64,000 nt of DNA from Amoebophrya sp. A120 (GCA_905178155.1 CAJINV010000002.1:3424515-3488514), one strand, 5' to 3'. Shown: positions 1-64,000, counted from the first letter of the stretch. Notes: a model not told the origin generated them from the sequence alone. Translations and numbers: made by a program.

Positions 1-500
1 TGGAGAAATATAGCACGCAATTCCTAAGTTAGTCCCTGGCCCGGTCTGCCAATCCGGGTAAGAGAAGCATCGTCGTGCTTCTCTACTAAATCGCTTACTG
101 GTGCCTGCCCGCTCGGGGAATAATTATGTAGACGGTCACCGCTTGTGGTGGTCAGACAGAGGCGTTCGAGTCTAGTTAGTCCTTAGCTGCGCGCTACTCT
201 TTCAGTTCGTGCGGGCTCGAGGTGCTGCGATCACCGGCAGGAGCTGAACAACAGCGAACATAAGGACGTTAGATTTTTGATTGCTCTACATTACAAGACC
301 AGCACTTGTGTCGGCCCGCCGAAGTTGCGCGCGCGGGTTCAGCAGTCTTCTTTCTCGCGAAAAAGGTGAGTCTCCTGACCCTTTCGGCCGTCACCACTCC
401 GCCGGTATTCGTGCTTGCGCGGTGCCTCACGATGACGATGACGGTTAAAAGTTTGCACCCTTAATTTACAAAGGGACGCCCTGCCCTTAGTTTCCCAACA
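1..500. mobile_element. Possible LTR end nested in a family-B introner
   Basis: The family-B right arm (499-547) is preceded by unrelated sequence ending TTTCCCAACA (TGTTGGGAAA on the other strand), a typical LTR terminus. The rest lies outside the window. Confidence 0.4.
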
Positions 501-547
501 TGACAAGTCTGGCACTCTTCCAGACCCAGACATTTTTACATTTGATA

Positions 548-3500
548 TTCCATTCGGGGCGACGACCAAGTCACTGGGTGGGACGAAAACGCAGGTCCCG
601 AGGGTTGGACGGCGCACACTGGCAATACATGGGACAAGATCAAGACGAAGGTCGGCACGAGGAATGTCCGTAAGGAGAAAGTTGTGGCTGTGCACTGCAG
701 CACGAGACCCTGCCTTGTGCACGGCAAGGCCAACGGCCTTGAGGAGGGGGACAAGCAACTCTGCGTAGACAACGAGTGCTGCCTTTGGGGAGATATGTGC
801 ACTAGCCATCTTTTTGGCGCGTGTATTAACCGCGAGCGATACTGTCGCGCTGGCCCATACTTATGAAACAGCTACAGCACCTAGTACATCTCTACCAGAA
901 GAAAAGAATTTGCGTTGCTGGTGTTTTGTTGTCACTCAATGCGCTGCACTGGACACCTGCCACGGTGCTCAACTTCTTGCTCCAAACGAAATGAAAAATG
1001 TATAAAGCGCACGGCTGAGGTTATTAAAGGCAAAAGCTTCAGAACAACGCGTCAACATGCGGAACACAAATCAAGCACGACTGCTTTCGTTTTGTGACCC
1101 TGCCGCAACAGGAAAAAAAACTCTAGCTAAAACAGTAGGGATGTGCCTGATCTGCTTTTCTGCGGGATATAGTCTAGACAATGTCAACCAATGTGGCGGC
1201 TCACCGTGCGGACAGGGAAAGAATTATCCCAGTCACCGAGTGACAGTCGATAGCTTGGACCTCGATACATCCATCAAATATCCATAGAAAAGCGCTAGTG
1301 TTACAGCCACGCGCCGCGACCTGTTGCCGTTGTGACGCCAGGGAAAGAACAAACTTACTCTGCATGAAGATCACAGAGCAGAAAATCACTTGCAGCGTAG
1401 AGACCAAAGAAGGGAAATAAACACGCACGCAAAGAGGGTCGCGTAGTAAAAGTAATATTTTTTCCAGCATGATATAACAACGTTGTCCGTCTTGCTTTTC
1501 GTTGTCGTGCTGCATGTGTAGTTGTAACACTTTTAGGCTTGCATATCAACCGTGTGGATTTCACCACTACCACGACCGCGCCGCCCACAACAAAACCTCC
1601 GACTACGACATCAAAGGCTCCTGGTCCTGCCGGTACAACAACATCAAAAGCTCCTTCCAACGTCGGAGACGGTGTAACCGACGCTCCCGAGGCAACGAGT
1701 GGTCCGGGTGGAACTACCGTGACTACCGCTCCAGCAACCGTGACGACTATCTCTCCCCCGTCCGGTGCTACAACTACGAGTCCCACACCACTACGCATTG
1801 CAAAAGTATCGCACTGCTCGTATAAATGCATTTACAAATTTCCTCAGCATGAAAAATAAGATTTGTAATGTTGATTTGCTTTGGGAACAAGATTTGTAAT
1901 ATGCCAGACTTGCATTTACTTACGAGTGCGATACTTTTGTAGTGGATAACCGCCCGCCAGCTGCAAGAACGCGACGGCCGCGAACACGACGGGGCTGCCG
2001 ACACTCACCACCGACGAACTGAAAGCCATTGTTGACTCGGCTGGATTATGCATTGCAAAAGCATCGTACTAGTATAAGTTGCCTATACAAATTGTCGTAG
2101 CGTGACAGATGGAATTTGTAATGCTGCCTTAGCTGAGCAAGCCCATTTGTCATGCATATCTGCAATTAGTACGAGTATGATACTTTTGCAATTCATATGG
2201 ATCCGGCGACGGCGACATCACCAACGCGGTACTGCCCGAGCTAGTCATATGGTAGTGTCAGGATCCAAATCGACAAAGTTGAAATAACTTGTAATGCATA
2301 AAATGCATGACGCGGAACAAGACGTGTGTTGCAGAGCAGGCAAGCGAGGCTTACTGTATTACAAGCCTGTTATTTGGGGTTAGACAAGCTCGAGCTGCTA
2401 AAGTAGCATGAGAGAATCAGTCCTTGTTTGCCTAAACAGCACGACAAACTGGATTTAGGCACCGCCAGAATTTGATGTCATGCGCCACTTAGAAACTGGG
2501 TTCCAACTGGCATCCATTTTATGCATGGCAAATTATTTCCACTTTGTCGATTTCGAACCTGACAGATCCATAAGTCAACCGCTGTGTGGACCCGGAGACA
2601 GCCAAAGCTGCGGCCGCGAAGATCGAGGTCGTGTTCATATGCATTGCAAAAGTATCGTACTCGTAGTTGTAATTGCAGTGTATGCATGACAAATCTCCTT
2701 TCTAAGGTAAAACTACATGACAAATGTAATTTTTCATGCTGAGTCAATTTGTGATGCAATTCATACTAGAGCTAGTGCGATGCTTTTGCAATGCATAGCT
2801 CATAGCAAAAGGCAACGTGGTGGAGGCCATTGAAGAGGCCGTCGAGCTGGTGGAACAGGAGACCATCGAATCTGTGGAGTCACCACCATCGACCGACTGC
2901 TGCAACTGTTGCTGCGCGATCGTTACCGTGGTGGTGCTCCTGCTCCTCACGGGCGGCGGCCTGTTGGCTTATTTTTTCCTCTTCACCGAGTCCGCAGAAA
3001 AGCAGGGCGCGAACAAGGGATTGGAAGCGGATTCCTATGAGCCACGCTTCTCCTTCGACGTGGTCCAGCAGGCCTTCATTGGTGCCGGTCTGTCGCCGGC
3101 GTACGCGAAAGTTTTGGCGCAGCAAATCGCGAACACGGACTCTGTATCCAGTGCAAAAGTATCGTACTCGTAGTAATTGCAATTATGCATTACAAATCTC
3201 CAGCCCAAGGTAAAACAGCATGACAAATTCCATTTGACAAATTCCATTTGACAAATTCCATTTGTCATGCTGATGCAATTTGTAATGCAATTACTACTGG
3301 TGCGATGCTTTTGGTTTTGCAATTCATACTCTGTGGAAGACGACGATGAGCTGTCGCGGCCGCAAACGGAACATGATGCGCAGATCATGAAGCGGCTCGG
3401 CCTGGATTTCTTCGACACCGAACCTGAGCGGGTCGGGCGGCTGCGGTATTTCCTGGAGGCGGTCGCGCGTGGCGAGCACGAGAAGCACAAGCAGGCCCGG

Positions 3501-6500
3501 CTTCTGTCCGGCGCGGCGGGCGCGAGTGAGTACCAATACGGAGGTGGTTTTGGGGAGCCAGAGGAGGAGCACGTTTTGACGGAGGCGGAGGCACGACTCA
3601 AACTCGAGGCGGCCGGTTTGTCGACGCAAGCGGCCTTTTTCGTTGCGGCACGGCTGCACGCAAAGATGCAGCAAGAATATGATCCGCAGTAAATTTAATA
3701 TTCCCGTACATGATGATCACGACATACAGATCATGCGCTGTCTGCATGACAAAAGTTTCTTTCAATCCTGATCAGCATGACAAGTGGTGACATGCTCACC
3801 AAATTAGGATTAGCGGAATTATTTGTCATGCATTTTGTACTACGTGCTTGTAGTTTACGGGAAATCGAAATTTGTATTGCATAGAGAACACCCGAAAGAC
3901 ACGAAAGCGGCGGCCAAGGAAGTGATAGACGGCATTACGCAGGACGGGGACTGGTTGGCTTTCGCCTCGCCAGACGACATGGCGCAACTGAACACGCTTA
4001 CAGACGGGAACGCCCAATTCTACAACAATTTCCAGAAGGCGAACACCAAGAAGAAGAAGACCTCGCGGCACTCTACTATGGTTCTCGATTTGCACGCTGT
4101 CTCGGTGACCGACCAGGACCCAGCGAACGCGTTGCAATTTGGGCACACCGAAACGGCGGGCGTGGTTACGGGGTTCCAAGTATCAAATGTAAAAATGTCT
4201 GGGTCTGGAAGAATGCAACTTGTCATGCTAAATCTGAAATATGTAAAAATCTGTGTTGCATGATTACCAAAAGTCGTCCAGTTTTGACCAAGTCGGGAGG
4301 GAGTTTCTCATGCAGGATAGGCATGAGAGAGATCGCGCAGAATCTGTCATGCTAGGTCCTGCATTCCAGATCTCATGGGTCATGGAAAATCTACATGACA
4401 AATCGCGCATTCTTCCAGACCCAGACATTTTTGCAATCCATACCAAGCTCTGATGCCCCCCAAAAAGCGGTACGACCTCAAGCTCCATCGAGAAACACAA
4501 GCGAAGAAGTATCCTGAGTACAAACGGTCCCACCTCATAGTCAAGATGGGAAATCTGCTAGACAAATCAACAAGCTTAAGTTGTTACGCATGACAAGTTT
4601 GGCCCTGTGGTGGAATCCTGTTTAGCGCGTTCAGAAGCATCGCAAGTCTAAGCATATCGCGCTGATTGGAGCACTACAAATTCCAAAGCGCGACTAGGAA
4701 ACTCTTCTCATGCATGGGGCTCCGCATGAGAAACATTTTGAGCATGCGGATTTGCATGAAAACTATGGGGCGGGATGTTTTTACACAGGATAAGGAAAAA
4801 TCCCGAATTACCACCGGCACCACGGTCAGCGACACAACTTCCGGAACGACCAGCGAGGGTGTAGTTCCTGGAGACGAAGATCACGCGCGAAAAAAGAAGA
4901 AGAAGAAGGTGAATAAAGCCGGGGCCAACATCAACAACAACATCACCGACCCGGTGCAAGAGCTGGTCGAGCCTGTGCAGCGGACTAGTAAACTTCGGGC
5001 CAGCAGTCGGGTGATTCAAGAGCACGGAGCAGCAGGTGCGCACCATACTACGACTTCAAATTCTGAAGGCATAACTTCCACTTCGGACGCATCTGCTATT
5101 GAGAGGAAAAATCCCCCCTCCCCATATTGAAAAGGCATGTTTCCGAAAATTTGTGTTGCTGATTTGAGGTCACAAATCGCAATTGTTTTGCAAGAAGACA
5201 AGGGCAGAAGCTTCCGCCCCATTATGGAGGCGATTTGTCATGCTGTTGGGCGTAAAGGGGAGCCGCCTGCCATGCTGAACAACTAGACGCATACGCCCCT
5301 CCCTAGCTTGGGGATCTGACCGCAATGCTTTCCTGCAATACAAAGCTGATTTGCGTACCCAAATCCAGCATCAGAAATTTCGTTTTGATATGGGGAGGGG
5401 GGATTTTTCCTTGCAATATCTGCTTCCGACACGTCCGGTGGAGAGGAAGCGCACGGCAAGGGGCCTCAGAAAAAGAAGAAGAAGAAGGTCGTATCATTTG
5501 TAAAAACGTCCCCACACCAGAGTCAAGATGGGGAATCTGCTAGACAAATCACCCAGCTTTGGTCGTTTGGCATGACAAGTTTCTCCTCGTGCTGTAATCC
5601 TGTTTAGGTAGTTCAGCAGCATCACAGATCCAGTATATCATGCGGATTGTAGTATCACAAATTCCAAAGCACGACTAGAAAATGCCTCTCATGGCGCTCC
5701 GCATGACAAACTTTTTTGGCATGCAGATTTGCATGACAACTCTGGTGTGGGGACGTTTTTCCTCAGGATAGGTCGTGGCGGGTACATCGACGAAGCAAGC
5801 GAAGCAGGGCGAAGCGGACGCATCCATGGAAGCGGCCGAGAAGGAGCTGCTGAGCGAAGCGAAGTATGCATTGCAAATATGTCTGGGCTAGCAGGAAGGT
5901 GGAATTTGTGATGTGTGTTGCAGATCATACAAAAATCTGTGTCGCATGACTTGCAAAAGGTGCCCACTTCTGGCCAGCCTGAGAGGGTATTTGTTTCTCA
6001 TGCAGAATAGGCATCACTAAGAGGCTGCAGAACCACTTGTGATGCTAGGCCCTGCATTCCAGATGTGGGGCAGCTTGGAAAAACTGCATGACAAATTTCG
6101 AAATCTTCCAGACCGAGACAAATTTGCACTTGATACGAAGCGCGCACTCGCGGACGTCGGCTTTTCGAAGCAGCAGGCGACACTCTATGCAATACAAATT
6201 TCCCGTACATGTTGTACAAGATGCATCACAAATTTCACCAATTTGGAGTGTAGTAACACTTGGCATGCTGAATTAGGATCAAAGCCCAATTTTGTAATTC
6301 AGAGACTGCATTTGTACGTCGTGTACGGAAAATTTGCTGTGGATACACTCCTTGCGAACCGCATTGCGGGCGTTCGCGCGGCGGAGCTGCGGTCGCAGAA
6401 CATGAAGCTCACCGACGAGGAAAAAGCCATCGCCCAGCGGGGCCTCAACGGCGCGAAAATTTTGGATCTGAGTGACTTAGTGGACGAACTGGTGGCCCAG

Positions 6501-7143
6501 AAAGCCAGCTTCTTCGTGAAAACGCTCGCTCCCACCTCCACCATGCAGTCTATGCGGGTTATCCCGAACAAAAACATCCCCATTCCACAGTTGTCATGCA
6601 AATCCGCAAGCCTAAAATGTCTCTCATGCGCAGCCCCATGGCAGCCATTTTCCAATGCTACCGGGGAGTTTGTGATGCTGGAATCAGGATAAGATAGTCA
6701 ATTTGTCATGCTGATGCACTAGCTAAACAGGATTACACTACGGGCCCAAACTTGTCATGCTCGAAAGCCAAAACTTGGAGACTTGTATTGCGCTTTTGCC
6801 AACTTGACCATGGGGCGGGGACGTTTTTGCTCAGGATACGGGTCAGCGCCCGCCCGGTATCTATGTTGGCGGAACGGTGCATTATGCATTGCAAAAGTAT
6901 CGTACTAGTAGTATGAATTGCATTACAAATTTTCTCCGCATGAGAAATGGAATTTGTAATGCTGATTGACCTTAGGAAAAAGATTTGTAAAAATGCATAA
7001 CTGCAATTACTACGAGTGCGATACTTATTTTGCACAGGATATGCATGACGGGGCAGCCATTGTCGATGCTGGCCAGTCGGATGGAAGGTGGTGGTGACCA
7101 TGCTGGTGGACACAAAAAGCACAAAGTGAAAACCAAGCACTAA
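548..7143 (+). CDS. Large single-pass membrane protein, family paralog 1 (5' end outside the window; 15 complete inverted-repeat introns)
   Basis: Joining exons after removing each TAT...ATA element plus one 5-bp repeat gives a frame that is continuous from about 1170 onward; one junction near 830-1170 is unresolved. Segments: GPEGWT...AVHCSTRPC...DNECC, a Thr/Pro-rich stalk, TM CCAIVTVVVLLLLTGGGLLAYFFLF (~2910-2985), then LMPPKKRY and LTDEEKAIAQRGLNG...LSDLVDELVAQKASFF, shared with the paralogs. Stop TAA 7141-7143. Confidence 0.75.
4181..4442. mobile_element. Introner family B (representative; ~255-330 bp; TIR TAT-N4-TGCAAAAATGTCTGGGTCTGGAAG)
   Basis: 20 copies: 4181-4442 (CCAAG/CCAAG), 5865-6135, 13645-13901, 16798-17080, 18150-18405, 21095-21349, 22379-22706, 23852-24112, 24182-24443, 25477-25738, 27551-27811, 34554-34815, 36682-36945, 37584-37858, 42976-43238, 45235-45503, 48113-48375, 58892-59154, 60960-61223, 62769-63042. 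Partial copies at 499-547 and 32494-32649. Confidence 0.92.
6186..6345. mobile_element. Introner family F (representative; ~155-205 bp; TIR TATGCAATACAAATTTCCCGTACA)
   Basis: Copies 3678-3883, 6186-6345 (CACTC/CACTC), 21933-22098 (CAGGA/CAGGA), 25193-25349 (CCGAC/CCGAC), 26695-26888. Confidence 0.85.
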
Positions 7144-9980
7144 GACCACTCGGTCGTGGCCCCGAGCTGGCCGAAGTGAGGAGGATTGTTAAAGAAAAGG
7201 AAATCGTTGGCATCCTCGAGGGGCGGAGGATTTTCACACCTGCTTTTCACGAATTTGTTTCAAAAAAGTAAATAGTAATTTCAAGTAGTTCAATCACAGT
7301 ACAACCTTTAATCAAAAAATTATGTTATTCATCTTAACACACTGGATTTCAACAAGTTTACTTTACATATATCATTTTACAACTATCGTTTCGCATGCCT
7401 CAAGTTTACATATTTCATTTACACATAGTCTCTTCATCTTAAACAACAATTTTACATATTTCATTCACACAGCACCACAACAATCATTTTTCTTTTTTGC
7501 TTTTCGACCCAAATCCAACACAACCACGCTGTGACGATCGAAAATGGTAGACATACCCTGTCTAAGTAAATGATGGCACTCAACATCTTCCATCAAGCGA
7601 TGAAGCTCGTGCCCCCTGAGCACCGTTTTTCTTTGCCGCAGAGTCAGCACGTACTAAAGGTACTTACTAGTGCCACCGGATGAAAACGGTTTCGGTTGCC
7701 CCCACCGGATCCTTCGTCTGCAGCTTTTTAAGCCTCGAATAGAAAGAACCCAGCAGAGTGTTTTTAGAAATTGCATAAGTCCCCAAAAGAATTAAAGACT
7801 GCAAGAACACGGCATGCTTCTACATTACTTTTTTCTCAGAGGAGGCTACAGGAAGTTGTTGTGCTGACGGCAGAACAAGTAACCGGTGTAGGAGTTGCTG
7901 CAGCAGAAATGACAGAAGGACCTGCCAACATTTTCGCTCTTTAGATTCAGATTTATTGCAAACAAGACGCTATTTTGTACTAGGCATTGTTCGTCACCAC
8001 GATAGACAAGCGCTGTGCGATGGGCAGGATCGCGATGGTCCTATGTTCATTGTTCTGGTACTGGTGAAAAAAGCAACCGCCACCAACATCTCGTCGTGGT
8101 CGTGCGCCTTCTCATACGTAAGAACAAGTAGATGTCGTGGGAAAGCCGACGTAGCCGACGCCTGCTAACAGCGCAAAGATAATGACACGTCCTACCTACT
8201 CTTTTCTTTGAAGAGTTTGTAGCAGCATCCAGGTCCAACTCGTTGCAAATCGGTTTTCAGTTTCTCGTATGCCACTCGGTCGTATGCCACTCGTAGTGCC
8301 ACTCGCAGCACTAAGACCACTCGGTCGTGGCCCCGAGCTGGCCGAAGTGAGGAGGATTGTCAAAGAAAAGGAAATCGTTGGCATCCTCGAGGGGAGGAGG
8401 ATTTTCACACCTGCTTTTCACGAATTTGTTTCAAAAAAGTAAATAGTAATTTCAAGTAGTTCAATCACAGTACAACCTTTAATCAAAAAATTATGTTATT
8501 CATCTTAACACACTGGATTTCAACAAGTTTACNNNNNNNTCATACGTAAGAACAAGTAGATGTCGTGGGAAAGCCGACGTAGCCGACGCCTGCTAACAGC
8601 GCAAAGATAATGACACGTCCTACCTACTCTTTTCTTTGAAGAGTTTGTAGCAGCATCCAGGTCCAACTCGTTGCAAATCGGTTTTCAGTTTCTCGTATGC
8701 CACTCGGTCGTATGCCACTCGTAGTGCCACTCGCAGCACTAAGACCACTCGGTCGTGGCCCCGAGCTGGCCGAAGTGAGGAGGATTGTCAAAGAAAAGGA
8801 AATCGTTGGCATCCTCGAGGGGAGGAGGATTTTCACACCTGCTTTTCACGAATTTGTTTCAAAAAAGTAAATAGTAATTTCAAGTAGTTCAATCACAGTA
8901 CAACCTTTAATCAAAAAATTATGTTATTCATCTTAACACACTGGATTTCAACAAGTTTACATATTTCATTTTACAACTATCGTTTCGCATGGGTCAAGTT
9001 TACATATTTCATTTACACATAGTCTCTTCAACAACAATTTTACATATTTCATTTACCACAACATTCATCCTTTTTTTTGCTTTCTTTCTTTCTTTCTTTC
9101 TTTCTGTTCGTGCCAGGGCTTGGCGTCAAAGGTTCAAGGCCCTAAAGGTTTTTTTGCTTTTGAACCCAAATCCAACACAACCACAAGACGGACGCTGCGA
9201 CGATCGAAGATGGTAGACATACCCTGTCTAAGTAAATGATGGCACTCAACATCTTCCATCAAGCGATGAAGCTCGTGCCCCCTGAGCACCGTTTTTCTTT
9301 GCCGCAGAGTCAGCACGTACTAAAGGTACTTACTAGTGCCACCGGATGAAAACGGTTTCGGTTGCCCCCACCGGATCTTTCGTCTGCAGCTTTTCAAAAC
9401 TCGAATAGAAAGAACCGATCAGAGTGTTTTTAGAAATCGCATAAATTCCCCAAAACAAGAATTAAAGACTGCAAGAACACGGCATGCTTCTACATCACTT
9501 TTTGCTCTTCCGGGGAGGCTACAGGACGTTCTTGTGCAGCTGGCGGCACACAAAGTAAGTAGATGGTGTAGGAGGTGCTGCAGCAGAAATGACAGAGGAA
9601 TCTGCCAACATCTTCGCTCTTGTTTAGATTCAGATTTTCAAATGAGGCTATCATGTAGTACCAAGGCACGCATTCTTGTCCTTCACGAAGGACAGGCGGT
9701 GCGTGATCAAGATGATCGCGATGGGAGTGAAGATTCACTGTTCTGCTACAAGTGAAAAACCAACCGCCAGCACCAACATTTTTCCGTCGTTGTCGTGCGC
9801 CTCGTACCTAGTAAGAAGTAGCCGTGGGAGCAAAGCCGTGGCCGAAGCTTTAGCTTGATGTTACTGTTAGCAGCGCACGCATGACCATGACACGTCGTAC
9901 ATACACTCCGTTGCACGTCAAGTCTCTTTGCAATCGTTCAGGCTGAACCTGATTTCAAATCGCTTTTCACTTTCTCGTGC
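7136..9980. repeat. ~1.2-kb diverged tandem duplication spanning an assembly gap
   Basis: The unit starts AGCACTAAGACCACTCGGTCG at 7136, 8307 and 8735. 8112-8532 is repeated exactly at 8540-8960 across the N-run 8533-8539. Confidence 0.85.
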
Positions 9981-10783
9981 GGAAAGCCAAGATACTAACT
10001 GGTAGTTAAGAAAAAAACTAGAATATGTCCGGTTCCTGACATACTAGTCGTACATCAGCGTTGTCCACTGTTTTCTCGTGTCATCAAGTACGTGGTGCTG
10101 CATCTGGGCGTTTAAAAAAATCGTATCGTACTATGAGAATAGGGTCCACGTCGTGTGATATTCGTGTTGATGTCGTGGTATGACTAAGTAGTTTTTCTGG
10201 GTCCTTGTTCCCAAAACGCAACTACAACGTAAATTTGGTCACACAAATTCATTCCTGTCGTCCATTTACTAACAACGTTGTCGTTCCTCTTTGTCATCGT
10301 CTTCCTCGTTGTGGCCCAGATCTCGTATATAAGCTCGCCCTTGCCAGCAGCACCAAGACTCACTGCATGACTCGCAACTACTACATAGAGAAACAACTAT
10401 CATCAAGATCAAGGCGCGGCAACGCATAGTTCTACGTCGTTTTGAAGAATAAATTTCGAAAGACAGACGGCGCTAGACGTTCCCCCCCGTACTAGCCGAG
10501 TTATTCTATGTCAAGTCTTGTCTATGCAATGACTAGTAGAGTACGAATTTATCTCCCCACCGAGTCCTAGTAAGTAAAAGTATCCGAAGAAAAGGAGGAC
10601 GACTTCTGATTTCCCCGGTGTCAAAGTAGAAACCGCGTCTCATAGCGGGCAGTTAAAAAGCATCTATCTCTGTATCGTTTTATTTTGGATTTCGGCTAGC
10701 GCTAGCCTGTGCCTGTGTAGTTGGCCCTTTTTTCTTGTTCAGAAACATAATTCTAGCAGGGACCACGGGAAGAGTAGATCAAC

Positions 10784-13700
10784 ATGTTGAGCCGCGGCGA
10801 CCAGGACGAGATCCTTCTTCAAATGGCGTGGCTGCGAAGTGGTACTAGTAGAAACTCCACGCTGGCTTCCTGCAGGTTTCATCTGAGGGTCTGGCTACTA
10901 CGTATCTTTGTGTGGACCTTGATGATGCGCGACCTCGTCCTGCTCGTCGTCCCGCAAAACGAAGATGTACTTCAGAAGCAGAAGATGTTGTTTTCCTCGC
11001 CAATTTTACCTCCTCCTGTCCGCGCGTTGTCGTTTTCCGTGCGGAAGCACACCAAAACCACGACGACCCAAAAGGAGAAAACGGGCGCGAAAGTGAAGAC
11101 CAAAACCTCCGTAGTGGCAAAGAAAAGAACAGCTAGATCCACTACAGCTCCGCAGCTCTCGTCGCGGCGGGCAGCAGGAAGAGTTGTATCTGGTGTGTCG
11201 AGCACTACGACGAGAACCTCCTCGTTGAAAAGGATTCTGTTCGACGGGCGGAAACAAGAAAAATCCTCGCACAGTAGAGGTCGTTTCGAAGAGGAAAGTG
11301 CATTTATTTCAACACGCCAGCAAAAATTTGTCGGTGGAGAAGAGCAACATCAAGAACTGGAGCAACATCCACGCGCCATTGAAGAAAAATCTGTACTGTC
11401 TGAGCCGCAGGTCGTCCAGAACAATCGGACCACTCTGCTTTCCCTTCATTCCGGGACCTCCGCCTCCGCAGATCGGGACGACCCCGCCGGACTGCTGGAA
11501 GTAGAAGTCGAGAGAAGAACTAGCGGGAAGAACGAGGGGCGGCGGGAAGAACACCAGACTAGCCAGAAAAACGAGGCTTCTGTTGACATGTATGACTACC
11601 ACAACAAGTATCCCTATTGCCCCCGGTGCCAGGTATACAATCTTGTCGGCCTGGTTGATCCCAGCACCGGCGACGGGGCCGGCTGGTATGATACGCATGT
11701 GACGGACACGCGGTGGAGCGCATTTCCTGTGCCGCAACTCGATCAGAAAGCAACGTGGAAAGACTGTGGCGGCAGCACAGGGATCACGTGTGCGGAGACA
11801 GCAGCGCGGAAGACGGTAGACATGTGTGAGGCCGCGGGCTGTGATGCGACTTTCCTAGACCAAGTGAGCTCGGTAGCCGACATCGCGCCGCCAGGCTGGA
11901 CAGGCGCGACGGGTAGCGTAGATTGGAGCGGAATTGCCACGGAGTTGCAAAGCGGCATTGGTGACGGGCACAAGGCGTTCGCGGTCCACTGTAAGCCAAG
12001 TCCGTGCTATGTTACCGTCCAGAGTATCCATTCAAAAAAAAACCGCCCTCTCCCCATATTCAGGAGGAAATTTCCCGTACTGAGGTGGTGGACACAATCG
12101 CTTCGCCTTGTAGTACGGCACTGAGGGCATTTTCGAGGCCACCTGGTCAGGTCGAGACAATTCTAAACCTTCAGAAGGGTTGGTAGTCGATTGTTCCGCC
12201 GCAGAGAGAAACGCACACAGCAGGATGCTTCCTGTCGGTCTTGCTTCTCCAGTACGCATGATCGAGGCACTTCTGCTGCAGACAACAACAAGTAGTCCTC
12301 AGCGAATACAAGCTGCCCTGTGCCTTGGACTTTGCAGAAGTATGTGGAGGGGGGGATTTTTCCGTACGATGGAAGACGTGCAACAACCGGTGTACAACAG
12401 CAACAAAGCTGCTCAGGACAAAAGCTGCGAAAGCCATGCCTGTTGCCGAGCCGGCAAAAAAAAGTCTCATTTTCCCCCCTATTGGTGCCCCAATCAGTCC
12501 CAAGGGGCAGCAGCCCTCGAAAGCCTTTTCTCGTGGAATTTCGAAGTCAGTAAGGCCAATGCACAAGAGTGGAAGCTCTGGTTACAGCAGTACCCGCGTT
12601 CGACGTTTTGCTACTACTGCCGCCCCGGTCCAGAAGATCCCCAGCCCCGTTGGTCGAAGGACGACTACTTTTACGATGAACCTATTCCGGGCAAACCATT
12701 TCCCGATCACCGGGTGGAGGCGTTTGAGTTGAGTGGCATGCTCCGTAAAATTCAGCTCGGAGAAGGCAGTGATTCCGCGGGATCTGTTCCCGGTGGCACG
12801 AATCCGAACGGTGAGACGCCAGGAGGAGGACCCAATGAAAACGGAGCTACGGGTATCATGAGCAAAAACAGTGCCCACACCCCATAGTCAAGTACAAGTT
12901 GGGTGACCTCAGCTAGCAACAGAAAGAGAAATCCAGAAGTTTTGGGAGTCACGCATGACAACTTCCTCATTGTATTCTTGCAGTCTACAGTTTAGAAAAG
13001 GCTGCCGCATAACAAATCCATCTCGATCTCATCATCCTGTTTACAGCATAATACAAGTTCCAAAGCACGACTGAGAATGCCTCTCATGGGGATACGCATT
13101 GCAAATTTTCCTCTGTTTGCAAATCTGCATGACAAGAACTCTGGGGTCGTGGGGACGTTTTTGCCGGGGACAACTGTGACAATTCCGAGCGACACGGCCG
13201 ACGCAGAAGACGACAAGGACATTCCGAAGTGCGCAGATGTGTACGCCAGAACTGCAATTGACGATTTATGGCGTTCTCAAACGTTACATTCTCAACTGTT
13301 GCATGAATTTGTCATGCAAAAGTACCTTAAGCCGGCAGATGATCATGATCGAGCTGCTTCGCATGACAAATTTCGGGAGGGCTAGACAGCATCTAAATCT
13401 GCGCCAAACTTGTCATGCAAAAGGCGCAATCTTCCTCCTTTCACTTTTGCCAGTCTTGCATTACACAGTTGAGAATGTAAACATTTGAGAACTCCATACG
13501 ACTGCACAGCGAAAAACAACTACACTCGACTGGAAAACTTCGTTATCGACCGCTACTACAGTGAGCACAACACAAACCCGGGCGACATTGCGGCTTGCGC
13601 CACCGCGTGCAATTTCGGCATGGACAACTGTGCCGCCTACTCCTTATCAAATGCAAAAATGTCTGGGTCTGGAAGATGACGAGATTTGTCATGCTAGTCT

Positions 13701-16700
13701 GGCATGTTGACTCTGCACTTTGTATTGCGTGGCCACGAAGAGCTCCGTCTCCCTGTCATGCAAAAACGCAGCTTCTCATGCGGAGTACGCAACTCAGAGC
13801 CAGGAAAAAAACTTGTCATTCTTGGCAGCGCATTACAGTGAGCTGACTATTCCCTTCCTTTCATCACAAGTTTCCAGACCCAGACATTTTTGCAATGCAT
13901 ACTCCTACAGCTACGACGAAAGCCTGACGAAGCAGTGCGTGCTCCACGATATGGGAGTGTCAAGTTTGAAATCGTCAAAGATGAAATGATTTGTCATGCA
14001 TAAAATGGATACCAGTTGGACCCGCAGTTTCGAGTCGGTGCATGACAAATTTTGTCCATACCGAAAGCGAGTTTGTCATGCTGTTCAGGGCAACGGTGCT
14101 CCCCTCTTTGATGCTAGTAGTCAGCAGCCCAATTCTCGACCCTTACCAGCACTACAATCTGCCTTCCTTGCGTCCTCTGCAATAGAGGCAATCTCTGCGT
14201 TGCATTTTCTGCATGACAAACTATTTCAACTTTGACGATTTCAATCCTGACACCCCCATACACGACCTAGATGATTTAAAAGCCGCGGAACAAACCACCA
14301 AGGTCTGGGCTGGCTACGTTTTGTGCGTGAAAGACACCGCGATAAAACAGGCGCCGGCACGTTATGGGAGTGTCAGGATCGAAATCGACAAAGTCGAAAA
14401 ATTTGTCATGCATAAAATGTAGGGCACGCGTGCGAGGCCTGTATTGGGGAACAGGCAAATGAGACCGATTGTAAGCCTGTTTAGGGGTATACAATGTGTT
14501 GCCAGAGTAGCATTACAGGAGCAGTCTGCTTTGCACAAACAGCATGACAGACTGGATTTTGGTGGTCTCGAAATTTGTCATGCGCCACTTGGAAACTGAG
14601 GCTCCAACTGGCATCGGTTTTGTGCATCACAAATTTTTCGATTTTGTCGATTTCGATTCTGACACTTCCATACATTTTCAAAAACTGTTGAGGTGGAAGA
14701 CAAAGTCGAATCATGCCGGGAAAACGACGGCACGGCGGCGGACCTACCGATAGTACCCGGCTCAACTACGTCTTCGAACAACAATGGTTTCCACCAGGGC
14801 TCTGGCAACAACGCCGCGGGCGGGCCCGGGGGCGACGGGGCGGCAGGTTCCTCTCCTGAAAGCGGAGCGGGGACAGGCGCGTCAACTGGCACTGGCGGGT
14901 CTGCGGCCGGGGCTGCAGGAAGTGGCGGAGGCGAAGCAGAAACAGATGAAGGCGGAGCTGGTTTTTTTGCCACCAGCTCCAGCTGTTGCGACAGCAGCGG
15001 CGGCTCCACGGGAGCTGCTGACGTGTACGTTCCTCCTAAAATCAGTGTGTCCGATCTTGCGGACGTTGTTGTAGACAGTGCGATGCAAGCGGAGGATAAG
15101 GAGGACCAAGAGAAAATCATTACCGCTGCCGTCGTTCCAAAACTAGTGGAGAAGGGGGTCGAGGAGCGTGCCGCTCAGGAAGCAGCAGACGAGATTGCCA
15201 CGGAATTCGTCAAAAATGTCGAAACCCAAGGCGAGAACCAGGAGGAACTGATGAAAAAAATAGACGATGCCTATGCATTGCAAAAGTCGTATCCCGCTTG
15301 TGTGAGTACGTATGTTGCACCTACTTACAAACAACTGGCTCAGCATGAAAAATTCAAATGGAATTTGTAGTGCGGCGCCCTCACCTTTTTAGAAGGAAGC
15401 AGATTCAACGTCACGCAGTGTAGTTTATTTTGCAATTACTAGTACAACAACGAGTACGATACTTTTGCAGCGGATAACTCCAGTAAGCTTACGATCGAAG
15501 ACCAACAAGAAGAAAATGAGGAGGACGAGCAGCAGGAGAGTGACCCCTACTGCGTCGTCGCGGTCATTTGCAGCCTCGTCGGGTTGCTTCTGCTGATTGG
15601 CATTGTCTTCTGTTTGCTGCGTTCGAAGGAAAGCACAGCAAAAGAGCAAAGGCGACGGGAAGTCAACCAGGCCCTCCACCAGCTCGAGGCGGAGTCTGGG
15701 GATCCCAAGTGGAGCTTGAGCCACGAGGTGGTCGAAACGGCGTTGCTCACTGCGGGGCTGACCCCATCGTACGCCAAAAAGCTGGCGAGGCAGATTGCCA
15801 GTACCGCCAACGTGGAGGACGATGAGGTTTTGGTGCATCCGGAAAACGAACGCGACCTTGTCATCCTGAAGCGCATGGGGCTGGACTTCAGCGACCACAA
15901 CGTGCTCGGGGCGGAGGAGCGGGTGGGCCGCATGCGCGGCTTTCTGCAAGCCGTCGCTAGCCACGCCCACGGGAAGAGTGGCGTGGCCACAGCGACGGGA
16001 GGAGATGATCATGACACGACTTTGTTCCCGAACGAAGGAACAGCCCCGGCCCTCGAGGTGCTGCGGATCGACGAGACGGAAGCGCGGCTCCAAACGGCGG
16101 GCTTCTCGGAAAAAGTCGCCGGGTTTCTGGCCGCAAAACTGGTGCAGAAGGCGGCGGCGCTGCAGGCAGGCGGCACACTGGTGCAGCTGGACGGCAATGT
16201 GGAGACGGCGGAGGTGAAGCAGCTCGAATACGTGGCCGCCGTTGTACAGGGAACGCTGGCGCAGCTGATGCAGGAACTTACGATAAAGTGCACAACTACT
16301 TGCCCTGAACCTGATTTGTCATGCGAAATAAATATACCATCATTCAAATCCAAGGGCTGCTCTTTGGTATTGTTCGCATCGTGACAGATCTCGAAACCGG
16401 CCCAAACATCAGTACTACCCCACGTCGCGCACGAGCTTGTCATGCACAGGCTCCACAGGTGCGGGTCGTGTTTGTATTGCTGTCCATGCAAAAATACAAA
16501 TAACGGGGATGGCAAGTAGTTGTGCACTGTGATAGAACTTGAGGCTCACCCAGACTGGCGCGCGTTGGTATGCATTGCAAAAGCATCGTACTTACTAGTA
16601 TAAATCGCATTACAAATAATTCACGTAGCATAAGCATTACAAATCAAATTTGTAATGCGGATTTGCCTTAGTAAAGAGATTTGTAATGCATAAACGCAAT

Positions 16701-18572
16701 TAGTACGAGTGCGATACTTTTGCACAGGATAGTTGGCGGAAGAAGGCGACATGGCGAAGCTGACCGGGCTCGCCGACGGTAGCACCGCGGTAGTAGATAT
16801 GCATTGCAAATATGTCTGTGTCTGGAAGATTCCAGCTTGTCATGCTGAATCGGGATCATGCAAAAATCTGTGTTGCATAAGTGCCAAAAGCTGGTCCACT
16901 TTCGACCAAGTTGGTAGGGAGTTTCTCATGCAGGATAAGCGTGACGACCACGACAGAAACTTCACAGAGTCTGTCATGCTGGGCCCCGCATTCCAGACCT
17001 CGTGGGCCAAGGCCATGGAAAACCTGCATGACAAGTTTACACTCTTGTTCCAGAGGACCCAGACATATTTGCAGTTGATAGTAGAGATGCTTTTCAAAAA
17101 GGCTTTGATGAAGGAGAAAAGGCGCAAGGTGTCGGCCACCATGTTGGATTTGCGCGCCGTTGCGCTGGACGACGCCACTGCCGGTGTGGACTTATTCGGC
17201 GGCACCGAGTATGAAGTGCAAAAGTATCGTACTCGTCATGCATGACAAATCTTTTTCTTGAGGTAAATCCGCATTACAAATTTAAATTTTATTTCTCCCG
17301 CTGGCGAAATAATTTGTAATGCATTTATACGAGTACGAGGCTTTTGCAATTCATACTGAGCAAGCCGGCACTTTGGACGGTTTCGCTCTCGGCCGGTTGA
17401 TGCCGCCGAAGAAGCGGTTTGAAAAGAAGCTCTCCGGGCCCCTTTCTACTTCGGGAGTTGGTGGTGCGACGAGTGATATTAACACGCAGGAGACGAGCCA
17501 GAAGCTGTCGTCCAACATGTCTGGTGGCACTGCTGCTACTTCCCAGGTCGCTCCTAATATTCCACCAGCCGTGCTGTCGCCAGCTGTCTCTTCGGACGAA
17601 CTGCAAAATAACGACGGTACTAGCCCGGCGCCGTCTTCCGCCGGGGGGAGCTCCACCGCTGGAAAGAAGAAGGCACCCTCGTCAGGCAGCTCTTTATCCT
17701 CGGGTAAGAAGAAACTGAAACGGAAAAAATCTGGGGCGCCGAAGAAGAAGGGCACCAAGGGCAAGCTTGCCAGCACGGGCCCGGTCGTGGATGACGCGCT
17801 CAAGAGGGCGGAGGAGAAGTTGCTGCGCGATGCCACGGCGGCCCTGCTCTCGATTGGCTTCTCGGACGAGGCGGCCGCGGGACTCGCGCACCGGATTGCG
17901 GGGACCAACGCCGTCGACTTGGGGTCGCAGGTCATGACGCTGAGCGACGGGGAAAAAGCGATTGTGGCAAAAGGGCTTAACGGCGTCCGAGTGAACGATC
18001 TCAGTGACCTAGTCGACGAATTGGTGGCGCAGAAGCCGGAGTTTTTTCAAGCGCCGGCCCCTGTTGAGTTACCCGGCCAGCCCGCCTCTCCCCCGGGCTC
18101 CGGTCTGCAGTCAGGTGTGGGACAGCCGATGTCGCTTCTGAGTGAGCGATATCAACTGCAAAAATGTCTGGGTCTGGAAGAGTGCAAGTTTGTCATGCTT
18201 GTCTGGCATGACTCGAGACTCTGTGTTGCATAGGCACGAAAAGGTCCTCTATACCTGTCTGTCATGCAACAACGCAGTTTGCCATGCGGAATACGCAAGA
18301 CATAGCAGCCAAAAAATTTGTTATGCATAGCTGCGTATCGCAGCGCGTCTATCATTCACTTTTAGTATTACAAGTTTCCAGACCCAGACACTTTTGCAAT
18401 TCATAAGCGACTGGTGTCCGGACAGCCGCTGTCGAGCATGATGGGCAGCGGACTGGGGTCGGGCTTTCAAGAGGTGGAACCGGCGTCCGCGTCCTCTGGT
18501 GGCTCGGCCGCGTCTACGAAGGAGAAACGGGAAAAGCGAAAGGCGAAGTTAAAACAAAAGGCCGCGCCCTAG
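10784..18572 (+). CDS. Large single-pass membrane protein with PAN/apple-like Cys module, family paralog 2 (12 inverted-repeat introns)
   Basis: ATG 10784, hydrophobic leader then ALSFSVRK. Spliced apple-like motif CATACNFGMDNCAAYSYSYDESLTKQCVLH, TM YCVVAVICSLVGLLLLIGIVFCLL (~15548-15620), cytoplasmic LMPPKKRF and LSDGEKAIVAKGLNGVRVNDLSDLVDELVAQKPEFF. Stop TAG 18570-18572. Confidence 0.8.
13950..14260. mobile_element. Introner family D (representative; ~310-325 bp; TIR TATGGGAGTGTCAGG.T.GAAATCG.CAAAG)
   Basis: Copies 2248-2572 (AGTCA/AGTCA), 13950-14260 (CACGA/CACGA), 14363-14672. Confidence 0.85.
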
Positions 18573-19856
18573 TATACCTGTTACTGTCACACACGATGCT
18601 TCTTTTTTTTGACTTTCGCTTTCTTTTGCTTCAGACATTTACTTCTTACAACATGTAGTTACTGTTTTCATGCAAAATTTCATTTGCGTGCTTCAAAAAA
18701 AGATTTACTTACAACATTTAGATTTACCTCCCCGCAAAAGCTTTGAAAGGTTTCAGTACCGGCCCGTATGGTAGTTCTAGTTGCTGCACGATTATAGGAA
18801 AATAAGCCACATCATCTTTGTTTATCATCTTTGTTTTTTGAGATGCCAAGCAAGGGGGAGAACAGTTTACCTTTATTTTTTGTGTTTGCACAATATTATG
18901 CTCATTTTTGTTTTTGTGTTTGCACAAGTATTTGTGTTGTCGTACATGATTCTACATAAAGGTGTCGCTTTTCGTTTTGTTTCAGTCGTGTATATTGCGA
19001 AAAAAAAAAAAAACAATCCAATTGTATGCCACTGCATTGGCTTGAGGAATTGAACACATTTAGACGACGAGAAGAACACATTTATTCAACGAAGAAACTG
19101 CTTCTGCAGCAATCGGTCGTCGTAGAAAATAACAGGACGGTGAAATATATCTGCCCTGTGTTGAGCTGCAATGTTGGAGCGCGCGTGTATATGAAAATTA
19201 TCCTTCTCGTCGAAACAAACGATTGCTATTAGAAATGCAAATGTTGCTACTATGGTCATTAAAAAGTATCGGTCCTGCTTATTTCCTCACGTCATCGTGT
19301 TGTCCTCGTCCTTACGTTCTTTTCGCTCCAGTAAAACCTGATGAGTCACTACCTCCTGGAACTTCGTATTCGTTGCCTTCGTAGTTCAGTTCGCTTTCAC
19401 TTCGGTCGTCGTCCAACAAAAGCGCAATTCTGATTTTTTGTGTTGAGTATAAGTACAGCAGAAGTTGTAGTTGTACCGGAAGATTGATGACTTTTGTTCA
19501 ACAATTTCGTTCGTCTTCGTCCTTTTCACCAGTAGAGATGAAGTTGAAATTTTTGTGCACCTCCAGGTAACCCCCGAATACAGGAAATAGCAATTCTATG
19601 CGTCTAATTGACCCTGTTGGATACCCTTCTTACAGCTGTTATGCTCATTTTTTCTTTTTTTCTGAAAGGGGAGATTAGGACACATGTGTCGTTCATCAGC
19701 TTCAGCCTTGAATTATTTCGGCCTCGGCGGTAGAAAATTTGCCTCTCCCTCATTCCCCCCTACATGTACTAGTTGCGCCTGCTTTAGTTTTTAACTTGCA
19801 GCATTTGCTGTTCTCAGCGTGAACACCATCTCTCCCCAGAGCAATAAATCTTCAAC

Positions 19857-22800
19857 ATGTTAAGTTGTAGCACACCTCTTTCTCGCGCAGACTTTGTTCG
19901 AAGAGCGCGACGACCGGACCTCGGCTCCGTTTCCCTGTCTCGCCGCACAGTAGATCATGTTCTTCTCCGGCGGGTTCTGTTTGCGTCCGCGGCTATCGCC
20001 TACTGGTGCAACCATAATTTCTTCCGCCTACTGGTGCAAGAACCGGATGATGAAACAAGAACGTCGAGCCATGAAGTAGATAGGACAACAGGAGCACGAC
20101 CGGGTAGGAGCTTCTCATTTCTGCAAGAGCCAGGCCTGTTCAACGTTCCGCAAGTGGCCGCTTTGTCTTTTTCCGTGATGCGGCAGCGGAAAGAACACAG
20201 GAAGCTACAGCAAACGACGATAGTACAACAACAATCTTCTTCTTCACGTAGAAGTACTTCTACAAGTCGACACGGAGTAGAGGACCACGACAGCACAGGA
20301 AGCCGTGGTCGTGAGCAACATGACGAGCATGGAAAGCGGGACCTTCATATTGAAAACAAACTTTCTCACCCCGCGGTACTGGCGCCGGAGGAGAACATAA
20401 TACTCGGGACCGATCATGATCGGGAAGAACGAATTCAGAACGGCGAGCTCAGCACATTATCAAGTGTTGGTGAGGAACACCAGCAGACCTCCGCCCAGGC
20501 TGTGGAGGAGAAACAGGTAATCAAGAAAACTACGTCATTTCAGCAAATGGTGGAAGAAGAAAAGCAAAAGCAGAGTCGAAAAATCTCCTCTACTTCCGAC
20601 TCTTTCTGCACCGTGTGTGCGGACAAGAGCGCCGTGCTGATCATTGACATTACTACAGGGAAGGGGAAAGCGTGGCACTACGGAGGTTCGCCCAACTTCG
20701 AAGACTGTCCGAACATCAAAGAATCCGAGGAGTGGAAATTAGTTCAGAAGGGACACAAGTCGCGCGGAGATATTTCCTACCGGTGTGCGAAGGAGGCAAT
20801 GGAAAAGTTAGAAAAATATTGCTACGCCGGTGATGAAGACACCGGCACCTCAGAGAACCCCAAGCACTGCCAATCGCAGTTTGTGTCGAGCACCGGGGAG
20901 GCGCGAAAAGGACCTGACTGGGCGAGTTGGGAGAGGTCTGGGCAAGTAATACCGGAAAAATTTCTGTACTCGGGGCAGGAAATCGAGTGGTGGTTGCCGC
21001 CGGGCTGGTACGGAGTCCCGTCGAAGCGAAAAGAAATCATTGAGACCGTCAACAACCGATCAGCACGGGAAAGGGTCCTCACGCTGGGCTGCCATATGGC
21101 TTGCAAAAGTGTCTGGGTCTGAGAGAATACAAACTTGTGATGCGCATTTCAGAACATAGAAAAATCTCTCATGCATAGGTAGCAAAAGCTGCCCACTTTC
21201 TGTCACCAAAATGGGGGATTTGTCATGCGAATTCGGCATGGCGGAAGCTTCTCGACGAAACCTGTGATGCTAGAGCTTCCATGCCAGACCTTCTATGTCA
21301 TGCAAAAACAGCATGAGTATTCCAGACCCAGACAGTATTTCACTCGATATGCCAGCGGCTGAAGCAAAGAACTGTAGCGGGTGGAAAGGCTGAGGACGGA
21401 GACCCTACGAGAGGGGGGGACGACTTGAGGCTCGCTCGGTACGGCGGTGACGGTTGCGAGTACATGAAACTCCGAGACAAGGGCAACGAAAACGAATCGC
21501 ACTGCAAAAGAACGGCCTGCTGTAGCTTATGCATTGCAAAAGGATCTTCACGCAAGAACTGCCCAATGCATCACAGATTTATTTGTCAAAAATGAACTTC
21601 TTAGTATTTACTATCATTCAGTCAGAGAACTAAGACTACTACTATCAGGGAGCAGCCTGGAAATGTAGTGTTTATTCTAGAAAAATGAAGATCATGCAAG
21701 GACGCATGCAATTCGTACGAGCGTGATGGAACTTTTGCGCAGGATGCAACTGGGATGAAAATTATTTTTTAGGACAGTCTTGGTTGGGCAGAATCGAGGC
21801 TTTCTGTACGCCTTCAGATCGGAAAAACCACGACAAGATGGATTTTTCCAATACGCTGTTCGGGCCCGTAGACGTCACGATTCTTCCACCGAAAGAAAGT
21901 GAAGAGCCTGTCGAGGTCTTGACAGACCAGGATATCCACAGTAAGTTTCCCCTACACGACGACCTACCAAAGCGGTCTCTGCATGACAAACTTTTCCTTG
22001 AAAGAACCTCTTCCGCATGACAAGGTGCTTCCACTATAGTTGGTGAAATTTGTGATGCATTTTGTTGTACATGTTGTACAGGAAATTTGTATTGCATACA
22101 GGAGATCAAAAACCTGAAGTGTCCCGGCGAGGGCGACACGTTCGAGTTGGTGCCCAACCTGGTCATCGGCCAGTCCTACTACGCTTGGACATACACACCT
22201 ACCATCCAATTCGACCACTGCGCGGACTCGTTGTGCAACAACGACAAATGCCTTGGCTTCTCTTTCACGCTCGACCCGAAGACCAAAAACGAGGGCAGTT
22301 GCCGACTGCACAGTGCCGAGAACTGGAAAAATTCCTGGGGGTACGCGGAAGCGAATAATATGCCGCCGGAATACAAGCTATCAAATGCAAAAGTGTCTGG
22401 GTCTGGAAGAGTTGTGCTGCTTTTGCATGGCACACAAGGTCTGGCATGGAAGCTCTCGCATCACAGATTTCGAGAAGCTTCCGCAATGCCGAATCCGCAT
22501 GACAAATGCCCCTGCGTCCGAAGCTGCTTGCGGCGACGGTGCAAAGGTTTTTGATGAGGTGCAGTCGGGTATGCATGACAAATGCCCCACTTTGGTGACA
22601 GAAAGTGGGCGGCTTTTGCTGCCTATGCATGAGAGATTTTTATGTGTTGTGAAATGCGCATCACAAGTTCGCACTCCTCCAGACCCAGACATATTTGCAA
22701 TGCATACAAGCTCTGCATGCGTAAGGCCACGGCGGCAAAGATAAAGATGGACGAGGTTAACGGAGACTCCGTGCCTCCCAACGGAGGGAAAGTGGTGTTC

Positions 22801-25800
22801 GAGGTAATAGAAGAAGCTACAACGGCCGCTCCTGCTATGCAAGGCGCAAATTTTATTTTTTTACCGATTACAGTGCAGGTACAACTAGTTGCACAAAACG
22901 TACGAAATTTATTCGCCAAGAGGAAGTAGACGTTAAGTAGGCAACATTTTTCCAACATCATCTGTCATGCTAAGTGCAGCGGTTCTTCTAGTTCTACTTA
23001 CTTCATGTTGGGAAACGTATTATTATGTCATGCAGACACAAGTTGATAGTACCAACATGCAATGTGTACGTCTTTTCTTCTATCTAAGAACGTGTTCGGT
23101 AAAAAGAAACGATTTGCCGTGGATACCAGAACACTCAAATACCGAAAGGGGTGATAGTACTGCTACCAAACAAACTGGTGATGGTGAAAGCGTGGAGGAG
23201 GAGGAGAAAGAAGCCGCGCAACAAGGAGGAGGAGCAGGTTCTAAGACCCTCACCTTCGACCAGATCATGACTGCGTTAGACACCGTGGAACCAGATGAAG
23301 ACAAAGACGTCGAGCGAAATGCGATTACCGCCGCAGTGAAGCCTGTGCTCACGGACGGTGGCGCGACGGGAGAAGAACTGGTCGCGGAGCTGGCCGCAGA
23401 AATTGCGGACGTGCGAACTGGTAAAAAGACATTCATATCCGACGAGGCAGCGACAGGACAAGACGGAGATCTTCAAATAAGCTCCCTCTACCTAAACGCC
23501 ACGGTCTCCGCCATTGTGGCTACGGTGCGCCCCACGGCGGACACCTTGCAAGATGCCGTGGAAAGAGCAGCTGCAGCTGGAGGTGCTGTCAACGAGGAAG
23601 TGGAGGAAAACGAAAACACCATCGTCACTAGCCTCCTCACGCCGATCATGACGCGCAATAAAGTGGACGAAGGGGTAGCGAAAGACGCTGCGGTAAAAGT
23701 CGTAGAGGCGCTGCAAAGTAACGTCGAGGCGGATGTTGAAAAAGCGGTCGAGGCCGTGTTAAAACTGATCCTCGAGCAGATCGACCAAGATGCCAGCGCC
23801 ACGAACAACTCCGATGTTGAAAATGTAGCGAAATTAGAAGCGAGCAACACGTATCAAATGTAAAAATGTCTGGGTCTGGAAAAGTGTAGACTTGTCATGC
23901 AGATTTTCCATGACCCATGAGGTCTGGAATGCGGGACCTAGCATGACAGACTCTACGAGGTCTCCGCCATGCCTGTCCTGCATGAGAAACTCCCTTCCAA
24001 CTTGGTCAAAAGTGGCCAGCTTTTGGCACTCATGCAACACAGATTTTTGCATGCTTCAGATTTACCATGACAAGTTGCAATCTTCCAGACCCAGACACTT
24101 TTGCAATCCATAACACGGAGATGTTTGTCATTGGCGGCATTATTGGCGGCGTGGTATTGCTGATCGTGTTGGTCTGCATCGTATGGATTGCAAAAATGTC
24201 TGGGTCTGGAAGAATGCAACTTGTGATGCTATTTTTGGAATCTAAGAAAATCTGTATTGCATGAGCAGCAAGAGGCGTCCAGTTTTTGCTCCGCGGAGAG
24301 GGCATTTGTCATGCGGGATAGGCATCAAGATACCCGCAAAAAACCTGTCATGCTAGGTCATGCATTACAGGCATCATAGCTTATGCGAAATATGCATGAC
24401 AAACCTGGAAATCTTCCAGACCCAGACATTTTTACAGTTGATACATCGCGCAGTGCGTGTTCTGCCCCAGCGCCGAACAGTCCGATAATTTCCACTCGAA
24501 TAAAGGGGGGTTATGAGACGGCACAACCCCCCTCCCCCTCATTTGTATAGCATGAACGGCACTACAAGCGTAGCAAGATTGCCGGTTTTGCATGACAAAT
24601 CTGCACATGAGTGTAGAACTATTTGGAGGTGCCAGAACTTGGCATGCAAACAGTGCCAAGAGGCTGCACAGCCCGGATTTGGTATTTTGCATGACAAATG
24701 AGGGGGAGCGGGGGTTGTGCACTCTCATACGGGTATCGCGCTTTCCTGTTGCAGGAGGAAACGGAAGCGGAGGCCGCGAGACTCCTCTCCGCGGCGAAAA
24801 TGCAGCAGGAGAATGCGGCGAGGATTTTGAGTAAATTTGACCGCGTGGATACGATAGTGCACAACTCCCCCTCCCCCTCATTTGTGTTGCATGAACAGCA
24901 ACACAACTGCTGGCAAAGATGCAGCTTCTGCATGACAAATTACCAGGGGATCGTAGTGCTGTTTTGGCTTCCGGAATCTCTCATGCAAGCAAGTGCTAAC
25001 AGGCAAAGGGTGATTTTGGAATTTTGCATGACAAATGAGGGGGAGGGGGAGTTGTGCGCTTTCATAGTGGACGTCGAGAAAGCTTTGTTAGACGCCGGAA
25101 TCTCGGAGCTGTACGCCGCCAAGCTCGCCGCGCAGTTGTGCGATCCACTAGTTGGGGATGCGGCGTTTCTCTTCCGGCCTTTGAAAGCCGACTATCCACA
25201 GGAAATCTCCCGTACACGACGTACAAATGCGGTCTCCGCATGACAAAACTTGGCTTCGATCCTAGTTTAGCATGACAAGTTTTATTATGCTCCAAATTGG
25301 TGAAATTTGTGATGCATCTTGTGCATGTACGGGAAATTTGTATTGCATACCGACGATGAAAAGATCATGAAGCAGTTCGGCTGCGACTGGGAAAGCGGCC
25401 CGGAATTCGTGGGTCGCATGCGGTCGTTTTTGGAAAATCTGATGCAGGAGGAGGAGAAAATCGCGGCGGTGGCAGATATCAAATGCAAAAATGTCTGGGT
25501 CTGGAAGGATGCAAGGTTTGTCATGCACATTTTGTATGACTCCTGATGTCTGTGATCCTAGCATCACAACACAGATTTTGTGAGGGCTTTCTGATGCCTA
25601 TACCGCATGAGAAATGCCCTCTCGCAATGCAAAAAACTAGACCTCTTTTGCTGTTCATGCAATACAGATTTTTGTAGAATCCAGCTGCAGCATCACAAGT
25701 TCGCATCCTTCCAGACCCAGACATATTTGCAGTTGATAGCAGAGGCACTGGAGCAAGACGGGTTTTCGGCGACTGCAGCGGGGTATTTGGCGGAGAAACT

Positions 25801-28800
25801 TCTCGTGAAACAGAAGCACTACGAAGAGGAAGTGCGGCAAGACGCAGAAGCCGGGCTGGACGGAATCAGAAGAGACTTGTCCCTCGGCGAGTCCTTCTAC
25901 GAAGACGCGAAGTGGCAGGAGATCGCGCAGCCGACCGATGTGGCGAAGTTGCAAGACGTAATTCTGGAATCAAACCTGCAATCGGAGAAAGACCCGGGAC
26001 ATTACCCGCCGACGTCAGCAACTGCTACCGCATCCCCAACCGGCGTAGCAGTAGAACAAGTACCGCAACAGCAACAGCCTGCGACGAACGGCGTTTTGTC
26101 AAGCGCACCCGAACCATTACCCTCGGGAATTTTCCCGCAGCAAGAAGCACAGAAACGGAAAAAAACGTGGCAGGATTACATCGCGATAAAAAACACAATT
26201 CGTGCACTCCAGCCGCTACCGCAGCAGGCACAGCAAGGCGCTTTGGACGTCGGGACGGCAGGAGTACAACTACAACCCGAAGCCGCGGCGCAGCAACATG
26301 CGAAGAAGATGAAAAAGCTCCATACAATGAACCTGAAAGGGCACATCGCGAGATTGCAGCCGCACTTCGGGAAAGTCGAGCACGTTACTGGTGTGGATAA
26401 CGGGTTAGGATTAATGCCCGCAAAGCACGAATTCGCCGAGAAGGTCAGGGCGGGACGTAGTACAACCACTGGGGCAGGTCGTGGTACTACTATCAACAAG
26501 CCGAGCACCGTCCTTGCACAAGGGCCATCAGCTAGTACAGGAGCCAAGGCCGCCGGAATAAATCCCAGCCCGCCCGTAGTTTTTGCCAACCCCGCGGATC
26601 TACGAGCGTGGGTGCAGCAGGGTCTGCCCTTGAGTAAGGCTTTAACTGTCAGCTTAAAAGAAGAAGACGCTTCTGGTACGGAAGACGATGATACTATCCA
26701 CAGAAAATAAAACTTTCTTGTACACGTAACGACAAATGCGAATGTTGTTGCTGCATGTTGACAGATAAAACTAAAAGTTGCCTTCAACTTCATCAATGCT
26801 AGTCCGCATAAAGACGAGCTGCAGGAATTTCTAGAGTACAAAAATTTGTCATGTATTTTGTACATGTACAGGAAATTTTCATTGCATAGACCACAGCGGT
26901 TTATCCTCCCAGGTTGATTCCGAACTCCATTCTAGCTCGATGAGCGGACATGAGGACATACTTTGCGTAAAAACGTCCCCACCCCAGAGTTGTCATGCAA
27001 TTCTGCATGCCAAAAAAGTTCTTTCTCATGCGAAGCCCTATGAGAAGCATTTTCTATTCGTATTTTGGAATTTGTGGTGCTAGAATCAGAATGCTATGCT
27101 AGACCTGTGATGCTTCTGAACTAGCTAAACATAACAGGATTACACTACGAGAACAAATTTGTCATGCCAGACAACCAGGGCTGCTTGATTTGTCTAGCAG
27201 ATTTCTCATCTTGTTCTTGACTCTGGTGTCGTGGGGACGTTTTTAATCAGGATAGGACAGCGGATTCGAGTCGAGCGCCCTGGAACCGGGCGAGAGTGCC
27301 ATTGAGGGGATGGCCTCGGGTATCGTGCCTGCCTCCTCGGAAGAACCGGGAACCGCAGAGCCTGGAAGCGTGGCAGCGCCGAAAAAGAAGAAGAAAAAGC
27401 TGGTGTTGCGCGGTAAGAACATTAAAGGTACAGCAGGACCAGCAGCTGCACATCAGGGTGCAAAAGAACAACCGCCGGCTGGTGCAGCAGCTGGTGCGCC
27501 GACATCGGATTATTCGTTCAAAGCCCCAGCAGTTGTACCTCCTCCGACATTATGCATTGCAAATATGTCTGGGTCTGGAAGAGTGTAAACTTGTCATGCA
27601 GGTTTTCCATGACTCGTGAGGTCTGGAATGCGGGACCTAGCATGACAGAGTCTGTGAGGTCTCTGCCATGCCTATCCTGCATGAGAAACTCCCTTCAAAC
27701 TTGGTCGAAAGTGGACACCTTTTGGCACTCATGCAACACAGATTTCTGCATGATTCAGATTTAGCACGACAAGTTGCAATCTTCCAGACCCAGACACTTT
27801 TGCAATCCATAGACATCAAGCTTCGCCTCCAGCGCAAATGGCAGTTATGGAAACAACAAATTGCAGGAAGATGGAACAAAGGTGACAGGATCTGCAGGAA
27901 ATAATGCTCTTCTTGGCCAGCACGCCTCAGGAAATATTAATGCGCCACAAGCTCCTGCTCCGGCCCCTGGGACGGGGACCACGAGCGCCCTGACATCAGC
28001 CCAGAGTAGTTTTGGTGCGATGAGCAAGGTGCTGAGCAGCCAGCAACAACCCGGAACTACGGCTTCTAGTGTAGCGACAGCCTCGACTGCCAGCCCCACT
28101 AGTAATATTTTGCCCACTGATCTGCCACCGCTGTCGCCGAAGACTGCGTACAATTCTAGCTTGGGGATGAAGAACGTGTTCGGCGGTGGAGCAGCTGCGA
28201 CGACAACCACTAGTCCAGCAGCAGCTGCTGATAGTACTACAACTGGCGCAGCAACTACAGTCCCGGCAGATATTTCCGATCTTCCCGATGTGAAGAAAAA
28301 GAAGAAACTCGTGAAAAAGAAATCTACCACCACTGGTCTCAGCTCAGCAGTTGTTCCCAGCGCAACATCTTCAGCTGGGGCAGCTGTGCTACTTCCCCCG
28401 ACGTCTGGTGTTAGTACAGGAGCTGGTGCAGCAGCAGGAGCACCTTCCGCGAATGGCAGTGTAGCGAATAACAGTTCACTGAGCAGTCAGCAACAGACGG
28501 CACCACCGTTGTCCAGTTCGTCCGGGAACAATACGAAGCAAGTTGCCAGCGCAACAGCAGCTTCTATGGCATCTTCACAACAACATCCGGTGGACAACCA
28601 GCAAGGAGAACTCTCAGAAGGCGGACAAAGCAGCATAGGCACAGCCGGGTCTATCTCGGGGAAGAAGAAAGTTGTAAAGAGAAAAATTATGAAGAAAAAG
28701 CCCACGACGTTGAGCGGATTAGGTAGTACGCGGAGTGCAACTTCTACTCCCGGGAGCACGGTTGTCCGATCGGCGGTTGCGCCGGCTAGTACGACCTCTG

Positions 28801-30653
28801 GTGGTGTCAGTTCAGCTGTAGCTGGCACTACTATGCCCAGCACAAGGATAAGCAGCCAGCGACAGACAACGCAGCTACCGAAGCCCTCTATTTCGAATCC
28901 TTCCGCTATCCAAGACCTTAGCTCTGCCACTGTGGTTGCTGGAACTGCTACGGAGCAGCAAGACGGCGGCGCATCGAGCAGAAGTGGTGCTGCCTCCCAG
29001 TCGGAAGGGGGAAGTAGTGTGGCGAGTAGTTCTTTGAAGAAGAAGAAGAAACTTTTGAAGAAAAAGTCTACCTCCAGCGCAGTACTATTACCGGGCTCCA
29101 AACAGGCGCTGGGGTCTAAAATTTCGTCCTCTGTTGCGCCAGGGGTCTCATCCTCTTTCAAGTCGGGGGCCAGTGCTGGTACTTCCAGTACACCAGGGTC
29201 GAAACAAGCATCATCGGGACCACAAGAGCAGCAACCAGCGTCTGCTGTAGCACCCGCCGCTGCACCTCCTGCTCCGCAAGCTTTTCCGGAGAGTGCGCAC
29301 AAACACATGGATTCGCACCACGGGGAGATTGATTCACACATGTCGCTTTCGCCCGAAGTAGAGACGAGCGGAGGGGAGTCGTCCGACCCGGGTTCCGTGG
29401 AAGAAGTTACGAAAGCCGCATTGAAAGCAGCGAAGAAGAAGAAAATCCAAGAGAAGGTAATGAACAAAAAACCTTCTGACGGGGTAACAGCGACTTCGCG
29501 TCCCAGTAGTCGCAAAGTTGACGGAGCTGGTGGAAGTAGTAGATCTAGCACCAAAAACACAACCTCCGAGCAACAGAATCAAGTAGCTCGGAAGAGCAGT
29601 AAAAAATCAACCTCGCAGTCGCAGCAAGGAGAGCAAGCAGATGGCAAGCGAGTGTCCTCGAAAGAGGGCGCGGCTATCAAGCGCCAGCTCAGTGGGGAAC
29701 AACAAATAAATAAATCCAATTCCAAGGACAAACTCAAACTAAAGGACAAAGGTACTGGTAGTGTGAAGAAGAAGAAAAGCGAAATTGACGTCGCTACTTC
29801 TCCCGACGCCGGAAACGTTTCTGCCTCTGTCGCGGCGCGAGCAAGTGCAGCAGCCACAATAGCTCGGGCGAGCGCAGCAGCAGCCGCAGCCATGCCGATG
29901 CCGTCGCCTTCCTCGAGCAGGAACGAAAATAAATCGTCCGGAGTGAAAAGTAGTTCCGGGAATAATGTTTTCAAAACCGAAGGCGAAGGGATGAACACAA
30001 ACATCAATAACCCTCCTCCTCCACCGCCTTCGAAGCAGCTACCGTTGCCGCCGCAAGTGTCCGGCACGGCGGTGGCAGCACGCGGGGAACGCATCAAGAA
30101 CCCGGAGGGTGAGTCTACGTCAACCAGCGAGGACGAGAGAAAGGCGCCGTTGACGAAAAAGCAGAAGAGTTTTAATAATCGGTCAGACACGAAAAATACT
30201 AGTACAACAAATAACCCAGCTTTTGGTGGTGAGGTCAAAGTAAACGATTTTTATGCTGCAGCATCTGCAATCAATGCGGCGTCCAGGTTCGAAGTATCCA
30301 TTTCAACAAGCGGCATTAGTATGATCCCACCGCCGTCTGCAGCTGGCGGAAAAAATGACTTGCCAACAAATTATAGCCCGGCGTCTAAGAGTAGCAGTGG
30401 TACAAGCGGTCCTGGTCCTTCTTCGGTGCAAGTCTTTCCGTCCAAGACAATGTCCTCGAGTGTAGCAGCTGCAAATAAAAGCCAGAAGCAATCAACAGCT
30501 GCCCAAAATAAAGCTCCTTCCCCGCCACCGTCGGTGTTACAATCGCAGGCAAAGGGGCAAGAGTTAAACTCGCTGCAGCAGAAGATCTTTTTTGGGGTGG
30601 GGAGAACGAAAGAGATCGAGGACGAAGCTGGAGATGAAGACCCAGAAGTGTGA
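19857..30653 (+). CDS. Large single-pass membrane protein with PAN/apple-like module and long Ser/Ala/Lys-rich tail, family paralog 3 (14 inverted-repeat introns)
   Basis: ATG 19857, ALSFSVMRQRK, PPGW motif, apple-like CADSLCNNDKCLGFSFTLDPKTKNEGSCRLHS. TM exon 24113-24181 (MFVIGGIIGGVVLLIVLVCI), LMPAKHEF, and a 2.8-kb low-complexity last exon ending at 30653. Confidence 0.75.
21528..21746. mobile_element. Degenerate or singleton introners (family J and others)
   Basis: 21528-21746 and 61929-62105 (related ends), 1279-1545, 22836-23125, 58481-58842, 59314-59530. Short IRs and imperfect 5-bp repeats, but removing element+5 nt restores the frame in each case. Confidence 0.65.
24850..25066. mobile_element. 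Introner family H (TIR containing GCACAAC.CCCCCTCCCCCTCATTTGT)
   Basis: Copies 24512-24729 and 24850-25066 (GTGGA/GTGGA). Singleton 16279-16534 (GAACT/GAACT) has a related outer end. Confidence 0.85.
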
Positions 30654-32651
30654 GATAGATGAAACTGCTGGTGTTTTTACACCAAAAAAACACTCTACGA
30701 CGTACAAAGAAATCAGAGGTGGAACAAAACATCTTCATTGCACGACGACGACCAAAATTCAGGAATAAGATTTTTCGAGATCTGTTGTGTGTACCAAAAC
30801 CATGACCAATGTGAGCTTTTTAGTTTTATTTTATTCCAACATGCATCACTTTTTATTGTCACCCTGATGTCGCTTTACAAACTTTTCGATCCATCGAGAT
30901 TGGTTGCAAGCAGCAAGAAAGTTTTCCTCCCCGTGAACAAGAAAGAACCAGAACAACTTCGTACAGTAACTACTCTGAATGTTTGTGCTTGCGCTTACCG
31001 GTTAGTAGAAATAAACAAAAAAAAACCGTGGCTTTTGCTTCGACGTCCAAATGAGCTGTAAGGAGGTTAGCTGCTACTGTGGGAGTCGTGAATTTGAAAA
31101 GTGTTCGGAGGTTAATATCGCATTCGTTGTCATACCAAGCACAAACCTCGTTGGGTGCAGAAGCAGGACCAGAAGTCGTCGTTGTCGCTTGTTTTCAACA
31201 AGCCCTGTGGAAATCATCTTCGTCAATACCACTCGCTTGCCGGGAAATAAAGCATGCGATGTTGATGTAGGTTCTGGCTCTTCCTACATTTCGTGGCTGC
31301 CACTATTTCTATTTGCATCGTCTCATCTCTCGTAGAACGTAGAAAAACTTTTTTACAAATACAGTTGTCAGTGCGTTTCTGTTTCTCATCTTGCTCCTCC
31401 ATCGCGGTCGTCTAAACAATGTGGGTAGCTTGTCTTCCTCATAAAATACGAAGATTAAGATCTTCCAAGGTATTACATTGTCGTAGTTCGTTTTCGTTTC
31501 AATCTCCGGGGCCGTCGAACAGGTGTTGGAATAAACGGTCGTATTTCAGCTAAGTAGGTAGAAGCATCGTAATTGTGATCGATGATTAGTTTTGCGACTG
31601 AGTTCTTGCATTGTGGCCACCGAACTGTACGTCGTCACAAATTTCTACAAGCCTACACAGGAGAATTTTTTTTTCGCCGGTATCTCCATAAATAACTCGA
31701 CCAAACAGTAAAAGTTTGGCTAAACTTGCGAAATTTTCTACAATTTTACTCTTGCGCTGCTGTTAAACACCGACCTTGATCACAACCTTGAAGATTCTTT
31801 ATCTTTTATACTTTTCTACATCATGTCGCTGCGGCAGGTGGCTTTCCGAGAAGATGATAAAGATGTTGCTCGCGACGAGGACCACCTGTTTATTCGGATG
31901 ATGAACCGGGGGACCTCCGCTTGCCGCCTGCAGCGCTACAAGAGTTCCTGCCTCTTCCTTGCCCTTCTCGCGTCGAACGCTAGTATCAACCGCTCGGAAG
32001 CCTTCTCCATATCCTCAAACGTTCGGAACAAAAAGAAATCCAGCAAAAATTCTGGCGGGCGGAAGATCAAAGTTGGGCCGTCGACGTCCTACTCGTCGAA
32101 CAAGAAAAAAGCGAACAAAATTCAAGATGCTGACGTCTTTTTGCAGAAGGAGAATCATGTCAACAAACCTGGGGTGTTCGGAGAAGTAGATGAAGTTACA
32201 CCGACTTCTGTCAGCCACCCCGCGGCCACACCAGGTCGACGTCCCAACAGTGCGCTCGAAGTTGTTCATAATTTCGCGCAGCAGGAGCAGCAGCAGGAGG
32301 AGGAACAACGGCAATCATCCAAGGCAGGAGCTCTTCTCGCCACAACCGAGAGCCAGCGCGCTGGGCAAAAGAATCGCGGAGGACCGATCACAAATCTGCT
32401 GGAAGACTCCTGCTGTGGAGGGGGAGACGAGGTCGCGACAAGAGCAGATGAATCTTCGGAGCATGTGATTCAGTTTGATCGAACCGGTACGAACATGCAT
32501 TGCAAGTATGTGTGGGTCTGCTGGAAAATTGTGCTGCATGATGTCAAGGAGTAGTAAGTACAATGTAATGTTGCTGCAGCACCGCCAAGCATGACAGATT
32601 TTTCCGTGGCTCTGTGTTGGGTATTCCGCATGAATAAAAACGGTTGTACTA

Positions 32652-33095
32652 CAGGTATCTCAACTGTGCTTGTGGATCTCAACGTTGAGACCTCACAGCT
32701 CAACGTTGAGAAATATATCTCAACGACCAGCAGTGGTTTAGGGTTTCGGGTTCCGGCCGGCGGCGGCTGCCCTGCCCGACGACTCTCGTGTCGCTCTCCT
32801 GCGCTATTCATTGTTGCCCGGCCCGTTTTGCGCGCCCCGTTGGCTTGTGTGCATTGTGTCTCACTATGCGCGCAGCCTCTGTGCGTTTTTCTAACTATCT
32901 ATGAGCCCGCTCGCCGGCATTCGTGTTGGCGGGACCTCTGAGAGGTTTGTTGCCCGGGCTTGATGCGCACCTTCACGCCACGGAGTTCTTCTGTGCGCAG
33001 ACCGTTGAGACCAGTCGTTGAGCTCTTCGCGAATCCGTTGAGGCGTCTCAAAGCGTTGGGGCGCAACCGTTGAGATTCACTCGTTGAGATTCCTG
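32652..33095. mobile_element. TA-flanked MITE (Tc1/mariner-like ends)
   Basis: TA|CAGGTATCTCAAC ... GTTGAGATTCCTG|TA, with subterminal CTCAAC/GTTGAG repeats and no coding capacity. Confidence 0.7.
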
Positions 33096-33602
33096 TATAA
33101 CAACCAAGAAGTTTTGTTACGGGCGTTTGGAGACTCTGTTTCGGAAATGGAACAAGCGAAGCTAGCGAAGTTTTTTGACCAGAAAGGTGGCAGTAGTACA
33201 AGAACTTCTAGCAGGGATAAGAAGAAGCAAGGAGCAACAGGCCAAGCAGACGAAGATGATGTCCTTCCCCAATTTATTGAGAGGAAAAACGTCCCCACAC
33301 CAGAGTCAAGATGGGAAATCTGCTAGACAAATCAACCAGCTTTCGCTGTTTCGCATGACAACTTTGCCCTCATAGTGTGATCCTGTTTCGCTAGTTCAGC
33401 AGCATCACAGATCTGGCTTATCATGCTGATTCTATCATCACAAACTCCAAAACGCGACTAGAAAATACTTCTCATGGGGCTCCGCATGAGAGACTTTTTT
33501 GGCATGCAGATTTGCATGACAACTCTGGGGTGGGGACGTTTTTACTCAGCATAGAATTTGATTTCGATCTCACCACCTTCACCTTAGACGACGCCATGTT
33601 CC

Positions 33603-33811
33603 TATCGCCAGAAAAAACTGTTTCACTGTAAACTTGTAATGCAGAAAATGTATCCGAGAAGTATTTGTCTTGCCACACATGCAAGACAATGGATTTTTAG
33701 CTGTGTTTTCCCTTAGGAATCTCGCATGGCAAATTTTCTCTGGGATGTAGAACAAACTTGTGATGCAAAACTTGCAAAATCCTTACAGTGAAACACTTTT
33801 TTCGTGGGATA
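33603..33811. mobile_element. Introner family I (TIR TATCGC.AGAAAAAACTGTTTCACTGT)
   Basis: Copies 33603-33811 (GTTCC/GTTCC) and 44561-44785 (GAAGA/GAAGA, right end ACA). Confidence 0.85.
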
Positions 33812-36039
33812 GTTCCGGCTGAAAGTGCTCGGTTTCGCGGAAAAACAAGCCGGGTTTTTGGCGGCCAAGCTCGTGAAAAAAACCAAGGATTTGGTTGCAA
33901 CAGGAAAGTACCTTGTTTCCACCACTGGCACAGATACAACAGCCGGTGGAATTGGAGAAAATAAAGCGGAGAAAACTAAAACAGTAAGTTTTCTGCCGAC
34001 AGGAGGAGCTACTACTAGCAGTATCAATCGGTCGTCGAAGAAATTTATCCAACTCGGGCTCGAGGATCTAGAAGAGTGGCAGGACTGGGAGCAGCATTGT
34101 GACAAGCAAGACAAGGAAAAAATCAACGCCCAGGCCTTGGAAACAAAAACAGTAGCAAGGCCGTCGCAATTGAACTCGGACGGGAGTGCTGGGGGCGCCG
34201 GGGTGGAGAAAGTGGCTCTGCTAAACGGGCTAATCGGGCAGGTGCTGGAAACGACGGACTCGGAAAGAGAACAAGTTGGCAGTAAAGAGACCATATGCTC
34301 TGCAAAAGTATCGTACTCGTAGTAATTGCTGTTATGCATGACAAATCTCCTTCCAAAGGCGAAACAGCATCACAAATTTCATTTGTAATGCTAAGCCAAT
34401 TTGTGATGCAATTACTACTAGTACGATGCTTTTGCAGTTCATAGACCAACAAGCTAAACACAAACATCAAAGACCGTCGACTCAGCAGCACTTTCGAAAT
34501 CGACCTGACCGCTTTGTCGGGCACGCCGAATTTCGGGGCAAAGGAGACGGCGATATCAGCTGTAAAAATGTCTGGGTCTGGAACAAAGCAACTTGTCATG
34601 GTAAATCTGAATCATGTAAAAACCTGTGTTGCATGATTACCAAAAGCTGTCCACTTTTGACCTAATCGAGAGGCAGTTTCCCAAGCAGGATAGGCATGAT
34701 AGAACTCTCACAGAATCTGTCATGCTATGTCCTACATACCAGACCTCATGGGTCATGGAAAACCAGCATGACAAGTCTGGCACTCCTCCAGACCCAGACA
34801 CTTTTGCATTTGATAGGCGACGCAGCTGAGCAACTTTCTGGTGCTCATGCCGGCGAAAAGGAGGTATAACGAGAAAGACGGGAAGAAGAAGAAGGAAGTA
34901 AACACTTCTGCTAAAAAGTCTCTGACGGCATCGAAACGCGGCAGGGGTGAGCGCAGGAAGTCCCCCACCTCGACCCCGCAATCCACTTCGGGTCAAGACA
35001 GTGACCGGGAGCAGGACGACTTTATCTACAAGGAGAATACTGGAAGTAGAAGCAAACAAGGCAAAAGACCTGCTTCCACGACTACACCAGAGCAGAAAAA
35101 ACTCGATCTCGTCCGCGACGCCCAGCTCGCACTACAGGACGTCGGCTTTAGCAAACTAAAAGCAAGAGATCTCGCCCGGAAAATCGCCGGGTTTAGGCGG
35201 GAAGATGTGGAGGATGACATGGACTTGACCGAAGAAGAGAAGAAAATCGCGATGAAAGGGTTAAATATTTTTACCGAGAACAACATCGAAGATCTGCAGG
35301 ATTTAACCAAAGCTTTGGTTACTCACAAACCGCAATTCTTCGCCGAGGCGATGAGCTTGGAGTCGCAGAAGGAAGTGCAACAGAAGATCCTGAGCAGCGG
35401 TGTAGATGACCAGGAATTTTTTCCAATTTCGTTGTTGGAGGCAAGATGTGCGGGGGTCGTTGCGAGTAGGATTCAATCTGCAGCAAGTCCATTCGGCGGG
35501 GTGGGAATGAAAAAGGCCGCAGGAAATGCAAGTAAAACCATGTCGAGAAAGAAGAGCAATCGATGACCTTGCTCAGCTGCTTTTTTATTGAAGAACAAGG
35601 TATTTAAGAACTAGTTGTAGTCCCAACAACTGTCAATGCTCGTCACTTTAGTTCCGGTGGTATGCACCGCAACTACGGGTACGGGTAGAATTGGTTTTTT
35701 TCTAAAAATGTCCTGCTCGGTGAAACATTTTCTTGTTCTAGCTCGTTCTTTCATTGTTTTTGGGTCTGGCAAATAGAAGTAGACACTCACTTCTTGCTAG
35801 AGCTAGACAAGGTAGTACTCGCTAATTGTAATTGTCACAGCTGTATGATTTCAATTTGGAAATCCACGATGAAGATATTTACGCCATCAGGGGGGGCCTT
35901 GTTCTACTCGTCGTTCGCGTTTTTATTTCATAGGGGTGTGAAAACCGATTCTCTTTCTCTCTGCGATTGATGGTGCAGCAACCTACATGATTCATTCTAG
36001 TATCGGCCCCCTTTCGCTCCTTTCGTCCACGAAGAGCTA

Positions 36040-36290
36040 AACCATTTTTCGTAAAATCGAGCTCACTACAGGGAACGAATTTTGTCGTCCGTCTGTTTCT
36101 GTGTATCTGTATTCGGGACCTCGCATTTACTTTCAGGTTTCTAGTCGGATGAGTAAACGTTCTGCCCAGCACCCGTATTCGTCCCTTTCGAGACACCACG
36201 TACTTGGAACTACAAGCGACATAACCGTAAAACTCGAAAAAATGCCGCGCCTTAAGTGATGATGAAAATCGTCCTGAGACAGAAGATGCT
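36040..36290. repeat. Diverged dispersed repeat, second copy at ~38800-39100
   Basis: Shared blocks GAGCTC...TTTGTCGTCC.TCTGTTTC and CGTAAAA...TGATGAT.AAAATCGTC.TGA upstream of two different genes. Confidence 0.55.
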
Positions 36291-36526
36291 TGTGAGTGTG
36301 GGTTTTATGGGAGCAGAATTTTTATGCATTCACCGGATTAAAAACCGCAGTCGTTTTGTAATATAATCGACCTTGTACTTCCCGAGAAATCCTCACTCCT
36401 CCAAAGAGGTTGTATCTCCTTGAAATAACACAAACCGCCTATGTCCAATGAATCCTAAATCCTAAACCCTCAATAGCAAAAATTTTTTTTTCTCGGAAAA
36501 AAACACCAGCAACAGCTGCAAAAAAA

Positions 36527-38244
36527 ATGCACACCGTACCGCGGGACGCCTTACCGGAGCCGCGCGAGCGCCGGACGTTCCCGTTTGGCGGCACTCCGCT
36601 CCCGTCTCCCGCGCCCAGTGCCATCTCGTCGTCCCGCAGCTCGAGATCGCAGACGGCGGCGTATAAGCAGGGCGACAAACGTATGAATTGCAAATATGTC
36701 TGGGTCTGGAAGGATGCAACTTGTCATGCTAAATCCGAATCATGCAAAAATCTGTGTTGCATGAGTGGCAAAAGCTGTCCACTTTCGCCCAAAATGGGGT
36801 GGAGTTCCTCATGCAGGATAGGCATGATATTAGAGACCTCACAGAGTTTGTCATGCTAGGTCCCGAATTCCAGACCTCATGGGTCATGGAAAACCTGCAT
36901 GACAAGTTTACACTCTTCCAGACCCAGAAATATTTGTATTTGATAAAACCGGAGATCCCCTACATCCTCACCGCCGCGTATCGAAAGGAAAAATCCTCCC
37001 TCCCCATCTCGAAAACGAGACTTGTAATGCTGTAGTTGAGTACACAAGTCGACTTGTATTGCTAGAAGGCAAAGAGGCGCAGTTGTGGCCTCGTTTGCAG
37101 GCAATTTGTCATGCTGCTTCCCACTTCCAGCTGCCTCCTGTCATACTGAAGATGCAAGCCTTTCCCACGCAACCCAGCACTACAGTCCGCATCTTTTCCC
37201 TTCTAGCATGACAAAGCCAATACGTGGCCACAAATCTGCATCACAGATTTCCGGTTTGATATGGGGAGGGGGGATTTTTCCTTTCGATACAGCGGGCATT
37301 GAAATCATTGGCGAACCGGGACCGGCGTCGCGGGAATACGTCCCGTCGAAGACCCCCATCCCGAGAATCATGTATCCTGTGCAAAAGTATCGTACTCGTA
37401 TTGCAATCATGCGTTACAAATCCTGTTCTTAAGGCAAATTAGCATTTAACAAATTTTATTCCTCATGCTGTCTGAGGAAATTTGTAATGCATTTATACGA
37501 GTACGATACTTTTGCAATTCATATCGTGCGCCAAAGCCACAAACACCACCTCTACAACGCGTACAACAATTTCGGACACTGGGTATCAAATGCAATAATC
37601 TGTCTGGGTCTGGAAAGGGGAAGTCGGAGTTTGTGATGCTCCATTTGGATTCGAAAAAAGTCTGTATTGCTTGACCAGCAAGAAGAGTCGAACTTTTGCT
37701 ACGCGGACAGGGCATCTGTCTTCGTGCGGGATAGGCATCAAGAAGCCCTCAGATGAGAATCTGTGATGCTAGGCCAGACATGACAGACACAATGACTCAT
37801 GCAAAACGTGCATTCCAAACTTGCACTCTTCCAGACCCAGACATATTTGCAGTTGATACTGGGACGTCCGCAACAACATGGACCCCTTCCTGGTGGCCGA
37901 GAACGTCCCGAAATGGAGCACCACCAGCTACAACTACGGGTCGCACTACTACTATGCCCTGCAAAAGTATCGTACTCGTAGTAATTGCAATTATGCATGA
38001 GAAGTCTCTCTCTCAAGGTAAATCAGCATGAAAATTTCCATTTGTCATGCTGAGGAGCTAATTTGTATTACATCAATGTAATGCAATTGAGACTACGTAG
38101 TACGTTACTTTTGCAATCCATAACTGCCACCCCCAGCAGAAGTTCGCCCGTGGACTGAAGAACCGCATGCCGGTCTGGCAGTACGATGACAGCAGAAGGT
38201 TCTGCTACTACCCGGAAGAGAAAAACAACAAGCGTGAGTACTAG
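36527..38244 (+). CDS. Hypothetical protein, ~173 aa, six exons separated by five inverted-repeat introns
   Basis: Exons 36527-36681, 36951-36978, 37295-37372, 37529-37583, 37864-37952 and 38128-38244 total 522 nt and join into one frame ending TAG (…HLYNAYNNFGHWDVRNNMDPF…WSTTSYNYGSHY…). Confidence 0.7.
36979..37289. mobile_element. Introner family E (representative; ~310-345 bp; TIR containing GGAAAAATCCCCCCTCCCCAT)
   Basis: Copies 5097-5418 (TCTGC/TCTGC), 12025-12371 (degenerate), 36979-37289, 61322-61642 (ATGCG/ATGCG). Confidence 0.85.
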
Positions 38245-39562
38245 GAAAAACTTTGATCGTCGACGAGGAGACGCGGATGCAGGGATTGCACTTCCACTTA
38301 TGAAGAACGAAGGAAAAGTTGCACGTGCAATTGCCCGAGAAGGTGGGCAGAAATAAAAGTACTCTGGTGCTTGTTCTTTTACTCGCGAAGATGGTATCTA
38401 TGCGCCGCCCGAAAAAATACGGTTGTTACAATTGTTTTCCAAAGCTTGCCTCGGAACAACCACTAATAAGGTCGATTCGGAACAATCCTATGTTATGTCA
38501 ATTCAACTTCAATTTCTCCTAGGCCGTGTTTTAGTTTATGATTTGAACCAAGAAAATGTAAATGACCAGACACTCACTTGCTAGAACAAGCGCAAGCCAC
38601 TCGAGATGAAAAATTGTCACAACTGTACAAAAATTTTCGAAAAGACTATGGAGATACTTGCGCAAATGCGCGGCCTTGTTGTACTCGTTTGCGTTCTCAG
38701 TTCTCTGGCAGAAGTGCAAAAATCAGCTTTTTGCGCTGCAAGCCACACCCTTACTCGTTCCGTGTGGTCGTCCACGACTTGTAGTTTACGAGAAGAGTAA
38801 AAAGATTTTCGGTATTAAAACCGAGCTCTCAACAAGGGCCGAAATTTGTCGTCCATCTGTTTCCGTTTCGTCTTCACGCCCAAGTTTCTACAAACAAACA
38901 ATGTTCGGTCGCAGTCGTTCTACTGCTACTTACGCGTTTTCATCGTTGTCATCGTCATATATTCATAAAGGTTCTGCCAATCTACTGCAGTCGTCCTCTC
39001 GGAACGCGCACTATTGGAACATGAAACGAGAACGACGTCGTAAAAATTGAGAAAAATCTGTCGTGCGTTGCTTGATGATAAAAATCGTCATGACTTTCGT
39101 GTCGTTGTTGTAGGATGAACAAAAACAATACTTTTACTTATTGCATTTATCGTTATCACTTGTCGTCCTTGTACCACCTAAAATAAAATCCGCATGGGTG
39201 CAAATATCTTCGGCTTTTTCATCCCAAGCTACAGGCTGTACCACAGGCACCCCCTGACGACGACCCTGAGAACATTTATATATTGCAGCGCAAAAGCATA
39301 CGTCGCTCTGCAATACTTACAACAACCAGAAGTATTAAAGCACCTGTTTTATTGCAGCTGCCCCTTCTTTTTTCTGCAGTTTTTCTTTTTTTTAAAATTC
39401 AGCACTCACCCCCCTCTGGATTCGTTTCTTCCGGCGTCAAGTCCAGGAAGATGTACTATTTAGATTTATTCGTCTTCTCGTACAACTAGAATTCCGCTAG
39501 AGAAAAATAACTATTTTTATCGGGCGTTTTTTTTTCAGTCACAGTCAGTTGAATAAAATAAG

Positions 39563-40254
39563 ATGATGTCCTCCACCTCTCGCTTTTTTGACAGTGTAGT
39601 TCCTCGCACTCGTCAAAGGAGGATGCTGATCCGCCTTCAACTAGTGGTACTCTTTCATCATGATCTTCTTGGACATAATTCCTATGGCCCACGAGGAGCT
39701 GAAGATGGTGTAATAAAACCTTCAGTCGCTCACGCCTTGTCCTTCACCGTGCAGAGATCGAGCAAGGAGCACAGAATGATCGGTATTAAAAAGCAAGTAT
39801 GCATTGCAAAAGTATCGTACTAGTATCCATCGAAGACTTACAGGATCTAACGGAAGCTTTAGTGGCCCAGAAAGCGCACTTTTTCGCGGACGCGATGAGT
39901 TTAGAATCCCAAAAAGACGTGCAACAGAAAGTCTTAACTAGCGGAATGGACGAAGAGCAATATCCGATATCATTGTTGCAAGCGCGGTGTGCCGGGGTGG
40001 CGACATCAAAACGGAGGACGAAAGGGGCCGCGGGGAGAAAGGTCGCCGGGGGGAAAAAGATAGTCGCGCAGAAGCAAGGAACAAAGTCAACGTTGCAGCG
40101 AAAAAAGAGTGCCGCCGCTGCTGTCCCACTGCCGGTTCCGAAGCCACCGAGCCCCACCAGCTCCAAGCCACCCAGCCCCACAGGCTCCAAGCCCCCCAGT
40201 CCCACCACGTCCAAGCCTCCCAGCCCGAGCTCCAGTCCCAGAGGGCAGAAATGA
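39563..40254 (+). pseudogene. Family paralog 5 remnant: N-terminus fused to C-terminus through a truncated introner end
   Basis: The leader with ALSFTVQRSSK is followed by only ~29 bp of a family-A left end (39798-). The sequence then jumps out of frame to IEDLQDLTEALVAQKAHFFADAMSLESQK, highly similar to paralog 4 at ~35285. Confidence 0.65.
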
Positions 40255-41296
40255 GGGCCGCAGGAGGTCCTTCACACTACAGTGTCTGACGCGTTGTTAA
40301 TTTTCCACGACGGTGTTTATTTTCGTGTAGAAAAACTTTTTCAAAAATTCAGGATTTTTTTGAAAATCGAGATCGTAGTCGTTTTTGTGCCTGATAACAT
40401 CCTAAGTTAGTAGTACCAATCCGAAACCGAATATGACGTCGGAATTGTTTTATAAGAGTAAACTTCTATTTGGATTTTACGAGTAAAGGTCTTGGGAACC
40501 CCTCGACTTTGCATACTCTAAGCACTCACCCCCCCCTCGCCAGAAGTACTCGATGAAGTTCATTTCAGAGACTCATCCTCAACTGGAAAGCGAACAATTG
40601 TATCTGTGTCGCCATTCATCAAATCTCGTTACCCTCGCAGCTTCTCGTGGCTGCTGCGGAGATGAGGTACTAGTTGATACGCCAATAGTAGCGCGACTGG
40701 GCCTTTAGTTCATCATGTTCTTCTCCTCGTTTAGTAGTGAGAAAAGTTGAAGAAGTTCTCTTCTCGCTCCTGCAAACTACCGCACTTCGGTCGAGCAGGT
40801 TCATCAAAGATCATCAAAGCATCAAAAGAGGTAAACTCCGATACGACTGGTGTTGAGACACGCGAGTTCTTCAAAAGTCCTTATGTGGAGCAGTCGGTGG
40901 CTAGTGCCACAAGCAGATCGAGTTTGATGAGACCAGACCTTTGGTTAAGTAGACTGAAACTTTCAATTAAGTCGTGTTGAAGCTCAAACTCATGCTATCT
41001 ACGGTGGATAGAAGACCAAAAGAAGTTCGCTCAATGTTCTTGAAGATGCGGCATATTCGAAGCTAGGCCTTCATTTTATCTGATATCGATTTTATGGTAA
41101 CGCTCCAGCGACATGAGTTTCATCTTTTGGGGGCTGTTTTAGCCACGACGTCGGAGGTCAAGTTTGCGTTTAGTTTCTGAGTGAGTAAAAAGAAAAACCC
41201 TAATTAACTTCTCTTACTCTGAAGCCATCAAGAACTACAAAGCACTTGAAGAGGACCTATTGCTTCTTTGAAGCAGCTTCTCCCACAGAACTCAGG

Positions 41297-44200
41297 ATGG
41301 GAGGTGGCGGCAAAGGCGGTGGGGGGAACGGCAAAAGCGGCGGCAAAAGCAGTGGAGGAGGTTCTTACGGCAAATTCCAGCCCAGCGACCGCGGTGGTGG
41401 AAAAAATGACAGTCACCACAACGACCACTACGACTACGATGACTACAATACCTACCACAACCGCGCGCACGCAAAGACCGTCGGGGAGATAAAACAGATG
41501 CTCGAACCGGTGTTTGATAGCAAAAATGATCCAGACACGACCATGACCAAGTTTCTATCCGCTTTGGAAGTTAGCAGAACCGCGAAAAACGACGAGGTGA
41601 TCAACAAAAGAACCTCATTGATCCCAATACTCGAGGATCACGGCGGATTGGAGAACTGCGCGAGGGGGTGGAGCGAGATGCTGGATTTGTTCTCGCAACA
41701 GCAGGGAAAAATGCCGCAAAAAGAGCAGCCGGTGTATGAATCGGAGGAGTTGTGGGACGTGATTCAGAAAATCGGCTTCACGGTCCGGGACGAGCAGATG
41801 AGGAGGGTGGAATTGGAGTTGTTGCAAAGATTGTACAAGAGAGGAGAGTATGAAGTGCAAAAGTATCGTACTGGTACTAGTTGTGTAAATCGCATGACAA
41901 ATTTCCTCAGCATGAGAAGTGAAATTTGTCGTGCGGATTTAACTTCAGAAAGAAATTTGTAATGCAGGAGTGCGATGAGAACTAGCAGTACGATACTTTT
42001 GCAATGCATAGAGAGTATTTCGCGCACTACTTGTACTTATCCAACTTCCCCGATTACAACCCAACTTCCCTCCAAGATTATCAGAACAAGGGCAAGCCCG
42101 GAAATGATTTACCCGCGGTTCTGATGGTGGCGGAAAAACCGTCGATCGCGAAAATCATCACGGAACACCTGTCCGGCGGGAGGTACCGGACCAAGTACGG
42201 GTGTTTATCCCGGGCGTGTCAGACCTACGAGTTCATCAGCTACTTCCTCCCGCACGATAGCAGTAAGAGGCAGAAGTGCAAGATCATCGTCACCTCCGTG
42301 ATCGGGCACGTCTTCGGCTTGACGTTTAAGAAGCAGAAGGGATTACGTCCGGAAATGATGTTCGCCGCGGAAACATCAAAGGAAATCGAGGACGGGAGTC
42401 GGAAGATGCGAGTGCCAGAGCACTTGCAGGATTTAGCGAAAGATTGCGAGTACCTGGCGTTGTGGTTGGATTGCGACAGGGAGGGGGAGAACATCTGCTA
42501 CGAAGTGATTTCCATCATCAGAGAGCACTTCCCCACCGACCAAAACATTTACCGAGCGCATTTCTCCGCGATAACGGAGCAGGAAATTAGACGAAGTTAC
42601 GACGATCTGCGCCGGCCGAACAAGTTTTTGGCCATGAGCGTCGACGCGCGGCAGGATATCCTGAGTAAAAACGTCCCCACCCCAGAGTTGTGATGCAGAT
42701 CTGCAAGCACAGGAGCGTTTGTAATGCGCGATCCCATGCGGGGCATTATCAATTGTGTTTTGGAACTTGTAATGCTGTAAAGAGCATAAGGAGATCGATT
42801 TGTTATGCGGCTTCCCTTGCTAAACTGCACTACGCTACAGCCTGCAATTTGTCATGCGTGGTTCCCAAAACTTCAAGGTTTGTGTTGCAAAATCCCCATC
42901 TTGACTCTGGGGCGGGGACGTTTTTACATAGGATACAGGAATTGGATTTGAAGGTCGGGATTAGCTTTTCTACTCTATCAAATGTAAAAATGTCTGGGTC
43001 TGGAAGATTGCAAGGTTTGTCATGCACATTTTGCATTACCCGTGATGTCTGTGATGTATGCACCAGCATCACAAATTTTTTGCGAGCATCTTGATGCCTA
43101 TCCCGCATGAGAAATCCCCTCTCCCAGAGCAAAAACTGGACGCCTCTTGATGCTCATGCAATACAGATTTTTTTGGATTCCAAAAATAGCATCACAAGTT
43201 GCATTCTTCCAGACATCCAGGGATTTTTACATTTGATATACTCTATTGAAGTACAATTTTTTAGACCTCGCGAAGCAGAAATTCCCGCGGATGGATTTGA
43301 AGATGCTGACCTACGGGCCGTGCCAAACCCCGACCTTGTGGTTTTGTGTGGAAAGACACAAGGAGATCAAGGGATTTAAACGGGAAAAGTGGTTTTTGCC
43401 GAAATTCAAGTGGCAGTATAGCAGTAGTTCTAGCGATGATTACGGTAGGAGTAACAATAAAGGCGGTGGGAAAGGGAACAAGGGCGGGAAAGGTGGGAAC
43501 AAAAACAGTCGCGATGAAGAGGAGGAAGTTCCGGAAAACATTTTAGTCTTCACAACCGAGAAACTTTGGCGTATCCTGTGCAAAAGTATCGTACTCGTAT
43601 TGCAATCGTGCATTACAAATCTTTTTCTTAAAGGTAAATCAGCACTACAGATTTTATTTCTCATGCAGGGGAAATTTGTAATGCATTTATACGAGTACGA
43701 TACTTATGCAGTTCATATGACGCTACCCGGGTCAGTTTGAGCAGTTTACATCAAGAGGTGGGATATCCTGTGTTAAAACGTCCCCACCCCAGAGTTGTTA
43801 TGCTGGTGCGCATGCTCAGGATGTGTGTCATGCGGCTCTCCATGAGAGGCATTACCTAGTGGCGTTTGAGAATCTGTCATGCGATAATCAGGATCACAGA
43901 CTGGTTCTGTGATGCGTTTGGACTAGCTAGGCACGACTAGACTGCGAAGCCAAACTTGTCATGCGTGAGTCCCAAAGACGCTCGATTTGTCTTGCCGAGA
44001 TCCCAACTTGACTCTGGGGTAGGGACGTTTTTACACAGGATACGGGAACAACAGCAGTAGTTACGGAAGGAGCAACAATTACGGCAGAAACAACTACGGC
44101 AGTAGCAGTTATGGTGGTAGCAGCTCTACCACCGCCACGATTCTCCGCACGCGGGAGGAGGAAAAGCAGATGAAGAAACCGGTCGGGTTGAACACGGTCC

Positions 44201-46769
44201 AGATGCTCAAGGCCGCGTCAGCTTTGGGTCTCAGCTATGCATTGCAAAGGTAACGTACTTAGTATAAATAGCATCACAAATTCCCTCAGCATTAGAAATG
44301 GAGTTTGTAGTGCTGTTTTAGTACCTTAGGAGGAAGATTTGTCATGCATGTTTGCAATTAGTACGAGCGCGATGCTTTTGCACTTCATATCAGCCCGGGT
44401 ACGGCGATGAAGGTCGCCGAGGATCTTTATTCCATGGGCTACATCTCCTACCCGAGAACGGAATCGACAAAATACGCTGATTCTTACAACGTCTTGGAGG
44501 TTTTAGAGGAGCAAAGCAGAGCTCCTGGTTGGGGGAAGACGGTAGAAGTCTTCCTGAAGATATCGCAAGAAAAAACTGTTTCACTGTGAACCTGTGATGC
44601 AGAGAACGAAACACCAAACTGTTTGTTTTGCTACACCTGCATAGAGCATTGGAGTTTCAACCGTGTTTTTCCCTATGGGAAAAATAAACGTGCATGGCAA
44701 ATTTTCTGTCTCATGTGTAACAAACTTGTGATGCAGATCTTGCAAAACCATGACAGTGAATGTGAAACAGTTTTTTCGTGGGACAGAAGAAGAAAAACTG
44801 GAACGTCCCAACCCCCTCTCACGGCCACGACGCGGGGGACCACCCGCCAATCACCCCCTGCGGACCGCTTGCTCGCCGGGATGACATGAAGAAGGGAAAC
44901 CAGTGGATATGGCGTTCTCAAATGTTACATTCTCAACTGTTACATGGTTTGTCATGCAGAAAAATTCCCATCAGAATCGACACGATCAAGCTGGTTCGCA
45001 TGGCAAATTCTCGAAATACCGAACAGGCTGAGGATCTTCTGTGCCAAATCTGTCATGCAAGACGCGGAAGGTCACGCCTTTCACTTTTGCCATTCTTGCA
45101 TCACAACTTCATGTAGCAGTTGAGAATGTAACAGTTGAGAGCGCCATAGTGGAAACTCTACGAGTACGTGTGCCGGCACTTCGTTGCGTCGGTGATGGAC
45201 GACGCTTATTACACGGAGTTCACTGTGGAGGCACTATCAAATGCAAAAATGTCTGGGTCTGAAAGAGCCAAACTTGTGATGCTGGTGCTGCGTTTGGATG
45301 CTAAAAAAACCTGTATTGCGTGACCAGCAAGAGAATTCAAATTTGGCTACGCGGAGAGGGCATTTATCATGCTGGATGCGCATAGATAAGCGCTCAAAAA
45401 ATCTGTGATGCTATGGCATATTACATCACAGACGTCATGGATCATGGAAAATGTGCATGACAAAGCTGTGCTCTTCCAGAACCAGACACTTTTGCATTTG
45501 ATAGGCACAAATCGGGAACAATTCCAGTGACATTTTCACCTCCACCTTCCAAACTTTCCACGATAAGGGATTCTTGTTCGCCACGCCGTGGAAGGGCGAT
45601 GTGTTCAACGACAAGACGGATATGTGGCGAAAGATGGAGAAGAAGGGATTGTTCTCTGCGCAGGGGAATTTGAGGATCGACGTGCAGGATTTCAAAATCG
45701 TCGAGGGACAAACGGAGCCGCCACAGTATTTAAAGGAGTCGGAACTAATTGCGTTGATGGACAAACACGGGATCGGCACGGACGCATCGATGGCGGGCCA
45801 CATCGATAACGTCGTTGCTCGAAACTATTGCAAGGTCTGCGGACCGTGTACGGACGGTAATATTAAATTAAGGTTATTTGCGTTTGCGTCGCTTGTTATG
45901 CAGAACAATTTCAGGAGTTCCATGAGTTCTTACAAAGAATTATTTCCTTCTAACTCTTCTCTCAGGTTCCGGCAACGCCGGCGACCCGATCTCCACGAAA
46001 GGCAAAGGCAAGGGAAAAACGAGGCAGGGCGACCGCCCAACGTCCCGGCACATGGTCCCCACCGGTCTGGGTTTGGCGATCTTAGACATGTTGGAGCGCA
46101 TTGTCCCCGACGTAGTGCAGCCGAAGGTGAGGAGCTTTATGGAAAAGCAGTGCGCGTTGATTTCCGAGGGCATCGAGTCGAAAGAACGGGTGGTGAGCGA
46201 GAATTTGGATCTGTTTGAATCCAGGTTCAACGAATTTTGGACGAGGTTGGACGAAGTCAGGTTTATCCTAGAGCCGAAAGATGAGAAAGGCGGTGGGGGT
46301 GGAAGACACAATAACGACAGAGGAGGCGGTCGTGGTGGTTACGACAATCGGGGTAACGGTGGAGGTGGAAACGATTGGAAAGGCGGCGGCGGCGGGGGAA
46401 AAGGCGGCGGCGGACGAGGAGGTAGGATTTTACTTATGAGTTTCTGGCTCGGCTGAAGTCGGCATTTTTTGTCTATCATGCCATTTTTTTGTCCGGTACT
46501 TGAAATAGAGATGATCATGCCAGACACGTGCATCAGCATAAAGCTGCTCTCATTTTGTCATTGTCCTCCTCAACACAGGTAACAACTACAAAAAGCCGAC
46601 AAGAGAGATCGACTTCGACGAAGACATCCGGGGCTACCGTGGCGGAACGCAGGACCCAAGAGGGAAATTCGGCCAAGAAGATGACGACGATTGGGGGGAG
46701 GAATATGCCACGTATGGGAACAATGGAAATGGTGGGAATTACGAGAATTGGGATGAGGATTGGTATTGA
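41297..46769 (+). CDS. TOP3B: DNA topoisomerase III beta (type IA); 9 inverted-repeat introns and 2 GT-AG introns
   Basis: Toprim VLMVAEKPSIAK and LWLDCDREGENI, VDARQELDLKVG, YGPCQTPTL, catalytic GYISYPRTES, GDHPPITP, LYEYVCRHF, MDKHGIGTDAS, and an RGG-rich C-terminus. Canonical introns 45857-45965 and 46422-46578. Confidence 0.92.
44908..45148. mobile_element. Introner family G (TIR TATGGCGTTCTCAAA.GTTACATTCTCAACTG)
   Basis: Copies 13267-13498 and 44908-45148 (GTGGA/GTGGA). Confidence 0.85.
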
Positions 46770-48056
46770 CGAGTTGTTTGGAGTGAAACTGAAACAAAGA
46801 TTGTCCACTTTAATTGAATTACACGCGCCTTTGTTGAATTATGACGAAAATTATCTGTAAACAACTTCTACTACACCACACGACAAGTGAAAATAGAATA
46901 CGACAGACGAGCTTACTACTCACGCAAAAGTTCGAGACGGAAATTTGACCGTGAAACCCCTTTGAAAACTGAACAGCTTTTCAAAAAACGCCAGATAAAG
47001 TGCTATCACTACGACGCATCGTCTAGTAAGTACGATGAGAAAAGCGGGACCACGCAAATACTTGAAAGACGAACTACGTATCGCCACTTCCTCCGACGCA
47101 CTGTAGGACCACGATACTCATGATGCGTTCCTTCTCTGAGTGCTGTCCTCTTGCTAACGAAAGCGATAGACTCAATGATCAGTGATGTCATACGGACGAT
47201 TTTTTCGGTTTAGTTTTTCCAGCGAATGTATTGTTCGCCTCGGTTTGGATTATCATAACAAGGTGTATAGTACTTCGGTTTGTGAATCAGAATCGCTACG
47301 TCGTGCTGGGGTCAATACTTCACTCGTGCGTGCATAAACGCTCTACTGTCGGTGTCCTGTAATATGCCAAGTCGCTTTCTCCTGATGGCGGAGGCTACAT
47401 CAGTAAAGGAACACGATCTACTCTCTGTCGCAGTGTAGTAGTTGGGCCGTAGCTGAAGCGCGATGCTGTATGAGGCTCAACTTCTACAAAACCTCGGAGG
47501 ACAAGAAAGATCCAAAGATGATATACGGAAGCTACTAGCACACAGCTTTATTTCTCATGGTTCCTACTCACTACCATTTGATTCTCGGTGGAACAACAAG
47601 GGCCGTTTGACACCTTCGAGTCGTGGGACCAATTTTTCTCATTTCTGCACAAAACTCCGTTTCAGGCACGGGAAGTAGAACAACAAGCACTACACTCTCA
47701 CATGCACATAGGTGAAAGAATAAGAAATTGTGCAAGAAAAAGTTTCTTTTTGAACCCTCGCGAGAGGACCTCCGCCGCGGCAAATTTTTTTCCTTAGATC
47801 GTAACCCATTTTGAATACGCGATAAACTTAAACACCTTTGACAAAAATATTACTTACATACTTTTTAGAACAACCAAATTCTTTTTTTTCCACTCGATGT
47901 TGCGATGCAACTAACAGCATGACATGAAGATGAAGTGGTCCATAATTTGGAACCACGAACTGTACTGCTGCAGTTGAACTACCAAGGAGAAGTTCACAGC
48001 AGGAAGAACAGTGCTCACTTACTTCTCGTCCACGAGCGCAAGACATCCCATCGATC

Positions 48057-50064
48057 ATGCCTCGCGGTTCGAAGCCGCGGGACCGGCGCTATCACGGTGC
48101 GGCGGCAGCCGGTATGGATTGCAAAAATGTCTGGGTCTGGAAGATCATTGCAACTTGTCGTGCTAAATCCGAATCATGCTAAAATCTGTGTTGCATGAGT
48201 GCCAAAAGCTGTCCACTTGCGACCAAGTTGGAAGGGAGTTTCTCATGCAGGATAGGCATGACAGAGACGCCCCAGAGTCTGTCATGCCGGGGCCCGCTAA
48301 CAGACCTCCTGGGTCATGGACAACCTGCATGACAAGTTCACACTCTTCCAGACCCAGACATTATTGCAGTTGATAGCCGGTGGCGGAGATAACGATGACG
48401 ATAGTACTATGGAGTACACGAATCTCCTCCCGCAGAACACCAACAGGTTAAAACAAAATGACGATGCGAACACGGTGTCGGATAAGAAAGCCTTACTGCA
48501 GAAACTCGCCGGCGTGAATCCAGGCTCCGCGGTCAATTCCCGGGACTACAAACTCGGGTCAGCGTCTGGCACAACGCCTCTCATGGGGCAACTACAGACA
48601 CTGACCGGGACGATAAACAGCTTGATGTTGGAATTACAATACATCCGGGCGGAAATCTATAGGCGAGTAGTGGAAGAAGCGTCAGGAACAAGGCAACAGA
48701 ACAGCGGGACGAAAGCAGGTGGGTTGACGCCCCAGGAACAGGCTTTGAGGGAGCTACCTTTAGACCAGTTGCTGCGGAGAGGGAAAGGGTATAAAGCGAA
48801 ACTGATTTGGTTTTCTTGCAGCTGCAGCTCTGCTCCAGTTGTACTGTACTACTTGTATTTGTAATCGCTACTTTCATGCAAGACAATCTCTATCTCATTC
48901 TCAATCTCTATTGCATAACATAAAATGACAAATACGCGACAGGTTCTGCGAATCCATCCAGAATGTGATCCATGACCTCCGTGAGGAGCAAACCGAGGCA
49001 AAGACCCCAGCGGAAAAGCAGATGGTGGCCCGGTCGATCACGATGGCGTCGCAGGCTTTTAAAGAAGCTCTAACCGATTTTCTCGACCTGGAGTCCCGGT
49101 ACCGAGACATGGTAAATGATCAGATCAGGAAGAACGGGAAGCAAGGATCATCAAAAGGCGGCGCGTCTTCACCCACTATGACCAACAACTACGGAGCCGT
49201 GTCGCCCCCTGGCAGTCCTGCGCAAATGGGCGCCTCTGGTAACCTCAACAACCTGCAGATGCAAACGCAAAAGGGAAACAACCGGTTTTCCATGAAGGGA
49301 GGGAATATGCAGGGGATCCAACAGCAATACTACATAGACGAGGAGACCCAGAAGCTTCACAACTTGCTCTCTGTGCAAGAGTATGCAATGCAAAAGCATC
49401 GTACGCGTAAGCGTATTGCAATCATGCATTACAAATTTTTTTCTCAAGATAAATTCGCATCACAAATTCCATTTGTCATGCTGAGGAAATTATTTGTAAT
49501 GCATTTAATTATACAAATGCGATGCTTTTGCAATGCATAAAGGGTCAATGAAAAAATTCGAGCAGGAGATAAATCAGTTGGCAGAAATGGTGGAATATTG
49601 CGCGGCGGTATAGATCATGATATTCGCTTTCTTTGTGGAGTTGTTGAAGAACCTTGGTCGTTGCGGAATTTCAATTTGCAACTGATAGATGACAGTTCGA
49701 CTCTGTCTCTTTGTCATGCATTATTTGACACAGCGAAAGTCCCAATTCTCATGCAAAATTAATCACTTATCAAAAACAGGTCCAGCAAGAACAGACGGAA
49801 CTTCTCGCGTCTATCGAGAACCACGTGGATGTCACCGACGAATTCATTGGCGCGGGTGTGATCAAACTTCACGAAGCTGAGGAGCATCAAGCAAATTACA
49901 TGAACAAGCGGCTCTGGCTCTTCTGGGCTGCAGCGGGGACGTGCAGCATCATGCTGATAATCCTGGTCATCATGAGCTTTTGCTGGTTTGGGAGCTGTTG
50001 TGTGGCTTGTTCCGACGGAAGTAACACACCGTCGGGCGGCTCGGGAGGCACGACGACGAACTAG
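48057..50064 (+). CDS. Syntaxin (Qa-SNARE)
   Basis: N-terminal RDR peptide, helical Habc-like region, SNARE motif EQEINQLAEMVEYCAAVQQEQTELLASIENHVDVTDEFIGAGVIKLHEAEEHQ, C-terminal TM. Introners 48113-48375 and 49382-49539; GT-AG introns 48789-48942 and 49608-49779. Confidence 0.8.
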
Positions 50065-51780
50065 CACAGAAGTGTGCATGTTGAGCTTGCGATCAGTGGT
50101 GGAAAAAATTAGAATCTGAATTTTTCAAAAAGTATTAAAAAGTATAAGTAACGAAAGGAAAATGAGTTACGATGTAACACGGAAAAAACAAATTTGTTAG
50201 AGCGGTTTGGGATTTGTTGACGATAGGATATCTGAAACTACACGGCGGAGCTACAACGAGAACGCAATGGTGCAGAGTACTTACTAGTACGTGCAAGAAA
50301 TAACGTGAGCAGTTTCAGTATCAAAGGACGGAAAAAGCACATGCTGTACTAGTGTGCGAGCTCTAACTTCTACTCTAGCTAAACCAATCATGGCAGCACT
50401 GTAAATCTCATCTTTTGGCGCATATAGTTCTTTCTACTAGTAGGTCAATTGTATACGAGAATTGGAGATATTTATTAATCATTTGCATACTTATTACGGT
50501 TTTAGTACCATCACTACTACTCTACCAAGAAGGCCGAGCACGTACAGCGAAGTTGATGAGGCTTGATAGCTGCTTTTTCTTCGCTGTACTAATATTGGCG
50601 CTGCTCTTTTTGTGATGAAGTAGTACAGCTACCCTTTCATGTGTGATCAAGAAGCAAGGATCACGCTGGCTTCTGTACAATACCCTCAACATTTTTGATT
50701 TTGTGGACAAGGATGCAAATGCGTGATAATCATCAGGATAGACGATTAGATTTAGAAGATAAAAGCAGAAAACAAAGACAGAGAAGACAGCGTTTTTCAT
50801 CTCATGTCTGCCCTTATGAACAAGATGACACCCCTTTGGTATGTAAATGAGGCATACTGCTGCTTCTTATTCCTAGAAAATTCCGCGAACAGCGCTTCTC
50901 GAAGAGCCGCACAACTCGTGGCTCATCTCAGGAAGTGCAAGTGGCCCTCGCATACCGATCGTAGCACCTAAGGTGAAAACAACAACATGTCATGCATTTC
51001 TTTCCAGTAAATATTTTACTACATTTTTGTCCTCCCGGAAAACAAGAAAGTGGTTTTTCTTCAACGACAGGAGGGGAAACTCGCCGAACAAAAACACTAC
51101 ACGAGGAGGCGACCCGCTGAAGAATCAGACCGTTTGAATCTTCTTTTACACGGGTCTACAATGACGAGAGCAGCAAGTACGTCCTTGTGAGTTGTGAAGA
51201 AACTACATTTTATTTTGCAGCGAAGGGGCGGCGATGTTGATGCAGCAAATACAGGTGCTGCGTTACGGTTTTGGTGTTCTGTTCATCACGAGGTGGGAAT
51301 AAAGACCAAGACTATGTAGGAAGTCAGGACTTTCTCCATGTGCATGTTTGTCATGACATCAGGTTCATCTGGCTCCGTCCACCGCCCGCAATGTCGAAAG
51401 AGCCATGACGTTCCCATTAAGAAGTAGTCGGTCAACCACGAATTTTCAAAATTTTGTTTTTATGATCCCTGCAAATCCGCGAAATTTCAAAAATTTATTT
51501 TTATCGTTCTGCCCAAACAAAAAGTTTTGGAAGTGTGCAAAGCTCGAGGACAGACACCGTTTCAAAAATGTAGTCGTCGTTATGAAAATTCAAATTTTTT
51601 ATTTTTATCGCGTCGTCTGTATTAGCGCCACGCGTCGTGTGGGGTGCGGAATTTGCCTTCTGTCTTACGCGAAATTTCAAAATGTTCTTTTTATTTGCTT
51701 CGCGCATCCGCGAAATACTAAAATTTTATTTTTATTGAACTCAAAGAGACGTTAAGCTCATTAGTTTGCGCGCCGCCCCC

Positions 51781-52230
51781 GCGAATCTATTTGCGCCTCT
51801 GGATGTGAGCCTAAATTTGCCCCCGACACATGGGCTTCCCCATGGTATGGCGCATTGAAAGTTGCCCCCGGTGAATGTTTTTGCGCCTCTGGAGAGGAGC
51901 CTAGATTTGCCCCCGGCGAATGGGTTCCGCGATGGTATGGCGCATTGGAAGTTGGCCCCAGCGAATCTTTTTGCGCCTCTGGACGAGAGCCTAGATTTGC
52001 CCCCGGCGAATGGGTTCCCCGATGGTATGGCGCATCGAAAGTTGGCCCCAGCGAACCTTTTTGTGCCTCTGGACTGGAGCCTAAATTTGCTCCCGACGAA
52101 TGGCTTTCCCGATGCTATGGTGTGTTAAAAGTGCGCCCCGGCGAATCTTTTTGCGCCTCCGGGCGGGAGCCTAAATTTGCCCCCGGCGAATGCGTTTTCC
52201 GATGGTATGGCGCACTGAATGTTGGTTCCG
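51781..52230. repeat. Tandem repeat, five 90-bp units
   Basis: Units start G(C/T)GAA…TTG(C/T)GCCTC at 51781, 51871, 51961, 52051 and 52141. Confidence 0.9.
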
Positions 52231-52856
52231 TCGGATATTTTCGTGCTTCCGGATACGGTACCAATGTCGGTTTTGTCGTATGCTCACGGCTCGAGGACGA
52301 GCAGCAGTCATCGAGTCAGCTTTATTGAGTAGGTAGATCTAGATGTACGTAGCACCATGCTCGTTCCGAAGCAACACGCTGTCGCGACACTGAAGTATTT
52401 TCAGTCTTAATCGTGCAACAAAGACTTCGCTCATCGTCGGTACAGCAAGACTCAGAAAAATCGTCCATCAACCGTGACAACATTCGATCGTTCCGCACTA
52501 ATCTGTCGTACCACAGCAACAACGCAGACATCCCTGGCTGCAACGGAGCGACGTTATTGTGAATTTTCTCTATTGTTTTTGTCATTAAACATGCTTGCTA
52601 TTCTACTGACTTTGAAGAGCATCCACCTCGTGTTTATTCAACTCACCAGCTGCAGTTCTCAACCACAAGTGGGTTGCGCCTTACCAAGGCTTCTATTCCG
52701 TACGTCCAGCTTTGAACTGATTTTGTGTTGTCCCCCTACACTACAAGCATACGTCTTTCCGTTTTCCCCCACCTACCTGACGGCTCTTCCCAAAGAAACC
52801 TAAAACTCTCTTCTTTCAACGTAGCACATTTTCCTCCACCCTCACCACCAAACAAG

Positions 52857-53861
52857 ATGCCCATCCTCGTTTCCGAACCGCTTCTCCAGCCCTGGACGCT
52901 GCGCAAACCCCGCCCGCAGGATACAGTCGAGGAAAGGAGACGCAAAATCGATGCCGATCGGTCCACCTACACCACCCGTTACATGGACAGCAGCAGCAAT
53001 ACCCCCACCGCTGCGAAGTATTCCTGCCGAACGAGAACCAACTTCGGCGTCCCACCCGGCCTAGCGGAGGAGAAATATTTCATCAAGCGAAAGAAATCCT
53101 ACGCCGACCGCCGGTCCTGGGCGGGATTCCCGGGGGACAACGTCTTCAACGGGAAATCTTGTCGGGTCTGGACGGAGCAGGGGGTGAAAGAGTGGGTGAC
53201 GTCCGCGATGCTCAGGCGGGGCTTGATTGAAACAGGAAATCAAAAAACCGAAGAAGAAAATAGTCCAGCCGATTCGGATAGTAAAAATCCAGATTCGATT
53301 GAAAAAGAATTGGAAAAGCAACTTCAAAAACAAAAGTCCGCCCTTTACGACTTGTCCAATTTCCAACCTGTCCCTGGGCAGACACTCGAAAATTGGAAGC
53401 TGCACGACTTCGAGCAAAACATCCCCGGTGGGGGCGAAACCTTACCGAGAGAAATCGCGGAATCACTTTTCAACGAGTTGAAATGCAAGGAGATTGAATA
53501 CCAGGCAAACGCCGCGTTCGACGACAGCATTGTGCGAGGGGTAAACTTCACTCTCAAAGCCTTCCCGAAGTTCAAGATCCGGGAGAAATTCCCCTTACCA
53601 GAAAACAAGCAGAAAGTCCCCGGGCCTGGCCACTACCGCCAGCCGACGACGTTGGGTATTGGGAAGAGCGGAAAAGGGCATCCGCTGTGGAAACAGGACG
53701 GCAGGCCGGTGTTCGGGATCGACGTGAGATTTCCGACATTTGATTCTGCTGGACCTGGGCCGGGGAAGTACCCCGCGATTGCGTTGGCAAAAGATCCGAC
53801 GCTGGAATGGACGCCGAAATGGTCACTGGGGGTGAAAAATAGTTACGGGGGCGCGTTTTGA
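52857..53861 (+). CDS. SHIPPO/ODF3-like PGP-repeat protein (probably flagellar), intronless
   Basis: Uninterrupted ORF from ATG 52857 with VPGPGHY and GPGPGKY motifs typical of sperm-tail PG-rich repeats. Confidence 0.65.
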   Translation: MPILVSEPLLQPWTLRKPRPQDTVEERRRKIDADRSTYTTRYMDSSSNTPTAAKYSCRTRTNFGVPPGLAEEKYFIKRKKSYADRRSWAGFPGDNVFNGKSCRVWTEQGVKEWVTSAMLRRGLIETGNQKTEEENSPADSDSKNPDSIEKELEKQLQKQKSALYDLSNFQPVPGQTLENWKLHDFEQNIPGGGETLPREIAESLFNELKCKEIEYQANAAFDDSIVRGVNFTLKAFPKFKIREKFPLPENKQKVPGPGHYRQPTTLGIGKSGKGHPLWKQDGRPVFGIDVRFPTFDSAGPGPGKYPAIALAKDPTLEWTPKWSLGVKNSYGGAF

Positions 53862-54429
53862 TGAGGATAGTAGACCTCAAATTTTGTCAACATTTTCCGT
53901 GGTGGTCGACATCTTTATGCCATTTAGGTAAATCCTTGTTTTCTGCCCCTGTCTCCGTCTGGAATCAGAATAGCCCTGCTGTTTTCATCTAGAAGTAGTT
54001 CAAAACTACCTCAGATGAACGAATAAAAAATCCGTACCCCGGTTGTACTCGCCAATTCGGTGAAAGACGCAATCACATCCATGACGAGTAGAGCGGAACA
54101 TCAGGCATGTTTGTAGTATCATCAGCAATCATAAATCCATAGTAGTAGTACCCACCACCAAAAACTTTCTCGCGCTACGTCACTCACCAACCGAACACAC
54201 ACAAACACCCACCATTCATCACGTTCCAAATCATACATGACAATCACTATATTTTTTTGTCGAGAGGATATAGTTGCACACATAAAAACGACGCCACTGC
54301 ATCGAGCTTCATCTGCTGGCTTCACGTCGTGGCATTGCAGAGTTGCTGTTCATTTTTTTGTCGGACATGTGGTGAAGTACACCGAGGTTATTTCCCAGAT
54401 TGGCAGGAGTCGCTCTTCGATCCAAAAGT

Positions 54430-55555
54430 AAATGTATGACCGGGCAAGCAAGGTCTTGCGAGCCTGTGAGTCAAGGCCGACGTTGGTCGGTCTATATTTT
54501 ATGGGCGGGACAAACCCGCTCTACTTCACGGTAACCAAAACTTACGAAGCACGATATGCAGCATGAGGGACGCGCATTCGCGTTAATTTTCCTCTAGTTT
54601 ACTGCAGTGCTTTCTAGGTTTTCAGGGACTTGCGCCCCTGCCGATGGTAGCTCTAAGCTCTTTTCTCCATTGGAGTTTCAAGTTCGCCATTTTTGATCTA
54701 GGGTTATTAGAGCGCATTCCCCGCTCGGCCCGAGGCTCAGGCAATTTTTGGACCTTGTCCAACGTGCTCCTAGTTTTCCGGAGACGATTTGAATTTGATT
54801 TTGTCTGGTGTACTTTCCGGCACCAGCACATGACTTCCCCTTGGTGTACTTTCCGACACCGAAGTACTTCTATCTTGGTTGAGTTCCTCAAGGCATTCGA
54901 GGACTTTTTGACCTTGGTTATTTTCATCTCAAACTCGGTGGGGCGGCTTTTCGGTACCCAAATTCATCTCCAGTCCTTCGTTTAGAGGGTTCTTTGGGTC
55001 GCGTCGTTGCTTTGCGTCTCCGCCGGTGGGGTAGGCTCGCCCATGCTTTGTCTGCGAGCGGATTCACCTCCTGATACCCGGGACGCATATCCAAAGTTGA
55101 TCATCCACAGGATGATCTATCCACGGAAGTATTTGACAAGTGCATAAAATGTATGACCGGGCAAGCAAGGTCTTGCGAGCCTGTGAGTCAAGGCCGACGT
55201 TGGTCGGTCTATATTTTATGGGCGGGACAAACCCGCTCTACTTCACGGTAACCAAAACTTACGAAGCACGATATGCAGCATGAGGGACGCGCATTCGCGT
55301 TAATTTTTCCCTCCCTCCCAGCCCTTATTTGTCATGCTGATTTACTTTGGTTTGAAGTGGATGGATCATGAGGCTTCGCGCCACTTCGCATCAGGAGTGT
55401 GACAGAAGCCCATCACTTGCTTTCGGGAAATTGGGGTAGGCTCGCCCATGCTTTGTCTGCGAGCGGATTCACCTCCTGATACCCGGGACGCATATCCAAA
55501 GTTGATCATCCACAGGATGATCTATCCACGGAAGTATTTGACAAGTGCATAAAAT
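54430..55555. mobile_element. Non-autonomous split-direct-repeat element (A1-internal-B1-A2-B2; Ngaro/PAT-like tyrosine-recombinase retroelement architecture)
   Basis: A 54430-54590 = 55147-55307 (161 bp). B 55027-55150 = 55432-55555 (124 bp). B1 and A2 overlap at AAAT, the same 4-mer found at both outer ends. Confidence 0.65.
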
Positions 55556-55849
55556 AAAGTATTTCGAAAAATAAATAAATGCACAACGATCATTTGGGAA
55601 TAGGAGGTTATCATGTCTGTGTCTGGAGTTGGAAAACCACACAAAATCAGCATCGATCATCCGAATGAATGTCAAGATCTGAAAGTAGCTGATCATGACC
55701 TCCATGACGACCTGTTGTAGATCATTTGGATAGTTCCTGTTCTGAAAAATGATTTGGAAGCTCGCCAAAAGACGCGTTATGTGGTTCTTGACTGGATCGT
55801 ACGAGTTTTGAGTATTTTAGGCACTGAACCACTTCGACAAAGTAAAAAA

Positions 55850-57102
55850 GTTGAGATTGACTTAAGACCCGAGTTGAGATCGAGTCGAAATTTGCATGAT
55901 CTGGGCATTCATTAGCAGCGACGTTTCTAGTGCCCAAAATTTCCAGAAGCGTGTATGTGGATAGGATAGCTGTGCGAGGTGCTTTTGTGCGTCCCCATTG
56001 TTGCTTCTGTCCAAAGCGTGAGGATGAGCTCCCTCGTGCTCGACCGGGTGGGCAGTAAATCTGGATCTTGCATATTCAGGGCGAGCTTTTTTTCGGGTGA
56101 AAAAAGCTGCAATGTTTCCACTCCGTCGAGATCGAATCAAGAGTAAGTTGAGACCGAGTGGACACGGACGGAGTTGAGACCGAGTTGCGATCGCGCTCGC
56201 TGGAATCGAGTTGAGACCGAGTTAAGATCGACTTGACATCGAGTTGAGATCGAGTTGAGATTGAGCCATCCTCGAGTTGAGATTTTCACCCTTTTTTCAC
56301 TGAAAAAAGGAGCAAGCTTTTTTTCAGCTGAAAAATCACGCGGCGCTTTTTTTCAGCTGAAAAAAGGCACACTTGCGTTTTTTTTCAGCTGAAAAAAAGC
56401 TCACTTGCGTTTTTTTTCAGCTGAAAAAGAGCACATTTGGGCTGCGCGCCTCTTTCCAGCTGAAAAAAAGCATTTCCGCGGTTTTTTCCAGCTGAAAAAC
56501 TGCGCCTTGTAATTTTTCAGGTGAAAAAAAGTACAAGGGCGCAACTTTTCAACTGAAAAAAAGCACAAGGGCGCAATTTTTCAGCTGAAAAAAAGCGCAA
56601 GGGGGTAAGTTTTCAGCTGAAAAAAGCGCCGTATGAGGTCACACCTCGTTCGATTTTTCAGTGACAAAAAAGTGAAAATCTCAACTCGGTCTCAACTCGG
56701 TCTCAGCTCGATGTCAACTCGATGTCAACTCGATGCCAACTCGATGTCAACTCGATGCCAACTCGATGCCAGCTTGCTCGATCTCAACTAGATCCCAACT
56801 CGGTTCCAGCTTGCTCCCTCTCCGCTCGATCTTGGTTCAATCTCGATGTGTTGCTCATCATCTGCGCACTTCTCGAGTCTCGTCGAGGCTGGAAATTGAG
56901 CCATGAATTCCCGCTCGAACAAAGCGTCTTGGCGGTTTTTTTCAGCTGAAAAAGTGCGCCTTTCCTTTGCGCGCTTTTCAGCTGCAAAAAGCACAGCTAG
57001 GGTGCTCGTTCTAGCAGGACCAGGAGTAACTCTGAACATTTACACGAACGCCCGCGACACATTTAGCCACAGCGCCAGCACTGTTTGAACTCGATCTCAA
57101 CT
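55850..57102. repeat. Foldback-type inverted-repeat structure with central TTTTCAGCTGAAAA palindrome array
   Basis: CGAGTTGAGAT repeats on the left, ATCTCAACTCG on the right, ~35-bp IRs at ~56272-56307 and ~56654-56688, and about 10 palindromes between 56318 and 56626. Confidence 0.8.
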
Positions 57103-57364
57103 GGGCCAAAAGACGCGTTATGTGGTTCTTGACTGGATCGCACGAGTTTTGAGTATTTTTCTTCCAAACAAACTCGACTAGCGTTTTTTTCCTCGAACAA
57201 TTTCGCCAGATTCTATCTGACACAACTTCTAGACACTGAACGAGAACGTTGCGAAGCTCCTTTCGACCCGACCACGACACTAGGAAGTATTACCTAGCTT
57301 TCTGAACTTTTTCTAGAGGCTCTTGGATATAATTTTCAGCAATTTCATCCCGCCAAGAAACAAA

Positions 57365-59948
57365 ATGAGCGCTCCTGCCGAAGAGCCGAAAGTCCAGGAA
57401 CAGCAGCAGGCCACTGTGGCCCCCGCTGAGGAGAAGAAGGCTGAGGAGCAGAAGGTCGCTGCCGGCACGGAAGAAAAGCCGAAACAAGCCGAAGAAACCA
57501 CCGCTAGTACAACTACCGCGGCTGCCGCTCCCGCTACCGAGGAAAAAGTAGAACAAACCACCACTTCCAACAAGCGCCCCGCCGAAGATAGTGTTGTGGC
57601 TGCCGAAGAGAAAAAGGAAGAGAAAAAGGATGGCGAACAAGAGCAGAAACCTGCGGCCGAGGAACAAACTGCTGCGGCTAGTGCCCCGCCGGCGAAGAAA
57701 CAGAAGTTGAACAACAATAAGTTAAATGTCGCGACTGACCAGGGAATTTTGATCACGGCGGCGAACTCCCACGCGTTGAAGCCGGCCATTCACGATTGCT
57801 TGAACATTTTGAAGCGCGCTTTTCCGGACACTGCTACAGCAGTATGCATTGCAAAAGTATCGTACTCGTATAAATGCATTACAAATTTCCTCAGCATGAG
57901 AAATAAAATTTGTAATGCGGATTTACCGTAACAAAAGGATTTAATGCATGATTGCAATACGAGTGCGATGCTTTTGCACAGGATAAGCAGGTGCCGACGA
58001 CAAGGCTGGAAAAAGATTCGAACTCTGCAACGATCACAAGCTGCCGTTCGGTATTGATGAGAATGTTCCTTTTGCATTTGCTGTTGGTTGTTTTCGCATG
58101 ACAGTCACAGTAATTCTTCCACTTCTTCCTCCTGAACCTGATGTCAACATCGCATGCCAATCTGTTCATGCTCACTTGCACTACTTACAAAACCGCACAA
58201 CAAATTCTGCTAGGTATCGGCTTCGTGAAGTGCAATCAGTCTCCTACCGCTCCGTTAACCGCGTCCGCCTGCTGCAGCCAGATGTTCGAGAAATTCCAAA
58301 ACAAGCAGGAAAACTCCCACCATATTTTCCGGCTACTGCCGTGCGACTTCCTCTGTAAGCCGGACATTGAGGAGTTCAAAAAGCTCGCGGAGAAACACAT
58401 CAAACCCTTGTTCCCGAAAACGGAAAAAGCGGAAGACAAAAAGTTGACGTGGGCGCTGAACTTCAAAACCCGGGCGGTGGTATGGAATGTGAAATAAATT
58501 TTTCGGAGATTGTTTGCAATTTTTACGCACAGGACGGGGCGCTTTTTCGATTTAATAAGTGCCTGCATGCGAAAGACCATTCGAGGACAATTATGCTGCG
58601 GCTTTTCCAAGGATGTCGAACGGCCAGCTTTTGCAGCCTTCACGCAAACTAGCAAGTTTTGGCTCAGACAATCAAAAAAATCGCAGCACCATGGTGATGC
58701 ATGATTTTTCTGATTGAAAATAACATGCGCTTGCTCTATGTGACGCAACAATGGTGCAATTTTTTTCGATTATGAATCTATTTGACCCGCCGTCCTAGTA
58801 CCTCAAATTGTCTCCGAACAATTTCGACTTTCCCACTCCATACTTGAAGAAGATCAACAAGGACCTGATCCTGCAAGTGATCGACCAGTGGTATCAAATG
58901 CAAAAATGTCTGGGTCTGGGAGATTCCGAGATTTGTCATGCAGTTTTTCCAAGCTCCCCCACGTCTGGAATGCAGGGCCTAGCATCACAGGTTCTGCAGC
59001 TCCTTGGTGATGCGTATTCTGCATGAGAAATGCTCTCTCAGCATGGCCAGAAGTGGGCACCTTTTGCACGTTATGCATCACAGATCTTTGTAGGATCCGA
59101 AACACATATCACAAGTTCGGATCCTTCCAGACCCAGACATTTTTGCGTTTGATAAATGGACCGATGGGTACAAGGTTTCCCTGGACAACCCCGAAGTGTG
59201 CATCCAGATCGAGGTGAACCCGGTTTTCATCGGGTTGGCTTTGATTGACAACCACCAGTGGGGGAAGTTTATCAAGTACAACGTGCAATCGGTGTTGAAT
59301 CCGGCGCAGGCCCTATGGGGAGGAAAAAGTTTGTTACAGTCACTATCTATCTTGGCGGTTCTGCATTACAAATTTTTTGCATCATCACAGCTTTTGCTTG
59401 TATTGCTGGAACACCAAGGGAAATCCCGTAGGAAGTTTGGCTGTGGGGCATTTTTATGCATGACAGTCAGGCATTTTTTGTATTGCAACAATGCACATGA
59501 ATGATCGTGGTGAGCTTTTTTCTTTTGATAGGCCGCGAAGGAAGCGGAAAAGCACCGGAGCCGGGAGAAGGCGAACCAGGCGAAAAAAGCGGAGAAGGCT
59601 GCTGTATGAACTGCAAAAGTATCGCACTCTCATAAATGCATTACGCATTCTCTCAGCATGAGAAATAAAATTTGTAATGCGGATTTACGTTGAGAAAAAA
59701 ATTCGTAATGCATGATTGCAATAGGAGTGCGATACTTTTGCACAGGATATGCCGCTGCGAGTAGTACCACGGGAGTCGAGAAGAAGGCGGAGGAGAAGAA
59801 GGAGGAAGCTGCGGCTGCTTGTGCCACTGCAGAGACGAAGACCGAAGCTCCTGCGCCCGCCGTTGCCGAGAAGGAAGCCGCTAAGGCCGTTGTTGAGGGA
59901 GAACAAGCGAAGACCGCCACGGAGAAGGCGGTGGAGGCTGGAGCGTAA
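57365..59948 (+). CDS. THUMPD1: THUMP-domain protein (Tan1/THUMPD1-like tRNA modification adaptor)
   Basis: GILIT near the N-terminus, RLLPCDFLCK, WALNFKTR, YKVSLDNPEVCIQIEV, KYNVQ. Introners at 57843, 58481, 58892, 59314 and 59605; GT-AG intron 58051-58213. Confidence 0.8.
57843..57985. mobile_element. Introner family A (representative; ~145-205 bp; TIR TAT-N4-TGCAAAAGTATCGTAC)
   Basis: 19 copies: 1792-1948, 2047-2197, 2638-2797, 3145-3328, 6883-7041, 15272-15476, 16569-16731, 17210-17355, 34294-34443, 37373-37523, 37953-38122, 41849-42010, 43572-43717, 44236-44389, 49382-49539, 57843-57985 (flanked by AGCAG/AGCAG), 59605-59749, 60761-60910, 63084-63567 (enlarged). Confidence 0.92.
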
Positions 59949-60696
59949 AGGCAGAATCGTCGACATGAGAAGGCTATATGTAGTGTTGAATGTGGAAAAA
60001 TAAAGGGAAACATGAAACTTCCGTTTGCGAATGACACCACTACACTTACGAAACCTCCGCGTTTGTCTCTTCGCGACTCGATGACATCGCTTCTCTGGTG
60101 TGAGGAGTATGAAGACGAGCTCCTCTATCCAGGTCACAGATCAGAACCATCACTAACTTTGCTTTTGAACAGCTCAACCTCGAATAAAAGTTAATATCAC
60201 GCAAACAAGTTCTCGAAAAATTCCATCGCCAAGTAACAGGGAAAGCATTCTAGGTTCTAGAAATGATGACTTTTCTTTGATGTGATCAAGCCGCTGGGTG
60301 GTGGTCACCTCTATCTGTGTTCGAGTTGTATGCAGTACTTGCTTCTATCCCCCGAGTGTAGTCTCAACTTCTACAGCCTCTGTTTGTTACAATCGGTATG
60401 GTTTTTTATTTCGTGTGCTGCCAAAGTTGTGGAGAGAAACGCGGCTCTGGAAGTTTCACAGGAGCTTTTTTTAGCGCTACTAAGTCAGAAGACAGAAACG
60501 AAGCGAGAGCCGATATTCATTGCGCAAAGAAAACGACAGGAACAGAAAAAGATTCTCCAAAGGAAAATATCCTTTCCCGTGTCGCAGACGACAGGAGTGC
60601 TGCAAAATTAATTGCAATTCAAATCGACCTTTGGTACCTACTATAGTTGATTGGAAATTATAAAGTCGCGATAGAACAGAAAAAATCACGAACAAC

Positions 60697-63664
60697 ATGC
60701 CCTCCGTCCTGATTGTCTGTACTTCCGCGGCCGAGTTCGGGCCGGAAAAGTCCCCGACGGTATGAACTGCAAAAGTATCTTAATCGTAGGAGAAGAAATA
60801 CAAATTAGCTCAGGAAGAGAAATGGAATTTCTCATGCTGATTTAGGTTGAAAAAGAAATCTGTCTTGCATGACTGCGATTAGTACGAGTGCGATACTTTT
60901 GCACAGTATAGACGGGCGTCTGGATTGAAGAACTCGCTTCTCCGTATTACGCTTTCTTCTATCAAATGCAAATATGTCTCGGTCTGGAAGAGTCCGAACT
61001 TGTGATGCTGCATTTGGATTCCAAAAAAATTTGTATTGCATGAGCAGCAAAGGGAATGCAATTTTTGCTACGCGGAGAGGACATTTGTCATGCGGAATAG
61101 GCATCAAGAAGCCCTGATAATATATGTGATGCTAGGGCATGCATCACAGACATCATGGCTAATGCAAAACGTGCATGACAAACTCCCCAAATCTTCCAGA
61201 CCCAGACATAGTTGCAATGCATATCTTAGACGCTGGGTTCAATGTGACCGTCGCGAGTCTGGCGGGAGGCGAAATCCCCGTCGACGCCGCTTCCCGCAGT
61301 GAGGGGTTTTACACGGATGCGTATCAAAGTGAAAAAAGCCTCCACCCCATAGCGGAAACGGAAGATGCGCGAATTTGTGATGCTGTATTTGAGTACACAA
61401 ATCGACTTGTATTGCTAGAAGGCCAAGAGACGAAGCTGCGGCCTAAATTGCAGGTAATCTGTCATGCTGTTTCCCGCTTCCAGTTGCCTCCTGTCATCCT
61501 GGAGCTGCAAGGCTGTCCCACGCTAGACAGCACTACAGTCCGCACCTTTTGCCTTCTAGCATCACAAAGCTGACTTGTGACCACAAATCTGCATCACAGA
61601 TTTCCGTTTTGATATGGGGAGGGGGCATTTTTCATTGTAATAATGCGGCGAAGAAATTTGATGCGGACGAAACGGCGACGGGTGTGCTCAAGACTAGCAA
61701 GAACTTGGCGGACGTGGTAATATTGTATGTTTGAAGTAGAGCTTGCGATGCAGTTCTGCATGAGAAGTAGAGATATGCGAATGATGCATGTAGCTTGTAC
61801 CCATGACAAATAAAGCACAGCAGTTTCTCATGTATGTAACGCATGCCAAAATAAAATTTCTATCAGGCCGGCGACGAATTTGATGCCGTGTACCTCCCCG
61901 GCGGGCATGGTTGCTGCACGGATTTTGTTAGGCATTGCAAAAGCTGTGTTGCACGAGAATGCCAACGAAGAAATTGCGATTTGTTTGAAGTAGATGTAGC
62001 CCTGTCACTATGAACACGACCCGAAGAATAAAGATCTGTCATGCAGTATTCCAAGATAGAGTTTGCGCGTTTAAACTTGCGACGCTTTTGCTTTTGCTCA
62101 CCATAGCTCTTGCGCACGACGGTTTGAAGGCTTGCGTCGAGAAAATGTACGCTTCGGGAAAGGTGGTTTCTGCTTGCTGCCACGGCCCGGTCGGACTCGC
62201 GCAGTGCTGCAAGCCAGACGGTACTTTTTTCGTTTCTCGCGGAGGCAGCTCTTCTTGCAAGGAATGATACTAAGCTTGTCTCCAATCTAAAACAAAAACT
62301 AGCATTAGTCCGTGCAGTTTTTCATTACATGTTTTTGCGCGAATCCACCCCAACATATACCCCCCTTCAGGTACCCCCTTGGTGAAGGATTTGAAAGTGT
62401 GCGCCTTCATATCCTGAGGAAAAACGTACCCACACCAGAGTTGTAGTGCAGATTTGCCAAGACAGGAAGACTTGTAATGCGCATCCCCATAAGAGCCATT
62501 TCCAATCGTGTTTTGGAATTTGTGATGCTGTGAACAGGATGAGCCGATGAATCTGTGATGCGGCTGCTCTTGCTAACCTGCACTACACTGCAGAGTGCAA
62601 CTTCTCATGCTTGACTCACAAAACTCCTAGGTTTGTCTTGCAAAATCCCCATCCTGACTCTGGTGTGGGTACGTTTTTACTCAGGATACTTCAAGGACAC
62701 CGAGGAAGCCGCTGTTGGGCACACGGAGAAGGTTGCGTGGCTGCTGGAGGCCAAGATGAAAGAGCTCGTATCAAAAGCAAATATGTCTGGGTCGGGAAGG
62801 TTGCAACTTGTGATGCTGTTTTTCGATTCTAGAAAAATCTGTAGTATTGCATGACCAGCAAGAGGAGTCCAGTTCGTGCTGCGCAAAAAGGGCGTTTCTC
62901 ATGCGGGATAGGCATCAGAGAGCTATCTAAAAATCTGTAATGCTAGGTCATGCATTCGCATTGCAGGCATCATGTGTAATGCAATATGTGCGTGACAATC
63001 TAAATCTTCCAGATCCAGACCCAGACATATTTGCATTTGATAGCTCGGGTGCAAGTACGAATCCGCTGACGATTGGAACTCCGTATCCTGTGCAAAAGTA
63101 TCGTACTCGTATTGTAATCATGCATTACAAATCTTTTTCTTAAGGTTAAGGTAAATTCGCAAAAAAAAAATAGTAGCTGGAGATTTCAACTTGCATCGTT
63201 ATAGAAGCTTGTGTCTGTTCTGTGTTGCCTTAAAAGTTTGCATCTGCGCCATGCATCTATTGAAGATATGTTTTTTTGTTGCAGATAGACGACCTTGACT
63301 ATGGGGCGTGGGCACGAATTCTGGGAGAGTGAAGATTTGCGTTGCAGATAGATGACCGTGGGGACGCTCTCGGAGATCCGGGATCCGGAGCCGGGTGGGC
63401 GAGCGACGCGGACAGGCCAACCAGGCCAACTTCTCATCCACCCGGCCGGGTGGATGGGAAGTTGGCCTGCAACTACTATTTTTTTTTTGTTACCCCGCTC
63501 TTACAAATTTTATTTCTCATGCTGAGAAAATTGCATTTATACGAATACGATACTTTTGCAGTTCATACTCCGCGGCGGTGTGCGATGGGCAGTTAATCAC
63601 GGGGCAAAACCCGCAGTCCTCCGAGGCGGTGGCCAAGTTGATCGTCGAGGCATTGAAGAAGTAA
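60697..63664 (+). CDS. DJ-1/PfpI family (Hsp31-like class I glutamine amidotransferase-fold) protein
   Basis: Spliced product reads TGVWIEELASPYY, GGEIPVD, DAVYLPGGHG, SACCHGP, LITGQNPQSS. Seven introners plus GT-AG introns 61717-61866 and 62221-62370. Confidence 0.9.
62410..62688. mobile_element. Introner family C (representative; ~280-320 bp; TIR TATCCTGAG..AAAAACGTCCCCAC.CCAGAG)
   Basis: 9 copies: 4510-4792, 5492-5770, 6560-6838, 12854-13172, 26959-27254, 33275-33553, 42657-42935, 43764-44042, 62410-62688 (CTTCA/CTTCA). Confidence 0.9.
63160..63489. mobile_element. Small TIR element nested in a family-A introner
   Basis: Ends CAAAAAAAAAATAGTAG(C/T)TG are inverted at both sides; internal 48-bp near-perfect palindrome at 63422-63469. 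Confidence 0.65.
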
Positions 63665-64000
63665 AAGCTTTATTGCAGACAAGACTTAGAATTCTATTTT
63701 TACTACGCGCACTGGTTGCAGCCGGCGCGGCCTCTTCGCATGGTCAAGATGTCCATCGGTGCGGGTGCTAGCACTGCACCACAAAGAAAAAGATCTTCAT
63801 CTTCCCTAGCTAAAAATAGTGGTTTTAGTTTATTACGTCTAGATGAATTTATCGAGTTTTTGGCGAACGAAAGTTTTCGTTTCTATCAGCTGAACAAGGA
63901 CAAATTTTTGGCATCTTGCAGTGTCGGCTAGTAGAGAAGACCAACGAAGATGCTTCGAACATCATTATGTCTCTTCACAGTCTCACGACAGAATCACGAA

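Follow-up and report, generated by a model that had tools for sequence, protein, structure and literature searches.

What are the inverted-repeat elements that interrupt the coding exons of this 64-kb stretch of DNA (hereafter, the window) at a density of about 3 per coding kb, and how are their host genes still expressed as intact proteins? The initial annotation regarded them as transposons that act as non-canonical introns, removed by an excision system of their own. We consider below what the elements are, where they are cut, what may cut them, and how they may have spread.

Results

Elements of a single anatomy occupy the coding exons

Requiring TAT...ATA ends, a perfect direct repeat of 5 bp and complementarity at 14 or more of 20 terminal bases, a search of the window returned 37 pairs, compared with 0–2 for each of the other 63 start triplets under identical grammar, and with 0 pairs in 20 of 20 dinucleotide shuffles. 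The full catalogue holds 72 elements, from 1279 to 63567 and 143–484 nt long, all within coding exons; protein alignment recovered a strongly decayed 73rd copy at 862..1169, which has TAT...ATA ends but has lost its repeat (313 nt removed, or 308 + 5, with an alternative reading of the end possible). The grammar proposed in the initial annotation is thereby borne out, as is its estimate of about 73 elements in at least 10 families, with 12 clusters among the 59 core elements.

The 5-bp duplication is exact in 44 of the 72 elements and has one mismatch in 19, and lengths of 4 and 6–9 are exact in none. TAT starts 67 elements, A occupies element positions 11, 12 and 13 in 62, 63 and 66 of them, and nine have one altered end (TAC in four, TAG in one, ATG and ACA in two each). 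Terminal pairs 9–13 are predicted to fold with a mean probability of 0.81–0.84 (70 elements), and 67 of 72 elements contain stops in all three frames. Window orientations are 12:6 in family 1, 9:9 in family 2 and 4:5 in family 3, and family 1 in a metagenome relative gives 52:42. Depth in run X1 is 1e4–1e5 over element bins versus about 50 over exon bins. Terminal inverted repeats, a target duplication of fixed length, and short, non-coding, many-copy bodies are the features of MITEs, and the earlier description of the elements as MITE-like with a 5-bp duplication is supported. The interiors, described at first as unrelated, are not wholly so: a subterminal 9-nt motif of the TTGTCATGC type is common to 64 of the 72 elements, at 11.1 per kb inside elements versus 0.32 outside (the pattern having been picked after enriched 8-mers had been viewed), and we found no earlier report of it.

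Some copies are incomplete or enlarged. The window opens within a family-1 element (1..547, + strand, right part only, its left end lying beyond the window), into which a non-coding sequence (1-506) has nested, with its junction at the shared motif; the family-2 element at 63084..63567 has been made larger by a nested insert that splits one copy of that motif, and the 5' end of a lone family-2 element (39798..39826, + strand) precedes a gene-family fragment.

The window's exons are 100% identical to the A120 proteins P0001 and P0004, which identifies the host as Amoebophrya strain A120, so the element system is one already published (PMC7789003). The accessible part of that report (Farhat et al. 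2021) describes inverted repeats that start TAT, followed by seven variable bases and then at least three A; direct repeats of 3–5 bp, with a 5-bp example; non-canonical borders, with RNA-seq support; and splice sites of variable position relative to the hairpin, their border being given as unknown. The window elements agree with these introners in host, TAT repeat layout, direct repeats, repetitiveness, removal and non-GT-AG ends, as the initial annotation had proposed.

Removal of each element with 5 nt restores the host genes

Nine host genes, all on the + strand, carry the 72 elements. Gene 1 (549..7143, 3' part, protein P0130) has an open frame and 15 elements (1279-1545, 1792-1948, 2047-2197, 2248-2572, 2638-2797, 3145-3328, 3678-3883, 4181-4442, 4510-4792, 5097-5418, 5492-5770, 5865-6135, 6186-6345, 6560-6838 and 6883-7041), with 15 of 15 P0130 junctions equal to the element plus 5 nt. 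Gene 2 (10784..18572; P0001, 1547 aa), covered by an RNA-like contig of run X3, has 12 of 12 such junctions, at 12025-12371, 12854-13172, 13267-13498, 13645-13901, 13950-14260, 14363-14672, 15272-15476, 16279-16534, 16569-16731, 16798-17080, 17210-17355 and 18150-18405. Gene 3 (19857..30653) yields an open frame of 2446 aa after removal of 14 elements (21095-21349, 21528-21746, 21933-22098, 22379-22706, 22836-23125, 23852-24112, 24182-24443, 24512-24729, 24850-25066, 25193-25349, 25477-25738, 26695-26888, 26959-27254 and 27551-27811), and an RNA-like X3 contig lacks element plus 5 nt summed over 11 of the 14.

Three genes are supported by their open frame: gene 4 (31823..35566; elements 33275-33553, 33603-33811, 34294-34443 and 34554-34815), whose GT-AG intron from 32487 contains a family-1 copy that is truncated, together with a nested MITE flanked by TA; gene 5 (36527..38245, 173 aa; 36682-36945, 36979-37289, 37373-37523, 37584-37858 and 37953-38122); and a gene at 57365..59949 (57843-57985, 58892-59154, 59314-59530 and 59605-59749) with canonical introns at 58051-58213 and about 58480-58798. 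A SNARE-like gene (48057..50064; PF05739 match weak, below cut-off) is likewise open, with elements at 48113-48375 and 49382-49539 and canonical introns at 48789-48942 and 49608-49779.

The topoisomerase III gene (41297..46769; P0004; Pfam PF01131, PF01751) has 9 of 9 junctions equal to element plus 5 nt (41849-42010, 42657-42935, 42976-43238, 43572-43717, 43764-44042, 44236-44389, 44561-44785, 44908-45148 and 45235-45503) as well as canonical introns at 45857-45965 and 46422-46578, and four homologous proteins are collinear with it across the element junctions at the protein level. The DJ-1/PfpI gene (60697..63664; PF01965), matched exon by exon by P0125, has 7 of 7 (60761-60910, 60960-61223, 61322-61642, 61929-62105, 62410-62688, 62769-63042 and 63084-63567), with canonical introns at 61717-61866 and 62221-62370.

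Deleting each element with 5 nt leaves eight of the nine gene models free of internal stops, the ninth (DJ-1) being matched by P0125. The junctions of the four annotated proteins equal element plus 5 nt in 43 of 43 cases, and in two X3 contigs six of six gaps (two single junctions and four sums), spanning 22 elements, exceed the element length by exactly 5.0 nt per element. The frame restoration claimed from the sequence is confirmed in this way, and the proposed check of transcript junctions came out as predicted in these transcript-like contigs; the protein junctions are not independent of X3, because the gene models are RNA-based and may share data with it. The skipped gaps include family-1 copies of both orientations: elements are removed whichever way they point, for which we found no earlier report. 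It is almost certain that the elements are the published introners, removed as the element plus 5 nt.

Removal very probably takes place at the RNA level. Run X3 is RNA only by guess, its records beginning and ending near gene ends, and this guess leaves room for programmed excision from the DNA of a somatic or stage-specific genome, like the internal eliminated sequences of ciliates; palindromic TA ends and both orientations would also fit a DNA enzyme. However, genome-like X1 contigs cross elements with uniform coverage of about 44, the 15 joints listed (of 1947) in X1 include no element+5 joint, and both the cut and the end decay described below are polar to transcription, not to the element. 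Together with the boundaries of the X3 records, this makes excision from DNA very improbable. A hairpin with a short direct repeat is also a classic setting for artefacts, and the joined forms could be imagined to stem from slipping of a polymerase, or template switching by reverse transcriptase, from one repeat to the other. Yet removal is exact at 12025 and 61929 despite 3–4 mismatches in the 5-bp repeat, and topoisomerase III and DJ-1 are intact once elements are removed, although 67 of 72 elements would stop every frame; we give this explanation hardly any weight.

A probable fixed cut, one base ahead of TAT and four beyond ATA

Twelve RNA piece ends bear on the position of the cut. Five are uninformative because their repeats are exact (left-most placement of the joint is inferred from these cases), and the seven informative ends permit 5' overhangs of {1}, {1,2}, {0,1}, {0-2}, {0-3}, {1,2} and {1} nt, so that 1 alone fits all. 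At 12025..12371 (decayed repeat, ATG end) the cut is pinned to 12024 and 12375, reading GT...AG, and at 26695..26888 (decayed repeat) the donor is pinned to 26694, a CT start, with no acceptor among the X3 pieces listed. Overhangs of 1 or 2 nt are permitted at 12854..13172 (ACA end) and at the singleton 22836..23125, and of 0 or 1 nt at 14363..14672 (repeat mismatches at positions 3-4), which reads TT...TT at the 1/4 register.

Protein junctions also bound the overhang: it is at least 1 at 1279..1545 and 60960..61223, where a mismatch at repeat position 5 rules out a donor any closer to TAT, and at most 1 at 61929..62105, a decayed element with a TAG start that is removed as element plus 5, its donor not earlier than 1 nt before that start. 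The outcomes at 60960 and 61929 agree with a prediction made beforehand, and an overhang of 1 is contradicted by none of the 43 protein junctions. A GT...AG pair adjoins the element at 61929..62105, yet element plus 5 is what is removed.

A single register, with the intron N-TAT...ATA-NNNN, is therefore strongly indicated, and we hold it likely that one fixed 1/4 register applies; no non-canonical junction is individually pinned on both sides, and one-base variation between elements is possible. The imperfect repeats likely locate the cut at 1/4 even where the repeat has decayed, for which we found no earlier report. If removal always took element plus 5 but in a register that drifts along the direct repeat, as depicted by Farhat et al., the 44 exact repeats would not reveal it. 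Such drift would suit published annotations: the accessible dataset of Gozashti et al. 2025 (PMC12130899) assigns varying splice sites to members of one A120 family, with mixed end dinucleotides per family among the 22 of 58 A120 rows listed. Against it, only one register satisfies every informative RNA end and every protein bound, and end decay is position-specific; a floating register is thus a rather unlikely account. Since 1 + 4 adds up to the 5-bp duplication, the fixed register returns the original message precisely, with no contribution from the target sequence.

End decay follows transcription

When 334 elements are oriented by transcription, T+2 (U+2 in RNA) is changed in 0 versus 8 at its mirror position, A+3 in 1 versus 6, and A-7 in 1 versus 9; terminal decay follows transcription, for which no earlier report was found. 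The end changes are few (25 in 334 elements), and gene direction in the metagenome was set by a codon model that was correct for 70 of 72 elements on the window. The polarity, noticed in the window, recurred in an independent set, where 14 of the 16 confident cases conformed (Fisher p=0.013), as did 17 of 20 when weak calls are included. Pairs 2 and 3 decay to G-U wobble versus mismatch in a ratio of 0:6, against 16:9 for control pairs 11-14 (p=0.007), which indicates that base identity is read, not pairing alone.

Under the 1/4 register, U stands at +2 in 334 of 334 elements and a purine at +3 in 333. G occupies +1 in 114 (34%, versus 30% G in flanks), and AG ends 32, with about 26 expected. 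Canonical U2-type GT/GC...AG ends were considered and rejected for the elements: GT...AG occurs in 12 of 334 (about 8 expected) and, in the window, in 1 of 72 at the working register. The 334 elements show no drift towards canonical ends, and no exon-base preference was seen at the cuts. The initial statement that no register gives GT...AG holds for 70 of 72 elements but fails for 5492 and 12025.

A relaxed spliceosome or a separate machine

With the 1/4 register, every element starts N-T-A, as do the window's canonical introns, in which 8 of 8 unambiguous donors start GTA. This, and the fact that 12025 reads GT...AG at the same register, fit a relaxed spliceosome no worse than a dedicated system. 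A spliceosome indifferent to G+1 and AG together would run contrary to its known chemistry. The accessible part of PMC7789003 reports U2, U4, U5, U6, Prp8, U2AF and Slu7 in A120, with U1 and snRNP27 not detected; loss of SNRNP27K accompanies +4 U donors in yeasts, according to the accessible part of PMC10581693.

The alternative is a separate machine of the same 1/4 geometry, either a structure-guided endonuclease with a ligase or a second spliceosome, measuring from the base of the hairpin. Euglena nonconventional introns offer the parallel: they are probably MITE-derived, pair at their termini, lack GT-AG, and are cut at fixed spacers from an inverted motif, releasing the duplication and restoring the target (PMC12501133; PMC11282704). 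Terminal pairing and fixed unequal spacers, short 5' and longer 3', are thus found here too, with a different code: CAG...CTG with spacers of 3 and 5–6 in Euglena (PMC12501133) versus TAT...ATA with spacers of 1 and 4 here, so that the Euglena signature N3-CDG...CHG-N5-6 is rejected for ends of the form N1-TAT...ATA-N4. Euglena introns also prefer a purine after the cut and are reported as circles (PMC12501133; PMC11282704), whereas no exon-base preference was seen for the A120 elements. Free G+1 and AG, the irrelevance of element orientation and the undetected U1 speak for such a machine. Against it stand the conserved U+2 and A+3, identical to host canonical donors; the decay of pairs 2 and 3 contrary to pairing logic; the GT...AG element; and the 15% of A120 canonical introns that share the repeat layout in the accessible part of PMC7789003, hybrids being rare in Euglena. 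We regard a separate machine as unlikely, though far from negligible, and a relaxed spliceosome as more likely, the case for the spliceosome as catalyst being evenly balanced overall. The earlier proposal of a dedicated excision system unlike ordinary splicing thus stands as to precise element+5 removal, while the separateness of that system is not established.

Fritillaria borealis resembles A120 in that most of its introns are non-GT/AG, which has been ascribed to modification of its major spliceosome (bioRxiv 10.1101/2025.08.15.670264), and differs in keeping preferred ends, AG-AC and AG-AT (PMC11282704), where here +1 and the final four positions are unconstrained.

Candidate mobilisers

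No autonomous partner or transposase was found in the 64 kb of the window plus 411 kb of loci; the long copies there owe their size to nested inserts, in which no stop-free stretch exceeds 139 aa. A candidate class is in print: the accessible dataset of PMC12130899 files A120 family 38 as Ginger. Like the window elements, it is a DNA element with terminal inverted repeats, a 5-bp duplication and TA/TA termini, but it is about 808 bp long with ORFs resembling Copia/Gypsy sequences; neither an ORF-bearing copy of this kind, in the window or loci examined, nor a Gypsy-like integrase ORF, in the element copies examined, was found. Ginger2/TDD transposons, cut-and-paste elements of the integrase type, also have terminal inverted repeats, and TDD-4 and TDD-5 make 5-bp duplications (PMC2836005), within the 4–5 bp of the Ginger/TDD class to which the window elements conform; their ends, however, are TGTNR rather than TAT. 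Ginger/TDD TGT...ACA termini are accordingly rejected (TGT start in 0 of 334 oriented elements). The elements likely spread as non-autonomous DNA transposons, and may be MITEs of an integrase-type transposase.

Discussion

On balance, we favour a reading in which introners spread as non-autonomous DNA transposons and are cut at 1/4 from RNA, with a hairpin-guided, relaxed spliceosome as the leading candidate for the catalyst. An integrase-type (Ginger/TDD-like) transposase would act on the elements in trans, probably binding the shared subterminal motif and making a 5-bp staggered cut at their TA ends. In RNA, the inverted repeats would pair and draw the ends together in place of U1; U6, U5 and Prp8 would read U+2 and A+3, and the A that opens the terminal ATA (position -7) may serve as branch point or ruler anchor, with neither G+1 nor AG required. 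The branch-point idea finds no support in canonical introns, since A stands at -7 in only 2 of 8. More tentatively still, the A120 major spliceosome may have lost its need for G+1 and AG and read only N-U-A and an A seven bases from the 3' end. The palindromic TAT...ATA would then supply both signals. Any transposon that ends in TA and makes a 5-bp duplication would thereby turn into an intron that leaves no scar, whichever way it points and wherever in an exon it lands.

The accessible text of Farhat et al. 2021 (PMC7789003) mentions no fixed 1/4 register, orientation test, transcription-polar conservation or shared internal motif. The fixed register and three polarised end bases make the question of removal concretely testable, and the register would permit the A120 annotation to be corrected. 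Should the spliceosome remove the elements, its splice-site specificity has been lost to an extreme degree; should it not, the Euglena-type solution has arisen a second time, independently, with spacers that sum to the target duplication. Either route would explain how the genome can bear so heavy a load, about 3 insertions in each kb of coding sequence.

Inverted-repeat elements in the coding exons

A strict scan of the window, which accepted only TAT...ATA pairs flanked by an exact direct repeat of 5 bp and with 14 or more of 20 end bases complementary, returned 37 pairs, against 0–2 for each of the remaining 63 start triplets and none in 20 dinucleotide shuffles of the window, and thus bears out the grammar proposed in the initial annotation. 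With the repeat relaxed, family searches added and one altered end permitted, the catalogue grew to 72 elements between 1279 and 63567 (named here by start position); protein alignment revealed a decayed 73rd at 862–1169. The duplication is 5 bp long (exact in 44 of the 72), and lengths of 4 or 6–9 bp were found in none. Nine plus-strand genes hold all 72 elements in their coding exons, at a density of about 3 per coding kb; the 20,331 bases outside those genes have none. Ten or more families with unrelated interiors had been claimed; the families stand (59 core elements form 12 clusters), but the interiors have a motif in common. GCATGACA or its complement is present in 52 of the 72 elements, and a broader TTGTCATGC-type pattern in 64, at 11.1 per kb as against 0.32 outside. 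This motif, most frequent some 40 and 70 nt in from either element end and in inverted arrangement, is a putative transposase binding site.

The window exons are identical to annotated Amoebophrya sp. A120 proteins P0001 (gene 2, 10784–18572), P0004 (topoisomerase III, 41297–46769) and P0125 (DJ-1, 60697–63664), and an unnamed protein, P0130, matches gene 1 (549–7143). Because the available text of Farhat et al. 2021 (PMC7789003) describes A120 introners of the same form, with inverted repeats that begin with TAT, continue with seven variable bases and then have three or more A, and with direct repeats of 3–5 bp including one 5-bp example, we count the element system as published: the feature is real and previously described, and these are the introners to which the initial annotation referred.

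Genes 1–4 and a fragment (549–35566, 39790–40254) form a tandem gene family whose large products have a hydrophobic segment and a repeated domain that belongs to no Pfam family; the family is matched by at least 25 cluster representatives, the 25 listed including neither gene 3 nor gene 4. The public model of P0004 translates through a canonical intron (45857–45965), losing a conserved C-terminus present in the A25 homolog; with that intron taken out, the topoisomerase III frame is open for more than 1040 aa. A 334-aa gene at 52857–53861 holds no element, and a Pfam search of it gave no match. The window also contains a 428-bp unit repeated around a 7-N gap (7141–9900), possibly an assembly join, an intergenic 90-bp tandem array (51775–52225) and a large intergenic palindrome built from 11-bp and 32-bp units (56126–57200).

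Removal of the element plus 5 nt

Two contigs of sequencing run X3, which we guess to be RNA, cover genes 2 and 3 (5467 and 6567 nt) and skip the elements: in 6 of 6 gaps, comprising 22 elements in two single junctions and four sums, the missing length equals the summed elements plus exactly 5.0 nt each, this direct RNA-type evidence being confined to window positions 12001–28000. All 43 element junctions across four annotated proteins (12, 9, 7 and 15) likewise have the length of the element plus 5 nt; these proteins are not independent of RNA data, because they were built from RNA-based models. Together the gaps and junctions confirm the exact length that had been claimed for removal. Within its conserved parts, topoisomerase III aligns collinearly with four homologs through the junctions. 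The genome-like contigs of run X1 pass through the elements unjoined, and no joint that drops an element plus 5 nt occurs among the 15 listed of 1947, contigs being prone to drop rare forms. A raw RNA run, X8, was uninformative either way (12 of 3,295,382 reads aligned; nil exon coverage). We reject splicing as element plus 2 nt at G-TAT...ATA-G: it would keep the frame, yet the RNA sums and the proteins give 5 nt, also for elements with a G on either side (16569, 41849, 60761 and 62769).

A probable fixed register for the cut

Exact repeats conceal the cut position, and imperfect repeats reveal it. Among 12 listed X3 piece ends, 5 have exact repeats and 7 are informative, allowing 5′ overhangs of 1, 1–2, 0–1, 0–2, 0–3, 1–2 and 1 nt; the sole overhang compatible with all seven is 1 nt, with left-most joint placement inferred from the exact-repeat cases. 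Protein alignments bound the overhang to at least 1 nt at 1279 and 60960 and at most 1 nt at 61929, the latter two in agreement with predictions written down beforehand. Since 1 nt fits every case, the intron reads N-TAT...ATA-NNNN, a 1/4 register. This register is maintained at repeats with 3–4 mismatches (12025 and 61929, and 26695, where the donor only is visible), which rules out repeat-driven slippage. An adjoining GT...AG pair at 61929 goes unused, and element 12025 itself reads GT...AG at the 1/4 register; the earlier statement that no junction inspected by eye has a GT...AG register needs correcting, as 2 of the 72 elements do have one. The register may vary by one base between elements, no non-canonical junction being fixed on both sides alone.

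In the available text of Farhat et al. (PMC7789003), splice sites are called variable, with the border undetermined, and repeats are put 1–5 nt from splice sites; in the Gozashti et al. 2025 dataset (PMC12130899), the 22 A120 rows covered here, of 58, have mixed end dinucleotides. A literature search conducted largely outside subscription journals found no publication stating a fixed register.

Orientation independence and polar end conservation

In plus-strand genes, families 1, 2 and 3 occur in orientation ratios of 12:6, 9:9 and 4:5, and family-1 copies in either orientation are skipped in the X3 contigs. Because both orientations are removed, the interior has no strand-specific role, and the 1/4 asymmetry follows transcription. 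A metagenome assembly shares element families (up to 95.7% identity over at least 200 nt, loci L001–L160, among the loci listed), and the system therefore exists beyond the record of the cultured strain, in a relative.

For a test of end conservation, the 160 listed metagenome loci (411 kb) of this relative were added to the window, with gene direction taken from a codon model that is correct for 70 of the 72 window elements. Of 345 pairs, 325 had one intact end and were shorter than 900 nt. Four were set aside because their ends were in doubt, no open frame was present for 7 of the 325, and 262 were retained at a direction margin above 5. Over the 334 elements given a direction, 72 from the window and 262 from the metagenome, T+2 changes 0 times and its mirror position 8 times, A+3 once and its mirror 6 times, and A−7 once and its mirror 9 times; in the independent metagenome set alone, 14 of 16 changes run in the predicted direction (p = 0.013), all these counts being small. 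G-U wobble can account for the decay of pair 1. We reject it for pairs 2 and 3, whose decay runs the opposite way, unlike that of control pairs 11–14 (p = 0.007 for pair 2); this suggests that the bases A+3 and A−7 are themselves recognised. Position +1 and the four 3′-terminal bases of the intron have background composition, and no target-site selection for GT or AG was seen in the oriented elements.

Nested inserts and canonical introns

Several nested, non-coding inserts landed at the shared motif, in the window (1–506 and 63084–63567) and in metagenome loci (L008:3001–4255, L062:3862–4492, L029:632–1465, L033:3314–3770 and L061:571–1051). Across L008, L062 and the window, one insert family joins at the identical base, and the two loci show duplications of 12–20 bp. 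Three other nested inserts, in the manner of non-LTR retroelements, have tails of (CAT)n, (ATG)n or (ATGA)n. Such inserts may home in on introners as safe landing sites. A minus-strand 173-aa frame at 339–860 has no Pfam match.

At about 32660–33095, a truncated family-1 copy encloses a MITE that is flanked by TA, has inverted repeats of another kind and is presumably Tc1/mariner-like by its ends; the two seem to be removed together as a GT-AG intron from 32487. Six of the nine GT-AG introns (46422, 48789, 49608, 58051, 61717 and 62221) are 150–172 nt long, near the shortest element class (143–170 nt), and the shared motif occurs in three. Some of these introns may be ancient elements.

Spread of the elements

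Inverted repeats at the termini, a duplication fixed at 5 bp, an unconstrained target sequence and the presence of both orientations indicate that a DNA transposase acting in trans probably spreads the elements. Their description as MITE-like transposons with a 5-bp target-site duplication is supported. Spread by reverse splicing is rejected because both orientations are common and the 5-bp duplication is present. TDD-type Ginger elements share 5-bp duplications, but according to the accessible text of PMC2836005 end in TGT rather than TAT, so membership of that family fails; the available part of Gozashti et al. (PMC12130899) files A120 family 38 as Ginger, with a 5-bp duplication and TA/TA termini. 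The family-1 end pattern had no matches in viral contigs. A comparison with Rfam gave 0 matches. At least 11 pairs exceed 400 nt among the metagenome loci listed (160 loci, 411 kb). No coding copy was found among five such pairs, a copy of 1255 nt and three stretches of the window: each proved to be a short element carrying nested inserts or a pair of merged neighbours, stop-free over at most 139 aa.

The removal machinery

The predicted terminal hairpin (pair probability 0.81–0.84 for pairs 9–13, 0.57–0.64 for the outer three) likely draws the element ends together for removal. We favour a relaxed major spliceosome, at roughly even odds, because the bases kept at element starts are those of the host's canonical GTA donors, one element is canonical (GT...AG) at the 1/4 register, 15% of A120 canonical introns have the same repeat layout, and catalytic snRNAs and Prp8 are present in A120, with U1 and snRNP27 undetected (both in the available text of PMC7789003). 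As far as the accessible texts go, SNRNP27K loss accompanies +4 U donors (PMC10581693), a modified spliceosome has been put forward to explain the non-GT/AG introns of a tunicate (bioRxiv 10.1101/2025.08.15.670264), and other Amoebophrya strains use GT-AG (PMC12005148). Against a relaxed spliceosome, the elements show no drift toward GT or AG, and 6 of 8 canonical introns are without A at −7. The main rival, a separate machine like that of Euglena, seems to us less likely; in Euglena nonconventional introns, too, an inverted motif is flanked by spacers of fixed but unequal length (available portions of PMC12501133; review PMC11282704). Of the dedicated, precise excision unlike GT-AG splicing first proposed, the precision thus stands, and the separate system gives way to a relaxed spliceosome as the favoured reading. 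The fixed register, orientation independence and polar end conservation add to the published description, and the removal question becomes directly testable.
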